DNA from: Chiloscyllium plagiosum
Taxonomy: Eukaryota
DNA length: 64,000 bases
NCBI RefSeq assembly: GCF_004010195.1
Contig: NC_057718.1
Coordinates: 40,130,101-40,194,100 of the forward strand
Direction of reading: 5' to 3'
In this document: piece after piece, positions 1 through 64,000 of the stretch
How the letters are laid out: the number at the start of each line of letters is the position of its first letter
Position numbering within the stretch: the stretch's first letter is position 1
Translations under genes and position numbers: made by a program
The notes under the pieces: generated by a model
Database searches by the model: none
Told to the model about the DNA's origin: nothing
What the model saw: only the letters and a program-made list of their open reading frames with translations

Positions 1-429
1 AAACAAAGCTTGTCTTCATATGTACTTTTTAACCCAAGCTGTATCAAAGTCCGTCAGTCATTTTCAGCTCATTATTAAACATTTGATTTCAAAAAAAAGT
101 AAAAATCATGAAAAAATGGCAAGGGTTCTAACAAGTATATAGAAAGCTTTATTTAAAAAATTGATAACTTTTAAATCTAATTTTGATGCTGAAGTCTTTG
201 ATTCAGCTTAAATAAATGTATAACTTAACCCAATGGATTTCTGCCTTTATTTAATATTGAAGTCACATGTGCTGTTGGATAAAACTGTACTAGGTTCCTG
301 TGAGGGTTGAATGTTCTGCCAAGACTTGCAGATAAATTCGGAAGTGGAGTTTGCAAACTGTGGCCTTAATCTTGCACCTTGTGAAGCTCTGTATTCAGCC
401 AACTGAGTGAGTGTTAAAAAAAAATCAAA

Positions 430-1575
430 ACCAGACAGTCAACATGGCTTTAAGGGGAGATCATGTCTGACAAGCTTTGTTCGGTTTTTTGATGAGGTGA
501 TATAGGCAGTGGATGATGGTAGTGCTGTGGATGTTGTATATTTGGACCTATAGTGCATATGACAGGTTGGTTAGTAAATTAAAAATATTTGAGATTGAGT
601 CCTTTGCAACATGGATTAGAAGTTGGCTAATAGAAGACAGGGGTTTTTTGTAGATGGGCATTTCTCAGACTGGAGAAAAGTTGAAACTAGGGATCGTTGT
701 TGGAGCCCTTGGCTCTTATAATTTATAAAAGAACAATTTGGGAGCAAAGTCTCTGAATATGTAGATGATAACCAAGCTTGGGAGAATAGTGAATTGTGAG
801 GATGACTCTGGGTGACTTCAGAGAGAAATTGACAAGTTGGCCAAATGGGCAGATACCTGGCAGATGAATTTCAATGCAAAGAAATGTAAGGTAATGCATT
901 TTGGTAGAAGAAACTTGGAGACAATATAGGCCCAGTGGTGCAACTTTTGAGGGGAGTACAGAAGCAGAGGGACTTTGGGGTTCATGTGCATAGTTCTCAG
1001 AATGTGGCTAGGCAAGATGAAAGTTATTAAGAAGGCTTATATGATCCTTGGGTTTATAAATAAGGCATAGAGTATAAAAGTGCAGAAGTGATGCTACACT
1101 TCTACAAACCTTATTTAAGGAAGATTGTTAAAAGCCCTCGTGAAAGTGCAAAGGAGATTTAGTAAAATGATATCAAGAGCGAGGGATTTTAGACACATGG
1201 AAAGATTAGAGCAATTGGACCTATTCTGCTTACAGCAGAAGTGTTGACCTTGTTGAAGTGTTCAAAATATAGCGATTTTGACAGGGTGAAGAAGGTTATT
1301 CAGTTTCTCCTAGTTGCTATGTTAGTAAATAGGGATCACAATTTCAAGACAATCAGCAAAAGAGCTCTGATTGAGATGAGAAGCATCTTGACTGAGAGTT
1401 ATTAGGATTTGGAATGTTCTGCCAATTCTAAAAGCAGTTTTAAAAAGGGGCTGGACATATGCTTGAAAGTGATGAATTCAGAGTGCAGTGCACATAGAGC
1501 TGGATAATGGGACTACCTGGGTAGCTCTTTGGAGACATGATGGGTTGAATGGCCTCCTGTACTGTAAAATCCTGT
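430..1575 (+). mobile_element. Degenerate 5'-truncated CR1-type LINE (RT 3' half and 3' tail)
   Basis: Eroded QHGF/GRSCLT, YVDD-like and WQMNFNAKKCKVMHFG motifs; tail gggttgaatggcctcctgtactgt. Confidence 0.85.
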
Positions 1576-1746
1576 TACCATAAGCTTGGAATCTGATCAT
1601 CTGGCCACTCATTCAGCATGGACTTGTGTTTGGGACATTGGGATTGTATGAGGCGAAACATGCCATGAAAATTCTTAAAACAAATGGAAATGCTGATTGA
1701 TTTTTAAGTGTCTGATTATAAAGTTTGATTTTTCTTTTCTGGACAG

Positions 1747-1821
1747 GATGTTGGCATGAGTGATACCTCCATCACTTCTTTCCTTGGTTCTTGTTCATTG
1801 CTCCTTCAAACCTTAATGGAG
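1747..1821 (+). CDS. RAB3GAP2: RAB3GAP2 coding exon (6th from last, ~exon 30)
   Basis: cag|GAT...GAG|gtaaag, 75 nt, DVGMSDTSITSFLGSCSLLLQTLME; matches recalled vertebrate RAB3GAP2 C-terminal region. Confidence 0.93.
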
Positions 1822-3544
1822 GTAAAGAAATAGCATTACATTTTAAGAGTTAACATGTTTGGATTAATTTTTACAGATTGTAGAATGTTGTTTCCACCTT
1901 TTGGGATTTGTATTTCAATCTATATAGCCAATGGGATTGAAATTCCTTCAATTTAGAAGCTGTTGAGATTTTTTTGTATTTGGTCTTGAACAGCCCACCA
2001 AATTATTAGTGTGTTTGAGACCAGATAATGGGACATTATTAACCTGAGTATCCCGAACTTGAACAGGCTGCTACTGGCAACAATAGGAATTTTAACTGGA
2101 ATTAAGTAATTGCATGAGTGGGATTTTTAAACTCATTGCTATCTCTTCTGAAACCAGGAGTGTTTAATACAGAAGTTGAATGCTAGAGGAAAGGAATAGT
2201 TCCCAGGCATAGACGTCTGGTCTCCACAGCAATGGTCATAAACATATATATATTGTGAAACATTAGAAATGGATTTTCTAGGATCATGAGATTGGCTTTA
2301 GCATGTGAAAAATGTAAATATTCCAGTCTTGTCTGGCATCTTCATATTATTAAAGATGTGCTTTGACAACCTTGGCAATAGAGTGTGCTAAGTTGTTTTG
2401 AAATTAGTCCTAAATTTATATTGTGTACTGTGTAGGTGGAGACGGAAATGAGTGTTTAGTTGGGTTTGCAGTGACATTGGAATTCTGCCCCACGATGTTG
2501 GAGGTATTAGAATATTTTTAAGGTGGAGGCTGGTAGATACATAAAACCATAGAAAATAGGAGCAGAAACAGACTGTTCAGCCCTTTATGCCCACTCCACT
2601 ATTCAACATCATTGTGGCTGTTCTGGAGGCCTCAGTGAGAGAAAACATACCCCTGTGTCAGAATGTTATATGTAACATTGAGAACTACTTTTATTCTTCT
2701 AAACTCCAGTGAATACAGGCTCAGTTGACCCAATCTCTCCCCATATAACAAACCTGCTATCCCAGAAATCAAACTGGTGAAGTTTCACTGCACTCCTCCT
2801 ATGGCAAGTATATCTTTTCTTGTGGAAGATTTGGTTCTCGTTGATTCCCTTACCTAACCGTTACTTGGGATTGGTGGTACTGTGGAACACATAAGATCAG
2901 CTGTGATCTTATTGAATGGTGGAGCAGGCTTTAAGAACTGAATGGTTAACTTCTCCTAACTCTCATGTTCCTATGTATCATATGCTCCAAATAAATCTTC
3001 ATGAGCAAGGTTGACATTTTAAAACATATAAGCATTCTTATGCCATCTTGTGATAAACAATAATAATGATGCATTGTTTACAAAGGGTAAAAAATGTGTA
3101 AAATAGCATTTTGTCATATTGTTGTACAAGACCATGTGAAAACAAAAATTACTGCATTTACAAGTAGAGAATGTAACATGGTGATAATTTTAAGAACCTT
3201 AATTAAATTAATGAAACTGGATAAGTTGAAGAAATGCCTTTTATCAAAGGAATTTAGAATTTTTGTTTTTGGGCATGTTTGCAAACAGTTGTAGCAAAAG
3301 CATAGATGCCTTTCAAGGAAGCTAGTTAAACACCAGAGGAGAAAGGTAAAAAGGTTGAAAGATTTTGATACAGAGAATAGAGGGAGATTCAAAAGAGGCA
3401 TTAATACCAACATGGATCAGTTTGTTTTTGCTGGATATTGTGTAATTAATTGGAAATATGCTGGTTTAATTGTTTTGTTTATATATTGTTGCAAAGTTTT
3501 ATGTGATACTAATTTGCCCTTTTTAATATGATCTATGTTATTAG

Positions 3545-3763
3545 GCTGAAGTTAGCAGTGATGAAATGAAGGAACCATCTCTAGACATAGAAGATACGTG
3601 GTCATCTGTGGAAGGCCCAACATCAATAGTGGATCTGGCTCTAGAACAAAGACATGTTCATTACCCATTGGTTCAGCACCACTATATTTTGGCTGTTATC
3701 ATGCATGGAATAATGCTGTTTGGAATGAAGTCTGTCAAAATATTTAGTCTCTTTGACAGTAAG
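3545..3763 (+). CDS. RAB3GAP2: RAB3GAP2 coding exon (~exon 31)
   Basis: tag|GCT...AAG|gtattg, 219 nt, [35 protein letters not shown]...FSLFDSK. Confidence 0.95.
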
Positions 3764-4122
3764 GTATTGTCCTATTTTTTGTCTAATGTTTTGCAGTCTA
3801 ATGTTTTAAAAGTTCTAAGTTCGTTGCTATACATGTGTTTAACTATTACTTGGTATTTGCTTTTCTTAAAATATACATCTGAACACTTATTAATTTGTCC
3901 ACATAGCACTCATTATACTTTATTTCCTTCCATGTTCCGTATGTGTATTATTACATATTACTGTTATCTAACCATTCAGTACTGTTTTGAAATGGAAGTG
4001 AAGTTGCTTCAAAGGATAAATTAATGAATGAATTTTAAGAATTTTTGCCATTCATAATTGAAAGTTAAAATTGTTGTCCTGGACAAGCAATGTCTCATTT
4101 TATGCTGCATCTTTACTTCCAG

Positions 4123-4212
4123 GGTAAAAATGCATTTTTCAAGGAGCTAACTTCAATTCAGCTGCTGCCAAGTGGAGATATGGATCCTAATATAGTGTCT
4201 CTCAGACAGCAG
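4123..4212 (+). CDS. RAB3GAP2: RAB3GAP2 coding exon (~exon 32)
   Basis: cag|GGT...CAG|gtaagc, 90 nt, [30 protein letters not shown]. Confidence 0.95.
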
Positions 4213-4686
4213 GTAAGCAAATCATTTACTAAATTGTGGCTCTAAGACTGTCATTTTGAATTATTTGCTTCATTAACTACACTAACAAAGCAAATGTTTT
4301 GTATGAAAATTTAAATTCTGTACTTCGTAACAAAGGTGCAGTTTTGAGTTTTCAGTGATTGCAAACTACATCAACCATAAGGTTTTAAAAACTTAGTTTC
4401 AATTTATAATTGCTTAGAAACTGATTAATTTCTAGCATGAATTCAACTTCAGTCGTATTATATGAAGTTGGTTGGAGTACCTAAGTCTACAGCACAAAAA
4501 CTATCATTAATGTGGTACTAATTTGGTCATGTTATGCTGATAGGTCACTGAACATGTAAAGTGTTCCAGAACTGAAGCCATTCACAAATATACATCAGGA
4601 AAAACAAAGGACCAATGTGTTTGTAGCATTTTGTCTTATTTCCTGATACTTTCTAGTGCAATAACTTATCGATTGTTGTCTTCCAG

Positions 4687-4902
4687 TTCCTCATGAAATT
4701 AGTCAGTGCTTCAGTGAAAGAACTAATCAAACCTCCAAAGACTGAATGTACTTCTAAACAGCAATCACATAGAGAACAAAATGAAGACTGGCCGTCAGTG
4801 GCAGTGGAGCTGTCTCAGAACCTCCAAGTGAATGAGGATGTTATCCGCCGACATTATGTATGTGAGCTGTATAATCATGGAATTGACCATATTGGTGAAG
4901 AG
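4687..4902 (+). CDS. RAB3GAP2: RAB3GAP2 coding exon (~exon 33)
   Basis: cag|TTC...GAG|gtaaca, 216 nt, FLMKLVSAS...DVIRRHYVCELYNHGIDHIGEE. Confidence 0.95.
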
Positions 4903-5039
4903 GTAACACACACATCTATACTTTGAGTCATTTATTTAAACTATATAATTAATTAATGGAGTTGCCAAGTCATTTCCTTGGTTGTATTTTTTCACTAAAC
5001 AGGAAGACTGGATGGATCATTTATTACAACTAATAAATT

Positions 5040-5530
5040 AGAAACTAATGATTTTATTTTGTGCCTTTCATATTCTAAAGACATCCCAAACTGTTTTGCA
5101 GCTAGTGAACTGTTTTTGAACTGTAGTCTGTTATTTAGGCAAATAATATCTTTTTACACAGCAAGGTCTACAAATACTAATGAGACAGTAGCCAAACTGA
5201 TGATCAACATTATTGAGAATTAAATCTATGGAATAATAGTGGATCTGATTCGGTGGCAGTTTTAATTACCTGCTTAAGGTCACCAACAGATCAGGTCCTT
5301 GTGTTTATATATTGCCCTTCAAATCCACCTATGTGTCATTAAATACTTTGACTATTGAATTACTTTTGAACTATAGTCACCATTATGGAAGCAAAGATGG
5401 CAGACGAATTATACGTAGGAAACTTACAAATAGAAAAAAGGGAGAGGATCTCTCTTTGGAAATGGTGTTTGAGGGATAAATGTAGATCAGAATCCTTTGA
5501 TTGACAGAAAGTATGGTGAAATCGTTAAAT
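5040..5530 (-). mobile_element. Degenerate SacSINE1-like (Deu-SINE) 3' fragments
   Basis: Reverse-complement similarity to the Deu-SINE tail (gcctttca...gacatcccaaa...ttttgaactgtagtc), seen twice. Confidence 0.5.
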
Positions 5531-6133
5531 TCTGTGCTATAAAACTTGCAACTCAACTCCTGCTCTTGCTAACAGGACCTTTTGTCATGTATGGATAATG
5601 TTGTATGATGTTGAAGGTTGGGTCCTACCCTCTATTCTGTACTCTTGACTCAGAATACTACTTTCAACACTGCCTATGATTCAAAAGTACTTCCAGCTCT
5701 AAAACCTGAGGTTGCAAATGCAAACTTGGTCTGCCTTTGCCTTTTTTCACACTCTGACCCAGTCTTCCAATTATTGTCACTGTTGAAGTGGCATCTCCTA
5801 CAATAGCCAGCACCCATTACATGTGATAGTGGGACCAAGGAATAGATGGCTAGCTTGTATGGGCTTTTATAGTTGATTGTATATGGAGAACTTGGAAATG
5901 TAGTTGCAAAGCCCTCTCTACAAAGAGCCTTTAAGTGTTAAACATTTCAAACTTACTTATAAAGCTGTACAATGGAAATAATTTAAGTTTGTTTGGTGTA
6001 TGCTATCTTTTTTAATGAATGCTATCCATGTAGTAGTGGAATAATTTGGGACATTTGTTGGACTAATATTGACAGTTAAACAGGATTTCAGTCTGGATCT
6101 TTATAATCTGATTTTTGTTTATCATCTGTCCAG

Positions 6134-6292
6134 GCCCTTCTGCAGGTACATGATCAAGAGGTTCTGGCATCACAACTCCTTGTACTGACAGGACAGAGAC
6201 TTGCATATACTTTACTTCATACTCAGACTAAGGAAGGCATGGAGCTGCTGGCCAGACTCCCACCAGTGTTGTGTACATGGCTTAAGGCTATG
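6134..6292 (+). CDS. RAB3GAP2: RAB3GAP2 coding exon (~exon 34)
   Basis: cag|GCC...ATG|gtgagt, 159 nt, [53 protein letters not shown]. Confidence 0.96.
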
Positions 6293-6769
6293 GTGAGTAT
6301 TGGATCTATTTTATCAATAAAGTTAATACTGATTTTTAAAACATTCAGCAATAAGATTACAGTTACTCTATGATTAGGGAACAAAAATGATTTGACTTTA
6401 AGAAAAACTTTGAAATCATTAACTTTCTCTAAACTTTCATTTGGCAGAACATAAAATCAATTATCTGGTTCTGTGTGTTACTTGGTTCTATGCGTGAAAC
6501 AAAGTAGCATTTAACATGTTGACTGTTTCTTTGAGGATAATTCCATAGTAAATACAGTAATGAGAAAAGCACCAGTACATCAAGTAGCTGTAGTCTTATT
6601 GCTGAATCCTTTTAAAAGAAAATCATCTTTTAAAGCTTAGTGTCTGTTTGCTTTAAGAAAATCTAATGGAAAACCATGAACTGGTTTGCATGGGATTTGG
6701 GAGCTTTGACATTTTCACTTTACGTATAGTGAAAAAGTTTATAACAATCACTTGTCACCCGTAGATCCA

Positions 6770-6895
6770 TTGGACTTCTGAATAATCCTTTCAGACTAAA
6801 CGTTAACTCTTAGTGACTCCACAGATGCTGCCAGACCTGTTCAGTTTCTTCAGGAGTTTGTTTAATTTTGAATATCTGCATCCGCAGTTTTTATA
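6770..6895 (+). mobile_element. Degenerate short Penelope-derived element (hammerhead family 2)
   Basis: ttctgaataa...aaacgttaactc...ccacagatgctgccagacctg...tctgcatccgcagt; same family as 22305, 29925, 55322 and 57052. Confidence 0.6.
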
Positions 6896-7764
6896 AGAAC
6901 TGAATGTTGACTTCACATTTTTCAGTGATTAAGTGTATGACTGAACTACTTGCCTGTGACAGATAAGGTACCATTAATGTGAATCAAGCGTACCAGATTT
7001 AACTCGTAACAGATTTGTACATAAATTGGTGAAAAGGGAGGTTTAAAGGCTGATTACTATTCAGCTGACTATTTGAGTTAACTCAGGAGATAAAAGGCAG
7101 GAAAACAATTATGCATTACTTTCCTAAATTTTTGTTTGCTCAAATAAGGAATGTCGACTTGTGGGAAGAATTAAGCCATGATTCACAGACCTAACTCGTC
7201 AGCTTGTCTGGTTGCATTTACATACCCTGGTGTTACTGCAAAATTGCCTGGCTCAGGTACCTTAGCAACTCTGCATAGGGATTATAATTGATGAAGCAGA
7301 TGCTATGTACGCTTCCTTTATGTTCAACAGTATTTTAGCTCTCAAACATGTACCATGACCTCAGAACCAGTGCAAAAATACCAAAAATACATACCTCCAA
7401 TGTGTTTCTTGTGCTGAATTTGCTGCTTTTTTGTGCTAAATGGAATGTCAGGAAGCAAAGCACAAACTAAAGCCATTCAGCCCATCAAGTCCATGTCAAC
7501 TGTACGGAGCAATCTAGTTAAGTGCTTCCCAACTCTTTCCCCCGTAACCCCAATATCAAGACTTGAAAATTGTTGTAATCCGTCAGTGTGAACTGAGAGT
7601 ACAGTGACCTGTTGACCAGCGTCCTAATCACCAGCCTAGTTAGATAGATTTATCTATCTTCAGAACGAATTGTTTTTTTGAGGTTTCAGCCTACATTTGA
7701 GTGTTAATTTCTGAGGTGATGGGAGGCGACAGATGGCAGGCCAGGGCAATGAGTAAGCAAGCAC

Positions 7765-8018
7765 TAAATCATGTTCAACATTAGGGTGAGGGGGGAAAAA
7801 TTTAAAAGGGACCAAAGAGGCAACTTTTTCATGCAGAGGGTAGTGCCTGTGTGGAACAAGTTGCCAGAGGAAGTGGTGGAGGCTGGTACAATTGCAACAT
7901 TTTAAAAGACATCTAGATGGGTATATGAATAGGAAGGGTTTAGAGGCAAATGGGACTAGATTAGTTTAGGATATCTGGTCAGCCCCATAGTCTGTTTCCA
8001 TGCTGTAATCTGACTCTA
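7765..8018 (+). mobile_element. CR1/HER1 LINE 3' end
   Basis: ggtgaggggggaaaaatttaaaagggac...tggaacaagttgccagaggaagtggtggaggc...ctgtttccatgctgta. Confidence 0.85.
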
Positions 8019-8290
8019 ACTAAAGCCAACCAAGAGCTGTAGCAACTTTATAATGTAGAGATGGCATAATCAATAGTTTACCTGATCAAATCACTCTTTG
8101 CTAACACTTTACACATCTTCTCATCCACTGAATAATCAGAATACTGTTTGTTTGATTATTGTCTGCTATCCGAGGTGTCACTATGAAAGTCTATTTTGAA
8201 GAGCTTAAATTTCATAGATTTGAGGTTCTCATTATGTAATCCTTGTTTTGTATTGTACATGATCAGATTTCTTGCTTTTACTATTTATAG

Positions 8291-8440
8291 GATCCTCATG
8301 ATCTTCAGAACACAGATGTGCCAATTATAGCAACAGCTAAACTGGTGAACAAACTGATAGAACTCTTACCTGAAAACCATGGGCAGTACAGCCTGGTGCT
8401 GCACCTGTTAGAAGCAGTTGAAGCCATATCCTCCTTGTGA
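8291..8440 (+). CDS. RAB3GAP2: RAB3GAP2 last coding exon (~exon 35) ending in TGA
   Basis: tag|GAT..., 150 nt, [49 protein letters not shown]. Confidence 0.96.
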
Positions 8441-9149
8441 CAAGAATTGACCAATCTTTATTTAAATAGGTCTTCAGCTATGACCAGCTGTGAAAAGCTT
8501 GGATCGTTTTGATGTAAATGAGCCATTTATGTTTCAATTAATCATGTTCTTGAATACTTATTGTTATAGGTGGGTACTGAAAGTTCTGTTAGACTCTTCA
8601 ATTTCTGTTCTATTATGTGAGATATCCTAATGCCCAAATAGTTTGCATGGCCATATTTACATACAGCTGAAGCAAAGCTCACTCATATCATTTTATTGCT
8701 AGAAGATGGCATATTATGTTGCTGTAGCCATGCACATTAAATGTTAGCTCAAGCAAGTCTGTTCTCAAGGTATTATGTAGTGAACAAGGTTGCATTGTAT
8801 GGTCCATACATCTATAATTTCTAATCCCATTGTTGGAATGTCTGAAAAAATGGGAGGAATTTTGCAACTTGTTTTCCCAGCAGTAAACAATCCAAACATT
8901 CTACTAAGAATAGTGATAATGTCTATTTAAAAAAAGCCTTATATCGCAACTGTATTACACACAAAGGAAAATTTGAGTTTATTTTGTTAATATTAAGACA
9001 AAAGTTTTTATTCCCTCAATTTATTTTGGATTTGTATAAGTAACAAAATGAACAGTGATCAGACACCACTAATGTGTGTACAGATACATTTCCACACTTA
9101 TCAGTGGACAAAAACCAATTGTAATATTGTAAATTATTGATCATAACTA

Positions 9150-9155
9150 AATAAA
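9150..9155 (+). terminator. Candidate RAB3GAP2 polyadenylation signal
   Basis: AATAAA about 710 nt after the stop, followed by a GU/U-rich tract (gagttgctttttgt); further AATAAA at 9952 and 10234. Confidence 0.5.
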
Positions 9156-10863
9156 AACTTCAATCCCTGCTGAGTTGCTTTTTGTATAAATAATTGGAGT
9201 GCATTGCTTGAATATGACAGGTAAAATACTTAATGGGAACTGTATGTTGATTTATTTAAAACAAACTAAACATTACAGTGAAACTGAGAATTAACTGAAA
9301 TACAGAAAATTAAAGTGATAGAAAATTGTAGCACTGAAATGGAGCACCTGACTTTGCAGTTAGTTTGTAGAAGTGCATTTAACTAATGGTATCCAATTGA
9401 CCTATTGAAAAAAGCTTGTTAAAAGTAATTGGAATAATCTGATCAGATTGTGAGTATCAAGATTATCAGTAGTACCTAATATGCTGTTGCAGTAGTGTTC
9501 TGCTTTATATTATCCGAAAAGGGATGTTGGAGACTGGAGGAGTGTCCAGCAGACTGTTCTCGTGTTCTACGCTGTTGCAGAAACAGTTTCGTATGGCACT
9601 TGAACAAGGGTATGCACAATACCAGTGGACTGTAACAACCCCTTGTAGCTGAGGCTATCATGGAAGCTGGAATTGGCAACTCCCCCTACACCATGCTATT
9701 TAGTTTGACAGGATGCAGTTTTTTAAAATTTCTAGCGGGATTTGGAAATAATTGCCCTCACAATGTGGTAACTTTCAGGATGCATTGATTTATTAGCTGT
9801 TAGTTTTGAAAACCTAGGAACAGTAGTATTTATGAGATGTTGTAAAACCTCAAGGCCATGGTTTTGAAAGCACAGAAAAGAAGCACCCTTTCATTTTCTC
9901 CAGTAATCTGCACACTGCCGAAAATTGGAGTGGCCTAATTTCCAATTAAAAAATAAATCACTTCTAGTTCTATGAAAATAGAAGCTCCACCATGCCCGAG
10001 CACTAATATTTGGTAACATAAGGATATTTTAATTACTTGATGACTTAGCAGTCAAGTAGAAAATCGAATTTTAAATGCCCTTGGTTATTGTACCAAGGCT
10101 AAAACTGTCCATTTCTTTGTGATGGTTAAAAGAAGTGGCAACGGTTAAGATAGAGAGGATGGAAAGGATGCATTATGCTGCGTTTTAAATTGGGTAGATT
10201 TCCCCCAACAGCTGTTTCATAAAGGAACTAAATATAGATTTAGACCAAGTGAAATTAATAACTTTAACAGTTGAACCAGAGAGCAGTACCTGCAATAAAT
10301 TCAAACCTGATCCCCAAAACATCAGGTGACAAATCTATGGAACAGACTCTCTTGGGATTGCAGGTGTAGGTGATGGTTAAAATGAAGCATTTCAGGAGTC
10401 AGTAAATCAATGGGACTTCACACATAAGTAATGTATACTAGGGTGATATCTTTGAAAGTAGTGACCCCAAAGGATTTTCACATCTGTTGCTAATAGCATT
10501 AGCTGGGATTAGTCAAAAACTTATTATTGTCTTATGCCATTACCAGGGTCATGGAAGGCACACAAGTTTTTTTTTGTCTGACTTGTTATTTTATAAGAGT
10601 CTGTTTGGAAACTAACATCTGTATAATTTATTTGGAATGCATTCTGACTATTTACATACAATGGGTCCAAGAAGCACACTGCTTGCATATAGAACTGAAG
10701 TAGCCAAAAGCTGGCAGGGGTTAATCCAATCCATCAGACTCTTAACACATTAAATATTTAGCAAACAATATTTAATTTTCCTACTCTGCTATTGCCGTTT
10801 AAAGTTCACTTTGTACGTTCTTTGAAACATAAAAGCCTTTCTATATATTAAATCCAGTGAACC

Positions 10864-10869
10864 TTTATT
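10864..10869 (-). terminator. Candidate IARS2 polyadenylation signal
   Basis: AATAAA on the minus strand about 510 nt after the IARS2 stop, with a U-rich downstream element (ggcttttatgtttc). Confidence 0.55.
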
Positions 10870-11374
10870 ACACATAGTCCACAATTCCTTTTAAACCTGC
10901 ATTACAACAAGCAACATAACCATTCATTAGATCCCCAATAGATTTGTATTACCTGGAATCTTAGTGAACATTGTTTCTTAAACAATTTAGATTTGACATA
11001 ATTGTTTGCATTATAGCAAATTCTCCCAAATTGTATAAACTATTTAAAAAAGCAAATATCAAAACATACTCTTTCTAATACTAGAGTCAGGGAATTAATT
11101 ATTATTATTCCCTCTGTACAATGGTAATTGTAAAACTATAGTCAAAATTTAATTCCAGAAACACCTGATATGTCATATCCATCTGTGCAGAATCATCTTA
11201 CCCCCTGATCTCCAACTGGGGTTGGTAATTTTGACAAAGCCCTGCCAAAATTTAACACAAGATCTCAAAGGTGGGAATGTGATGATGAAATAGCTAGTTC
11301 CCCATGGTGGAATCTACTTTTATGTTGCATATTCATTCATACATCTCTATTATATTCAGGAATAACTTGACAAA

Positions 11375-11526
11375 TTAAACACTCCACTTCCCAGCAATAA
11401 CATCCAGGCAACGTGGGCAGGGTGTCAGCGCTGATGTCGATGTATATTTCTTACAGCGAGGACATCTTTCTTTGGTAGCCGAATTAACAATTACTTTGTA
11501 TGATGTTTCCTCAATGATATCGCCAC
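11375..11526 (-). CDS. IARS2: IARS2 last coding exon (~exon 23), C-terminal zinc finger, TAA stop
   Basis: tag|GT GGC GAT..., GGDIIEETSYKVIVNSATKERCPRCKKYTSTSALTPCPRCLDVIAGKWSV*. Confidence 0.96.
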
Positions 11527-12385
11527 CTAAACAAATAGGAATAATTACCATTATATATAGAAATTTGAATGCTTCATCAATCAAATCACTTAGTATTATT
11601 CAATACTGAATTCATCTTGCAGTTCTTTTCTTGCCATTGATTATTTCCCTATCATGACAATTTTATGTTCTCCTCTGTGCCCGCTACAGGCAATGGGGGC
11701 ATACAACCTCATGGTTTTGTGACTAATACAAATTTTAGTGGGACTAAATTTAATTACTGAATCAGATTGATGGAAGAATTGTGAAGCTTGTTTTGAAAAT
11801 TGCTTTTTCTTCCTTTAAAATTGAACAAAAATAATTAATACCCTTTACATGCTTAAGGTATTTTACTTTGATCATGACCCTAAACTATCATCAGCATACA
11901 ATCAAGACTATTACAATATCAATTCTTTTCACAGCAACATGATGCACAGTCACCCTTCCAAGGTGTTTTCAGTGATTTTTAATTATATTTTTAAAAGTTT
12001 ACTATTTGCTTAATATACTGTTTTGCACTAAGAATGAAACAAATATTTCAAAGTAGTTAATTAAATAAAGCAGCAGGTAATGACTGAATCAACCTTCTGT
12101 ATTATGGATTTGAAGTGTCTTGGTGTTGATATCAGTCTTAGTATTGAGCCACATGGTAATTAAATCAAACCCAATTATGAAACATGGACTTGCTTACAAA
12201 GCCAACTGTGCCTGTATTTCCAGAATAAGTGGCTTCAAAACTGATCCTAATAGCAGTTGCTCATTGAGCAAGAATGCATTTATTCTACTGTGAATGATCA
12301 ATTCCAGTTCTTCATCCAATTTATACTTCCAACAAGTTTCTTCAAGAATTCTAGGCTATTACATGAAAGTGTAAGACTGGTTTAC

Positions 12386-12530
12386 CTTCTAAATTGATTT
12401 CAAACTTCCCTTCAATCAAATCTGACTCTGCAGGCATGTTCCGAGGAATAGCAGTAAGCAATGTAGTGTGTGATGCCATCATCAGCTCATTCAGTTGTGA
12501 AGTACTGGATATTTCCTCACCCTGTAATTG
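12386..12530 (-). CDS. IARS2: IARS2 exon (~22)
   Basis: aag|CAA...GAA G|gtaaac, 145 nt, QLQGEEISSTSQLNELMMASHTTLLTAIPRNMPAESDLIEGKFEINLE; an alternative in-frame CAG acceptor lies 9 nt further in. Confidence 0.92.
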
Positions 12531-12693
12531 CTTGACAAAGCAAAAATGTAAACTTAGAATGTACAGTGTTATATTTTCAAAATAGGAGATAGCCTTCTGT
12601 ATACAAAATTACGTTCAAACCCTTGGCTTATATGTACAACAATGTAGCCTTGTGGATCACTCCAAACAAATTTAAAATATTGCAGTCGAGTTG

Positions 12694-13531
12694 ATTGAAT
12701 CTTCTTGACTTTTTTGATGATGTAACTCTGAAGATGGACAAGGGAGATCCAGTAGATGTAGTGTACCTGGACTTTCAGAAAGCTTTTGATAAAGTCCCAC
12801 ACAGGAGGTTAGTGAGTAAAATTAGGGCGCATGGTATTGGGGACAAAGTACTAGATTGGATTGAAAATTGGTTGGCTGATAGGAAGCAAAGGGTAGTGAT
12901 AAACGGCTCCATTTCGGAATGGCAGGCAGTGACCAGTGGGGTACCGCAGGGATCCGTGCTGGGACCGCAGCTTTTTACAATATATGTTAATGATATAGAA
13001 GATGGTATCAGCAATAACAGTAGCAAATTTGCTGATGATACAAAGCTGGGTGGCAGGGTGAAATGTGATGAGGATGTTAGGAGATTACAGGGTGACCTGG
13101 ACAAGTTAGGTGAGTGGGAAGATGCATGGCANNNNNNNNNNNNNNNNNNNNNNNNNNNNNNNNNNNNNNNNNNNNNNNNNNNNNNNNNNNNNNNNNNNNN
13201 NNNNNNNNNNNNNNNNNNNNNNNNNNNNNNNNNNNNNNNNNNNNNNNNNNNNNNNNNNNNNNNNNNNNNNNNNNNNNNNNNNNNNNNGACATATAAGATT
13301 ATGAAAGGACTGGACACTCTGGCAGCAGGAAACATGTTTCCGCTGATGGGTGAGTGCCGCACCAGAGGACACAGCTTAAAAATACGGGGTAGACCATTTA
13401 GGACAGAGATGAGGAGAAACTTCTTCACCCAGAGAGTGGTGGCTGTGTGGAATGCTCTGCCCCAGAGGGCAGTGGAGGCCCAGTCTCTGGATTCATTAAA
13501 GAAAGAGTTGGATAGAGCTCTCAAGGATAGT
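12694..13531 (+). mobile_element. Young CR1 LINE ORF2 (RT) fragment, split by an assembly gap
   Basis: Open frame with VDVVYLDFQKAFDKVPH, SGVPQGSVLGPQLF, KFADDTKLGG and RNFFTQRVVAVWNALP; N gap 13132-13287; no 3' tail visible. Confidence 0.95.
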
Positions 13532-13954
13532 GTTTTAATTAAGACTGAGTTCTTCAGTGGTCTGGGTAAAAGAGGCATCCTTGATTAATGAGACTAAAAA
13601 AAACCCAATCTTAAATATACTTTTAATAATGGAACATCCACAACAGGTTAAGGTAAAAAGATTCCAAAGATTCTCAATCTTTCGAGTGGAGATATTTTTC
13701 TGTACTTGCCATACAGGTATGATCCCATATCCTGAAATTATGTCAGCTTGATCAAAATCTAACAGTAAGGGGGAGAAAAGTTAGTTTCCATCCTGTTAAT
13801 CCCCTTCATAATCTCAACTGTTACAATGAGATCAAATCTCAATCTTCCAAAGACTGACAAAAATAGTTTATAGTCTTTCATCAAAGGACGACCCTTCCAG
13901 AGACCAATCATGAACCTTCACTGTTCTGGAACACAGCAGGCAATTTCAAGTTTG

Positions 13955-14505
13955 CAGATAACAGGCTTCAATAATAGAGATATGGAATTAAGGAGAAAGG
14001 AAACTATGATAAACTTATATATGATACTGTTTGACTTGCACTGGAGTATTGTGTACATTTCTGGGTACCACATTAGAGGAAGTATGAGACTGCATTGGAG
14101 AGAGTGCAGAAAAGGTTTATGAAAATGGTTCTCGAGATGAAACCCTTCAGTTATTAGGAAAGAGTGGAGAAGTTGAAAGAAAACAGTTCTGAGAAGTCAA
14201 ACAGGAGTATGATAGAAGGTTTAAAAATCATGAGGTTTCTAGACAGAGTAAATCAAGAGAAATTGTTCCAGCTCGTACAGGGATCGAGAACCAGAAGTAC
14301 AGTTTTAAAGTATTTAGTGAAAGAGGCAAGTGCGAGGTGAAAAGAACAAAAAAAAGCAATGAGTAGAATGCACTGACTGGAAGTGGGTTGCAGACAGATT
14401 CAATTGAGAGTATTGGAGGGTTACAGGGAATAAGCAGGAAATTGACACCATGTTAAAACACTCAGACCTGGAGCAGAGACTGGGCTGAATAGCTGCTTGC
14501 ACTGT
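13955..14505 (+). mobile_element. Degenerate CR1 3' region
   Basis: ctggagtattgtgtacatttctgg...gcattggagagagtgcagaaaagg...gggctgaatagctgct. Confidence 0.75.
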
Positions 14506-14519
14506 AAAAAGTCTCAGTT

Positions 14520-15400
14520 ATTGCTTCAAATGCAAGTACATCCTTCTTTAATACAGCAGAGAAAACGGAGTACAACATTTATGGTATGGTCCCACCAAAG
14601 CGCTACACGATTGTAACAAGACTTTGTGATGCCTTTTCCACAATCCCTTTGCAGTAAAGGCCAACATGCAATTTTCTTTTCTCATGACTTGTACCTGCAT
14701 GTTAACTTGTGTTCCTTGTATGTGATTTTTCTGATCGATACTTAGAAAATTTACACCAAAAATTATTCTGCTCCTCTATTCTTGAAGCAAAGCCAGTAGA
14801 GTAACTTCACACTTTCCACATTATACTCACTTAACATTAATCTCTTAACAGCACCTCCATGACCTCCTCACAATTTACATAATCATCACACTAAGGCAAA
14901 GATTCAGAGAGTAATGTATCCATCATCAATACAGATTGTAAATGCTGAAAGCCCAGTGGTGATCTGTTCAGTACTTCTCTAGTCACAACTTACCAACTAT
15001 CTGCAACTGTGTTAACATATCACTCCCAACTCTATGAGCGATGAAATTATTTATTAAACCTTTTTGTGGACCTATTGAATGGCTTTTGAAAATCCAAGTA
15101 TACTATTCATCTGACTCAACTAATAGAGTCATCTACTCTACTAGTTGGCATCATCAAAACTTAAAATTTGTCAAACAGGATTTTCCTTTTGTAAAGCCAT
15201 TTTGATTTTTTTTGTGCATTTAGACTTGCGAAGTATCAGGTTCCAGCAATACTCCTGATGCCTACAATGAGATGAACTGGCCTGTAGTTCTCCTTTTTAT
15301 TTCTTCATCCTTAAATGGCAGTGTTATTTTGTTAACTTTGAGCCATGTCATGTCAGCAATTAGGTTCTGGGGATTATTGGAATTTAGTCTCGAGTTCCTT
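14520..15400 (-). mobile_element. Old CR1 RT remnant
   Basis: Reverse-strand remnants (ggcttttgaaaatccaagtatac = YLDFQK; aactggcctgtagtt = NYRPV). Confidence 0.6.
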
Positions 15401-15829
15401 TCGCACTTTTTTCATTGCTGATGGCAATTACTCCAATTTCCTCACCTTCCACCTACTCATTTTTCACAAACCATGGATCCAATAATGTCCAATTTCTGTT
15501 AGAATAATACAACTTAAAAACAACTACAATTATTATTATTTGGGAGTACAGATCTTATAACTGCTATGAGACATGCTGTTGAATTTGTTGGTCTTGCACT
15601 CAACAGGACAGACGGAAGATTACCAACATTTAAAGAGAACATTTATGCTGCATGAGAAAAGAATGTTGTGGTCAGTAAGAGGACTCCAATTTTTGAGGCA
15701 TTGCCAGGATGAGTACACCATGGAAGTTATTCACCATTGTTTAAATTCAAACCTGATTGCATTGACAAAGACTGTGCTTGCAAACTTAGAAAGGATATGG
15801 AGGTGCTGGTGCTGAATGTTAGACTGGGG

Positions 15830-15962
15830 TGGACAGAGTTAAAATTCACAACTCCAGGTTATAGGTCTAACAGGTTTATTTGAAAGTACAAGCTTTCAGA
15901 GTGCTGCTCCTTCGTCAGGTAACTTGTTGGATTATAACCTGGTGTTGTGTGATTTTAAACTC
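15830..15962 (-). mobile_element. Short fold-back Penelope-derived element with hammerhead core (family 3)
   Basis: Inverted arms aaaattcacaactccaggttatag.. / ..tataacctggtgttgtgtgatttt; minus-strand core CTGACGA-A-GGAG cagca CTCT-GAAA-GCTT at about 15890-15918. Confidence 0.75.
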
Positions 15963-16403
15963 CGAAGTGTCCAACTTTAGGTGCAATTCTGTATTTAGAC
16001 AGCACCTACCAAACAGTCTCAAGTATGTTAACAATTACACTAAACTAATTTAAGGTCATCAGTTGGGCTGGCAATTACACTTGGTAGAAGCTACACAGAT
16101 TCATATACATGGCTCTATTCTGTGTAAGAAGCAAGAAAATGTCCATACATTGCACCTTATTGTTTCCTGATACATTTCCCATGGCAGCACCTCAGCGAGG
16201 GTATAGTACATTCTTCCTGGTAATGCCTTGACCAAATGGAGTACACTTGTCAACCAATCAACATGTTTTTTTCATGCATTTTAAACTGCCATTCCCTTTG
16301 AATGTTGGCATCCTTACACCTATTCTGATCATTGCAAAATGAAAAGCTTCAATAGTGGGGCTCTTCTCAGCAAAACTCAACTATTACACATTGAGAAGAT
16401 TAC

Positions 16404-16594
16404 CTCCATCAATTCCAGCAACAAACTGGGCTCGATGATAATGGTTATATCGTATTCCAGTGCATTTTTGCCAGGTATAGAGCTCAAGAAGCTGTCTCTT
16501 ATTGCGCAAGCACCTTCAATAGCCTCCACAATGCCAGGCTTTCTCCAAACAGAACTGGCCTTTATCCAGCCAGTTCGAAACACACTCTGAGGCT
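16404..16594 (-). CDS. IARS2: IARS2 exon (~21)
   Basis: cag|AG CCT...GAG|gtaatc, 191 nt, [21 protein letters not shown]...[11 protein letters not shown]. Confidence 0.96.
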
Positions 16595-16687
16595 CTGAAA
16601 GAAAACAATTTAGATATGCATTTATTGTGCTTTGAGTCACAAATTTTAGAATACAAATGCAAATAACAGCACTGAAAAAAATGCTAC

Positions 16688-16833
16688 CTTTTTGGTTTGA
16701 TTGGTGTTGGAATACTTCCTCTGCAAGGTGAGGCAGGATTGGGGCTACAGAACGTGTGATTACATCTAATACTTCATCTAAAACTGTCTGACATGATAGA
16801 CGCTTGGTGCTTTTCTCATCTTCACAATATAAT
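16688..16833 (-). CDS. IARS2: IARS2 exon (~20), anticodon-binding domain
   Basis: cag|A TTA...AAA G|gtagca, 146 nt, [43 protein letters not shown]; 93-nt intron to the next exon. Confidence 0.96.
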
Positions 16834-17757
16834 CTGCAATTTTAATACAATAATGTTTAGGCAGACATAAACTTTAATATCTGCAGTAGAAAATAAAATG
16901 CTACATCAGCTCCATTGCTAACTCCTTAATGAAATAGTCTATGTCAACATATAATCAGCTCTAAAGAATGACAGGTAACAAAGCATGCTACATAAACATC
17001 AGACACCAAACAAAGCCCAGACGTCTCTGACCTCTAACAGGATGACTGTCACACGGGTTGCCCCACTATTTTGGAGATCAGCAATGATTACAAATTAAAC
17101 AAGGCCAGTCATGTCAGTACTATCACTGTAATTGCAGGACCTATGCTGTTAATCTAACAATGGGCTCATTCTTCCTAGTCCTTAAGAGCCTCTCCTTAGA
17201 AAGCTCAAGTCAAGAGTGATTAAAATATGCAGCATCATGTGGAAGATAGCAGTTTTCTTGACTGCTGCCTCAATATTGCTCTAAATATCACTAGGGGGCA
17301 CTGTGTTGCAATACACATGATCTATAAGATATACTGTACTGCAGCAATTCGACAGCATGCCTCTTGTCAACAACCCCTACCATCAAACAGGACAAGAGAA
17401 AAGATTGTGTGAATGGCATCACCTCAAAGTCACACATCCTGACATGAATATACCTCATCACTCACTTATATTAAAGTACTGGAATTCCCCTACTTAACAT
17501 TAAGTGAGCATTTCTGCACAAGGACTGTAGAGATTTAAAGGTATCACTGCCTTTTTAGAGCAACTGAAAGTCAGTAAATACCAACGTTGTGGTGTTGCCA
17601 TATCTGAAAACTAATTTTGCGGCAATATAAACTGATCCTGATCTGATCTACACATACAACCATTAGGGGGTTTAGAAGTCCATTTAAAGTACTTAGTAAA
17701 TGGCTTTTTGGTTTGCAAATGAAGTTTCAACATTGCCATTATGAATCTTATACTAAC

Positions 17758-17864
17758 CGATCTTTGATGATGCTGAAGTAAAAGTTAGAGAGTTCTCGGT
17801 TAATAAATGCCAACAGAAGGCGAATAACTTTTCCAAAATCACACTCTTTATAGGCCTCTGTAAC
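17758..17864 (-). CDS. IARS2: IARS2 exon (~19)
   Basis: cag|GTT...GAT CG|gttagt, 107 nt, VTEAYKECDFGKVIRLLLAFINRELSNFYFSIIKDR. Confidence 0.96.
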
Positions 17865-17963
17865 CTGAATCAAATTAAAACAAATTTTGCCAATAAATAC
17901 TTGTTTCAAAACATACACATTTCAGCTACTTACAAACAGTAATAGAAATAGAAAGATTAAGTA

Positions 17964-18290
17964 CAGGTAGAAGATCCTTTATCTGAAAATACAAAACCGA
18001 AAAGCTCTGAAATCCGAAGGTTTTGTGCGAAGTTTTTTCTCATTAACAAGATTGTTTGGCATGCAAACAGTTAACCCAAGTCGACACCTACTCAATGCGT
18101 GTCACTTAGTTGCGACTTGAAGGGGCATGGCCAAGCAGCGACTGTCCTGTTCTTACTTAGAAGTCTGCTCCTCCAGTAAGATTTTAAAAAAATTTTACCA
18201 TTAAACCATTAGTCATTCTGAAAACTGAAAAATTCCAAATTCCAAAAAACAGCTGGTCTCAAGTATTTCAGATAAAGGATTGTTTACCTA
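17964..18290. mobile_element. Tc1/mariner (Tigger-like) MITE
   Basis: Imperfect ~28-bp TIRs caggtagaagatcctttatctgaaaatac / gtatttcagataaaggattgtttaccta, flanked by TA on both sides. Confidence 0.75.
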
Positions 18291-19349
18291 TATAACTTAA
18301 ATTCAATTCTGTTACCAATAAAATTTGTGACTCACATTGTCCCTTCTCGTTCACATGGTTTTGCTAACCCACTTTTTAAGACCAGAATCACCAACTCTCA
18401 CAATAATAAAATGCTCACAAAATGAAAACTGTTAAACATTCATAATTTGACTCAAGTGTGTTCTCTCTCTTGCAGATAAAGAATGATTTGAGAAATAGTG
18501 GTTAATTAGATGGTCAGTGAACGAGCAGACTGCTCTCCTGTTGCTATCAATTCCTGACATATTTAAAACCCCAGGTGATGGAACATATTTTACAATCACA
18601 GCAGCGATATTTCCCCTTCTCCACTGGGGTAATTTTCAGGGTAGAGTGTTTTACAATTAAATCACCAATTCTCATCAAAATCAGAAATGGTAGTCTTCCA
18701 ACTATCTTACTGGATAAGTCAGCCCTTGATCTTGAGAGACAAGTTCAAATTCAATTCATTATCTGGATCTGAAATGCTAAACCGGTATCTGTAACGATTA
18801 TTTTATTACCAATTGTCATAAAATCTCATCTACTTTACTCCTGTAAAAGATGAAAATCTGCCATCCTCAGATCAGACCTAAATGTACATCTAGACGCACA
18901 ACAAATTAGCTGACTGTTAGCTACCCTCGGAAATGATCAAACAACTATCCAAAATATATCAAAACCAACATGAGAAACCATAACAATATAATCAAACAGT
19001 TTCCAGCATTGATTCAACATACGAAATCGGAGCAGGAACAGACCAATTAGCCATTAAAGTCTGTTTCTCCATTCTGAGATCATGGTTATCTATGTTTCAA
19101 GTTCCACATTACTGCCTATTCCCAATAACTGCCCATTCCCTTGTCTAACAAGAATCTATCTCTGCCTTTAAAACATTTAAAGAACCTGACTTCGTTGGCA
19201 GTGTTGCAAAAGCGCACAATCCTCAGAAAAAAAAAACTCATCGCTGTCTTGATCTAAACAGACTCACCAAATCCAGATGATGTTGCAAAATCTTCCTCGC
19301 GAATACCAAGAAGATGCTACCAAAATAGGGAGATCTGCTCCATGGATTC

Positions 19350-19617
19350 ACAAAATCCTTAGTGCAGAAGCACACCATTCAGCCCATCAAGTCCATAACT
19401 TCCCTCTGAAGAGCATCCCCCCAGACCGAGCCTCCCACCGTATCCCTGTAACCCTGCATTTTCCATGGCTAATCTACCTAGCCAGCACATCCCTGGACAC
19501 TGGGAAATTTAGCATGGCCAATCCACTTAACATGCACATCTCTGGACGGTGGGAGGAAACTGGAGTTCTGAGAGGAAACCGATGCAGACACGGGTAGAAT
19601 GTCCAAACTCCACACAA
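19350..19617 (-). mobile_element. HE1-like V-SINE, 5'-truncated and diverged
   Basis: aatttagcatggccaatccac...gaggaaac...aaactccacac central domain. Confidence 0.8.
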
Positions 19618-19651
19618 TCATCCATAATTCATCTGCTGACAGTGATATTGT

Positions 19652-19900
19652 CAGCCTTGGCTCAGCTGGTAGTATTCTTGCCTCTCAATCAAAAAGGTTC
19701 CAGGCTGAAGTTTCACTCAGGGACTTGATCACAAAACACAAGGCCAATGCTCATATGCAATACTGAGGCAGCCCCACACTGTTTACTATCTTTCAGGTAA
19801 AATGCTAAACGAAAACCCCATCTGCCTTTTCAGAAGACATGAAAAATCCCTTGGTACTATGTCAAGGAGGAGAGTTACCTCCAGTGTCCCTGACAGTATC
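19652..19900 (+). mobile_element. SacSINE1-like Deu-domain SINE (5' tRNA-like head and Deu domain)
   Basis: ggctcagctggtag A-box-like head; tgcaatactgagg...tctttcagg..aatgctaaac...ccatctgcc...aaaatcccttggtactat. Confidence 0.7.
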
Positions 19901-20777
19901 GGTGAGGTAACCAATGCACAGCCCCTACAGATAAAAAGTCCCATCTTTTCACAAAGTCTCTTCTGTCCTGACTATCACCATGCAAATGGAATTGATTCAG
20001 AACAGATTTAGATTTAAACTAGGCATTCATGAGGCACTGTGGGCTATCAGGAGCAATACAATTACATTCAACTATAGCCAATAACCTCCTGGCCCAGGCA
20101 CATTCATTAATCTAGCATTACCAGTGAGCATGGGGAACAATCCTGGTTTAATGAAAAGTAAAGGAGAGCACACCAAGATCAGCACTATGCATACATAAAC
20201 ATTATGTACGATCAAGTGCCCAACTTGGTGAAGCTACAATACATAACAATATGTATGTCAAACCCCATAACCTATGGATCTGATGGCTCTGCAATCCTGC
20301 TACATCCAGTGGTGAAGGTGGTGGACAAATAAACTAACTGGATGAAGTATCACAATAAAGTATCTTCATCATCAAAAAAGGAAAAGCCCAGAATATCAGT
20401 GCAAAAGACAAGGTTGAAGCACTTGCATCCATATGGAGTCAAAATTCCCCAATATCGCAAACCTCAGTCTGCAGCCAATGTGATTCTCTCCACCTGATAC
20501 GAAGAATTGGATATTACAAAGACTGCGGGCCCTGGCAACATCCTAGCTGCAGGCATTATGATGACTGCTTGCACGCCAGAACCAGCCTCACTCCTAGCTA
20601 AGCTATTCCAGCACAGATACAACACTGGCATCAATGTGGAAAAATGCCCTTGTGTCCTGTCCAGAAAAATTACAATAGTTCCAGCCCAACCAAGTTCTGG
20701 CATAAATCTATTCTCATTCATCAGCAAAGTGGAGGAAATTGTTATCAATAGTATAAGTTACCTTTAAGCCACATGAG

Positions 20778-20893
20778 GAGTTGAGAGTCTGGTGCTGGAA
20801 AAGCAGGCAGCATCTGAGGAGTAGGAGAATCAAAAATTCGGGCAAGAGCCCTTTATCAGGCATCCTGATGAAGGGCGTCTGATGCCGTTCATG
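20778..20893. mobile_element. Degenerate fold-back hammerhead-family-1 element with 17-bp TSD
   Basis: TSD cctttaagccacatgag (20761-20777) / cctttatgccacatgag (20894-20910); centre gccctttatcagg-cat-cctgatgaagggc. Confidence 0.75.
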
Positions 20894-21164
20894 CCTTTAT
20901 GCCACATGAGCCAGGAAATGACAATCTCCAAAAAGAGAGTATAACCATTCCTCCCTTGGCATTCCCTGACATTACTACTGTTGAATTTCATACTATTAAC
21001 ATCCTAGCAGTAATCACTGACCAGATACCTAACTAGATCAGTCATTTAAATACTGTGGCTCTACATGCAAGTCAGAGATTGACCCCAAAATCCTTCTACA
21101 GGACTTGAGTTAAGTGTGATCCAATATTCTACTTTTGCCTGTTTGAACATAGTTCCAATTATGT

Positions 21165-21590
21165 TCAAGATCCTTATAAAGAAAGGCTGGATAGACTAGG
21201 ACTTTTTTCACTGGAGTGTAGAAGGTGATCTGATCGAAGTTTATAACATAATGAGAAGTATAGGTAGAGTTATCGAAAATTCTCTTTTCCCTATGATGGG
21301 GAATTTCAAGACTCGGGGGCACTTTTTTAAGGTGAGAAGAGAGATTTAAAAAAGACATGAGGGGCAAATTCTTTACACAGGGGCAGTTCATTGTGGAATG
21401 ACCTTCCTGAGAAAGTGGTGGGTGTGGGTATAATTACAATGTTTAAAAGACTTTTGGATAGATACATGATTAGGTAAGGTTTGGAGGAATATGGGCCAGC
21501 AGCAGGCAGGTGATACTAGTTTAGTTTGGGATTATGTTCGACATGGCCTGGTTGGACCGAAGGGTCTGTTTCAGTGCTGTATGACTCAAT
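21165..21590 (+). mobile_element. CR1/HER1 LINE 3' end
   Basis: ggctggatagactaggactttttt...ggaccgaagggtctgtttcagtgctgtatgactc. Confidence 0.88.
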
Positions 21591-21853
21591 GACCAACCAA
21601 GGCAAAAAGCAGTCTGCTTGATTGGCATCCTATCCTTCAGCATCATTCAATGTGACTGCAGCATGTACCATCTACAAGATGCACTGCAATTGTTCACTAT
21701 AGCGTCGCGTTGTTGTGGTTTGGCGGTGGATGAGTCCAATGACCAACCAAGGCAAAAAGCAGTCCGCTTGATTGGCATCCTATCCTTCAGCATCATTCAA
21801 TGTGACTGCAGCATGTACCATCTACAAGATGCACTGCAATTGTTCACTATAGC
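21587..21853. repeat. 117-bp direct duplication with 33-bp spacer
   Basis: 21587-21703 vs 21737-21853, one mismatch, period 150. Confidence 0.95.
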
Positions 21854-22304
21854 ATCTTCAACAACCTGTACTAAACATGCAATCTCTACAACCTAGAAGG
21901 ACAAGGGCAGTAGACACATGGGCTCATCACTACCTCAATGTTGTCCTCCAGTTCACATACTACTGTAACTTGGAAGTTTGTGTGCAGTTTTTGCATCATC
22001 ACAGAGTCAAAATATCAGAATTGTCTCTCTCACTGCACTATGGGGAATTTTTCACCACTTGGACTGTGTCAGTTAAAGGAGGCAATCCACCATCACCTTC
22101 TAAACTACTGATGAAAAATAATTTAACCTTTTCTCACACACATATGGTGTATACAAGTTTGATTTAATTCAGGTATTACCATTAAGCTTAATAATTGTGG
22201 TTATTTTAAACAAAATGAATATATCCATTATTTTTTCCAATGGTTCACTGTTGTTTTTTCCTGCTGTCAGTGGAAAGTTACTTACCTAAAACATTTAATA
22301 ATAG

Positions 22305-22400
22305 TTCAGTTCTGAAGGGTCATTGGACACGAAACATTAACCCTGCTTTCTCTCCACAGATGTTGCCAGACCTGCTGAATTTCTTCAACAATTTATTCCA
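22305..22400 (+). mobile_element. Short Penelope-derived element (hammerhead family 2), core eroded
   Basis: gttctgaagggtcattggacacgaaacattaac...ccacagatgttgccagacctgctga. Confidence 0.7.
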
Positions 22401-22825
22401 TAATATGCACTGCTGTGCTTTAGGAACTCATAACTTTGATGGTTTTGCAAATTGTACCTTAAGAATGATAATAGATATTTCTGGTGTTTATTCCCCCTTC
22501 ATTCTTTCATGGGATGTGGGAATTGTTGGCAGAGCCAGCACTTGTTGCGTTTCCCTAAATGCCTTCAAACTGATTGATTTGCGCAGTCATCTCAAACAGC
22601 AGTTAAAAGTCAGCCAACTACATTGTCTTGGGTCTGGAGTCACATGTAGGACTGATAATTAGGCTGGTAGATTTTCTTCCAAACAAGACAATCATGAATT
22701 AAATAGGTATTTACACAATTTACAACAGTTGTCACGATTATTGAGACTGCATTAGAGATTTATAAATTGCATTCAAATTCCACCAGCTGCCACAGGGGCC
22801 TTGAACTGATATCCCAAAGCATTAC

Positions 22826-22957
22826 CTTGGTGCTGTAATCTTGAAGGAGATGAAGCATATATTGATCCACCATTAGCATTTTTTCACTTGGAACTCCATC
22901 AGTTTCAGGGTTAAAATTATAAAGGTTCCCCAACATAAAGCGTAATGTATTCCGTAA
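22826..22957 (-). CDS. IARS2: IARS2 exon (~18)
   Basis: tag|TTA...AAG|gtaatg, 132 nt, [44 protein letters not shown]. Confidence 0.96.
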
Positions 22958-23431
22958 CTAAAAATACAGAATAAATTATTAAGATAAAGAAGCAGCCTCC
23001 TCCTGGTTTGTCTTCACCAGACGGCAAGGTAGAGATGGTCTTTATCACAAACTTCTAAGAGAATACGTATGATTGAAGGATGACAGATTTATGGCTGTTC
23101 TAAATTAAGACATGTTGAACACTTCTGAATAAGTCACTGCAAATATTAAAATAATGGCCATTATTAATAATTTTTTTTCTAGCTCATATCATAAATGAAA
23201 CTCTTGGCTTGTGCAATACTCAAATTATTTCAGCTTAATACATCACTTTAATTTTATAATAGGCTAAATAGACCACCAAAGCTCTTAACTAATTTCTAGA
23301 TACCTTGCTCTTCAAAATGTTCTCAAAATTACGTTTTCAAAAATGATGTCTAACAAAACAGCTAAGGTACCTAATCATTGTTTGTGAAATGCTGTAACAT
23401 ATCCTAATGATGTAAAAGGGGCTATATAAAT

Positions 23432-25093
23432 TAGCGAGTTTTGAGAAGAGTTGTAGCTCAGGTTGAGGTTCTGGGTGTAGGTTTGCTTGCTGAGCTGGAA
23501 GGTTCGTTTTCAGATGTTTAGTCACCATGCTAGGTAACAAATTCAGTGAGTCTCCGAACGAAGCACTGGTGGTGTAGTCTGCTTTCTATTTATATATTTG
23601 GGTTCTCTTGGGTTGGTGATGTCATTTTCTGTGGTGACATCATTTCCTATAGAGGTGTCATTTCCTGTTCTTTTTCTCAGGGGGTGGTAAATGGGATCCA
23701 AGTCAATGTGTTTGTTGATAGAGTTTCGGTTGGAACATCATGCTTCTAGGAATTCTCGTGCATGTCTCTGTTGGCTTGTCCTAGTCAAAGTGGTGTCCTT
23801 CCTCACCTGTATGTAAGGATACATGTATCCTGGTGGCTAGTTTTCTGCCTGTTCGTCCAATGTAATTCATGCACGGTATTTTGTAGGTGACATTAGTTTT
23901 GTGTGTTGTCTGTATAGGGTCCTTCAAGTTCATTAGCTGCTGTTTTAGTGTGTTGGTGGGTTTGTGGGCTACCATAATGCCAATGGGTCATAGTAGTCTG
24001 GCAGTCATTTCCGAGATGTCTTTGATATAGGAGAGTGTGGCTAGGGTTTCTGGACGTGTTTTGTCTGCTTGTTTGGGTTTGTTGCTCAGAAATAGGCAGA
24101 CTGTGTTCATTGGGTACCCACTCTTTTTGAATACGCTGTAAAGGTGATTTTCCACTGCTCTGCGTAGTTCCTCCGTGCTGCAGTGTGTGGTGGCTCGTTG
24201 AAATAATGTTCTGATGCAACTTAGTTTGTGGATTTTGGGATGATTGCTTCTTTAGTTCAGTATTTGTTGTTTTCCTGTGGACGCTAGTTTGAACTTCCGC
24301 ATTGGCTGATTGCTTTACTGTGACATCTAGCAATGGCAGTTTGTTGCTGTTTTCCTCCTCTTTAGTGAATTTTATGCCAGTAAGGGTATTATTGATGGTG
24401 TTGAAGGTTTCCTTTAATTTGTTTCATTTATTGATGACAAAGGTGTCATCCACATAGCAGACCCAACGTTTGGGTTGGATGATTGGCAGAGCTGTTTGTT
24501 CGAGTCTCTGCATTACTACCTCTGCTATGGCATGATAGTAGCCCACAAACCCACCAACACACTAAAACAGCAGCTAATGAACTTGAAATATCCTATACAG
24601 ACAACAAGCAAAACTAATGTCATCTACAAAGTATCTTGCAAGAACTGTAACAAATACTACATTGGACAAACAGGCAGAAAACTAGCCACCAGGATCCATG
24701 AACATCAACTAGCCACAAAAAGACATGACCCACCTTCACTAGTATACTTACATACAAGTACGGAATTCACTACTTCGACTGGGACAACATATCCATCGTA
24801 GGACAAGCCAAATAGAGACATGCACAAGAATTCCTAGAATCATGACATTCCAACCAAAACTCTATCAACAAACACATTGACTTGGATCCCATTTACCCAA
24901 CCCCTGAGAAAAAGAACAGGAAATGACACCACCACAGGAAATGACATCAATCACCCAAGAAAACCTAAATATATAAACAGAAAGTGGGCTACACCACTAG
25001 TGCTTCATTCAGAGGCTCACTGAAGATGTTACCTAGTATGGTGACGAAATTCTGAAAACAAACCTTCCAGCTCAGCGAGCAAACCTACATCCA
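23432..25093. mobile_element. Penelope-like element (Poseidon-like): two 5'-truncated copies in inverted orientation
   Basis: Minus copy (~24510 to 23432) has RT WVCYVDDTFVI (YVDD at 24445-24456) and a GIY-YIG remnant; plus copy (~24515-25093) has VIYKVSCKNCNKYYIGQTGRKLATRIHEH; 13-bp TSD gggctatataaat / ggactatataaat. Confidence 0.93.
25017..25055 (+). ncRNA. Type I hammerhead ribozyme motif in the Penelope pseudo-LTR (stem III damaged)
   Basis: tca-CTGAAGA-t-GTTACC tagtat GGTGAC-GAAA-ttc-tga; the minus copy at about 23510-23548 has the same stem II with a mutated core. Confidence 0.7.
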
Positions 25094-26032
25094 GGACTAT
25101 ATAAATGCTGGGGACCATCTGAAGAAAAGTTTTTTTCATAACAAGCCCAGTGATTGATCCTTCCTGGTACTCTTGTTTAAACATTTCTTTCATTGGAGGC
25201 TGTCGAGTAAGTTCACTCTGTGACACTATAATGCCAAAGAGTGTCTCTCTTTGATAGTGCAACAGAATATGAAATGCAGAACACTAAATTTAGAATAGAA
25301 CAGAATAGCAAACACCCATTCAACCTATGGTTTACAAAAATCAACTCAAACAGCAGACAAGTTTAGCATTTCCATGCAGTCCATATTTCCAACAGTCTCA
25401 TCCATTCAAGCAATATTTGCTTAAATACTGCTGAACAAGGGGCACATGTTGTTGCAACATTCTGTGTTGTACTCTCCAGAACATTTGCAAGAAAACCAAT
25501 ATAAGATGATGACAACATTTTTATACCATGTGAGAAAAACGTGTTGACTGTTTGTTGAATGAACTCCAATGGGCAGAAAATTGCATAGATAATGTACTGG
25601 TTGTTAACTGCCGAATTTTGTTTAAAATTTAAACAAGACAGGCTGACTCCAAATATTAAAGTCATTACCTTGAGCAATAAACTGGAGAATGGCTGTTGCT
25701 TATTTTGTTACGTTGTAATAGGCACAGTGTGCTTTATCTGCAAAGAACTGCATCTCTTGTGTTAATATATGAAGCTTCTAGTATGTGCAGGTGCACATAC
25801 TATGTGCCCAACTCTCTGGTTGATGGCTTTCCACTCTCATCCGGCACTTGTTCCCTTTTACTACTAATCTAGTAGATTGTGGAAATGAAAATGTTCTCAT
25901 CAACTCAAGGATCAAGGATAATGCAGGAAAGTAACGATGAAGTGGAAGACTAACCACGATCCCTGTGAATAGCAGGGTGCTGAATGGGAAAGGGCTGTAA
26001 GGACTACTCTTGCTCCCATTTATGTTCTAATA

Positions 26033-26353
26033 TTAGATTAGATTAGATAACTGACAGTGTGGAAACAGGCCCTTTGGCCCAACAAGTCCACACCGACCCT
26101 ATGAAGAGTAACCCACCCAGACCCATTTCCCTCTGACTAACGCACCTAACACTATGGGAAATTTAGCATAGCCAATTGACCTGACCTGCACACGTTTTGG
26201 ACTATGGGAGGAAACAAAGCACCCGGAGGACATCCAAGCAGACACGGGGAGAATGTGCAAACTCCACACTGACAGTCGCCCGAGGCTGGAATAGAACCTG
26301 GGACCCTGGTGCTGTGAGGCAACAGTGCTAACCACTGAGCCACTGTGTCACCC
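26033..26353 (-). mobile_element. HE1 SINE (V-SINE), full length
   Basis: tRNA-like head gtggctcagtggttagcac / ggttctattcc, V domain, CR1-like tail and (TAATC)n end. Confidence 0.92.
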
Positions 26354-26559
26354 GTATTATTATGACAAACTGTCTGATCTTTCTCTTATTTGCCATCAAA
26401 TAAAAGGTATGCCAATGAGGTAGATTTTTTAAAAAATTCAGATGACTGGGGAAGCAGTTATACCTCAATGTTAAGGTTAACGATAATTTAATGGAATCAG
26501 CTAATGCAGTGCAAATGGTTGTGATAAAACCACAAATTGATCTCAGGACAAAAGTTCAG

Positions 26560-28450
26560 GAGGTGGGCAATGAATTGCCTTGGTTGGCCACAGTTGTAAT
26601 TTGAGCTGCTCCTCCTGTTCCACTATGGACAAGTGTTCACAAGATCCTTGGCCCATCTTCAAATGGATGGCTGTTATCCAGATTTTCTGTGGAAATTTTA
26701 AATCTGACATTTTATCACCCAGATCGATGGTGTTTGCAGTTGACTAGGTGTGTCATAGAGAGGTGACTCTGTCATCAGTTTACAGGGTGTGAAACATGTT
26801 CAGTTGAGAGCACAGGATTTGAGATGGGTGCATAGGATTTTCATCAAGGTTTTGTGCTTTGTTAGCTATCAATCAAAGGTATTTTTTGAGGAGAATGTTT
26901 TCCCTGGGAATGTCAGGTGATTCAGAGAGTGTAAGTCATTGTAACTGCACTGGTCTCAATGTCCCAAAAATAATTCTTTCTGGAGGTGGGAATGTATCAT
27001 ATTTATCTGCTAGCTTCTGAGCCCATTGAGCAACAGTACAAGTGTAGACAAGTGTAGACAAGTGTAAATGAAACAGTATTTAGCATGTTGGCTTTGTCTC
27101 AGGTAGGACTTGCCAGTTTCACATGAGATTCACTCTCATCCTGATCTTGGCTCTAGTGTATTGAAGGTTTTCATGGTAGGTCAATGAATAGTCAGAGAGT
27201 GACACCAAGAAATTTTGGCATTTGGGGGACAAGTGGTCAACTATAGAACTGGCTTCCTTGGCTTTTGAGTTGGTCAGGTGGAAGATTGACATTACAGTCT
27301 TGGCCTGATTTAATTGAAGTCTTGTCTTTTTCTGAAGTGGGCTTCCAGAGACTCTAGATCTTCAATGAGAATTTCCTCAGTATTCTGTTGAGCATAGGGT
27401 GAGTTGCTGGGACATGCAAAGAGCTGTAACTTTGTTGGACAACAGTCACTAGTTATATATAAAGAAGTCATTTGAGGAATGATCAGAGAAGAATCTGTTG
27501 TTGGCAGCTGAACCTGTCTGCAAGGTACACATGGAATTGTTTGGTTTCTAATCATGGAGCTGTTTGGTTATCAGGTTTTCACACTGCAAACGAATTGGAG
27601 AGTTTCAGCAGCCTGCCTTTTTCCACACAATGTCACAGGCTCAGGCTAAGTCGACAAAACCATTTCCTGTCTTAAGGCCTTTCTGAAAACCAGCCTCAAT
27701 TGAGAGGGGTTAGGACTTGCCCAGAGCAATTGCAGCCAGTGCGAAAATCTGCTTCTGCCTGGAGACCTTACTGCTTCCAGGATGGGACTCAAACTGTTTC
27801 ACAGGAGGAACTCCATGTCCTTTTATGTTATTGACAGCAGACCATGGGCAGCAGTGCTTGGTTACTGAGTGGCTTCCCACTTGGCAACGGTCACTACCTT
27901 GGACTGTCACCAGATAGTTGGAATGGTACTTGTGCTTTGTTGGTAAGTTTTGCCAGCCAATTCTTTCCCTGTGATTCAGTGTGCTTCAGGAATTCTGGGC
28001 AAATCCCATCAATTTCTGCTTTTTTGCCTGACTTACATGTTGTCAGGATACAGTATATTTCCTCATGTGTAGGGTTACCAGAAGACTGTCTGCTCTCAGG
28101 AAGATTTGCAAGACTGCATCAGCACTATTTTTACTGTCTGCTGACTGACACCTCTGGTTTATTAGAAACTGGGTAACAATAGTATGAGCAATGACTCAGG
28201 ATTGCTGGTATGGTTGTTGTTCAGCTACTTCCAGGTGGCCTAGAAGTTCCCACTCTTTTTGATCCTGCCAGCTGTCAGAGCTCAGTTAGTCTTCAATTGA
28301 ATTGGCTGCCAGACCCGGAGATACACAACAGCAACTTTGGTGATGACTGATTTATTCAACCTCTACTGCCACCTACATGATGTGTCATGGCCTCCAGCCT
28401 ATCATCTATCCACACAATGCAGCCTGGATTAAAAGTAAAACCTGCATCCT
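26560..28450 (-). mobile_element. Degenerate Vingi/Ingi-like LINE
   Basis: Minus-strand remnants translate to KSGKKAEIDGICPEFLKH, IEAGFQKGLKTGNGFVDL..A.DIVWK, FHLTNSKA and KFLGVTL; clade assigned from memory. Confidence 0.6.
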
Positions 28451-28737
28451 AATGCTGCATTGCACTGTCAATGCTCTGATGTGAAGTACCACTCTGCAAA
28501 TTCATCAGATTTCCTGTGCACTGCCTCATCAACATGGTACATCGCTCAACCTAAACTTAGCCTGACTCACTGCATTTCAATTGAATAGAAAGGCTTCTAT
28601 ATAAATTCAAGTTACAAAAATAATAATAAAACACCTGTCATTGAAGGAGTTGTGTACATTTTACTGCCAACAGGAAAATGTACTTAGTATTAGCAAAACA
28701 AGAAGAACTTCAGAGTTCATCTTTTCTTAGTTCTAAC

Positions 28738-28863
28738 CTTAAAAATGTCATCTCTTGCTGCTTGCAGTATATTTTTGCCAATTAAAATCTCTGTGAAAAC
28801 ATTTGACTCTGCTGCCCACCAGCGAAGAACATCTGCCCCATAGGGTGGGTCATGGTTTGGATC
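28738..28863 (-). CDS. IARS2: IARS2 exon (~17)
   Basis: cag|GAT...AAG|gttaga, 126 nt, [42 protein letters not shown] (YGADxLRxW motif). Confidence 0.97.
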
Positions 28864-29924
28864 CTGTACAACATAAGCAACTGTAGTTAATATCTTACAG
28901 CATAAATATAAACATAGGAAATGTAGAATTTTGTTGATTATCTGCACATAATCTTAATGCACAATTTGTATGAACTTGATTTCCAGATGGAAAGAAATTT
29001 CTCTCTCATGTTAATGCACCAAACAAAAATTTAAGGTCACTGAAGCCAAACAAATGCACATTAATTAACTAATTTTGCATTCACTTATAAGGAGTTTCAA
29101 GGATTAAGAACCTTCTTTACTTGCAATTACAAGACAAAATGCTTTGAGGAATATCATTTTCAACCTTCAAGTGAACATTTGTTGAATATTATCCAAATAG
29201 GATAATTAAAATTATCCAAAACATAACACACTGGTTTTGAATAATTGTCAGTATTTCAAGAATATGTAGAAAGTATGCCAAATGAAGTTGAAAAGTACAG
29301 TTTTATCTTTTAATATCCTTGTCGCACTATTAAGAGCCAAAATTGCTATTAACTTGTGGTGCATGCACTTAACATGTTTATACAAAGACTGATCAATATT
29401 TCATTTAAAAAATATCCTACTTCTTACCACACACAGAAGCTATTGTCTCACTTTGCAATAAATCCCAGCATTTATCTAATCAATTAATATAGCATCATAT
29501 TCATGGTGAACATTAGTAATCTGCTATATGCCTCTACATAATCCAAGCCACTGGAAAGTTTAAACGAGCAACTTTGCCTATCCTCAATCTTCCTGGAATC
29601 CTCATAGTCATACTTAGTCACACGGATAATGTCAAAAACAGAAACTGTGAACCGCTCCTCTAGCATTCAATTCCATGTTCAAGAATATGGTGAATGGAGT
29701 GGACCTGACACAATACAAACTCAGCACCAGTAAACATGTTTGTAAACATGTTTGCAAAACCCACATATGAAGTGGCAATGGTAAAGGCTATAAAAATCTG
29801 AATTTGTTCAAGAAGAAGTGACTGCAGTAGGTACAGTAGAATGACCATGGGCATGATTTGTATGGACTTGCAGAAACAAATATGAAACTCTTCATAAGAG
29901 ATGGTTATAAGAAAAGAATATTCA

Positions 29925-30030
29925 CCAGTTCTGCAGAAGGGTCACTGTACTCGAAATATTAATTCTGCTTTCTCTCCACAGATGATGCCAGACCTGCTGA
30001 GCTTCTCCAGCAATTCCTGTTTTTGTTCCA
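29925..30030 (+). mobile_element. Short Penelope-derived element (hammerhead family 2)
   Basis: ttctgcagaagggtcactgtactcgaaatatt (core with mutations) followed by ctctccacagatgatgccagacctgctgag. Confidence 0.72.
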
Positions 30031-30043
30031 CTAAGTGGGGTTT

Positions 30044-30372
30044 TTAGATTAGATTCCTTTCAGAATGGAAACAGGCCCTTTGGCCCACCAAGTGTACACT
30101 GACCCTCCAAAGAGTAACCCACCCAGACCCATTCCCCTCCCCTATATTTAGCCCTGACTAATGCACCTAACACTATGGGCAATTTAGCATGGCCAATTCA
30201 TCTGACCTGCACATCTTTGGATTGTGGGGGGAAACCGGACACCAGGAGGAAACTCACGCAGACAGAGGGAGAATGTGCAAACTCCACACAGACAGTTGCC
30301 CGAGGTGGGAATCGAGACCAGGTCTTTGGTGCTGTGAGGCAGCAGTGCTAACCACTGAGCCACTGTGCCGCC
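30044..30372 (-). mobile_element. HE1 SINE, full length
   Basis: Same head, V domain and tail as the 26033 copy. Confidence 0.92.
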
Positions 30373-30426
30373 TCATTCCCTGAAATTTAACAGATTAAAA
30401 GAAAACCTGACAATGTTTTCAAGATG

Positions 30427-30636
30427 CAGGTAGCCCCTGCTTTCTGAAAATAGAGCATTCTCAGGAAACCTTTCGTAAACTGAAAATGGCGTAAAGTGAA
30501 AGTGCATGTGGGAGAAAGTATCGTCGTTTCTCATAAAAGCGAAAATCCTCTCCGAATATGCGCAAGGTACTAATGTAGCTCTTTAATAAAAGCAAAACTG
30601 CGTAAAGCAAACATTCGAAAAATTGGGGGGTACCTG
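30427..30636. mobile_element. Tigger-like MITE
   Basis: TIRs caggtagcccctgctttctgaa / ttcgaaaaattggggggtacctg; internal cgtaaa/gcgaaa subrepeats. Confidence 0.65.
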
Positions 30637-31383
30637 TGTTAAGGGGAACAGCTCAGATAGACACAAGCAAACGACTTAGGCTGCTTAGGGATTCTAGGAC
30701 TTGCGAATCATTTAAAAATTAGAGCTCGACTTTTCAGCAGTGAAGTAAGGAAATATGTCTACACACAAAGGACTGCAAATGTTTAAAGGTCTCTTCCACA
30801 AAAGAAAATGGTGCTCTATCAATTGTTAATTTTGTGATGGGTAGATTTTGTTAACCAAAGATATTAAGGGATCTAAGGCATATATCTGGAATACACATGG
30901 AAGTCATAGATAACTATGATCTCATTAAATGACAGAGCAGGTTTAAAAGGTTTAATATCCTCATCGTTTTACACAAGGACATCACAATGAGCCACTTCAT
31001 TCATTTAACTGCTGATATCCTAACCACCTTTATGAAAGAATTACTTATGGCAAGAAACCTTCATAGATGCAATCACAGCATCATATAGTACAGAAGAGGC
31101 CTTTTGGTCTACTGTGTTCTGTACTCCCAAAAATACACGGCTAGCTACGCTAGTTCTCTTTTCCCACATTAGGCCCATAGCCTTGAATGTTATGAATTTT
31201 CTTTTTTTCAAACCCTACTTTCACTGTAGCATTCTTTGAAAATGCAGTACCTTGACAAAGTGTTTTTGATCACTTTTTAAGTTCATAACTGTTGATAACT
31301 TACTTCGTTCTGAAAAACTAATTTTATATTAAACTAGTATTTTTTTGTTGTGAGAAGTAAAACAAAATACTGTAAAGACTTAC

Positions 31384-31486
31384 CAGTCCTCCATTAACAA
31401 TAACATCTGGATCTACCACATTTCCAATGGATTTGGACATTTTTTCACCACTTTCATTGAGAGTAAATCCATGGACCACCAGTTTT
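31384..31486 (-). CDS. IARS2: IARS2 exon (~16) with class I aaRS KMSKS motif
   Basis: cag|A AAA...CTG|gtaagt, 103 nt, [34 protein letters not shown]. Confidence 0.97.
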
Positions 31487-31739
31487 CTGAGGATAAAATA
31501 TTCAAAGCTTACTAACGAAAATCTGTCCTCCACTAAAAGATGCTTTACTACTCCACAGTTTTATACAGTTTAAAGGCAGGATTTTCCATGCAAATGCTTC
31601 ATACCAGAAACTTAGGTTAAATTGTTTTGAAGGGAGTATATTTGTAAACATGTGCATTTAAACTTTTAGAAGTACTCTTAAAACAAATAATTTAGACAAG
31701 CATTTTTGTTAAATCACAATTTTCATTCCACTTCTTAAT

Positions 31740-32900
31740 GATTTGCTTGTGCTATTGGGCAGGGTTTCATGAGTGTCCCTGGCTGGATCAGCATTTATAG
31801 CACAACCCCAGACGCACTTGTGCTGGAGCTGGTGAGCTGCCTTCTTGAAGAGCTGAAGCCCACGTGTTGTAGATAAAACCACAATGCTACTAGGAAGGGA
31901 ATTCCATGATTTTGACCCAGTGACAGTGAAGGAACGGCGATGATATATTTCCAAGCCAGGATGGCGAGGGACTTGGAGGGGAATTTGCAGATGGTGGTAT
32001 TTCCATGTATCTACTGCCCTTGTCCTTCTAGATGGAAGTGGTTGTGGGTTTGTAAGACTATTTTTAAAGGATTTTTGCTGAATTTTTGCAATGCATTTTG
32101 TCGCTAGTGCACATTATAGCTACTGAGCATTGGGAATAGATGTTTGTGGATATGGTATGAATCAAATGGGATGCTTTGTCTTGAATGGTGTCAAACTTCA
32201 GTGTTGTTGGGAGATGAACTCATCAGGCAAATAAAAAGTATGCCACAACACTCCTCATGCGCCTCACAGATGGTGGGCAGGTTTTAGGGAATCTAGAGGT
32301 TGTACAGTCATACAGCCCGGGAACAGATCCTTCGGTCCAACCAGTCCACGCCGACCATGTACCCAAACTAAACTAGTCCCACCTGCCTGCACTTGGCCCA
32401 TATCTCTCCAAACATGTCCTATTCATTAACTTATTCAAACATCTTTTAAACATGTAACTGTACCTGCATCCACTACTTTCTCCACGAGTTCATTCCCCAC
32501 ACAAACCACTCTGTGTAAAAAGGTTGTCCCTTATGTCTTTTTCCTCTTGCTCTAAAAATATGCTTTCTAGTTTTGAACTCCCCCAACATCATGCAGTTTT
32601 CATAGCCTCTAAATGTTTCTTATAGTCACTTTACTTGTATTACAAGTCCAATTCAGTTTCTAGTCAATGGTAATCCCCAGGATGTTGATAGTGGGGGATA
32701 CAGGAATGATAATGCCATTAAATGTCAAGGTGCAGTGGTTAGATTTATATCTTGCTGGAGATGGTCACTACCTGGCATTTATATGGCATGAATGTTACGT
32801 GACATTTTTCAGCCCAAGACTGGATATTGTTCAGGGCTTGATGCATTTGGACGTGGACTCCTTAGAATCTGAGGAGTCAGAATGCTGCTGAACATTGTGC
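31740..32900 (-). mobile_element. Old LINE 3' region with a nested CR1/HER1 tail (about 32305-32585, -)
   Basis: Reverse complement of the family at 19960-22110; nested catacagc...cttcggtccaaccagtcc tail. Confidence 0.7.
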
Positions 32901-32921
32901 AATCTTCGGACATTATAATGT

Positions 32922-32990
32922 TTGCAAGTTTTGAGAAGATTTGTAGCTCAGGTTTAAGGTTCTGGATCTAAGTTTGCTTGCTGAGCTGGA
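32922..32990 (-). mobile_element. Terminal fragment of the same Penelope family as 23432-25093
   Basis: gttttgagaagatttgtagctcagg...gtttgcttgctgagctgga matches 23438-23499. Confidence 0.8.
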
Positions 32991-33589
32991 TTTTGATGAT
33001 CATATAACACACTATTCATGCCACTGATATGTGAGAATATTGAATTGCCTCTAATTTTAAAATTTTAATAAGAACACCTGATCAATCCACTGAGATCCTC
33101 CTGCAGTTTATAGTTATCCTCCTTACTATTCACCTCCCAACTAATTTTTGCGACATCTGCAAACTTCTTGATCAAATGGCCTGAATTTAAGTCCATATAC
33201 TTAATTATAACCCACAACAAGAAGGGTCACAATACCAAGACCTGCAGAACCTCACTGGAAATAGATTTTCACTCACAGAAACATTCCGTCTGCGTTCACC
33301 CTCCATTGCCTCTTGGCCAATTTTGGATTCAATGTGCCACTTTGCCTTGCGTCTCAAGCTCTTAACTTTCCTGACCAATCTGTCATGACGGATGCTGTCA
33401 AAAGCCTTATTAAAATCCACATAAACCACATCTTCTTCGACTTATAACAAGGCACTCCTCTTTGTAATGTCAATCCAAATCATCAGAAAATAGATTGCAG
33501 CCAAATTCAGGTCATGCATTCCAGATGGGCAAGGATTCTGATCAGGTGAATTTATAACATTGTCCTCCTAAAGTGTGAATCAATATAGC

Positions 33590-34955
33590 AGCCTAAGAAG
33601 GCTCATGCAGCATGTTTCAATGACTACTGCCCAGTGGCCCTAAATTCGGTGGTCATGAAGTGCTTTGAAAGGCTGATCATGGCATTAATTAACTCCAGCC
33701 TCCCCATTACTCTTGACTCACTCCAATATGCCTATCGAACCAACAGATCCATGTCAGATGCCATATCACTTGCTCTTTACTCCTCCTTAGAACATCTTGA
33801 TAACAAGGCACTCCTCTTTGTAATGTCAATCCAAATCATCAGAAAATAGATTGCAGCCAAATTCAGCTACATAAGAATCCTACTCATTGACTACAGTTCA
33901 GTCTTTAACACTATTATCCCCTCGACACTGATTACTCAACTTGGTGATCTCAAACTAAGCCCCATTTTCTGTAACTGGATCCTCAGTTTCCTGACCCACA
34001 GTTCACAATCAGTGAAGACTGGGGACAATATTTCATCATCACCAGCACTCAACCCCCTACTGTACTCACTGTATACCCATGACTGCGTTGCCAAATACCA
34101 GACTAATGCCATTTACAAGTTCACCAATGACACCACCATTGTCGGTCGAATCTCAGATGGCGTCAGACGGGAGGTGGAAGACCTGGAAAAATTGTGCACT
34201 GAGAACAACCTAGCTCTCAATGCCAGCAAAACCAAGGAACTCATTATTGACTTTTGGCGGGATGTTACACATGCACCCCCCTACACTTTTAACAGCACAG
34301 AGGTGGAATGAGTGGAGAGTGTCAAGCTCCGAGGAGTGGTCATCCACAACAAGCTTCCTTGGACTCTTCATGTGGACGCACTGGTTACAATGGCCCAACA
34401 ATACCTTTTCTTCCTCAGGCAGCTGAGGAAATTTGGCATGATGGCAAATATCCTTGCCAACTTTTATAGGTGTGCCATTTGGAGCATCCTGTCTGGATGT
34501 ATCACTACCTGGTATGGCAACTGTACCATTCAAGATTGGCGACGGTTACAGAAAGTGGTGAACTCGGTCCGGACAATCACAAAGGCCAACTTCCCATCTA
34601 TAGAATCCATCTACCAGGCCCGCTGTCAAGAAAAAGCCACCAGCATTCTCAAAGATCCATCCCACCCTCGGATGTTTTTCTACAACCTCTACCATTGGGG
34701 AGAAGGTACAGTCGCCTGAAGAGAGAGAGAGAGAGAGACACACACACACAGGTTTGGAACAGTTTCTATCCTACAGTTGTTAGAATACTGAATGGAGTCT
34801 CAAACTCTTAATATTTGCCTGTTTTTGTTTTTGCCACTGTTTACCTATTATTTACTTATCGATGCCACTTAACTCTGTGATCTGCCTGTATTGCTCGCAA
34901 GACAAAGCTTTTCACTGTGCCTCGGTACACGTGACAATAAATTCAATTCAATTCA
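33590..34955 (+). mobile_element. Rex1/Babar-clade LINE, 5'-truncated, (ATTCA)n tail
   Basis: NDYCPVALNSVVMKCFERL, DSLQYAYRTNRS.SDAI, IDYSSVFNTI, LYSLYTHDC..KFTNDTT, LNASKTKELIIDF, SILSGCITTWYGN. Confidence 0.88.
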
Positions 34956-36394
34956 GGGGTATGGACACCACGAGGAGGTAACATTAGAAAGGAAAAATAA
35001 GGTACATAAAAATTTGAGAGAGACAGTATTAGAGTAAATATTACAAAGATATCAAGTGGCGTCAGAGTAGAAGAAAATGGAATAAAATGCAAATTAGATT
35101 TGTTGTGTATATAAGTGAATGCATGGTGTGTGGTAAATGGTTGCTCAGCTGCAGGTACAGATAATCAAGTGGAAATATGATGGTATGGAAATAACAGAGA
35201 TCTGATTTTAAAAGATGCAGGATTGGGTTCTAAGTATTCCTGGATACAAGGAAAAATAGATAAGGAACTAAGACAGGAGTGATAGGGTGTCTTAGAGAAG
35301 TCAAGAACAAAAAGTATTCAGACCACAGCTAAGAAATAATAGTTACCATCATAATACTGGGTGTATTCTATACATCACCACTAAGTTGGAAAGATATGGA
35401 GGAACAAATTTACAAGAAATTACAGAGGGCATAAAACTATAAAGCAATTTTTATTAGAGGCTTGAATTATTCTAATGTAGACAGGGATAGTAACAATGTC
35501 AGAGCAGAGAAAGGGAAGAACTTTTGAAGTGTGCTCAGGAGAATTGACTCAAACAGTACATTTCAAATCAGTGCAGAAGGAAGGGTTGCTGGACCTGTTT
35601 CTGGGAAATGAGGTGGGTCATGTGGATCCAATCTCAGCAGGGGAACACATCAGAGATTATAATCATACTCAACCTGAACCTTATGGTACTATGGCAAAGG
35701 ACAAAACATAAAAATATAAAAACTAGGAGCAGTATAGGCTAATCTCAATACAGCTTTAACACCAATTCCATGCCTGCCCCAAATAAGCTTGGACTCCTTT
35801 GTAGATAAATAACCTGTATAACTCAGCCTGAATCTATTCAATGAACCAGCCTCTCTCCTTTGCAGAGAATTCCAAACATTATTATTGCTCAGAGAAGAAA
35901 TTCCTCCATGTTTCTACCTTAAATGAGACAACGCTTATTCTGAACAGCATTGTGGTTCCAGTACCCATGAAGGAAAGGAAAGTATTCTCTTCACCCTCTA
36001 CCATGTTAAGCTTTCAGAGAATCTTCCCACTTGCAATAAGATCACCTTTCATTTTTCTAAAATTGAATTATGTACAGGCCCAACATTCTTAAATGTTCCT
36101 CATAAGACAACCTCGAATTGAGTGTGCAGGGCTCATTTTCAAACTGTGTGGAAAGTACAAAACCTTGAAGTATTGGGAACTGTGAGAAGGCAGAGATTAG
36201 ACTTCAAAAGGACACAATCAGCCAGGAGGAAAAGGTAGACACATGGAAAATACAGTTTAAAGCAGAAAAAGTGTGAAGTGATACATTTTTGGAGGAAGGA
36301 TGAGGAAGGGCAATGCAAAACAAGGGATACAACTCTATGGGGGGTATGCAGGAGCAATGGAATAGAACAGAACATATGTAGACAAATCATTGAG

Positions 36395-36546
36395 GAGAAA
36401 GTGAGGTCTGCAGATGCTGGAGATCAGAGCTGGAAATGTGTTGCTGGAAAAGCGCAGCAGGTCAGGCAGCATCCAGGGAACAGGAGAATCGACGTTTCGG
36501 GCATAAGCCCTTCTTCAGGGCTGCGCTTTTCCAGCAACACATTTCC
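36395..36546 (-). mobile_element. Young fold-back hammerhead-family-1 element with 15-bp TSD
   Basis: TSD agacaaatcattgag at 36380-36394 and 36547-36561; second arm internally deleted. Confidence 0.9.
36486..36520 (-). ncRNA. Minimal type I hammerhead ribozyme motif, sense to IARS2
   Basis: Minus strand cc-CTGAAGA-A-GGGC ttat GCCC-GAAA-C-GTC-gattc; core intact, stem I weak. Confidence 0.72.
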
Positions 36547-36625
36547 AGACAAATCATTGAGTGTGGCAGAGCAGGTTGGGAAAGCAGTTAGTAAATTCAA
36601 GCTATGGAATTCAAGGCTTTATAAA

Positions 36626-36888
36626 TTAGATTAGATTAGATTAGATTACTTACAGTGTGGAAACAGGCCCTTCGGCCCAACAAGNNNNNNNNNNNNNNNN
36701 NNNNNNNNNNNNNNNNNNNNNNNNNNNNNNNNNNNNNNNNNNNNNNNNNNNNNNNNNNNNNNNNNNNNNNNNNNNNNNNNNNNNNNNNNNNNNNNNNNNN
36801 NNNNNNNNNNNNGCCTGAGGCAGGAATTGAAACCGGGTCTCTGGCGCTGTGAGGCAGCAGTGCTAACCACTGTGCCACCGTGCCGCCC
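36626..36888 (-). mobile_element. Young HE1 SINE with internal assembly gap (36685-36812)
   Basis: Head gggcggcacggtggcacagtggttagcac; (TAATC)4 tail. Confidence 0.92.
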
Positions 36889-39128
36889 AATAGAGTCAGA
36901 GAGTACAAAGACATGGAAGTTAAGGTGATCCTTTATATAACACTGGCTTCAGTCTCAACCGAATTACTATATCCGATTCTGTGCACCAGACTTTAGGAAG
37001 GAAGTAAAGGCAGTAGAGAGGATTCAGAAAAGATGTACAAGAACAGTTCCAAGAATACAAATTTTCAGTTACATGGACAGATTGCGGAAGTTAGAGCTGT
37101 TCTCCTTAAATAAGGTTGAAAGGAGATTTGATAGAAGTATTTGAAATCATAGGGGTCTGGACAGAGTAGACAGGGAGAAACTACTTCCATTATTGGAAGA
37201 ATCATAAATTGGAGGGAGAAAGATTCAAGGTAAAGGGAAAAGAACAAAAGGTGACATGAGAGAGAACTTTTTTTGAATGCAGTGAATTTTTAGAATCTAA
37301 AATATTTTGCCAGAGATCATGGCGATGGCAGCTTCAATTTTGGTTTACAAAAAACAGATAATTTTCTAAAGAGAAGAAAAACTTGTCAGTTTTGGGAAAA
37401 GTCCAACGAATGGACTAGATAAACTGCAGAGATTTGCCAGGGACACAAGAGGTCAAGTTGCATCCTTCTGTGTTGGACCATCCCTTTATATATTTCATGT
37501 ACACTTTGAAAGGGCCATTGGAATTGAATTTTCCAAGGATAGGCAAGCTCACGCAGATTCCACACAGTTCCCTCAGAAATCCCTAAGAGTATTGAGACAA
37601 GACAGAAGGTTGACACTGATACAAAAGTTAGAGACAGTAAGCTAAATAGACAAGGCAGACAAGAGCATGGCAGAAAACAAGGGAAGGCTGATGAATTAAA
37701 ATACATTTATTTCAATGCAAAAGGCCTGGCAGATCAGGCAAATGAACTCAGGGCATGGATAGGAACATGGGACTGGAATATCATCACCATTACAGAAACA
37801 TGGCTGAGGGAGGGACAGGACTGACAGCTCAATGTTCTGGGTTACAGATGCTATAGGAAGGATAAAAGGGGAGGCAAGAGAGAATGAAGATTGGCGATTC
37901 ATATAAACGATTTGGATGAGAATAGAGGAGGCATGGTTAGTAAGTTGCAAATAACACCAAAATTGATGGTATAGTGGAGAGTGAAGAAGTTTATCTAAGA
38001 GTACAATAGAATCTTGAGCAATTGGGCCAGTGCGCCGAGGAATGGAACATAATATAGATAAATGCAAGGTGTAGTACTTTAGTAAGACAAACCAGGGCAG
38101 GAATTAGACAGTTAATGGTAGAGACCTCGGGGTACAGGTACATAGTTCCTTGCAAGAGGTGTCATGGGTAGATAGGGTGGTGAAGTCAGTGTTTGGCACG
38201 TTTGTCTTCATCAATCAGAGCATTGAGTGGTTGTTGTGATGTCATGTTATGGCTGTACAAGACATTGGTAAGGCCACGTTTGGAGTATTATGTACAATTC
38301 TGGTCACCCTGCTATAGGAAGGATGCTATTAAACTGGAAAGAGTGCAAAAAATATTTGCTAGTATGTTACCGAGATGACAGGGTTTGTGTTATAAGGAGA
38401 GGCTGAATAGGCTGGGATTTCTTTTACCCATAGGAGGCTCAGGGGTGATAGGCATAGATAAGATGAATAACCAAGGTCTTTTTCCCAGAGTAGGGGAGTC
38501 TAAAGCTAGAAGGCATAATTGTAAGGTGAGGGGGGAAAGATTCAAAAGAGACCTGAGAGGTGACTTCTTATACACAGACGTTGGTGCCTGTATCAAATAA
38601 GCTGCCACAGGAAATGGTAGAGTTGCACATTTAAAAGACGTTTGGACAGGTTCATGGATAGCAGAGGTTGAGAGGGTTATGGGCCAAATGCAGGCAAACG
38701 GGACTTGTTCAGTTTAGGAAACTTGGTCGGTACAGACAGATGGGGCCAAAGGGTCTGTTTCCATGCTGTACAACTCCACGAACATGGAGCCTTACTTCCA
38801 TTCTGACAGTAGGACTGTCGGAAGGCAGCAAGTCACATTCTCTTTTCATAACAGTCACTCTGAAAATTAAAGGTCCTCACAGGCAGTTTGGCAGCAGCTA
38901 TTAAATCATAAGTATTTGTTAAGTGGGAAGGATTTATATTGACTAATACAAAGGGAAGAAATAACTAAAAGAGAATGCTTATTTAGGTTTAATACAGAAT
39001 ATACAAATTTACCAAAATGATTTGAAAAGTTCAATGTGCTCTATGTGGACTACGTTCAGAGGAGCAAATGACATGATAATAAATGTACAAGTTAATAGCC
39101 CAATTAATTTGATTAATAAAATACTAAC

Positions 39129-39231
39129 CTATATGGAATCTGTTTCTCAGCTGCTACACTGGTGAGCAGTGAGGATTGAAACCATCCACCCAGTTGATCC
39201 TTCCCCTCCAGGTACACATCTGCAACATTAC
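39129..39231 (-). CDS. IARS2: IARS2 exon (~15)
   Basis: tag|GT AAT...TAT AG|gttagt, 103 nt, [35 protein letters not shown] (EGxDQxxGWF motif). Confidence 0.94.
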
Positions 39232-39479
39232 CTACATCCAGGATAAAAAGGGAAATCATTAAATAAAATATTCTCAAAACATGTTCATTCACAATTATGA
39301 AAAAAAAATTGTAATTTAGAAATGACTTTCTGTGATTAAACAAATTCAAAATGGATGTCTTTTTTCCCTTCACTAATAATCAAAACACTATATTTTCAGA
39401 ATTCACTTCACAGCTTTTTTTGCCCATTTCTTTGAACAAAATGAACTTGTATAGAAAAATCATCCTAATGCACTTAAGT

Positions 39480-40020
39480 ACAGATTTGGAAAACCAATTT
39501 AAGACTTGCCAAACAATGCATTTTTAAGAAGGGTCTTAGAACAAGAAAATGAGGTAAAAGTGGAGAGAATTTGAGAATGTAGAATTTAATGACTGAAGAC
39601 ACGGTTGGTTATAGCAGGACAAAAGAGCTCGAATTACAGAAAGGCCAGAGTTGAGGCAACGCAAATATCTGATGGGGGAAATGGTTACAAAGAAAGAAAC
39701 ATAGTCATTAAATGATTTAAACAGAAGAATAAGATTTTTAAATTTGGGAGACTGGAAAATAGTATGGGGTAGGATACACATCAATTTTTGTATGAGCTGA
39801 GGTTTATCGAGTGAGGCCAGTCAAAACAGCATCAGATTAAACATTTCTAGGAGTAGCAAAGGCAATAAATGAGGATATCAACAGACAGCTTGAGCTACAG
39901 ATGCAAATGCATTATACCACCAGAGTTGAAAGTGCTCAGTCTTTTATGATGGAAAAGAGTATAGGCTCTGAAGCTCAGTTCAGTATTGGAACAGAACACC
40001 AGAGTGGTTTACAATCTAAA
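39480..40020 (-). mobile_element. Old L2-like LINE 3' remnant (similar remnant at about 62920-63950)
   Basis: Purine-rich L2-type antisense tail (gagagaatttgagaatgtag...gatttaaacagaagaataagatttttaaatttg). Confidence 0.5.
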
Positions 40021-40061
40021 GAAAACACTGCAGCTGAACTCTAAAAGTAAAATTATTGTTG

Positions 40062-40260
40062 TGTTACTGGACCATTAGGCTGCTGTGACATTAGAGAAAG
40101 ACAACTGATAGTGGTCTAACCCTAGTATCACCACGACTCAGGAGAGGGGAGATGTTGGGAAGGAGGGTCCTTCATGGCAACCTCAGTCAGTGCAGGAATT
40201 AAACCCATGCTGTTGGCTTCCATCTGCATCACAAACAAGCCATCCAACCTAATGCTAACT
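40062..40260 (-). mobile_element. Short tRNA-derived SINE
   Basis: Minus-strand head agttagcattaggttggatggcttg...gggtttaattcc (A/B-box-like) followed by a short body. Confidence 0.5.
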
Positions 40261-43200
40261 TGGGAGGAGAGCATTTTGAAAACTTCCTCTTATTAATACC
40301 TCCTGCTGAGTATTTAGTTTTCAATGTAAAAATTATATCCCTCCCCTTCAGAGGTCTACCTCTGCCTTATGATAACATTGACCAAAATCAAGGGCAAGAA
40401 ACCCCAATGCCACTGTTCAATCACTGGCACACTCCATCTGACTGCTAGGTGGTGTTCAAGAGTTGCCTAGGGTTGATTCTCTCTCCCATTATTCATTCCA
40501 CCCCATGAATGATGTTCTAGGCCACATATAATTTTCTATGTTTTAAACTGCCAATTAAAGTACACATCATTGTTTAACACTTCTCTTCAATGCAAGGCTG
40601 ACAAAATTCAATATTTGGATGAGCATTACTAAATGACTTCAATTTTGAATAGATGTTTTATATCAGATAAGCTACACGCATTGATATTTAATACAATGAC
40701 TCACTAAGAATTTCTCAAACTGAAGTATCTCTAAGCACATGTTAAAACAGAAGTCATTACCTAAATCACTGTTTAGAATCTTAAAATAATAGGGATCAGG
40801 GAGAGGGAGCTCAAGAAAAAGATAGATCCTACTTTAAGCAAAAAGTGTTGAGGTTCAACTGCAATGTGTGCTTATATTATACTTTTAATTTTTGGAAACA
40901 TTGCAAGTAACTTTACAAATGTAATAATGAAATAAATAGGAAACCAGAGAGAGATGGAGAGATATTAAACATTTTGACAATTTCTGAACTTTCAAAAGTT
41001 TTGGAAAGGCAAAACATGTTTAAGGAGGTTTTTTTCCAGGCAACAAATTGAGGTAGTTTAACTGTCCATCACCAACAACTGTAGTATAACATGTTTAGAA
41101 AAATCAGAGGGAAAGAAATCTAATGGTTCAGAAAGGATAGAGTTATGAATGAGATTGCAGAAAAGGGTTGCAAGGCTAAGGTTTGACATGCAGATGAGGA
41201 ATCTGAATTCAATGCAGTGAAGAACAGAGGGCTAGTATTGATCAGCAAGGGCATCGAGGAGATTGGTGAAATGGAGCTTTATTCAAATTAGAATGTATGT
41301 GGCACAAACAGTTTAGATATGAAAGTTCAACAAGGAGATCATTATTCTGAGGCTTGAGGTCACATTCCATAAACCTCTCAGCAAGAAGCACAGGCATACT
41401 GGTAAGAGGTGTCTGCAATGCCAAGATCTCTGTGAAGTCTGAATATCTATTAGTTGAGTTCAAAATTTTGATCTGGTCAAGATTAAACAAATCTATCTTG
41501 CAGTAAAATATATATATTAAACCTGTCAAATGATAAATAGGAAAGGGAAGACAAATGGTTAAGAAAGTAATTTGGACAACTCTCAAAAATTAGTGATACT
41601 GGCCACATCACTAATTACATTATGAATCAATTATTTAAGAGATTGCACAATAATTTTCTTCATACACAAGATCTGTGATGCTCCAAACTGAACACAATGA
41701 TCTGAAAAAGCAATCTTAATCACTATGAATGTTAATATCTCAAAATGGCAGACCACTTTTCAGTTTACAGACATTGACTTCAAATGAATTATTTTTGAAC
41801 AGGTTTCATCTAAGCCATGGCATTTCAATTGTTGAGAAGTGTTGAAGAGGATAAAAGAACGCGGTCTCACGGGGCATAGTACTTTACCGAGATAAAATTC
41901 TCTTCCAAAGTCTACAAGTTTAGGGGGCCATATAAATAAATATATTCCACATTCCTGAAAATGCCATTACAAAAGATAGCATGATAAGGATATATTTACT
42001 TTAGTAAGCAAACTGTAAAATAAAACTAATAAAATATTATAGCACTAACCTTTAGAATTATATCAGTAATTCGATTTATACCCTCCTCCTATCAGTTTTT
42101 AAAACTGAATCGGGTTAGAAAGCAATTATGCCAAAGTTAAATCTGTTGATTCAAGAAATCTAATCACTGGATAAAATGTCATTTTCTCATGTCCTCAAAA
42201 ATGGCCTGGTTAGACTATAAAGTATTGTGTTCAGTCTTGGCATCATAACTTTGGGAGGATATACTGATCTGAAGGGAAAAGAGTGTAGATTTACCTGAAT
42301 GATACCTGGGACTTTAAGGGTTATTATATCATCAACATTACAAACCAGCGCTGTATTTCCTGGAATTTAGTTGGTGATGTTGTAATTTAATTGAAGTTTA
42401 CAAGACAGTAGAAGGAAACAATAGGCTGAATAAGGAGAAAGTCTATCTCCTGTTGGGGATCTCGGGCTAAGGTTAGAATGCTTTTTAAAAAAAAAGCCAG
42501 ATCTTCCAGGAGCAAAACTGGTAACACTTTTAGATGGAAATATTGGTGAAGCCTGTAATGGTCTTTTGCAGAAAAGGTTTGTTTCCAGATCAATTCTTTA
42601 AATTTTAATTGTAAGATTGATACATGTTTGCTCATCGGAAGGTATTGAAGGATACCAAGAATATAGTTAGATCGCAGATTAGTTATTGAATGGTGAACCT
42701 GTGTTTCTGAAATAAGATGTTATGCCACAGTGACATAATATTAAAAAATTGTAAACATTTGGTAAGAAAGGGCTCAAAGACTATTGAAAAGCCACATTTT
42801 AATGTGAATTCTACAAAATAATTTACAACAAGATGTAGAGAGTAATAAAATCAACCTTTGCCTTACGCTTGCCCTTTGACGAGCAAATAAAAGAGTTAAG
42901 ATATGCTAGTCTAAAAGCTAAGCTGACCTGATCTGTTAAATATTATCAAATATGATAGTGTTGAAAGAGGTTATTGCATCTTGAAACTCAACTGCCAAGT
43001 CTGATTTTCTACCAACCCTATATTAAGCCATTTATCTTCAAGTCATTAATCCATTTTCTGTTGAAGTTCACATTCTTTACAATAATTTTTTTTCAAAAAG
43101 ATAGGACCCATTTTTCTTTCAAATTAATATTCATAGTAGTAGAAGTCCAGTAATGCTGAAAAGTTGAACAATATAACATAATAATTAAAATCATGGAAAC

Positions 43201-43319
43201 TACAATCTGTTACTGAAGTGGAGCAGTGGTAAACTGGGATTTTTCTATGTTATGTACCAAGGTTATTTGCTTTAAAACACTCTCTAAATCAAGTTGTGTC
43301 TGAAGGAAGATTTTTCTTA

Positions 43320-43625
43320 AATGTAAATCTATCCTTAGGTTTCCTAAAGCACTTTATAACCAATGGATTTATCCTATAGGGAAGTCAGTGTTGCTTTGGT
43401 GGGAAATAAGGAAACAGAATTGCATAGAGAAAGGTTTCACAGTTGGCTGAATGACCAGAATCATTTGGACGAGGATTTAATGTCAGCCAGAACAATAGGA
43501 GAACTCCCTGTTTTTGAAATAATGATAATGAGATTTTCTATCTTCACCAGAGGAGACTGCAAGGCCTTTGATTCAGTACATTATCCAAATAAGAATACCC
43601 CCACAACACAGCATTCAGTCATTTC
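43320..43625 (-). mobile_element. Degenerate SacSINE1-like Deu-SINE (another 3' part at about 46810-47025, +)
   Basis: cctaaagcacttta..ccaatg...aatgaccagaatca...ggagaactccctgtttttgaaataatg. Confidence 0.6.
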
Positions 43626-44299
43626 TGCAACAAAATTACAGAAGTACACCAATTTTTTTTAGGTATGAGGAGACTTTCTAATCTAATCTTTTACACAGCT
43701 GAAAGGGGTAGATTGAGAACAGAGCAAAATTTGACATCCATGAGGATTGAAGCACAATCTTAAACCTCATGGGCTAGCACATCCCTTAATTTACAACACC
43801 ATGAAACTACAACAACACTTGTTCAGTGAGGAATGTAGGATAGCATGCCAGAAGCTATCCCAAGCAGAACTACAAATAAGATTTCAACTTGGTGATGCTC
43901 CAACGCAGGTCTACATACTCGCTAAACAGTTGTAGCATTCTACTATAGACCGAGCTAAGAAGCCACAGATTAAAGCTCTGTGGTCTTGGCATATCTCGAT
44001 GTGAATGATGAACAATTAGACAACTAACCAGAGCAGCATGCTCCATAAACACCCCATCCTAAATGATGGTGACTCTACTGTAACTGTCTAAAAGACAAGG
44101 TTAAAATATGTGTGTTCATCTTAACTAGAAGTGCAGAGTGAATCAGCCATCCTGGCTTCCTGTTGAGGTCACAATCACCATTGATTCCAGACTGCTGACA
44201 ATTCAATTCGTTCCATGTGATATCAAGAAGTGGCTGACCACATAATGCAGCAGTGGATATGGGCTTTGACATTAATGAAATGTCAATTGCTCATAGGTT

Positions 44300-44915
44300 G
44301 TGCGCCCTTATTTCAGAGGGGCTGGAGTACAAGAATAGGGAAGTCTTTCTGTACAAGGTTAAAAATCTCAGAACACCAGGTTATAGTCCAACAGGTTTAT
44401 TTAGAAGCACTAGCTTTCGGAGCGTTGCTTCTTCATCAGGTAGTTGTGGAGAATAAGATTGTAAGACACAGAATTTAGAGCAAAAGTTTACAGTGTGATG
44501 TAACTAAATTTATATATTGAAAAAGACACGGATTGTTTGTTAAGTGTCTCCCATGTTGGTTTCAGTTTCTGTACAAGGTGCTAATTAGACCACATCTGGA
44601 GTACTGACAGCAGTTCTGGTCCCCTTATTAAAGGAAAGATATTTCATTGGAGGCAGTTCAGAGAAGGTTCACTAGGATGATCACTGGTATGGAGGGATTG
44701 TTTTATGAGCAGAGGGAAAACAGCTTGGAACTGTACTCATTGGAATTCAGAACAGGTGATCTCATTGAAACATATAGGATTCTTAAGAGGCTTGACAGGG
44801 TGAATGCTGAGAGAAAACATCTGGCAAGTCTAAGACCAGAAGTACAGCCTCAGAATAAAGGGACAACTATCTAAGACTGAGATAAGGAGGAATTTCTTTT
44901 CTTGGAGGGTTGAGG
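44300..44915 (+). mobile_element. CR1 3' ORF fragment interrupted by a hammerhead-family-3 element
   Basis: GLEYKNREVFLYKV|LIRPHLEY...LEAVQRRFTRMI. Confidence 0.85.
44360..44565 (-). mobile_element. Penelope-derived terminal fragment (hammerhead family 3) with 14-bp TSD
   Basis: TSD tttctgtacaaggt at 44346-44359 and 44566-44579; minus core tac-CTGATGA-A-GAAGC aac GCTCC-GAAA-GCTA-gtg at 44411-44439. Confidence 0.85.
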
Positions 44916-47777
44916 CTGTCTTTTCAAAAACTCTCCCTTAACATAGTCACAGGTGGGAATCGTCATTAAAGATTGCAGAGTGTTCAATTCCACTTGTGAC
45001 TCCACTGACAGTGAAGCGGTCAGTGTCCATCTACAGAAAAACCTGGACAATGTTTAGGCTTAGACTGATGTGGAAAATTAAATTTATGACTTCATACGCG
45101 AAACAGCGACCATTTCTAACAGAAGAGAATGAAAGCATCACCATTTTTAGATTCAAAAGCATTACTGTAGCTGAATCTCCCACCATCAGCACCCAAAGGA
45201 GCACCATGGATCGGAAACACAACTGGACAACAACATAAATACAAGATAAAGGCAGAAGTTGAAACTTCTCACCTCCTGACTTCCTAAACCCTGTCCACCA
45301 TCTGCAAGGTATACATATGGGGGTGGGGGGTGTTGGAACACTCCCCACATGCCTGGATGAGCATATTTCCAAACATAAACTCAAGAAGTCTGAAACATTC
45401 AAGACAAAACAGCCTGTTTGATCGACATACCATCCATCACCTCCACTATTCACTGCGTCTGCTGCAATATACAAGAGCAGCAGTGTGTCCCATCTAACAA
45501 ATGCAATGCATCAACTCATCAAGACTTACTGACCAGCATCTTCCAACTTGGTACCTCTACAACCTCGAAGGACATGGACAACATATGCACAAGAACTCCA
45601 CAACTTGCAAGCTCCCCTCCAATCAGTCATTATCCTTAGAACCATCTTGCTGCTCCTTTAGTGCTGCAAGGTTCAAATCTGGAAGATCTTCCCTCGCAAC
45701 TGATGGGTCATTAAAAATGGACAATATATGCTGGCCTCGCCATGACAGTCATATCTAATTAATGTATATTAAAAAAATTATACATTTTATCATAATATTT
45801 AATGTGTGCATTTATTTTGCTCTATCCATCCAAATAATTTAGTTTTAAAAGCATGATTTTTTTTAAAAATGCACCTGCAAGATGATTTTGCATGTCAAAA
45901 TGTCTCAAAGCATTTCGGAGGAGAACTGGATATCAACCAAGTTCCAGGAGCACAGGTAGGTTTTAAGGCAACATTTGAAGGAGAAGAAATGGGACCCTGG
46001 ATAGAAGATTTAAGGATATTTTATGATTGTTATTTTTATCTCAAAAACTTCACACCTTTTCATACAAATAAAACCCTGTGGTTAACTATATTGCACCACT
46101 CCCAACAATCCATTCGCTTTTCAACATTTTTCATGTGATGAATATGGAGGAATGATAATGTTGATAGAATCCAAAATCTGGAGGACAAAATAAACTCCCC
46201 AATAATGAAATGCTTCTTCTATCTTGTGAAATGAGCAGGTATCCATTCGAGCAATGTTGACTGCTAAAAAAAAACTGTCATTGGATCAGATGAACATGAA
46301 AATTTCAATTATTAGGTAGAACTCTTTAAAAAGTACCGACTTACTCAGTCTATGTAGAACCATTTAAACACAAGGGCTACATTGACTCCATACAATGCAA
46401 AGAGTAGCATCAGCCTGAAAACAGTATTGAGACATTTACTGCTACATTTAAAGCAACATATATCTTTCCCAATCTACACAGATCTGAATATTCTTTTGAT
46501 CTTGACTGAAAAGCAGTAATATTTTGTACCACATCTTATGTTCTTAATTTGGGAATGAGAACCACATCTTAAATGCCCTAGTGAATAAGTTTAGCACAGA
46601 ATGACTATAGTTAAGATACAAATCTATTTTACAGCAGGACCTAGGCATTCCACATTCCAATCCCAAGTTTAGATGCTAAGACAGACAGGATGTTCTAGCT
46701 TAGCAGGCGGCTCTCCAACAAGTTAAAGACATAGCATGAGAGATAATTGCATGGACGTTATGAAGGATGTTCAGAACAGGCGGGTAAACATTGTGAGATT
46801 AAAAAAAAAGCTGTTGATGTGACATCTCCAAGAATGTTGCCAAAATTACTATTCCTTAAACAGTATCAAATAAAAAATAATCTGGTCATTCACCTTATTG
46901 TCATTCATAATCCTTTGGTGTATGTAAAACTGCAGTTGCATTTATTGCACACCCACTGTGTTTTTAAAGTAATTAGTACATCAAGCATTTGGAGATGTTA
47001 TATAAATACAAGATGCTGCTTTCTAACTGCTTATACCGATGAATAGTGTAATCATTCAATCATTTATTAGGAATAAACACTGACTGAAATATTTTTACAT
47101 TTTTATTTTACCTGAAAATAAAAATTATTTTATTGGCTTTAAGATTAATTTCTTTCACTTTCATTTAAGTGTTAGTCCATTCACCTTCTACTAAGGTGCA
47201 CTCCCATCCACTAGTACTCTCAAACACCCAACCAGTAATACCTGCACTGAATTCCAAGTAACCAAATGGTTAGACATGTTCAAATGTTTTTACAGAATGT
47301 CATAAACCAATACAAAGCTTGCAAAAAGGTATCAATTCTGCAACAAACAGCAAATAAATTCACCTTTGAAATTTTATTGTGTTAACGCTTAACATGTCAA
47401 TATTTAGTTGCTAAGTGATTCAGTCAGTCAATATAAAAAATGCCCAGCAATAAATGAATTACACATACTGTCTTTATAGATTTATGCCATACTATAAGAT
47501 TAAAGTTCACAATCTTTAAACTTTTTCATTTTTACATTGAAGTTTAGATCCTTTGTCTTCAGAGACATATTCGAACATATTTTGGAAATATTTGGTAGAT
47601 GAAGCAGCAACAGATTTAATGTTTTAGGTCAATGATTTTTCATTAGTTCAGAATCCTGATGAAAGTCATTAAACCAAATGATAATTCTGTTTCTCTTTCC
47701 ATCGTGTTACAACACAAATGGACAGTTGAACCAAATCAGCCTTTCTGCCTCCATTATGACAACACAGTAAAATTATA

Positions 47778-48072
47778 GGGTGGCATGGTAGTGCAGTAGT
47801 CAGTACTACTGCCTCACAGTGCCAGGGACCTGGGTTCAATTCCAACCTTGGGCGATTGGGAGAACTGCAAACTCCAGACAATGTCTACATGCTCTGATTT
47901 GCTCCCACAGTCCCAAGATGTGCAGCTTAGGTGGATTGGCTGTGCCAAATTTCCCATAGTGTGCAGGTTAGTTCGGTTAACTATAATAAATGTGGGGTTA
48001 GGGGGTAGGGTCAGATGCTCTTTGGAGGGTTAGACTTGATAGGCTGAATGGCCTCTATTTGCACTGCAGGCA
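47778..48072 (+). mobile_element. HE1-like SINE, diverged
   Basis: gggtggcatggtagtgcagtagtcag...gggttcaattcc...cccacagtcccaagatgtgcag. Confidence 0.85.
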
Positions 48073-48144
48073 TTCGAATTCAAAGACAATCAAAATTGAC
48101 CATAATGGTTTCAAACCAGTCTTTATGAATAATCAATCCCAGAC

Positions 48145-49015
48145 TGTGAGAATAATCAGTTCTTGACACTGGTTTGTATCTTAAACAAAAGACTTAGCAA
48201 TTTATTAACAAAACAATAGTAATAGTAGAGAAAGATTAAATAACAAAGTAATCTAACTGGTCTATGCTTTAAACCATATCCTTTATATTTTATGTTGTCA
48301 GGCCCACTCACACAAAAGACAGGCAAACAAACAGTTATGGGATAAATAAAAGAAAAATAACAAAACTGTCCAGATTATTGAAGCAATTTACACAGTGCAC
48401 TGTTCCACAGCCATAGGTGATGGTTTCTTGGTTGACTTTCTGAAGATGTCAATCAGGGTCACCTTTTCAGTTCACTCAGATAATAGTAGTAATACTTAGT
48501 TTTCTATTCTCTAAATTTGCAAGAGTTGATAATGGAGGTTGGTCAGGGGGCTTTTACATCTTCCTGCTATAACATCAACAGCCAAATTTCTTCTCACTGA
48601 AAACATTGTCCAAAACCAAATTCAAACTCTGACCACTCCCTGACAGACTGACCAATTCCTCCACAAGGAGTTACCATTCAATATCTGCCATCTGCTTGAA
48701 CACAAGGCTTTTCCCAGATTTGGCTCAAACCTATTCCCAGGTACTGTCCTCGTTAATAGCCAACTTCTGCAATCTGTTTAAACATAATGCTTGTATCCAG
48801 TGATGGAGCATCTATAAAACTTTTTGATCAGGAACCAACTGCAGTTAACTTCCTGGCCCAGCCTCATAAACAAACAAAATCTTGTTTGATCTGTTTTCCT
48901 TTTAACACGAGCTGTTACCCATAGTTCAAAATTCAAATTTAGCTCACAGTTTTGGCTCAAAACCAAAAGTGATTAACAAAAAATTAAAGAAATGAAAACA
49001 GTGTGGACTCTAACA
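48145..49015 (-). mobile_element. Possible solo LTR
   Basis: Minus strand begins TGTTAGAG and ends CTCACA, with AATAAA about 55 nt from the end; no clean TSD. Confidence 0.3.
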
Positions 49016-51559
49016 ACAGATACATCTTGACCTACTGAGTATTCATGGATTTTCTGTTCTAATTCAGATTTCCAACATTATCGGGGTACTACTTTTTGTG
49101 TCAAACACATTCTGGAAAGGGTTGATGACTTTCTCACTATGACCAAAATGTCTTTGTGGTGCTACAAGACTGGATAGTTATATCTGTCACAAAGTTACCT
49201 TAATTATATTTGATCTCAGGATGCAAATATTAGTAATGGAACTTGGACCTGGTATACAAAGATTCTGTTTTGGGAACAGGTGGAATTGTGCATAAGGAGA
49301 AGTAGCATGTCAACTGTAATGTTGTAAGCTTGCGTTCGCGTCATCTTATTGCAAAATGTTATTTTGGAGCTTTACAACACTAACCAAATTGGACAGCTAA
49401 CTCACAGCATGGTGTATTGCGACGTGGATTGTGTTGAACCCTGCAGAGAATGTTTTATGGACCACAGTCGTTCACAAAATGGAAAAGATTCTGATATAAG
49501 AAACCATAATCACATGCTGAGCTCCCTTGTAATTTCATTTGTGGAAAAAGTGTGATGCCCATGCAGACAGTACACATCATGTTGCAAGTAGACTACTGTT
49601 TCAGAGATGTCTGAAATCCTGCAAGTTCTACTGTGCCACTCATGTCATCGTTCATAATGCAGGAGTTAGCTGAGAGCTCAGCTATTTGTTCTTAATACCA
49701 ATTCCTGTACCACTGAAAACACTAGGAGATACCAAAATAATTTGCATGATTTGAATCACGTATGTAATATGTTTTAAAGATCTTCATGGATTGGCAGTTT
49801 TGGGTTGGCTTCCTTGCATTTCAATTCCTTCAGCATTTTTGTCTTCCACTACACATCAGGAGGTGGAATATTAAGCTGGACTGGGAGTATTATATGAGTT
49901 TTGATTAAAATGTACTACTAACTGTCCCCCCTTGACCCATTCAGCATAGAGTCCAAGAGTTTTGTGTGGCTGCTCTATGCCCACACAGAGGAACAGTATT
50001 CCGAAGCCTACAGAATAATACAGGAACGAGGCTAGAGTATGGAGAGTGTGTGCATGGGATTACTAGTTTCTGGATAAACGTTTAACAGTTTTGGTCCCTT
50101 ATCAAAGGACCGAGGTTGACAGATTTTTAATCAGTAAAGGAGTCCAGGGTTGTGGGGAAAAGGCAGGAAAGTGGAGTTCAGGATTATCAGATCAGCCATG
50201 AGCTCACTGAATGGCAGTGAGCCAATAGCCTATTTCTGTTCAAACATATTATGGTCTTACGGGAGATGGGTTTCCTCTTTTTCAGATGTTCGCAGTAAAC
50301 ATGAGGCTACAATCTAAGGAGACTCCAAGGCACTTGGGGTATGTCCAATCCTAATTAATTTACAACAACTAAAGACCTGCAGTTTACTATTAGCCACTCA
50401 GTTGCTGATGTGGGAAGTAGTGACTTTGGTCTTAGTTGAGACTGGATGGAGGTGCCAGCCATTAAAATATTGTGCCATCATTTATATATCCTGGGACAAA
50501 CTATTGCTAGGACCTTCAAAATTATTTTCCTGGGTAGCACGAGCCAAATCAAATGCACAGACAAATTTATTAGAGGTGGTGGGGGCATGTCACTCAAGGT
50601 TTGAAGAGAATTGGAGCTTTAAACAGTCTTAGAGAAGTCTATCACTTTGGGTCCTTGTTAAAGATTATTTGGTTTCCAAGTTAAAGCCAACGTTTTCAAT
50701 TGCTTTACCATTGAAGAGGATGAACTGCAGCTCGATATTGGAAAAGTCTGACAACTTTCAAGAGCAGATCATATCATCACAAAATGTCACATGCTGATGA
50801 ATGATCAATAAATGCAATACTTGCTTTGAGTATGCACTGATGGTCAGTATCAATGCTTATGTTAAATGCATAATGAGCACTCTTTTGGAACATACAGGAA
50901 TCTATTAACAATCTTAATCCATTTAACCTCCATGTGGTAGCAATGTACTGAGGACTTAATGTACTTGAACTTATGCAAGTTTCCTGTCAACACAAATGAC
51001 TAATTACAAGTGCAGTGAATATTCTACCAATATTGAATTGACTGTAAACTCAAGTAAGAGTCTAGGATATTTGCATCATACTGCCTCACTTCAATTTCAA
51101 CAATAGAATTTTGTCTCAACCAAGTTAGATTTGCAAAAAAAATAGAAAAAGGCATGCATGGTTTCAATGAGAACCATTCCACATTGCTTTACCTTAAAGG
51201 CTTACTCGTACTAAAGAGACTACAGTTAAAGCACTTGAATGAGTACATTGAATGCTAATATGCCTGGGTAATTTTATAGTGGTACTGGACTGATTATTTT
51301 CAGTGGAAAATAATTTCATTTTCATTCTCAAATTTCAAACAAAAATAAGTTTATTCAAGTCAACAGTCCAAACAGCCTATCAGATGATTCACCTAAATGA
51401 CTCTCAGAAGCTGTGGCTAAACTGCAAAGTGGCAGGAATAAAATTCCTTGTTCTAGTTTGGAGACAGTCCCTCTTTCGCCAGCGAAAGTAGCATTGTATG
51501 TATAACAGAGCTAAATATCCAAATGTGTCAGACAGTGTCAAATGCAAAAGTATCCATCC

Positions 51560-54500
51560 ACAAGTCATGGAAAGAATATCCCTAGGATTAAATAAAGTTA
51601 ACTGTACTATACTCCTGTATTGAGGCCACAGGATTTAAGTATTGCACTACCAGGATTGGATTGACAGAAACAACGCAGAAGACGCAACCTCCTGCAGCAA
51701 AAACAAACTGCCTTCGTTGCACAGCAAAACAACCCAACATCACAAATTGAACAGGCAGCATTCTAACAGCTGAAGGCTGACACCTAAAGACAATATGGAA
51801 AGCAGACTGCAAATGATGAAAGAGAAAGCGCGACACTTGCAATAGCATGCTGACCATCACAACATACAAAGCATTCAGAAAGATACGAGCCAGTTACAGT
51901 ATAGACCAACCCATGGGGTCAAAATCCTCTTCATTCATAGTTTGGTATTTCTTTTCTAAATGATGAATGTCTTCCATCAATGCTGCAAAGAACATTTTCA
52001 AATACTCCTCGACCGTGACTTCACAGTTGCAACTGCACTCTCCAGGCAATCAGTTACGATCCCACGGTAGAATCCGTGGTGAATCATTATTGATAGGATA
52101 GTCATTGAGTCACAGTACAGAAAGAGGCCCTTCGGTCCAAACAGGCCATGCCGAACATAATCCCACCTGCCTGTTCCTGGCCCATATACCTCCAAACCTT
52201 ACCTATTATCCAAATATCTTTTAAACGTTGTAACTGTGGCCACATCCATCACTTCCTCAGGAAGTTCATACCATATGCGAACCACTCTCTGTATAAAAAA
52301 TTTGTCCCTCGTGTCATTTCTAAATCTCTCTCCTCTCACCTTAAAAGAAGGTGTCCATGTCTTGAAATCCTCCATCCTAGGGAAAGTGACTTACCATTTA
52401 TCCCATCCATACCTCTCATGATTTTATAAACATGAATTTGAATTAGAATCCCCACAGTGTGGAAACAGGCCCTTCAGCCTAAGAAGTCCACACCGACCCT
52501 CTGAATAGTAACTCACCCAGACCCATTCCCCTATCCTATATTTTACCCCTAATATACCTAACCTACACATTCCTGAACATTATGGGCAATTTAGCATGGC
52601 CAATTCACCTAACCCGCACATCTTTGGATTCTGAGAGGAAAGGTGCACCTGGAAGAAACCCACGCAGACATGGAGAGAATGTGCAAACTTCACACAGCAA
52701 GTTGGCCGAGGCTGGAATCAAGCCTGGGTCCCTGGTGCTGTGAGACAGCAGTGCTAACCACTGAGCCATTGGGCTGTCCTTCTATAAGATCATCTCTCAA
52801 CCTCCTAAGCTCCAGCTGAAACAAGCAATCAGACGCATGAGAAACAACAGTCTGCGAGCCCTAATAGCATTCCAGCTAAGGTTTTCAAGGTTATTGGGTT
52901 TTTATTCAAATCAATACACGACACACTTATTCTATGAATTTGGGTGGAACAAGACCACCTTATCATCTCCTCAAACTGCAGTAATACAAAAATGGCAACT
53001 ATCTTCAAGAAAGGAAAATCATGCTATGGGAACTATCATGGTATTTTCCTCCTATGCAGAGCAGGGAAAGTTCTGACAGGTGTCCTCCTGAATTATCCAC
53101 TTCTTGTGGCTGAGTAATTCCTCCCAGAGACATATTTGTGGGCCTGTGGGGCTTTTGACCTTCCACGGACACCTCAGACATGTTCCTTATCGCTAAACAA
53201 ATTCAAGGAGAATGTTGAGAACACTAATGTAATGTGGATTTTATGGTGATTAACTGGACCAAAGCATTTGATTCAAGAAAATTGCAAAACTCTCATCTCA
53301 ATCTTGCAACAGTGTCACGTAAAGACTATATGTGCACCCATCAAGTCTTCTCCACCATTCAATGAGATCACGGTTGATTTATTAGTCTTCAACTCTACTT
53401 TGTCCTAAAACCTTTGATTTCCTTACCGATTAAACATCTATCTCCACATTGAATATATTTAATAAGCCTCAATAGCTTTCGGTGGTAAAGAATTCCACAA
53501 ATTCAGTATCTTCAGAGAAGAAATTCCTCTTCATTCGACGATACGACTGCAACTGGCTTGACTGCAAGATCTTGAACAGCCTCCTTCAAAACCCGGACTG
53601 TGTTAGGCAAGGCTGTGAGATAACCCCAAACTATTTACAAGCTATCTGACGATAGTTATTCACCTCAACAAAGATCAACTGCCCTGTGGTGTCATTACAA
53701 ACTTTCACCAAGATGAAACAGTCTAACCTCAATCACCTCTGTACCAAAACTAAACTGATCACCATATACAAATATGATTATTAGTTTGCAGAAGTCTTTG
53801 GAGTCATTGCTCATCCTGAACAGGATTTGCAAAACACTCGCCATCTCTTCATTTCTGGATAGAAGAGATTTGGGCTGACCTTAAACACAGCCAAAACAAA
53901 GGTCCTATCAATGCAGATCTAGTCAGTCAAATATTCCACCTTCTATACATATGGAAAGAGACGCTCTGTAATGTGCTGTGTGTCCCCTATATCTTCGCAA
54001 TCACACTATCAAAAGTTCATCATTGGTGAGGAGATCTAATACCAGATCAGCTGGGCAAACTATGTCAGCAAATATTTGACAACGTTCACTACATTTCCAT
54101 AAAAATGCCAATTTATAGAAAAATTGTCATCACCACATTCCTGTATTGCAATGGGACATGGACTTTGCACCAAGACATACAAGAGCTAGAGAAATTTCAC
54201 CAGCAATTCCACCACATTCTCTATATTCAATGGGAGCACTGTTGAACAAATACAAGTGTCTTTCTTGAAGCCGACTCTAAGTATTCAGATAAACAACCTG
54301 AAGATCAATAATATGGACAATGACTGGACATTGTATCCAGATGGCTGAAAAGCATGTCTCCAGTCAGGTCCTAATTTTTCAAGTCACCTCTCAAAAAGCC
54401 AGCATTCAAAGGGAGGACGATGTAAATGCTACAAAGATACTCTGCAGCTCTCTATGAATTGCAGCAGCATTGACATTAGCGACTGAGAGAACTTTGCTAC

Positions 54501-54620
54501 AGATCCTTCGAAAGGGCAAGAACTTGACATTCAAGCTGCATCAGCTTCGAGTCCAAACACTTTAATAATGAGGAAACACCGTAACTCTTTGGATCCCATG
54601 ACTTATAGAATTTTCTAGCT
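51560..54620 (+). mobile_element. Degenerate RTE-clade LINE with nested insertions
   Basis: Remnants KARHLQ.HADHHN, TIFKKG...GNYHGIFLLCRAGKVL, DTSDMFLIAKQIQGEC.E, WTKAFDS and FGLTLNTAKTKVL. Confidence 0.75.
52100..52815 (-). mobile_element. CR1/HER1 3' end with nested HE1 SINE (52436-52780)
   Basis: CR1 tail ggcccttcggtccaaac... resumes after the SINE at ctataagatcatctctcaacctcc. Confidence 0.88.
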
Positions 54621-54787
54621 TATGTGGGTCAAGAATTAGCATGTTCAGTCAAGTGAAGAAACAGGCCCTTGGAAACTCCCAACATGGAGTGAATCAAGGG
54701 GCTGTTGATGGCGACAAGCCTGGGAGAATGGCACATTGAAGATAGTTTCTTTTTATTTGATTCTCCCATGACCATGACTGAATTTAG

Positions 54788-54991
54788 AGAGAAAGTGAGG
54801 GCTGCAGATGCTGGAGATCAGAGCTGAAAATGTGTTGCTGGAAAAGCGCAGCAGGTCAGGCAGCATCCAAGGAACAGGAGAATCGACGTTTCAGGCATAA
54901 GATTCCTGAAGAAGGGCTTATGCCCGAAACGTCGATTCTCCTGTTCCTTGGATGCTGCCTGACCTGCTGCGCTTTTCCAGCAACACATTTT
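54788..54991. mobile_element. Young fold-back hammerhead-family-1 element with 15-bp TSD
   Basis: 77-bp inverted arms 54825-54901 / 54917-54993 (1 mismatch); TSD catgactgaatttag at 54773-54787 and 54992-55006. Confidence 0.93.
54901..54938 (+). ncRNA. Minimal type I hammerhead ribozyme motif
   Basis: gattc-CTGAAGA-A-GGGC ttat GCCC-GAAA-C-GTC^gattc; stem I 4/5 bp with a U-U pair, stem II 4 bp, palindromic ACGU stem III, GUC triplet ending at 54933. Confidence 0.78.
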
Positions 54992-55321
54992 CATGACTGA
55001 ATTTAGTCAGACTCCAAAGGAAACTTGACCAAACACAAGATAATATTGTTTATTTGTTACTTTCCATGCCCTATGAAGGTGATGCCAAGAATGATTCTCG
55101 TGTGTCACTGGAGCATTATAAACTCTGTAAAAGTAATATAACTTTATAGCTTAAGATCTGTTGCTGAGAATTCAGGGAATGTGCTTCACAGTTCTATGTT
55201 AAATTGAGGTAATTTTCAGCACCCATGGCAACAAAGTGAGTTTCTGCTCTTGCTGTCACATTGAAGACACCCATAGTCGATTACTTAGGTAAAATTCTTC
55301 CTAACAGCCTCAAATTTTATA

Positions 55322-55550
55322 AAACAAAGAGATGCAGATGCTGGAAATCTGAAATAAAAACAGAAATTGCTGCAGAAACTCAGCAAATCTGCCAGCATCT
55401 TTGGAAAGAAAGCAGAGTTAACAAGTCTAGTGACTTCTTCAGAGTAGACCCTTCTTCAGAAAGGTCATTGGACTCAAAACATTAACTCTGCTTTCTTGCA
55501 TAGGTCCTGCTAGCCCTGCTGAGTTTCTCCTGCAATTTCTGTTTTAGCTT
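55322..55550. mobile_element. Fold-back hammerhead-family-2 element, eroded
   Basis: Arms aaaacagaaattgctgcagaaactcagc..gaaagcagagttaa / ttaactctgctttc..gctgagtttctcctgcaatttctgtttt. Confidence 0.8.
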
Positions 55551-57051
55551 CAATTATTATTTACTTGGAAAGCAGTTCCACTGCAATTGCATATCTCGAT
55601 GTGTTATACTCACAGGTGAACTTGACGTGGAGTCTTGGAATGATATTCTTTCCATTTACAAAGCAATTTGAGAATAAAATCAAATGTCTCACCCATTTAG
55701 CTGTACTGAATTATTTCTCTTCATTTATCATTTACCATAATTAGTCTACAATTGGAAAGCTAGCATTTAATACGCAGTGTGAATAAAGGGTGAGTAAGGA
55801 AGGAAAATAGTTCATCTATCCAATCGCTTGTAATAATTGGAAACTGACCCTGGTCCTTTGACTTAGATTAAACTTCAACTGAGGGAAACAGATATGAGTT
55901 GGAATCCTGGGAGTCTCAAAAATCTGGATTATTTCACCAGGTTAAAGTAGCCTAGCTGCTGCTGTCAGAATTTTCTAAGGTCGAGACAGCCTTGGGAGCT
56001 TGTGAGTAGGTAAATTGTTTTTACTTTTCATATACCAGACGAGAAAATATTTTTACAATATTGGATACAGTTCGATAGTTTCAGTTGAGTAGGGAAGCTG
56101 GTCTATTGATTTGCAGTCAGAATGACATAAAGTGGATTATACTAACTCTGTATTATAACTCTACACTTAAGAACCAGAATCGCAGTTGCAGATGGCTCCA
56201 AATGTCGAAACATAGGAGTCGTAGTAGGCAACTCAGACCATCAAGTTTACTTCACCATTCAATACAATCATGACTGATGTCCACTTCAATACCTTTCTTC
56301 CCCACACTGTCAAAGGAAACTTGCAAGAACTTGAAAATGCTTCTGGAAGCATCTTCTGTTACAACATACTCTTCCACCTGTGAAATCATTAATTCCTGTG
56401 CAACCAGGGTATGTACAAAAATCTCAACAGTTCCCAACTGAAGAAAGATTAATTAAGTGAAACTAATAACTTAAACCCAAAATATACTTCCATTGTGTGG
56501 TTAGGTCTGTTAGCGGGTGACAGTAAGGGTTCATTGAGAAAGGAGCAAGAGAGGTTTGTATTCAGAAGCCTGGTTAATCCGAACCCCAACGTCCTCATTC
56601 TTGGGAATGATCCATTGAACAACAATTCCAATAGAAAATACACTGTTGTGTCATGATTCCTAAAACGATAGTTTTGTTAGAGACTACCAGGTTTTAACAC
56701 CATTAATACAGAAATCAGTTGGCTGGATGATGGCTAGGTAGGGTGAAATACTAAACAGTCCATGCAGTTCAGAGATTGTACTGCCCTATTTTGGAAGGAT
56801 GGTGTTAGAAACAGCAGTAGGGAATAGAACAAGTCACCGGAATAGAATCATTAAATTCTGGAGAAAGAGGGTTAAAATTTCAGAACCAAGTTCCAAAGAA
56901 CAATCATATTACACTAAAAACATTAATACTGTTTAGCTCTCCACAGATGCTGTGCAACCTCTGAACCACAGGGACTCTTCACTGTTCCATCCTTCCTCTA
57001 TGTCACCCAGCCAGCTGATTTCTGATGTCAGAAGTCTTAATTTGTTAACCA

Positions 57052-57310
57052 AAAAGCAAAACACTGTGGATGGTGGAGATTTGAAATTAAAAAAAAGAGT
57101 AAGTGTTGGCGAAAGTCAGCAGGTTTGCCAATATGTGTGGAGAGAAAAACAGTGTTAAAATTTCAAAATGAAGTTCTGAAGAAGAATCATATTAGACATG
57201 AAATGTTAATACTGTTTCTTGGTCCTCAAATGCTGCCAGATCTGCTGATGTTCACCAGCACTTTCTCTTTTCATTTCAGATCTCCAGCATCCACAGTATT
57301 TTGTTTTTTT
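57052..57310. mobile_element. Fold-back hammerhead-family-2 element (another fragment at about 56860-56952)
   Basis: Arms caaaacactgtggatggtggagatttgaaat / atttcagatctccagcatccacagtattttg; centre ttCTGAAGAagaatcatattagacatGAAAtgtt. Confidence 0.8.
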
Positions 57311-58308
57311 TAACAAATTATTGGAGCACAATTGAACAGGTATTATCAGGAACATCCTCTTTTTATATACAAAAGCTAATTAGGTAGAAATGGGTGAACA
57401 TGGAATGTTCTCAGCATACATTTGGCTGGAATGAGCCTGGGTATAATTTTTCTTCCATGTAATGTGACTGGCTGGATAGAAAAAGAAAATTGCTTAACAA
57501 ATTGGTGAGTAACAAAGATGGAAGTTTACTAATTAAAAGAAAAAGATATAAATAGCAATAATGAAGGAAACAGATCAGTAGCTCAATGATCCCAATGCAG
57601 TTTCAACTCCATATACTTAACAGGTAAGATATTTTATTGCACGTGGTTAATTTACTTCACTTGAAAAGCAATTAACAGCTAAGTGGGCCACAACTTTCAC
57701 AAAACAGGCAAGAATCAGTAACAGGGCTGAAGCTTTCATCTTCATATCAAACTTTCAGAGCTAATTCCAGTGATGAGCTACCTTTAGCCGAAGTGTAAGG
57801 AAAGATTGTTTCAAGTCCAAGGTGCCAGAGGTCTCCCTATTTTTAATTATGAAACTAAATGGATATATAACTATAATTAGCCTCTGATTTGTTATAGGAA
57901 TTTTATGACTAAATTCTCTAAGACAGGCTACTCTGCAGTCGTGTTTCTACTACTTTTACAAAGTTTATCATTCATTAAATAGTATAAGTATGACCATTGA
58001 ATTTATTTATGGGTCAGATCCCAATTATGAAGTTGTTTCAACAATTAGCACTAATTATTGAGGCAACTATGTAATAACAAAACACATTTTTCTAAGTTCT
58101 TGGCTACTCATTATTGGGGGAAAAAAAGCCAACTGCTTGAATCCATGAAAACCTCCCTCTGACTTGCGTCAGTAACGTTTAGTTTATAGCATGTCTACTG
58201 CATTTTTAACTTAGATTTCAGTCAATTTTAGCTTAAGGTCAATAATCCTGTGCATAACAATGAATGATTCCTTATGATGTTTAGCCATCATTAATATTAA
58301 CTTCTCAC

Positions 58309-58402
58309 CTTCTAATACATGTGCCCACGAGGTGCCACTATCAAACCAAATATCTAAGATATCCTCTCCTTTGACATAATCAGACACATCAGAACCTCCG
58401 CT
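58309..58402 (-). CDS. IARS2: IARS2 exon (~14); upstream exons lie beyond the window
   Basis: cag|AGC...GAA G|gtgaga, 94 nt, [31 protein letters not shown] (DxWFDSG motif); not shown in this frame in the ORF track. Confidence 0.96.
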
Positions 58403-61214
58403 CTGTAGAAATAGAAAACAAAATTGTAATTGGATCTTAACAAAAATATTTCTACACTCTCCAGTTTACTAAATACAGCTGACTTACCAAACTGTCTTGC
58501 ACGTGTAAATGCAAATACTATTTTGATTTGTTTAGCATTACAAAACAGCAAACTACAGAGGTGAGGTGGAAATGATAGTCAAATATAGCCTTGATGTCAT
58601 GGGCAAAGTGTGGCATCAAAAGCTCTAGTAAAATTGGGGTGAATGGGAATCAGGTGAAAAATCTCTGCTGGTTGGAGGCATATTTAGCAAACAGGAAGAT
58701 GGTGATTGTTGGAGGTCAACCTTCTCAGTTAAAGAACATCACTGTAGCAGTTCTGTAGAAGAGTATCCTCAGCCCAGCCATCTTCAGCTGCTTCATCAAT
58801 GACCATCCCTCCAACGTAAGGTTAGAAGTGGGCATCATTTCACAATGTTCAGCATCATTTAGATCTCCTCAGGTGCTGAAGTAGTACCTGTCTAAATGCA
58901 GCCCGCCACAGACAACATTCAGGCTTGGAAGGTCAAGTCACAAATAACATTTGTACCAAATTAGTGCCATGCGATGGCCATCTCCAATCAATGTAAATTT
59001 AATTAAACCCACCCACTCTAACAGTCAATGGTATGACCATCACCGAATCTCACATTATCAACATCCTAGGGCTTACCACTGATCAGAAACTTAAGTAGAC
59101 TAGCCAAACAAATACTGTGGCTACAAAATATCAGGGGTCAGGAATCTTGTTGCAAATAACTCCTCTCCTGACACTCCCAACAAAGCACAAGTAATGACTG
59201 TGAAGGAATACCTGCTTCTTGTGTGGATGAGTGCAGTTCCAACAGTCAAACAATGTGATACTATCTAGGATACTGAACTGGCAACACATCCACAACCATT
59301 CACTCCCTCCACCATCTACACGATGCAGAGGTTCATCAAGGTCCTTTAACAGCACCTTACAAATCCACATTCACTACAATGTAGAAGGCAGCAGATACAC
59401 AGAAACACCATAGAGTTCCTCTCCAAGCCGCTCATCATCTGGACATGGAAATATATCATTGCCCCTTTAGTGTTGCTGGATTAAAATCATCAAACTCCCT
59501 TCTCCATAATAGCATTGTGGGTCTACCTACAGCACATGAAGGTAGTGAAGTTTAAGAAGGTAGCTAATCACCACTTTCTCAAGGGCAGTAAATGCTGGTC
59601 CACCCAGTGAATCCTACATCACCTGAATTAATTTTTTGCTTAAATTGTGGGAAGACTCTCTGGTCTAAATTATTCCCATATTACCACTGTGGAAAAGGTG
59701 CTGTTACACCCATGTGAAAAAAAAACTCATGGGGGTTTAGCTTCAAGCAAGATTTACTGTTTCTGTGATGCCAGCAATGGATAAAATCTGTTTGAGTTTT
59801 AATTCTGATCTAGTGTTATGGTTGATCAGTAAAGCACTGAATACCATAAGTTGCAGAATACCATATATTCATCAGATTTTACAGGATAGCTTCGGCATTT
59901 TATCTCATGGAAACACTCAAACAGCTACAGAATTTTGCAGATCTAATATGGAACTGCTGAGGACAAGCCCATTATGTTTATGCTTGTGAATAAAAAGCTA
60001 TTATTCAGCCTTATCCCATTTTCCAGCTCTTGGCATCAAGTCTTGCTGCCGACTGTACTTCAACTGCACATAGAGTCATAGGGCCACCCATGCTGACCAG
60101 GTTTCCCAAACTGAACAACTCCCACTTGCCTATGTTTGGCTCATATGCCTCAAAACTTTTCCTATCTAAGTACATGTGCAAATATCGAAGTGTATTTTTG
60201 TTAAATAATGATAAATTCTTCTGCCTCTATAATACTTTCTTGGAATGAATTCCAGACCTTCTTCATGCTTTGGATGAAAGAAAATTATTCAACTCCACTC
60301 CTATCCTTTCACATCTCTGTTAACAGCAATAGCCCTTTCCTGTCCATTCTATCTAGGCTTCTCATAATTTTATACACCTCAATTAAATCTCTCCTAATCT
60401 GCCTCATATCTCAAAACTTTTAAGTCCTGGCAATACCCTCTTAAATCAATCATTTTCATACTTTCTTTAACGTATTCACATCCTTCAGGTACTATGATAC
60501 CTGAATGTTACACAGCAATAATTATAATTTAGTTATAATACGTGTCAGATTTTGCTAAAAAATTCAAAGTCCACACTTGAATGTTATAGTACTACCATTA
60601 GTGGGAAGGAACAATTACAGAATGCCAAATTTACAAAGATTCCATTTTGAGTTTTGCCTCAACTAGTTCTTCAGCCTGTCCTAGAAAAAATTCCATGCTC
60701 TTACAGAGTTTAGTTCTCCACTTCTAAATCGTGATAAGAATATTAATTATAAATGTGAAATCAAATGACATAAAAATCACTGAATGCATGATTTAAAAAT
60801 GGGGACCCAATTACAGCCAAGTGCACAAACCAACTTAACCCCTGCTTTATCCCTTCAATTGGGATGTTGCTTCATCTTAAATCATGTGCAATACAGAAGA
60901 TGGTCAAGTATAAATTAAGAAAAGCACTACATAAAATTACCTGAATTAAATTTATTTTCTAGTTTTACTCCAAATAGTTTTGAAAATCTCAGCAAAAAAT
61001 ATGCTAGTAAGCAAAATTATTCCAGTACATCAACTCACTGAACTGTGTCAATGCACCCTTGAAAATTGGGAACCTACTTAGACTGCACAGTTTGCAATCC
61101 CGTACCATCTATCTAGTTTCTGGGTATTATTGTCCCCAATAACAAAGATAGATTGCACAACATCACCATGGCCAAGTCTCTCTCCAGCACTATGTGTGTT
61201 GATTTGAGTAGAGA

Positions 61215-61252
61215 TTCTTTGGGGGTGGAGTAGCTGCTCCACCCCCAAAGAA
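61215..61252. repeat. 38-bp GC-rich near-perfect palindrome
   Basis: ttctttgggggtggag tagctg ctccacccccaaagaa (16-bp perfect stem). Confidence 0.95.
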
Positions 61253-61591
61253 AATTAGATATAGTCCAGAGCAACTGTTTCAGTCAAGTCCATGTAAGTT
61301 TAATTTGGGAGAGGCAGCTTTACAGCCTCAATGAGGCACTCCTAGTTCAAAGGTACAGTTCAAAGTAGACAAGAACCAATTAAGCAGTATTTTAGTAATC
61401 ACATAAAAGCTGACTCAAAACAATTTTAGCTTAATCTTTCTCATTACCTACATTTTTGCAATGAAATAATTATTCCTTGGTTTAACGGAAAAGAGTTGCA
61501 ATAATTATTTTGGCACTCATTTAACTGTTACGTAAACTGTAGATAGGTACTACTGTTCCCATTTAATATAACCCAATAAATAGCTCATCAA

Positions 61592-61760
61592 ACAGTCCAA
61601 AGATGTGCAGGTCAGGTGAATTGGCTATGCTAAATTGCCCATAGTGTTAGGTAAAGGGGTAAATGTAGGGGAATGGGTGGGTTGCGCTTCGGCGGGTCGG
61701 TGTGGACTTGTTGGGCCGAAGGGCCTGTTTCCACACTGTAAAGTAATCTAATCTAATCTA
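61592..61760 (+). mobile_element. Young 5'-truncated HE1 SINE
   Basis: acagtccaaagatgtgcagg...gggccgaagggcctgtttccacactgtaaagtaatctaatctaatct; CpGs retained. Confidence 0.92.
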
Positions 61761-64000
61761 AAAAGCATTTGATAATTTTGAAATTGAAGCATCCTGCAGG
61801 ATAGCATAATATTATAGCATAAAAATGGTAGAGGTAAGAGACCAATTTAGAAGGATAGAAATTTATAAAATCTGATAAAAGATTGTAAAACTTGAATTAA
61901 AAATCACAAGGAATGTTATTAATTCTGATAATGTTCTAAAGGGAATCAATGGGCTTGTACAATTAAGTAACCATAGTTATTCAGACAAAACAAAAATTAA
62001 TCTGAACATATTACAAAACCTTTGTATAAAATAGCACTGATCAAGTAGTAGAAAACGTAATAGTATTTGACAAATGGAAAGTGTCACAATTAATCAAAGT
62101 CTGCATCTCCCTCCAGCCTATCAGTTGATTTAAAATATTACTAACCCAGGACTCTCTCTCACAAGTGTTGAATATGACTTTGAATGTTATACCAATCTTT
62201 ACTATGGACAAAACTCGGAGGAAACAATAAATCATTCTGGGTCAGTGAAATGGCTGATCCTTTGGTCCTCAAAACTTACAACTGACTTTCCACTGTGAGT
62301 AAATTAATTGACATAGATCAATCATTTACAAGAATGATACCAGGAATAAGAGATTTTAGATACAAAAAAGTAGAGAAATTGGCTTACTGACCTTGGAGCA
62401 GAGAAGATTAAGAAGTGACCTTACTGAAGTGCTCAAAATTATGAACAAAGACACAGAAAAAAAATCTTGTATGCACTTGTTCAATATTTTAAACAACCAA
62501 AACAGATAAATATAACATATTAAAAGATATAAACCACAAAGCCTGTACACACGTCTTGCTCTCTCTTCAATAAGATTAAATTATTTAATTTGAGAAATTA
62601 CTTCATACCACCAACAGCACCTTCCTAAACCACAATTTCTAAAATCTTGAAAAACAAAGACAGCAGACATATGGGAACACCAACACCTGCAAGTTTATTT
62701 ACAAGTTATGTACCATCCTTACTTGGAATTACTCCATTCTTTCACTAAGTCAAAATCTTCAAACTCCTTTCTTAATAGCATGGTGGCTGTGCCTACACCA
62801 GATACATTGCAGGGACTGAGGCACCATGCTCTCAAGGGCAATGAGGAATGGGCAACAAAATACTTGTGTGAAGTGCACACCCCGTCAAAGAACCTTTGTA
62901 AAATTGAAAGAAGGGTCATAAAGGAGATGGGGATGGTGGGGTGGGGGTTTACAGAGAGAGGGATTTCCAAAACATCAAACAGCTAAATGAGATTATAACA
63001 CTGGAGTGTTTAAGAAGGTAGGAAGCAGTGAGGCCAAAGACTTCAAATACAGGGTGAAGAAAATGAAGTTTCAGAGCTGACAGCTAAGGTACATAGTGAG
63101 GACCACAGTAATAAGCCAGCAACATGTGGGATAGAAGATAGAGTCAACACAGTGAGGTTGAAGGACTGGGAAGTGGGTATGAGAAGTATCTTTGTAGGGA
63201 GATTTATTAAAAAAAGACAAAAGTGGGACTGAGGTTGTGGTGGGGTAGCATGGGCAGAACATTAGCATTAAGAGGAAGCAGCAAAGCTAGCCTAACAGAT
63301 CAACATTACCTTGATAGCAAAATTGTGTTTCTTGCACTTTTTGTCAGAAGGGAGGTTTAAGAAAGTTTCTGACATTGGAGGAAATAGACTATAGATTATC
63401 TTTACTCCCCAAGTGATCCTGATGTAGTGGGTAATTTTGGAAGAGGCTGAAAGCAAGTAAATTTGCCTTGGCGCAGCCAGATGTGGCAATGGGTTACCAA
63501 CGCAATAAAAACATTACATTTATTCAAGTTTACACCACTTGGACTTCAAAGAGCAAAGATGGAGTTGAAGGAGTGGAATGAGTAAGATGGGGGAAACAGC
63601 AAAGATTTTGATTGGGATAACAGAATGGCAAGAAATAGCCAAGCAAATGAACAGCTTTGAATTATCATAGTATGTGATAGGCCAAAGGCTAGAAGTTATG
63701 AGTTTTGAAACTCAAATATAAGTAGCTGGATTGAGGAGCAAACTTCCTTTTTGTAAACAAAGGGCAAATATAAAGGATGTGTGCTGTAAAGGTACAAGTA
63801 GAGGTAGTAAGAGATACAAAGAATGGTCAGAAATAGTCTTAACCAAACATCTTAACCAACCATGGAGAGTACAGAAATGCATCAGTAGATGTTTTTCAAG
63901 TTGGATGTGCAAGTGTTGGAATGTGGTAGTTTGTGGAGTAGTGTACTAAACAAAGTGAGCCACTAGCAACGACAGCAAGCTTTCAGATTATGAAAAAAAT

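Follow-up and report, generated by a model that had tools for sequence, protein, structure and literature searches.

Minimal hammerhead ribozymes (min-HHRs) of metazoan Penelope-like elements (PLEs) have been known since 2014 and follow the consensus NNN CUGANGA H G..C GAAAN palindrome NU H NNN (Cervera and De la Pena, 2014, PMC4209133). Several families per genome have been reported before, with about 4,000 motifs in the coelacanth and 9,000 in Xenopus (PMC4209133). The layout of PLE insertions comprises head-to-head arms, an inverted 5'-truncated copy, and a tail of 30-40 nt (PMC3846280, PMC8557442, PMC11167929), and a cysteine finger in the linker between protein domains serves as a clade criterion (PMC8557442). 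A further related group, the non-LTR retrozymes, has been reported in one chondrichthyan genome (bioRxiv 10.64898/2026.07.22.740005).

The window analysed here, a stretch of 64,000 nucleotides from the carpet shark Chiloscyllium plagiosum, contains copies of three short repeat families (F1, F2, and F3) and a coding Penelope/Poseidon element. Their motif agrees with the min-HHR consensus of 2014 in every feature, and the copies belong to that kind. Shared with the published motifs (PMC4209133) are the core, the extra base after A9, the G10.1-C11.1 pair, a palindromic stem III, a short stem I, the presence of several families in one genome, and the occurrence mostly as solitary copies, together with opposite-strand pairs. 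By contrast, stem II of F1-F3 is short (4-5 bp), and no cartilaginous fish is found among the 56 motifs from 40 species listed in that study; our literature search did not find a shark-specific description. Like non-LTR retrozymes (bioRxiv 10.64898/2026.07.22.740005), the short copies are non-coding, carry a type I hammerhead, and are related to PLE terminal repeats. However, retrozymes are arranged head to tail in tandem, with two or more ribozymes on one strand, whereas the copies described here are dispersed monomers or head-to-head pairs, and self-comparison of the window revealed dispersed and inverted copies only, with no head-to-tail hammerhead units.

An earlier sequence-only reading proposed that unrelated families converge on this architecture, but each of the features listed in its support is part of the published Penelope terminal-repeat hammerhead consensus. 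The repeats are very probably 3'-end pieces of endonuclease-bearing PLEs, belonging to three lineages, each of which owes its minimal type I hammerhead to inheritance with the PLE terminal repeat. This inheritance is a better explanation of the motif than convergence, which is not needed.

Copies in the IARS2 locus and their lineages

The host gene is IARS2, encoding mitochondrial isoleucine-tRNA ligase, for which nine coding-exon matches were found on the minus strand (11378..58405). Its introns contain 11 of the 12 loci named in the sequence-only reading, the remaining one (6772..6890) lying beyond the last coding exon, and all 12 named coordinates proved to be repeat copies of hammerhead-bearing families.

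F1 is represented by three loci. The first (20779..20895, -) consists of an arm at 20779-20862 (-), with two core mismatches and no palindrome, followed by an inverted hammerhead head at 20863-20895 (+), and is flanked by a 17-bp target duplication with one mismatch (20761 and 20894). At the second (36395..36546, -), a long arm with an intact core (36395-36519, -; C3 36518, predicted cut after 36491) adjoins a 27-nt inverted stub (36520-36546, +) within an exact 15-bp duplication (36380 and 36547). The third is a head-to-head pair (54788..54991), also within an exact 15-bp duplication (54773 and 54992), whose long arm (54788-54901, -) lacks the CUGA half and whose short arm (54902-54991, +) has an intact core (C3 54906). 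F2 copies are generally more eroded. The best preserved one (29925..30027, +) departs from the core at one position and has stems I and II of 4 bp and the palindrome ATAT, and another (22306..22395, +) retains a paired stem I next to a small deletion at the border of core and stem II. Three core mismatches are present in the copy at 6772..6890 (+), which has the long 3' end and an unpaired stem II, in the copy with a short inverted stub at 56861..56958 (+), and in the short arm (+) of the head-to-head pair at 55321..55552, whose long arm (-) lacks GAAA. A second F2 pair, with two long arms (57045..57312), keeps the core letters in its plus arm (C3 57176) with an eroded stem II, and has lost the CUGA half in its minus arm. 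Faint traces of F2 near 47600-47702 and 49017-49079 had escaped the sequence-only reading.

The two F3 loci both carry an intact core. At the first, a long arm with an intact minimal hammerhead and a 3' tail (15797..15925, -; C3 15918, predicted cut after 15890) is joined to a short inverted arm without hammerhead (15921..15962, +) that ends about 40 nt short of it. The second (44360..44565, -; C3 44439) has a single mismatch in stem II, continues for about 125 nt upstream of its ribozyme, and is inserted into a LINE fragment with an exact 14-bp duplication (44346 and 44566).

The coding element (tblastn with P0001 and P0008, six-frame reading) is a 5'-truncated, broken element of Penelope/Poseidon type. 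Its long arm (23432..24558, -) contains the end of the reverse transcriptase (RT), a GIY-YIG endonuclease, the terminal repeat, and the tail, and its inverted second arm (24526..25093, +), which stops about 40 nt short of the long one, contains GIY-YIG (Pfam PF01541), the terminal repeat, and the hammerhead at 25020. In this hammerhead the core is kept, but stem III is one base short and the palindrome is missing. The other arm carries a second, eroded hammerhead, overlooked earlier (C3 23546, -), with an intact 6-bp stem II. The element is bordered by a 13-bp duplication with one mismatch (23419 and 25094), and for the 80 residues queried, shark PLE proteins match its arms at 53-85%. An ATG-starting frame sits at the border of core and stem II, as in the lizard Poseidon element, where the ribozyme adjoins the frame start (PMC11167929). 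A 3'-end remnant of the same family, with tail and without hammerhead, was additionally detected at 32921..32990 (-).

F1 and F2 align along their whole length, and homology of the bodies 3' of the cut site was found in 10 of 10 F1-F2 pairs (z 5.2-15.1; at most 3 of 2000 shuffles), whereas F3 and the coding element showed no similarity to F1/F2 or to each other in 41 cross pairs (z at most 3.0). Thus, the four unrelated families proposed earlier reduce to three lineages, F1+F2, F3, and the coding Penelope/Poseidon element. As their bodies cannot be aligned, a common origin of the ribozyme in these lineages is deduced from its class. The arrangement of RT followed by C-terminal GIY-YIG, with a linker devoid of a zinc finger (the cysteine finger), was observed in the 23432-25093 element only, so that the link to both domains is shown for one lineage. 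The window contains no coding partner for F1, F2, or F3, and a weak protein search with one F2 frame returned no candidate; the placement of these families in PLEs rests on architecture and motif, which support the earlier description as hammerhead-bearing Penelope derivatives for all three lineages.

In each lineage, arms lie head to head, one of them bears a 3' tail of about 35-40 nt, and target duplications measure 13-17 bp. Of the six two-armed loci compared, five, with every lineage represented, have one arm that stops about 32-41 nt short of the other, and F1 3' ends in reads and contigs fall at 36393-36395 and at 36434/36437. Target duplications were identified at 5 of the 13 loci tested (three F1, one F3, and the coding element), and no convincing one at the other 8, among them older F2 copies. 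They are longer than the 8-10 bp described for rotifers, and, compared with Penelope/Poseidon insertions, most insertions here measure only 90-270 bp. The unit comprises the 5' strand of stem I, the core, stem II, the palindrome, a body of about 60 nt, and an optional tail. The tails and target duplications, as well as stem I pairing and the remnant at 32921-32990, were not part of the sequence-only reading.

Preservation of the hammerhead motif

The window and its shuffles were scanned on both strands with the descriptor CUGAnGA-(1 nt)-stem II of at least 4 bp-GAAA-NN-U-H. Without mismatches, 3 matches were found against a shuffle mean of 0.045 (reached by 0 of 200 shuffles), and with up to one mismatch, 5 against 1.08 (0 of 100). 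With up to two mismatches the difference was not significant (18 against 14.7; 6 of 30 shuffles reach 18). The expectation that the motif exceeds its frequency in shuffled sequence therefore holds in this window at zero and one mismatch, and fails at two. No hammerhead family was among the 9 matches obtained with Rfam covariance models (E up to 10); mir-680 matches at 54861-54957 were rejected as reflecting the fold-back only.

Both core halves could be scored in 13 arms; in another three (54901-, 55442-, and 57164-) half the core is missing. The core (CUGAnGA, GAAA, U16.1-H17) is free of mismatches in 6 of them, drawn from F1, F2, F3, and the coding family; two arms have one mismatch, one has two, and four have three. 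Only 4 of the 13 arms (15918-, 36518-, 44439-, and 54906+) combine an intact core with the palindrome and a stem II that has no more than one mismatch, a number well short of the roughly 12 motif-bearing copies previously counted. An unpaired base after A9 followed by a G-C pair at 10.1-11.1 is present at 36518, 54906, 44439, 25020, 23546, 29931, and 20859, and 15918 has G-U at that position. The stem III palindrome persists in 5 arms (ACGT twice, AGCT twice, ATAT once) and is lost in the other 8. The first three positions of stem I are paired in 8 of the 13 arms, with letters differing by family, and stem I of the F1 arms in the window consists of 1-2 contiguous pairs only.

Several details of the sequence-only reading were thus borne out, namely stem II pairing in F1, F3, and coding-element arms and the ACGT and AGCT palindromes of the best copies. 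Others need correction: the copy at 20778 reads GAATTTTT instead of GAAACGTC, and the GGAGC/GCTCC stem attributed to F3 is perfect in neither F3 copy. Moreover, differing stem II sequences across three unalignable lineages reflect conservation of structure and are not, strictly speaking, covariation. The likeness of the motif across lineages would arise because active parents conserved core and pairing while stems and flanks diverged.

Exact target duplications flank 3 of the 4 intact copies; intactness therefore tracks with youth, as neutral decay predicts. With their two defined 3' ends, these young copies offer material for studying the role of the Penelope ribozyme, and they bear on why insertions stop at its front edge.

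Origin of the copies and alternative readings

Following published PLE work, the target would be nicked by the PLE protein and reverse transcription primed there, at either of two positions separated by about 40 nt, yielding a short or a tailed 3' end. Copying would often halt at or just beyond the 5' edge of the ribozyme, a second, inverted copy would join before the junction is closed, and the inserted copies would then decay neutrally. The ribozyme is nearly devoid of stem III and would require a partner, through the palindrome, or a protein; solitary and fold-back copies are for this reason probably silent.

A possible, though doubtful, variant is that F1 and F2, and perhaps F3, are non-autonomous mini-elements, SINE-like or monomeric retrozymes, whose own RNA of about 125 nt, starting at the ribozyme, is mobilised in trans by PLE proteins; this is a sub-case of PLE inheritance and does not exclude it. 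The clustering of 5' ends at the front edge of the ribozyme would fit such units: loose ends pile up at 36519 in each of the three runs that yielded data (411 reads, 464 and 75 contigs), and F2 copies in the window start within about 5 nt of CUGA. In addition, a 2026 preprint derives animal retrozymes from PLE terminal repeats (bioRxiv 10.64898/2026.07.22.740005). Nevertheless, the loose ends have a few more upstream letters in common, and some a longer upstream stretch, indicating that a longer parent exists, and the F3 copy at 44360 likewise reaches about 125 nt further upstream. Tandem arrays, which define retrozymes, were not seen in the window self-comparison, and the copies retain sequence upstream of the cut site that a self-cleaved RNA would have lost.

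A host role, for which the intact intronic copies would be kept as active ribozymes cleaving IARS2 pre-mRNA, either singly or as palindrome dimers, is very unlikely. Three of the four intact motifs (15918, 36518, and 44439) do lie on the pre-mRNA strand, two of them with the AGCU palindrome, and F1 appears in RNA reads in both orientations. However, min-HHR monomers show no cleavage and dimers little (PMC4209133), the lizard motif needs a protein (PMC11167929), and 8 of 9 frog dimers were without cleavage (bioRxiv 10.64898/2026.07.22.740005). In the pair at 54788-54991 the motif is buried in one long hairpin (-166.7 kcal/mol), and the lowest-energy structure was not a three-way junction in any of the 7 single motifs folded, energy folding of single motifs being itself uninformative (z 0.17 to -2.48, junction in 0 of 7). 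The intact copies are furthermore the young ones, as expected under neutral decay.

True convergence, in which unrelated repeats independently evolved or captured a hammerhead, is likewise very unlikely, since F1 and F2 are homologous, PLE-specific tails, inversions, and ribozyme position are common to all lineages, and every PLE with a C-terminal endonuclease is reported to carry a hammerhead (PMC8557442), even though the three lineages have bodies that cannot be aligned and some Chlamys subclades may have independently gained or lost hammerheads (Craig et al., PMC8557442).

Abundance and RNA reads

The claim of a very large load of such derivatives is upheld for F1, which is very abundant in three related organisms: a single 176-base stretch aligned with 56,438 contig records in one run and 2,504 RNA reads in another. 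The four intact motifs in 63.7 kb correspond to about 60 per Mb, an upper-leaning guess from one window chosen for its density. On that same footing, the density looks far above the 4,000-9,000 motifs per genome of PMC4209133 and suggests a load far exceeding those of coelacanth or frog. Exact-pattern scans of viral contigs gave no match, and 81 metagenome loci were taken as chance matches because none (0/81) had the element's flanking sequence.

Read ends piling up as cleavage ends were absent from one poly(A) single-cell library, a type of material unsuited to this test, and no go-back joints were present among the 15 of 19 joints listed for the RNA of run X19, where a poly(A) library would miss circles. 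On the ribozyme strand of this run, the core adenosines 36495-36497 showed A-to-G changes in 12.4, 10.8, and 7.6% of the reads of one orientation, compared with 2.7, 2.8, and 2.1% of those in the opposite orientation and with 0.06-0.27% of contig depth in run X15. This strand bias at GAAA is an unconfirmed lead that may reflect either ADAR editing or a sequencing artefact. Speculatively, and we consider it unlikely, the shark lineage could harbour some 100,000 intact-looking min-HHRs, many of them transcribed within introns as fold-back dsRNA and neutralised by host A-to-I editing of GAAA. If true, editing of the catalytic GAAA would amount to a brake that the host places on a retroelement ribozyme through RNA editing; no description of hammerhead editing was found in our literature search. 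Among the 40 of 43 variants listed, none affects the F1 core at 36512-36518 or the 5' strand of stem II at 36507-36510, and the loop carries variants.

Penelope-like architecture of the repeats

The window is vertebrate DNA in which nine coding-exon matches to IARS2 (mitochondrial isoleucine-tRNA ligase) run on the minus strand from 58405 to 11378; two bamboo sharks have proteins 100% identical to the exon examined and the whale shark has one that is 96% identical, and the retroelement protein finds its top matches among carpet sharks. The introns of IARS2 hold 11 of the 12 named repeat loci, the locus at 6770 lying past the last coding exon.

The insertion at 23432-25093 derives from a Penelope-like element (PLE), of which it holds two arms, both 5'-truncated and joined head to head. 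The minus arm covers the end of the reverse transcriptase, GIY-YIG and the terminal repeat, and the plus arm begins shortly before GIY-YIG. No cysteine finger was found in its linker and, following the clade rule of Craig et al. (PMC8557442), the element was therefore assigned to the Penelope/Poseidon clade. Both arms carry a hammerhead: the motif at 25020, already seen in the sequence-only reading, retains the core and has a stem II of 6 bp, but its stem III is short by one base, whereas the hammerhead of the other arm had been missed. An ATG-starting frame lies at the core/stem II border, as described for a lizard Poseidon element (PMC11167929). The end of the long arm extends ~40 nt beyond that of its short partner, and the entire insertion is enclosed by a duplication of 13 bp. 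A TATATAAA box, a candidate terminal-repeat promoter, occurs upstream of hammerheads in this element (24968-24977, ~50 nt upstream) and in the non-coding family F3 (about 44510-44520, ~80 nt upstream). The same endonuclease region is included in the shark proteins P0010 and P0012, which are annotated as isoforms of MAP3K7 and ZSWIM7, suggesting exonised or mis-annotated Penelope insertions.

Copies of the short non-coding families F1, F2 and F3 reproduce this layout in miniature. One arm was shorter at its 3' end by ~32-41 nt in five of the six two-armed loci compared (20779 and 56861 omitted), the exception being 57045-57312 with its two long arms. Of 13 loci examined, 5 have target duplications, which measure 13-17 bp, and none of the 5 is an F2 locus. 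The combination of an inverted partner, a one-sided tail and a duplicated target site matches the PLE signature described in PMC3846280 and PMC8557442, the tail having been traced to two internal reverse-transcription start sites (PMC11167929). The Penelope origin proposed for the repeats is supported.

In F2 copies (22312-22395, 29931-30044), the frame beginning at the CUGA core is open throughout the element, and the body contains a pyrimidine tract ending in CACAG followed by ATG, resembling a splice acceptor; no protein matched this frame in a search. The F3 copy at 44346-44579 splits a LINE fragment, presumably CR1-like, whose frame continues beyond the target duplication. An inverted repeat (56709-56784/56949-57024, 74%) encloses an eroded F2 copy, and 56861-56952 is similar to the centre of the 57045-57312 pair.

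Motif preservation and number of lineages

All counts refer to this window or to public runs. The motif was described as CUGAnGA followed by an optional base, a stem of 4 bp or more, GAAA, two further bases, U and then H; dinucleotide shuffles served as controls. Three exact matches were found (15918 and 36518 on the minus strand, 54906 on the plus strand) against a shuffle mean of 0.045, and none of 200 shuffles reached three. Allowing one mismatch gave five matches versus 1.08 (reached by 0/100), and allowing two gave 18 versus 14.7, a count attained by 6 of 30 shuffles, so that eroded copies are identifiable through homology only. Even with E values of up to 10 allowed, an Rfam search of the window returned no hammerhead family. 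Among 13 arms with both core halves, scored by coordinates (three arms lacking half the core were left out), six had no core mismatch, two had one, one had two and four had three. Core, stem II and palindrome were all kept in only four (15918, 36518, 44439, 54906); at 57176 the core letters are kept and stem II is eroded. The motif exceeds chance, but intact copies are fewer than the roughly 12 motif-bearing copies claimed, and the earlier observation as a whole is confirmed in part.

F1 and F2 are alignable over their length. When the comparison was confined to what follows the predicted cut site on its 3' side, all 10 F1-F2 pairs scored z 5.2-15.1, with no more than 3 of 2000 shuffles scoring as high. 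The 41 cross pairs between F1/F2, F3 and the coding family gave z no higher than 3.0, the best being matched by 34/2000. Judged by these alignments, the lineages are three, F1 and F2 being one, rather than the four unrelated families described, and "converge" was the wrong word. Since the lineages are unalignable, conserved structure is also the correct term for what had been called covariation. At the pair adjoining the cut site, F1 has C-G where F2 has U-A; such changes look compensatory, but this is not a formal covariation test and is only suggestive because F1 stem I is just partly present in the window.

The repeats are of a kind already known from published PLE hammerheads, the shark families being a further member. 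Cervera and De la Peña (PMC4209133) describe families rich in compensatory changes, and their minimal type I hammerhead of PLE terminal repeats (one base between 9 and 10.1, G10.1-C11.1, palindrome) has the same features that the sequence-only reading listed. They report about 4,000 motifs in coelacanth (6 major families) and 9,000 in Xenopus (8 major families); cartilaginous fish are absent from their list of 56 motifs. One chondrichthyan genome is included in a 2026 preprint (bioRxiv 10.64898/2026.07.22.740005). No shark-specific description was found in the literature outside subscription journals, Repbase and Dfam, and the preprint's supplementary tables may name similar families.

Abundance, insertion and activity

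The large load of hammerhead Penelope derivatives that had been predicted is borne out by public sequencing runs. Part of the F1 stretch was present in 18 of 24 listed runs, from three organisms. Alignment to 36350-36525 at 88% likeness gave 56,438 contig records for X15, 7,098 for X1, 2,504 raw RNA reads for X19 and none for X20. Loose ends accumulate at 36393-36395 and at 36434/36437, which mark the two 3' ends, as well as on the front edge of the ribozyme at 36519, where the few further letters in common give the stem I 5' strand; some share a longer stretch, indicating that a longer parent exists. Contigs and 23 RNA reads contain head-to-head joints that link 36510/36511 to 36519, showing that fold-back F1 copies are common and are also found in RNA. 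A variant at 36488 (X19, X1) turns a U-U mismatch in stem I into a pair and reaches 9-15% of organism A records versus 0.1% of organism B depth, suggesting an F1 subfamily whose 4-bp stem I is perfect. Viral and metagenome contigs were also scanned and gave nothing useful.

Alongside the observed anatomy, inversion, tails, duplications and abundance, a pathway may be proposed in which the PLE protein would carry out target-primed reverse transcription from one of two start sites, synthesis would frequently terminate near the ribozyme's 5' edge, an inverted second copy would then be added, and inserted copies would afterwards decay neutrally. Copies retain sequence upstream of the cut site, which points to uncleaved RNA as the insertion template, in agreement with the insertion of ribozyme mutants in vitro (PMC11167929).

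The hammerhead motifs in place are probably silent. In PMC4209133, minimal hammerheads were inactive as monomers and weakly active as dimers, and eight of nine frog dimers showed no cleavage in the preprint (bioRxiv 10.64898/2026.07.22.740005). The lowest-energy fold was a hammerhead junction in none of seven single motifs, and the 54788-54991 pair is predicted to form a hairpin (-166.7 kcal/mol). No pile-up of molecule ends was seen on the F1 stretch, a poly(A) single-cell library being a poor cleavage test. Against full silence, three of the intact motifs are in the orientation of the IARS2 pre-mRNA and an AGCU palindrome is common to two of these, so long-range dimers are conceivable.

Strand-biased changes and other repeats

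In X19, T-to-C as read on the plus strand, equivalent to A-to-G on that of the ribozyme, was commoner in one read orientation at seven of eight listed sites (36495-36497, 36424, 36439, 36462 and 36504; odds ratios 2.0-5.3), the eighth, 36391, going the opposite way with few reads. The three core adenosines 36495-36497 reached 7.6-12.4% versus 2.1-2.8% in the other orientation, and 0.06-0.27% in X15. A sequencing or locus-mix artefact is a possible explanation. In two-colour sequencing, signal loss gives errors to G, and T-to-G changes lean in that direction; moreover, one orientation could be dominated by few highly expressed loci. ADAR editing of fold-back RNA, GAAA core included, would yield such strand-biased A-to-G, but appears unlikely: the mirror-image A-to-G signal lacks consistency (its odds ratios span 0.40-4.19, with 36471 in the wrong direction), G-to-A at 36466 is equally strand-biased (5.2), and the X15 comparison involves a different organism and contigs, which drop rare variants.

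A further repeat, about 300 bp long, forms an abundant family with copies at 26032-26361, 30044-30372, 36630-36892, 47771-48084, 52442-52774 and 61592-61761, one directly abutting the 3' end of the F2 copy at 29925. Near-perfect local duplications at 33444-33510/33800-33866 (67 bp, 100%) and 21578-21706/21727-21856 (130 bp, 96%) are possibly recent events or assembly artefacts.

Follow-up and report, generated by a model that had tools for sequence, protein, structure and literature searches.

A hammerhead-bearing hairpin in Chiloscyllium plagiosum DNA is a truncated, head-to-head insertion of a Penelope-like element

A stretch of 64,000 nucleotides of Chiloscyllium plagiosum DNA (the window, below) contains at 54773-55006 a short sequence that folds back on itself and carries the letters of a hammerhead ribozyme at its turn, and this raises the question of what kind of element left it there. 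The original prediction took it for a member of a distinct, non-autonomous family of about 200 bp, processed by its ribozyme like a retrozyme and mobilised by Penelope-type machinery. The insertion is real and recent. It consists of the end of a very common Penelope-like element (PLE) in two copies, head to head, and is the ordinary product of a known retroelement class, not a new kind of mobile element. The insertion consists of the following parts.

54773..54787, plus strand: left copy of the 15-bp target-site duplication (TSD), identical to 54992-55006
54788..54826, minus strand: PLE tail, found in the inverted arm only; its length is 39 nt, or 37 when the 2 bp shared with the TSD are assigned to the arm
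54827..54901, minus strand: inverted arm, element positions 16-90, which starts inside helix II, does not have CUGAnGA and bears the sole C>T mismatch
54902..54991, plus strand: forward arm, element positions 1-90, which begins 4 nt before hammerhead C3
54906..54933, plus strand: minimal type I hammerhead core (C3-A9, bulged A, 4-bp helix II, G12-A14, a palindromic ACGU replacing helix III, C17)
54992..55006, plus strand: right copy of the TSD; contigs of two other runs align from exactly 54992, without the element in front

The 15-mer of the TSD occurs exactly twice in the whole window, both times flanking the insert, and its two copies are the identical ones that had been predicted. The predicted inverted repeat is also present: 54825-54901 and 54917-54993 pair along 77 bp, and the only mismatch is a C>T change in a CpG. 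The arms thus stand as first described, but the extra, unpaired 37-39 bp of the left one (54788-54824/6) had gone unmentioned. Because the final 2 bp of the arms overlap the right TSD, the insert proper is 54788-54991 (204 bp), which corresponds to element positions 16-129 inverted plus positions 1-90 forward (position 1 being 54902). The arms lie head to head with both 3' ends outward, one of them longer by the tail, and they meet at 54901/54902 in a blunt junction without microhomology. Poly(A) is absent from the insertion and the whole window has no tRNA gene, in agreement with the predicted absence of a poly(A) and of a tRNA head; tandem arrays were not found in 53000-57000.

As to age, the two contigs that begin at 54992 (one of 1,771 bp, whose organism label is that of the best-matching runs, and one of 578 bp from a second organism) would represent empty sites, and on this reading the insertion is recent and possibly polymorphic. 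Over about 309 bp, the contig of run X2 has 5 substitutions and two deletions relative to the window flank 55010-55300. The second organism shares five of these differences, and the contig represents a notably divergent haplotype under the same organism label.

The window holds a second insertion of the family, which shows what is constant in such copies and what is not.

36380..36561, no strand assigned: second insertion of the same family, with its own 15-bp TSD (36380-94 and 36547-61)

Its inverted arm (36395-36519) comprises element positions 4-128, that is, the whole core plus the tail, and its forward arm (36520-36546) positions 65-91. The outer ends of the two window copies agree within 1 nt while their centres differ (positions 16|1 versus 4|65), and the tail measures 37-39 nt in both, ending within 1 nt of the same place. 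Arm lengths range from 27 to 125 bp across copies, and the two 15-bp TSDs are unrelated in sequence. Within each insertion the arms share variants, at positions 47 and 90, that are absent from the other insertion; both arms of an insertion would, to judge from these variants, derive from one source in one event.

Outside the window the family is very abundant. At least half of the element's sampled words were found in 20 of 24 listed sequencing runs (11 studies, four organism labels). Three DNA runs from three organisms, none of them among the 4 runs that are possibly the source of the window DNA, were aligned to 54875-55300: the arm drew 54,084, 77,500 and 72,453 contigs, and the flank one contig in two runs and none in the third. 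These counts point to tens of thousands of family copies, summed depth not being a copy number. All 15 joints listed, from a total of 34 in the three DNA runs, were different, which means that the fold-back is not fixed. At the left, the loose end seen most often is shared sequence continuing upstream of 54902 (363, 424 and 381 contigs), which makes the family longer than the 54788-54991 insert, and its consensus could be traced for about 14 nt; the second commonest is a stop at 54903 (131-152 contigs per run).

The best explanation, in which we have good confidence, is a dead-on-arrival insertion written by an endonuclease-bearing PLE. A GIY-YIG/RT protein would cut the target with a 15-nt stagger, and each cut strand would prime cDNA synthesis on element RNA; one start would lie where the tail ends, the other about 39 nt further 5', where the pseudo-LTR ends. 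The two cDNAs would extend toward the 5' end of the RNA and stop early, one of them 4 nt short of the hammerhead core and the other 11 nt inside it; they would then be joined head to head, with fill-in yielding the TSD, and the hairpin would be made anew at each insertion. Two-strand priming at two internal start sites is modelled on the Anolis Poseidon protein (in the portion of PMC11167929 considered here), a lizard element of possibly another clade, and this weighs against the explanation, as does the fact that self-priming, or one RNA copied twice, would give the same DNA. Self-priming has been proposed for palindromic junctions (PMC3846280, in the part consulted). The youth of the insertion and its origin from Penelope-type machinery, both predicted, are supported.

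What the hammerhead contributes is a separate matter. Its letters are placed as originally written: CUGAAGA at 54906-12, the bulged A, helix II at 54914-17/54922-25, GAAA at 54926-29 and C17 at 54933, the predicted cut falling after 54933. The motif has the sequence features of a min-HHR (a free N7, the bulge after A9, G10.1-C11.1 and a palindromic 15.2-16.2), and the insertion does carry a PLE-type minimal hammerhead, as foreseen. While the core stands, helix I is weaker than it had been drawn: the left arm ends with the G at 54901, whereas the loose-end consensus of the family (363-424 contigs per run) has C in front of 54902, and helix I is thereby reduced to 2 bp, a U-U mismatch and a further pair. 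Owing to this weak helix I, a strict descriptor that requires 3 contiguous helix I pairs missed the motif at 54906-54933. A descriptor of the core found 4 sites in the window; 200 first-order Markov simulations gave 0.105 sites on average and never more than 1. Rfam, in contrast, gave no match in the window at the gathering score and, at E up to 10, 13 matches in 54700-55100 that were all below gathering scores and none of them a hammerhead. The proposed search with hammerhead models was therefore successful with the descriptor and not with Rfam. The miRNA models of Rfam (E up to 10) matched the insertion below threshold only, and none of the fold z-scores computed for the hammerhead region reached significance (-1.69, 0.37 and 0.12).

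The original prediction had also called for excess conservation of CUGAnGA and GAAA across copies, and this was observed. None of the 17 non-CpG positions of the core and helix II varied at 2% or more, against 17 of the 65 other non-CpG positions (Fisher p 0.017; a position counts as variable with a variant of at least 2% in at least one of three runs, the positions are not independent and edge effects apply). Across the family, variation in the three runs falls on N7, a single base of loop II, 6 of the 8 CpG positions and many positions downstream. Furthermore, three families of the window retain the core and form helix II from differing sequences, the palindrome being ACGU or AGCU (helix II pairs across families are taken from the descriptor output). 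Because the core and helix II are constant while N7, the CpG positions and the downstream positions vary, the hammerhead is under selection in the source elements, while the copies decay at CpG. The AGCU palindrome belongs to a third hammerhead family, found at 15839-15958 (a fold-back) and 44358-44442.

At this locus, in contrast to the source elements, the hammerhead is unlikely to work. In fold computations the forward arm by itself forms helix II with a probability of 0.97-1.0. In the whole insert this probability falls to 0, and forcing the ribozyme fold there costs 32.2 kcal/mol; in growing transcripts from 54788 the probability of helix II is at most 0.006 at all lengths computed. Dimer pairing is computed as only 4 intermolecular bp of -3.1 kcal/mol. 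According to these models the motif at 54906-54933 probably cannot fold in place, buried as it is by the 77-bp duplex, and would be an inert passenger, the ordinary pseudo-LTR motif of its family. Moreover, both arms run through the cleavage site, from which it follows that both templates were uncleaved RNA. The orientation of the host gene also bears on the matter.

58214..58465, minus strand: host exon, a stop-free frame of an isoleucyl-tRNA synthetase (IARS2-like) gene, from a motif scan

The next IARS2-like exon motif was found by the scan near 39208. The assignment to this gene comes from motifs that we take to be those of isoleucyl-tRNA synthetase exons. Since the insertion lies between the exon motifs near 58354 and 39208 it is intronic, and the host pre-mRNA reads its core antisense. 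In all, IARS2-like exons lie on the minus strand of 11400-58465 near 58354, 39208, 31443, 16377-16841 and 11460. The second copy (36395-36546) has an intact core on the minus strand, sense to the host pre-mRNA; its helix II can form (computed P 0.96-0.98), although its helix I is down to a single base.

An ORF-bearing parent is presumed for this family. An RT plus GIY-YIG ORF joined to terminal sequence of this kind was seen in another family only.

23419..25106, no strand assigned: older, ORF-bearing PLE fragment of another family, taken as comparator, with a 13-bp TSD with 1 mismatch

Its inverted arm has a tail of about 36 bp. The coding remnant shows the RT motif YVDD and a GIY-YIG domain, which matches PF01541 at E 7.9e-5 (23.3 bits, the cut-off being 22.6), and a minimal hammerhead follows directly at 25020; the arms are about 75% identical. 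No sequence shared with the 54773-55006 element was detected, and it is an analogy for the layout with coding sequence attached, not the parent. Decayed older stubs of related families lie at 6770-6860, 20778-20880, 22307-22394, 29926-30015, 55333-55552, 56861-56952 and 57038-57320; several of them are fold-backs, and homology stops a few bases upstream of the hammerhead core. The window also contains fragments of non-LTR retrotransposon reverse transcriptase (12695-13588 and 33850-34719, with an RVT_1 match for 33850-34308) and direct repeats (67 bp, exact, 33444-33510 and 33800-33866; 130 bp, 96%, 21578-21856).

Searches for the parent of the family itself gave little. Its upstream motif has no exact match in the window, and metagenome and viral contigs scanned for longer copies yielded 0 in either. 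Protein searches with two frames of the second copy returned 0 of 8 candidates, 0 of 3, and 0 matches in 1.84 billion representatives, weak tests with queries of 94 and 40 residues. The 38 bacterial loci that share a 19-mer with the element are matches by chance, the best reaching 41.9 bits. In the literature searched no description of the family was found, and three of the element's motifs were matched in no paper; the family may already be catalogued in Repbase, Dfam or subscription journals, which lie outside that search. Neither shark terms nor the element motif occur in the supplements of PMC8557442 as available, or in those of PMC4209133 that were searched (all but one file).

This outcome counts toward a variant of the above explanation, namely that the insertion chemistry is the same and the template was a short non-coding PLE derivative, SINE-like and starting a little upstream of the hammerhead, that borrows the protein of a related PLE, as does MRC1 in Chlamydomonas. 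Non-autonomous PLEs have been described (PMC8557442) and pseudo-LTRs suffice in trans (PMC3846280), as far as the portions of these papers considered here go; no link to an ORF turned up in the window, the contigs or the proteins. In addition, the short copies of this and related families in the window end within about 10 nt upstream of C3, which may mark an RNA 5' end, and the stop at 54903 is the second commonest left end. However, contigs running upstream of 54902 are about 2.4-3.2 times those stopping at 54903, and the 5' limit would be the same if an autonomous element were transcribed from a point just ahead of the hammerhead, so that a short template is unlikely, though it comes next after an autonomous one.

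Still less probable is the proposal that the arm ends record two RNA 5' ends, one just before the hammerhead, where the RNA would start, and one at the cleavage site. Among the best 12 of 123 joints, 8 have an end that falls within 54933-54941, at the predicted cut or directly behind it. These are the best-supported joints, with orientation unspecified, and a 5-letter word at both 54901-05 and 54934-38 may attract joints, so that the pile at 54933-54941 could be a footprint of ribozyme cleavage or an effect of alignment. Three of these joints run to 54993 and restart at 54936-54941; they are possibly partial tandems. On this proposal, if true, reverse transcription in the germ line would use RNA already cut by the ribozyme, which might stem from a short non-coding master, and the insertions, in their tens of thousands, would be the first in vivo footprint of PLE hammerhead cleavage.

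The distinct retrozyme-like family of the original prediction, a fixed fold-back of about 200 bp that is cut from transcripts by the hammerhead acting as a dimer and re-inserted as a unit, has very little probability left. The intact and invariant core speaks for it, as does the self-complementary ACGU, which resembles published dimer-type motifs. Against it, the junction differs among copies while the outer ends are fixed, which goes far to refute a fixed unit, and those ends are not at the cleavage site. Furthermore, the arms come from uncleaved RNA, the hairpin excludes the ribozyme fold in transcripts from 54788 as computed above, no tandem accompanies the insertion in 53000-57000, and the host intron reads the antisense strand.

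A MITE, or a non-autonomous DNA transposon with terminal inverted repeats, can be dismissed almost entirely: the insertion is short and non-coding with long inverted repeats and direct-repeat flanks, but its arms are not terminal, given the 39-nt one-sided tail, and vary from copy to copy, a hammerhead core is present, and its two known TSDs, of different sequences, are longer than those of the superfamilies that yield MITEs. Cut-and-paste superfamilies of this kind leave TSDs of 2-11 bp. The predicted warning against a MITE label is therefore justified, and the termini of a DNA transposon with fixed short TSDs, which were to speak against a retroelement, are not what the copies have.

With the PLE insertion thus preferred, its significance is small in itself, as that of one stub among very many, and lies mainly in its use as material. 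An inverted pseudo-LTR with a tail and a minimal hammerhead has already been published (PMC3846280, PMC4209133 and PMC11167929, in the parts consulted), and PLE stubs of this kind are open to mislabelling as MITEs or miRNA hairpins. In addition, a young and very abundant family with fixed outer ends and variable centres can serve to map the starts and stops of PLE reverse transcription in vivo, and to ask if RNA that gets copied is ever cut by the hammerhead, a question that the lizard work in vitro left open (PMC11167929, as far as consulted).

How the insertion compares with known systems can be stated from the available portions of the papers cited below. Animal retrozymes have canonical hammerheads and circular RNAs, and their 150-450-bp units stand in head-to-tail tandem, the arrangement that defines them (PMC7229834; bioRxiv 10.64898/2026.07.22.740005). 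The present element is like these non-LTR retrozymes in being non-coding and PLE-related, with a type I hammerhead and longer TSDs, and unlike them in being a single head-to-head insert with a minimal hammerhead and one core per insert (same sources). Minimal hammerheads in pseudo-LTRs, on the other hand, number thousands per genome, mostly as single motifs, the majority of which represent truncated PLEs, and sometimes as opposite-strand pairs 100-700 bp apart (Cervera and de la Pena 2014, PMC4209133). The motif described here shares with those of metazoan PLEs the type I topology, the extra base between A9 and helix II, G10.1-C11.1, the palindrome replacing helix III and the weak helix I, as well as the thousands of dispersed single copies, some in close opposite-strand pairs; its helix II has 4 bp, compared with 7-8 bp in Schistosoma motifs (PMC4209133).

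For the Anolis carolinensis Poseidon (PAc) protein it has been described that it cuts and extends both DNA strands, that the tail is the distance between two internal RT start sites, and that hammerhead mutants insert equally well in vitro (Frangieh et al. 2024, PMC11167929). Like PAc, the present family has two 3' ends a tail-length apart, downstream of the hammerhead, and its copies keep an uncleaved hammerhead. They differ in that the PAc ORF begins at helix II (PMC11167929), while the ATG at 54920, in helix II of the present element, opens a frame that ends at a stop in the tail and has no protein match. Standard features of PLEs are the inverted pseudo-LTR, the one-sided tail of 30-40 bp and the TSD (PMC3846280, PMC8557442, PMC8969392), which measures 8-10 bp in rotifer examples (Arkhipova et al. 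2013, PMC3846280; Craig et al. 2021, PMC8557442). The insertion resembles those of EN+ PLEs in the head-to-head inverted 5'-truncated copy, the one-sided tail, the TSD and the strong 5' truncation, and departs from them in having no coding sequence left and in its 15-bp TSD, against the 8-10 bp of rotifers (PMC3846280, PMC8557442). The insertion at 54773-55006 works like a truncated EN+ PLE insertion and, in four features out of five, is one: a head-to-head inverted 5'-truncated pseudo-LTR, a one-sided tail of 30-40 bp, a hammerhead in the pseudo-LTR, and variable 5' truncation with fixed 3' ends.
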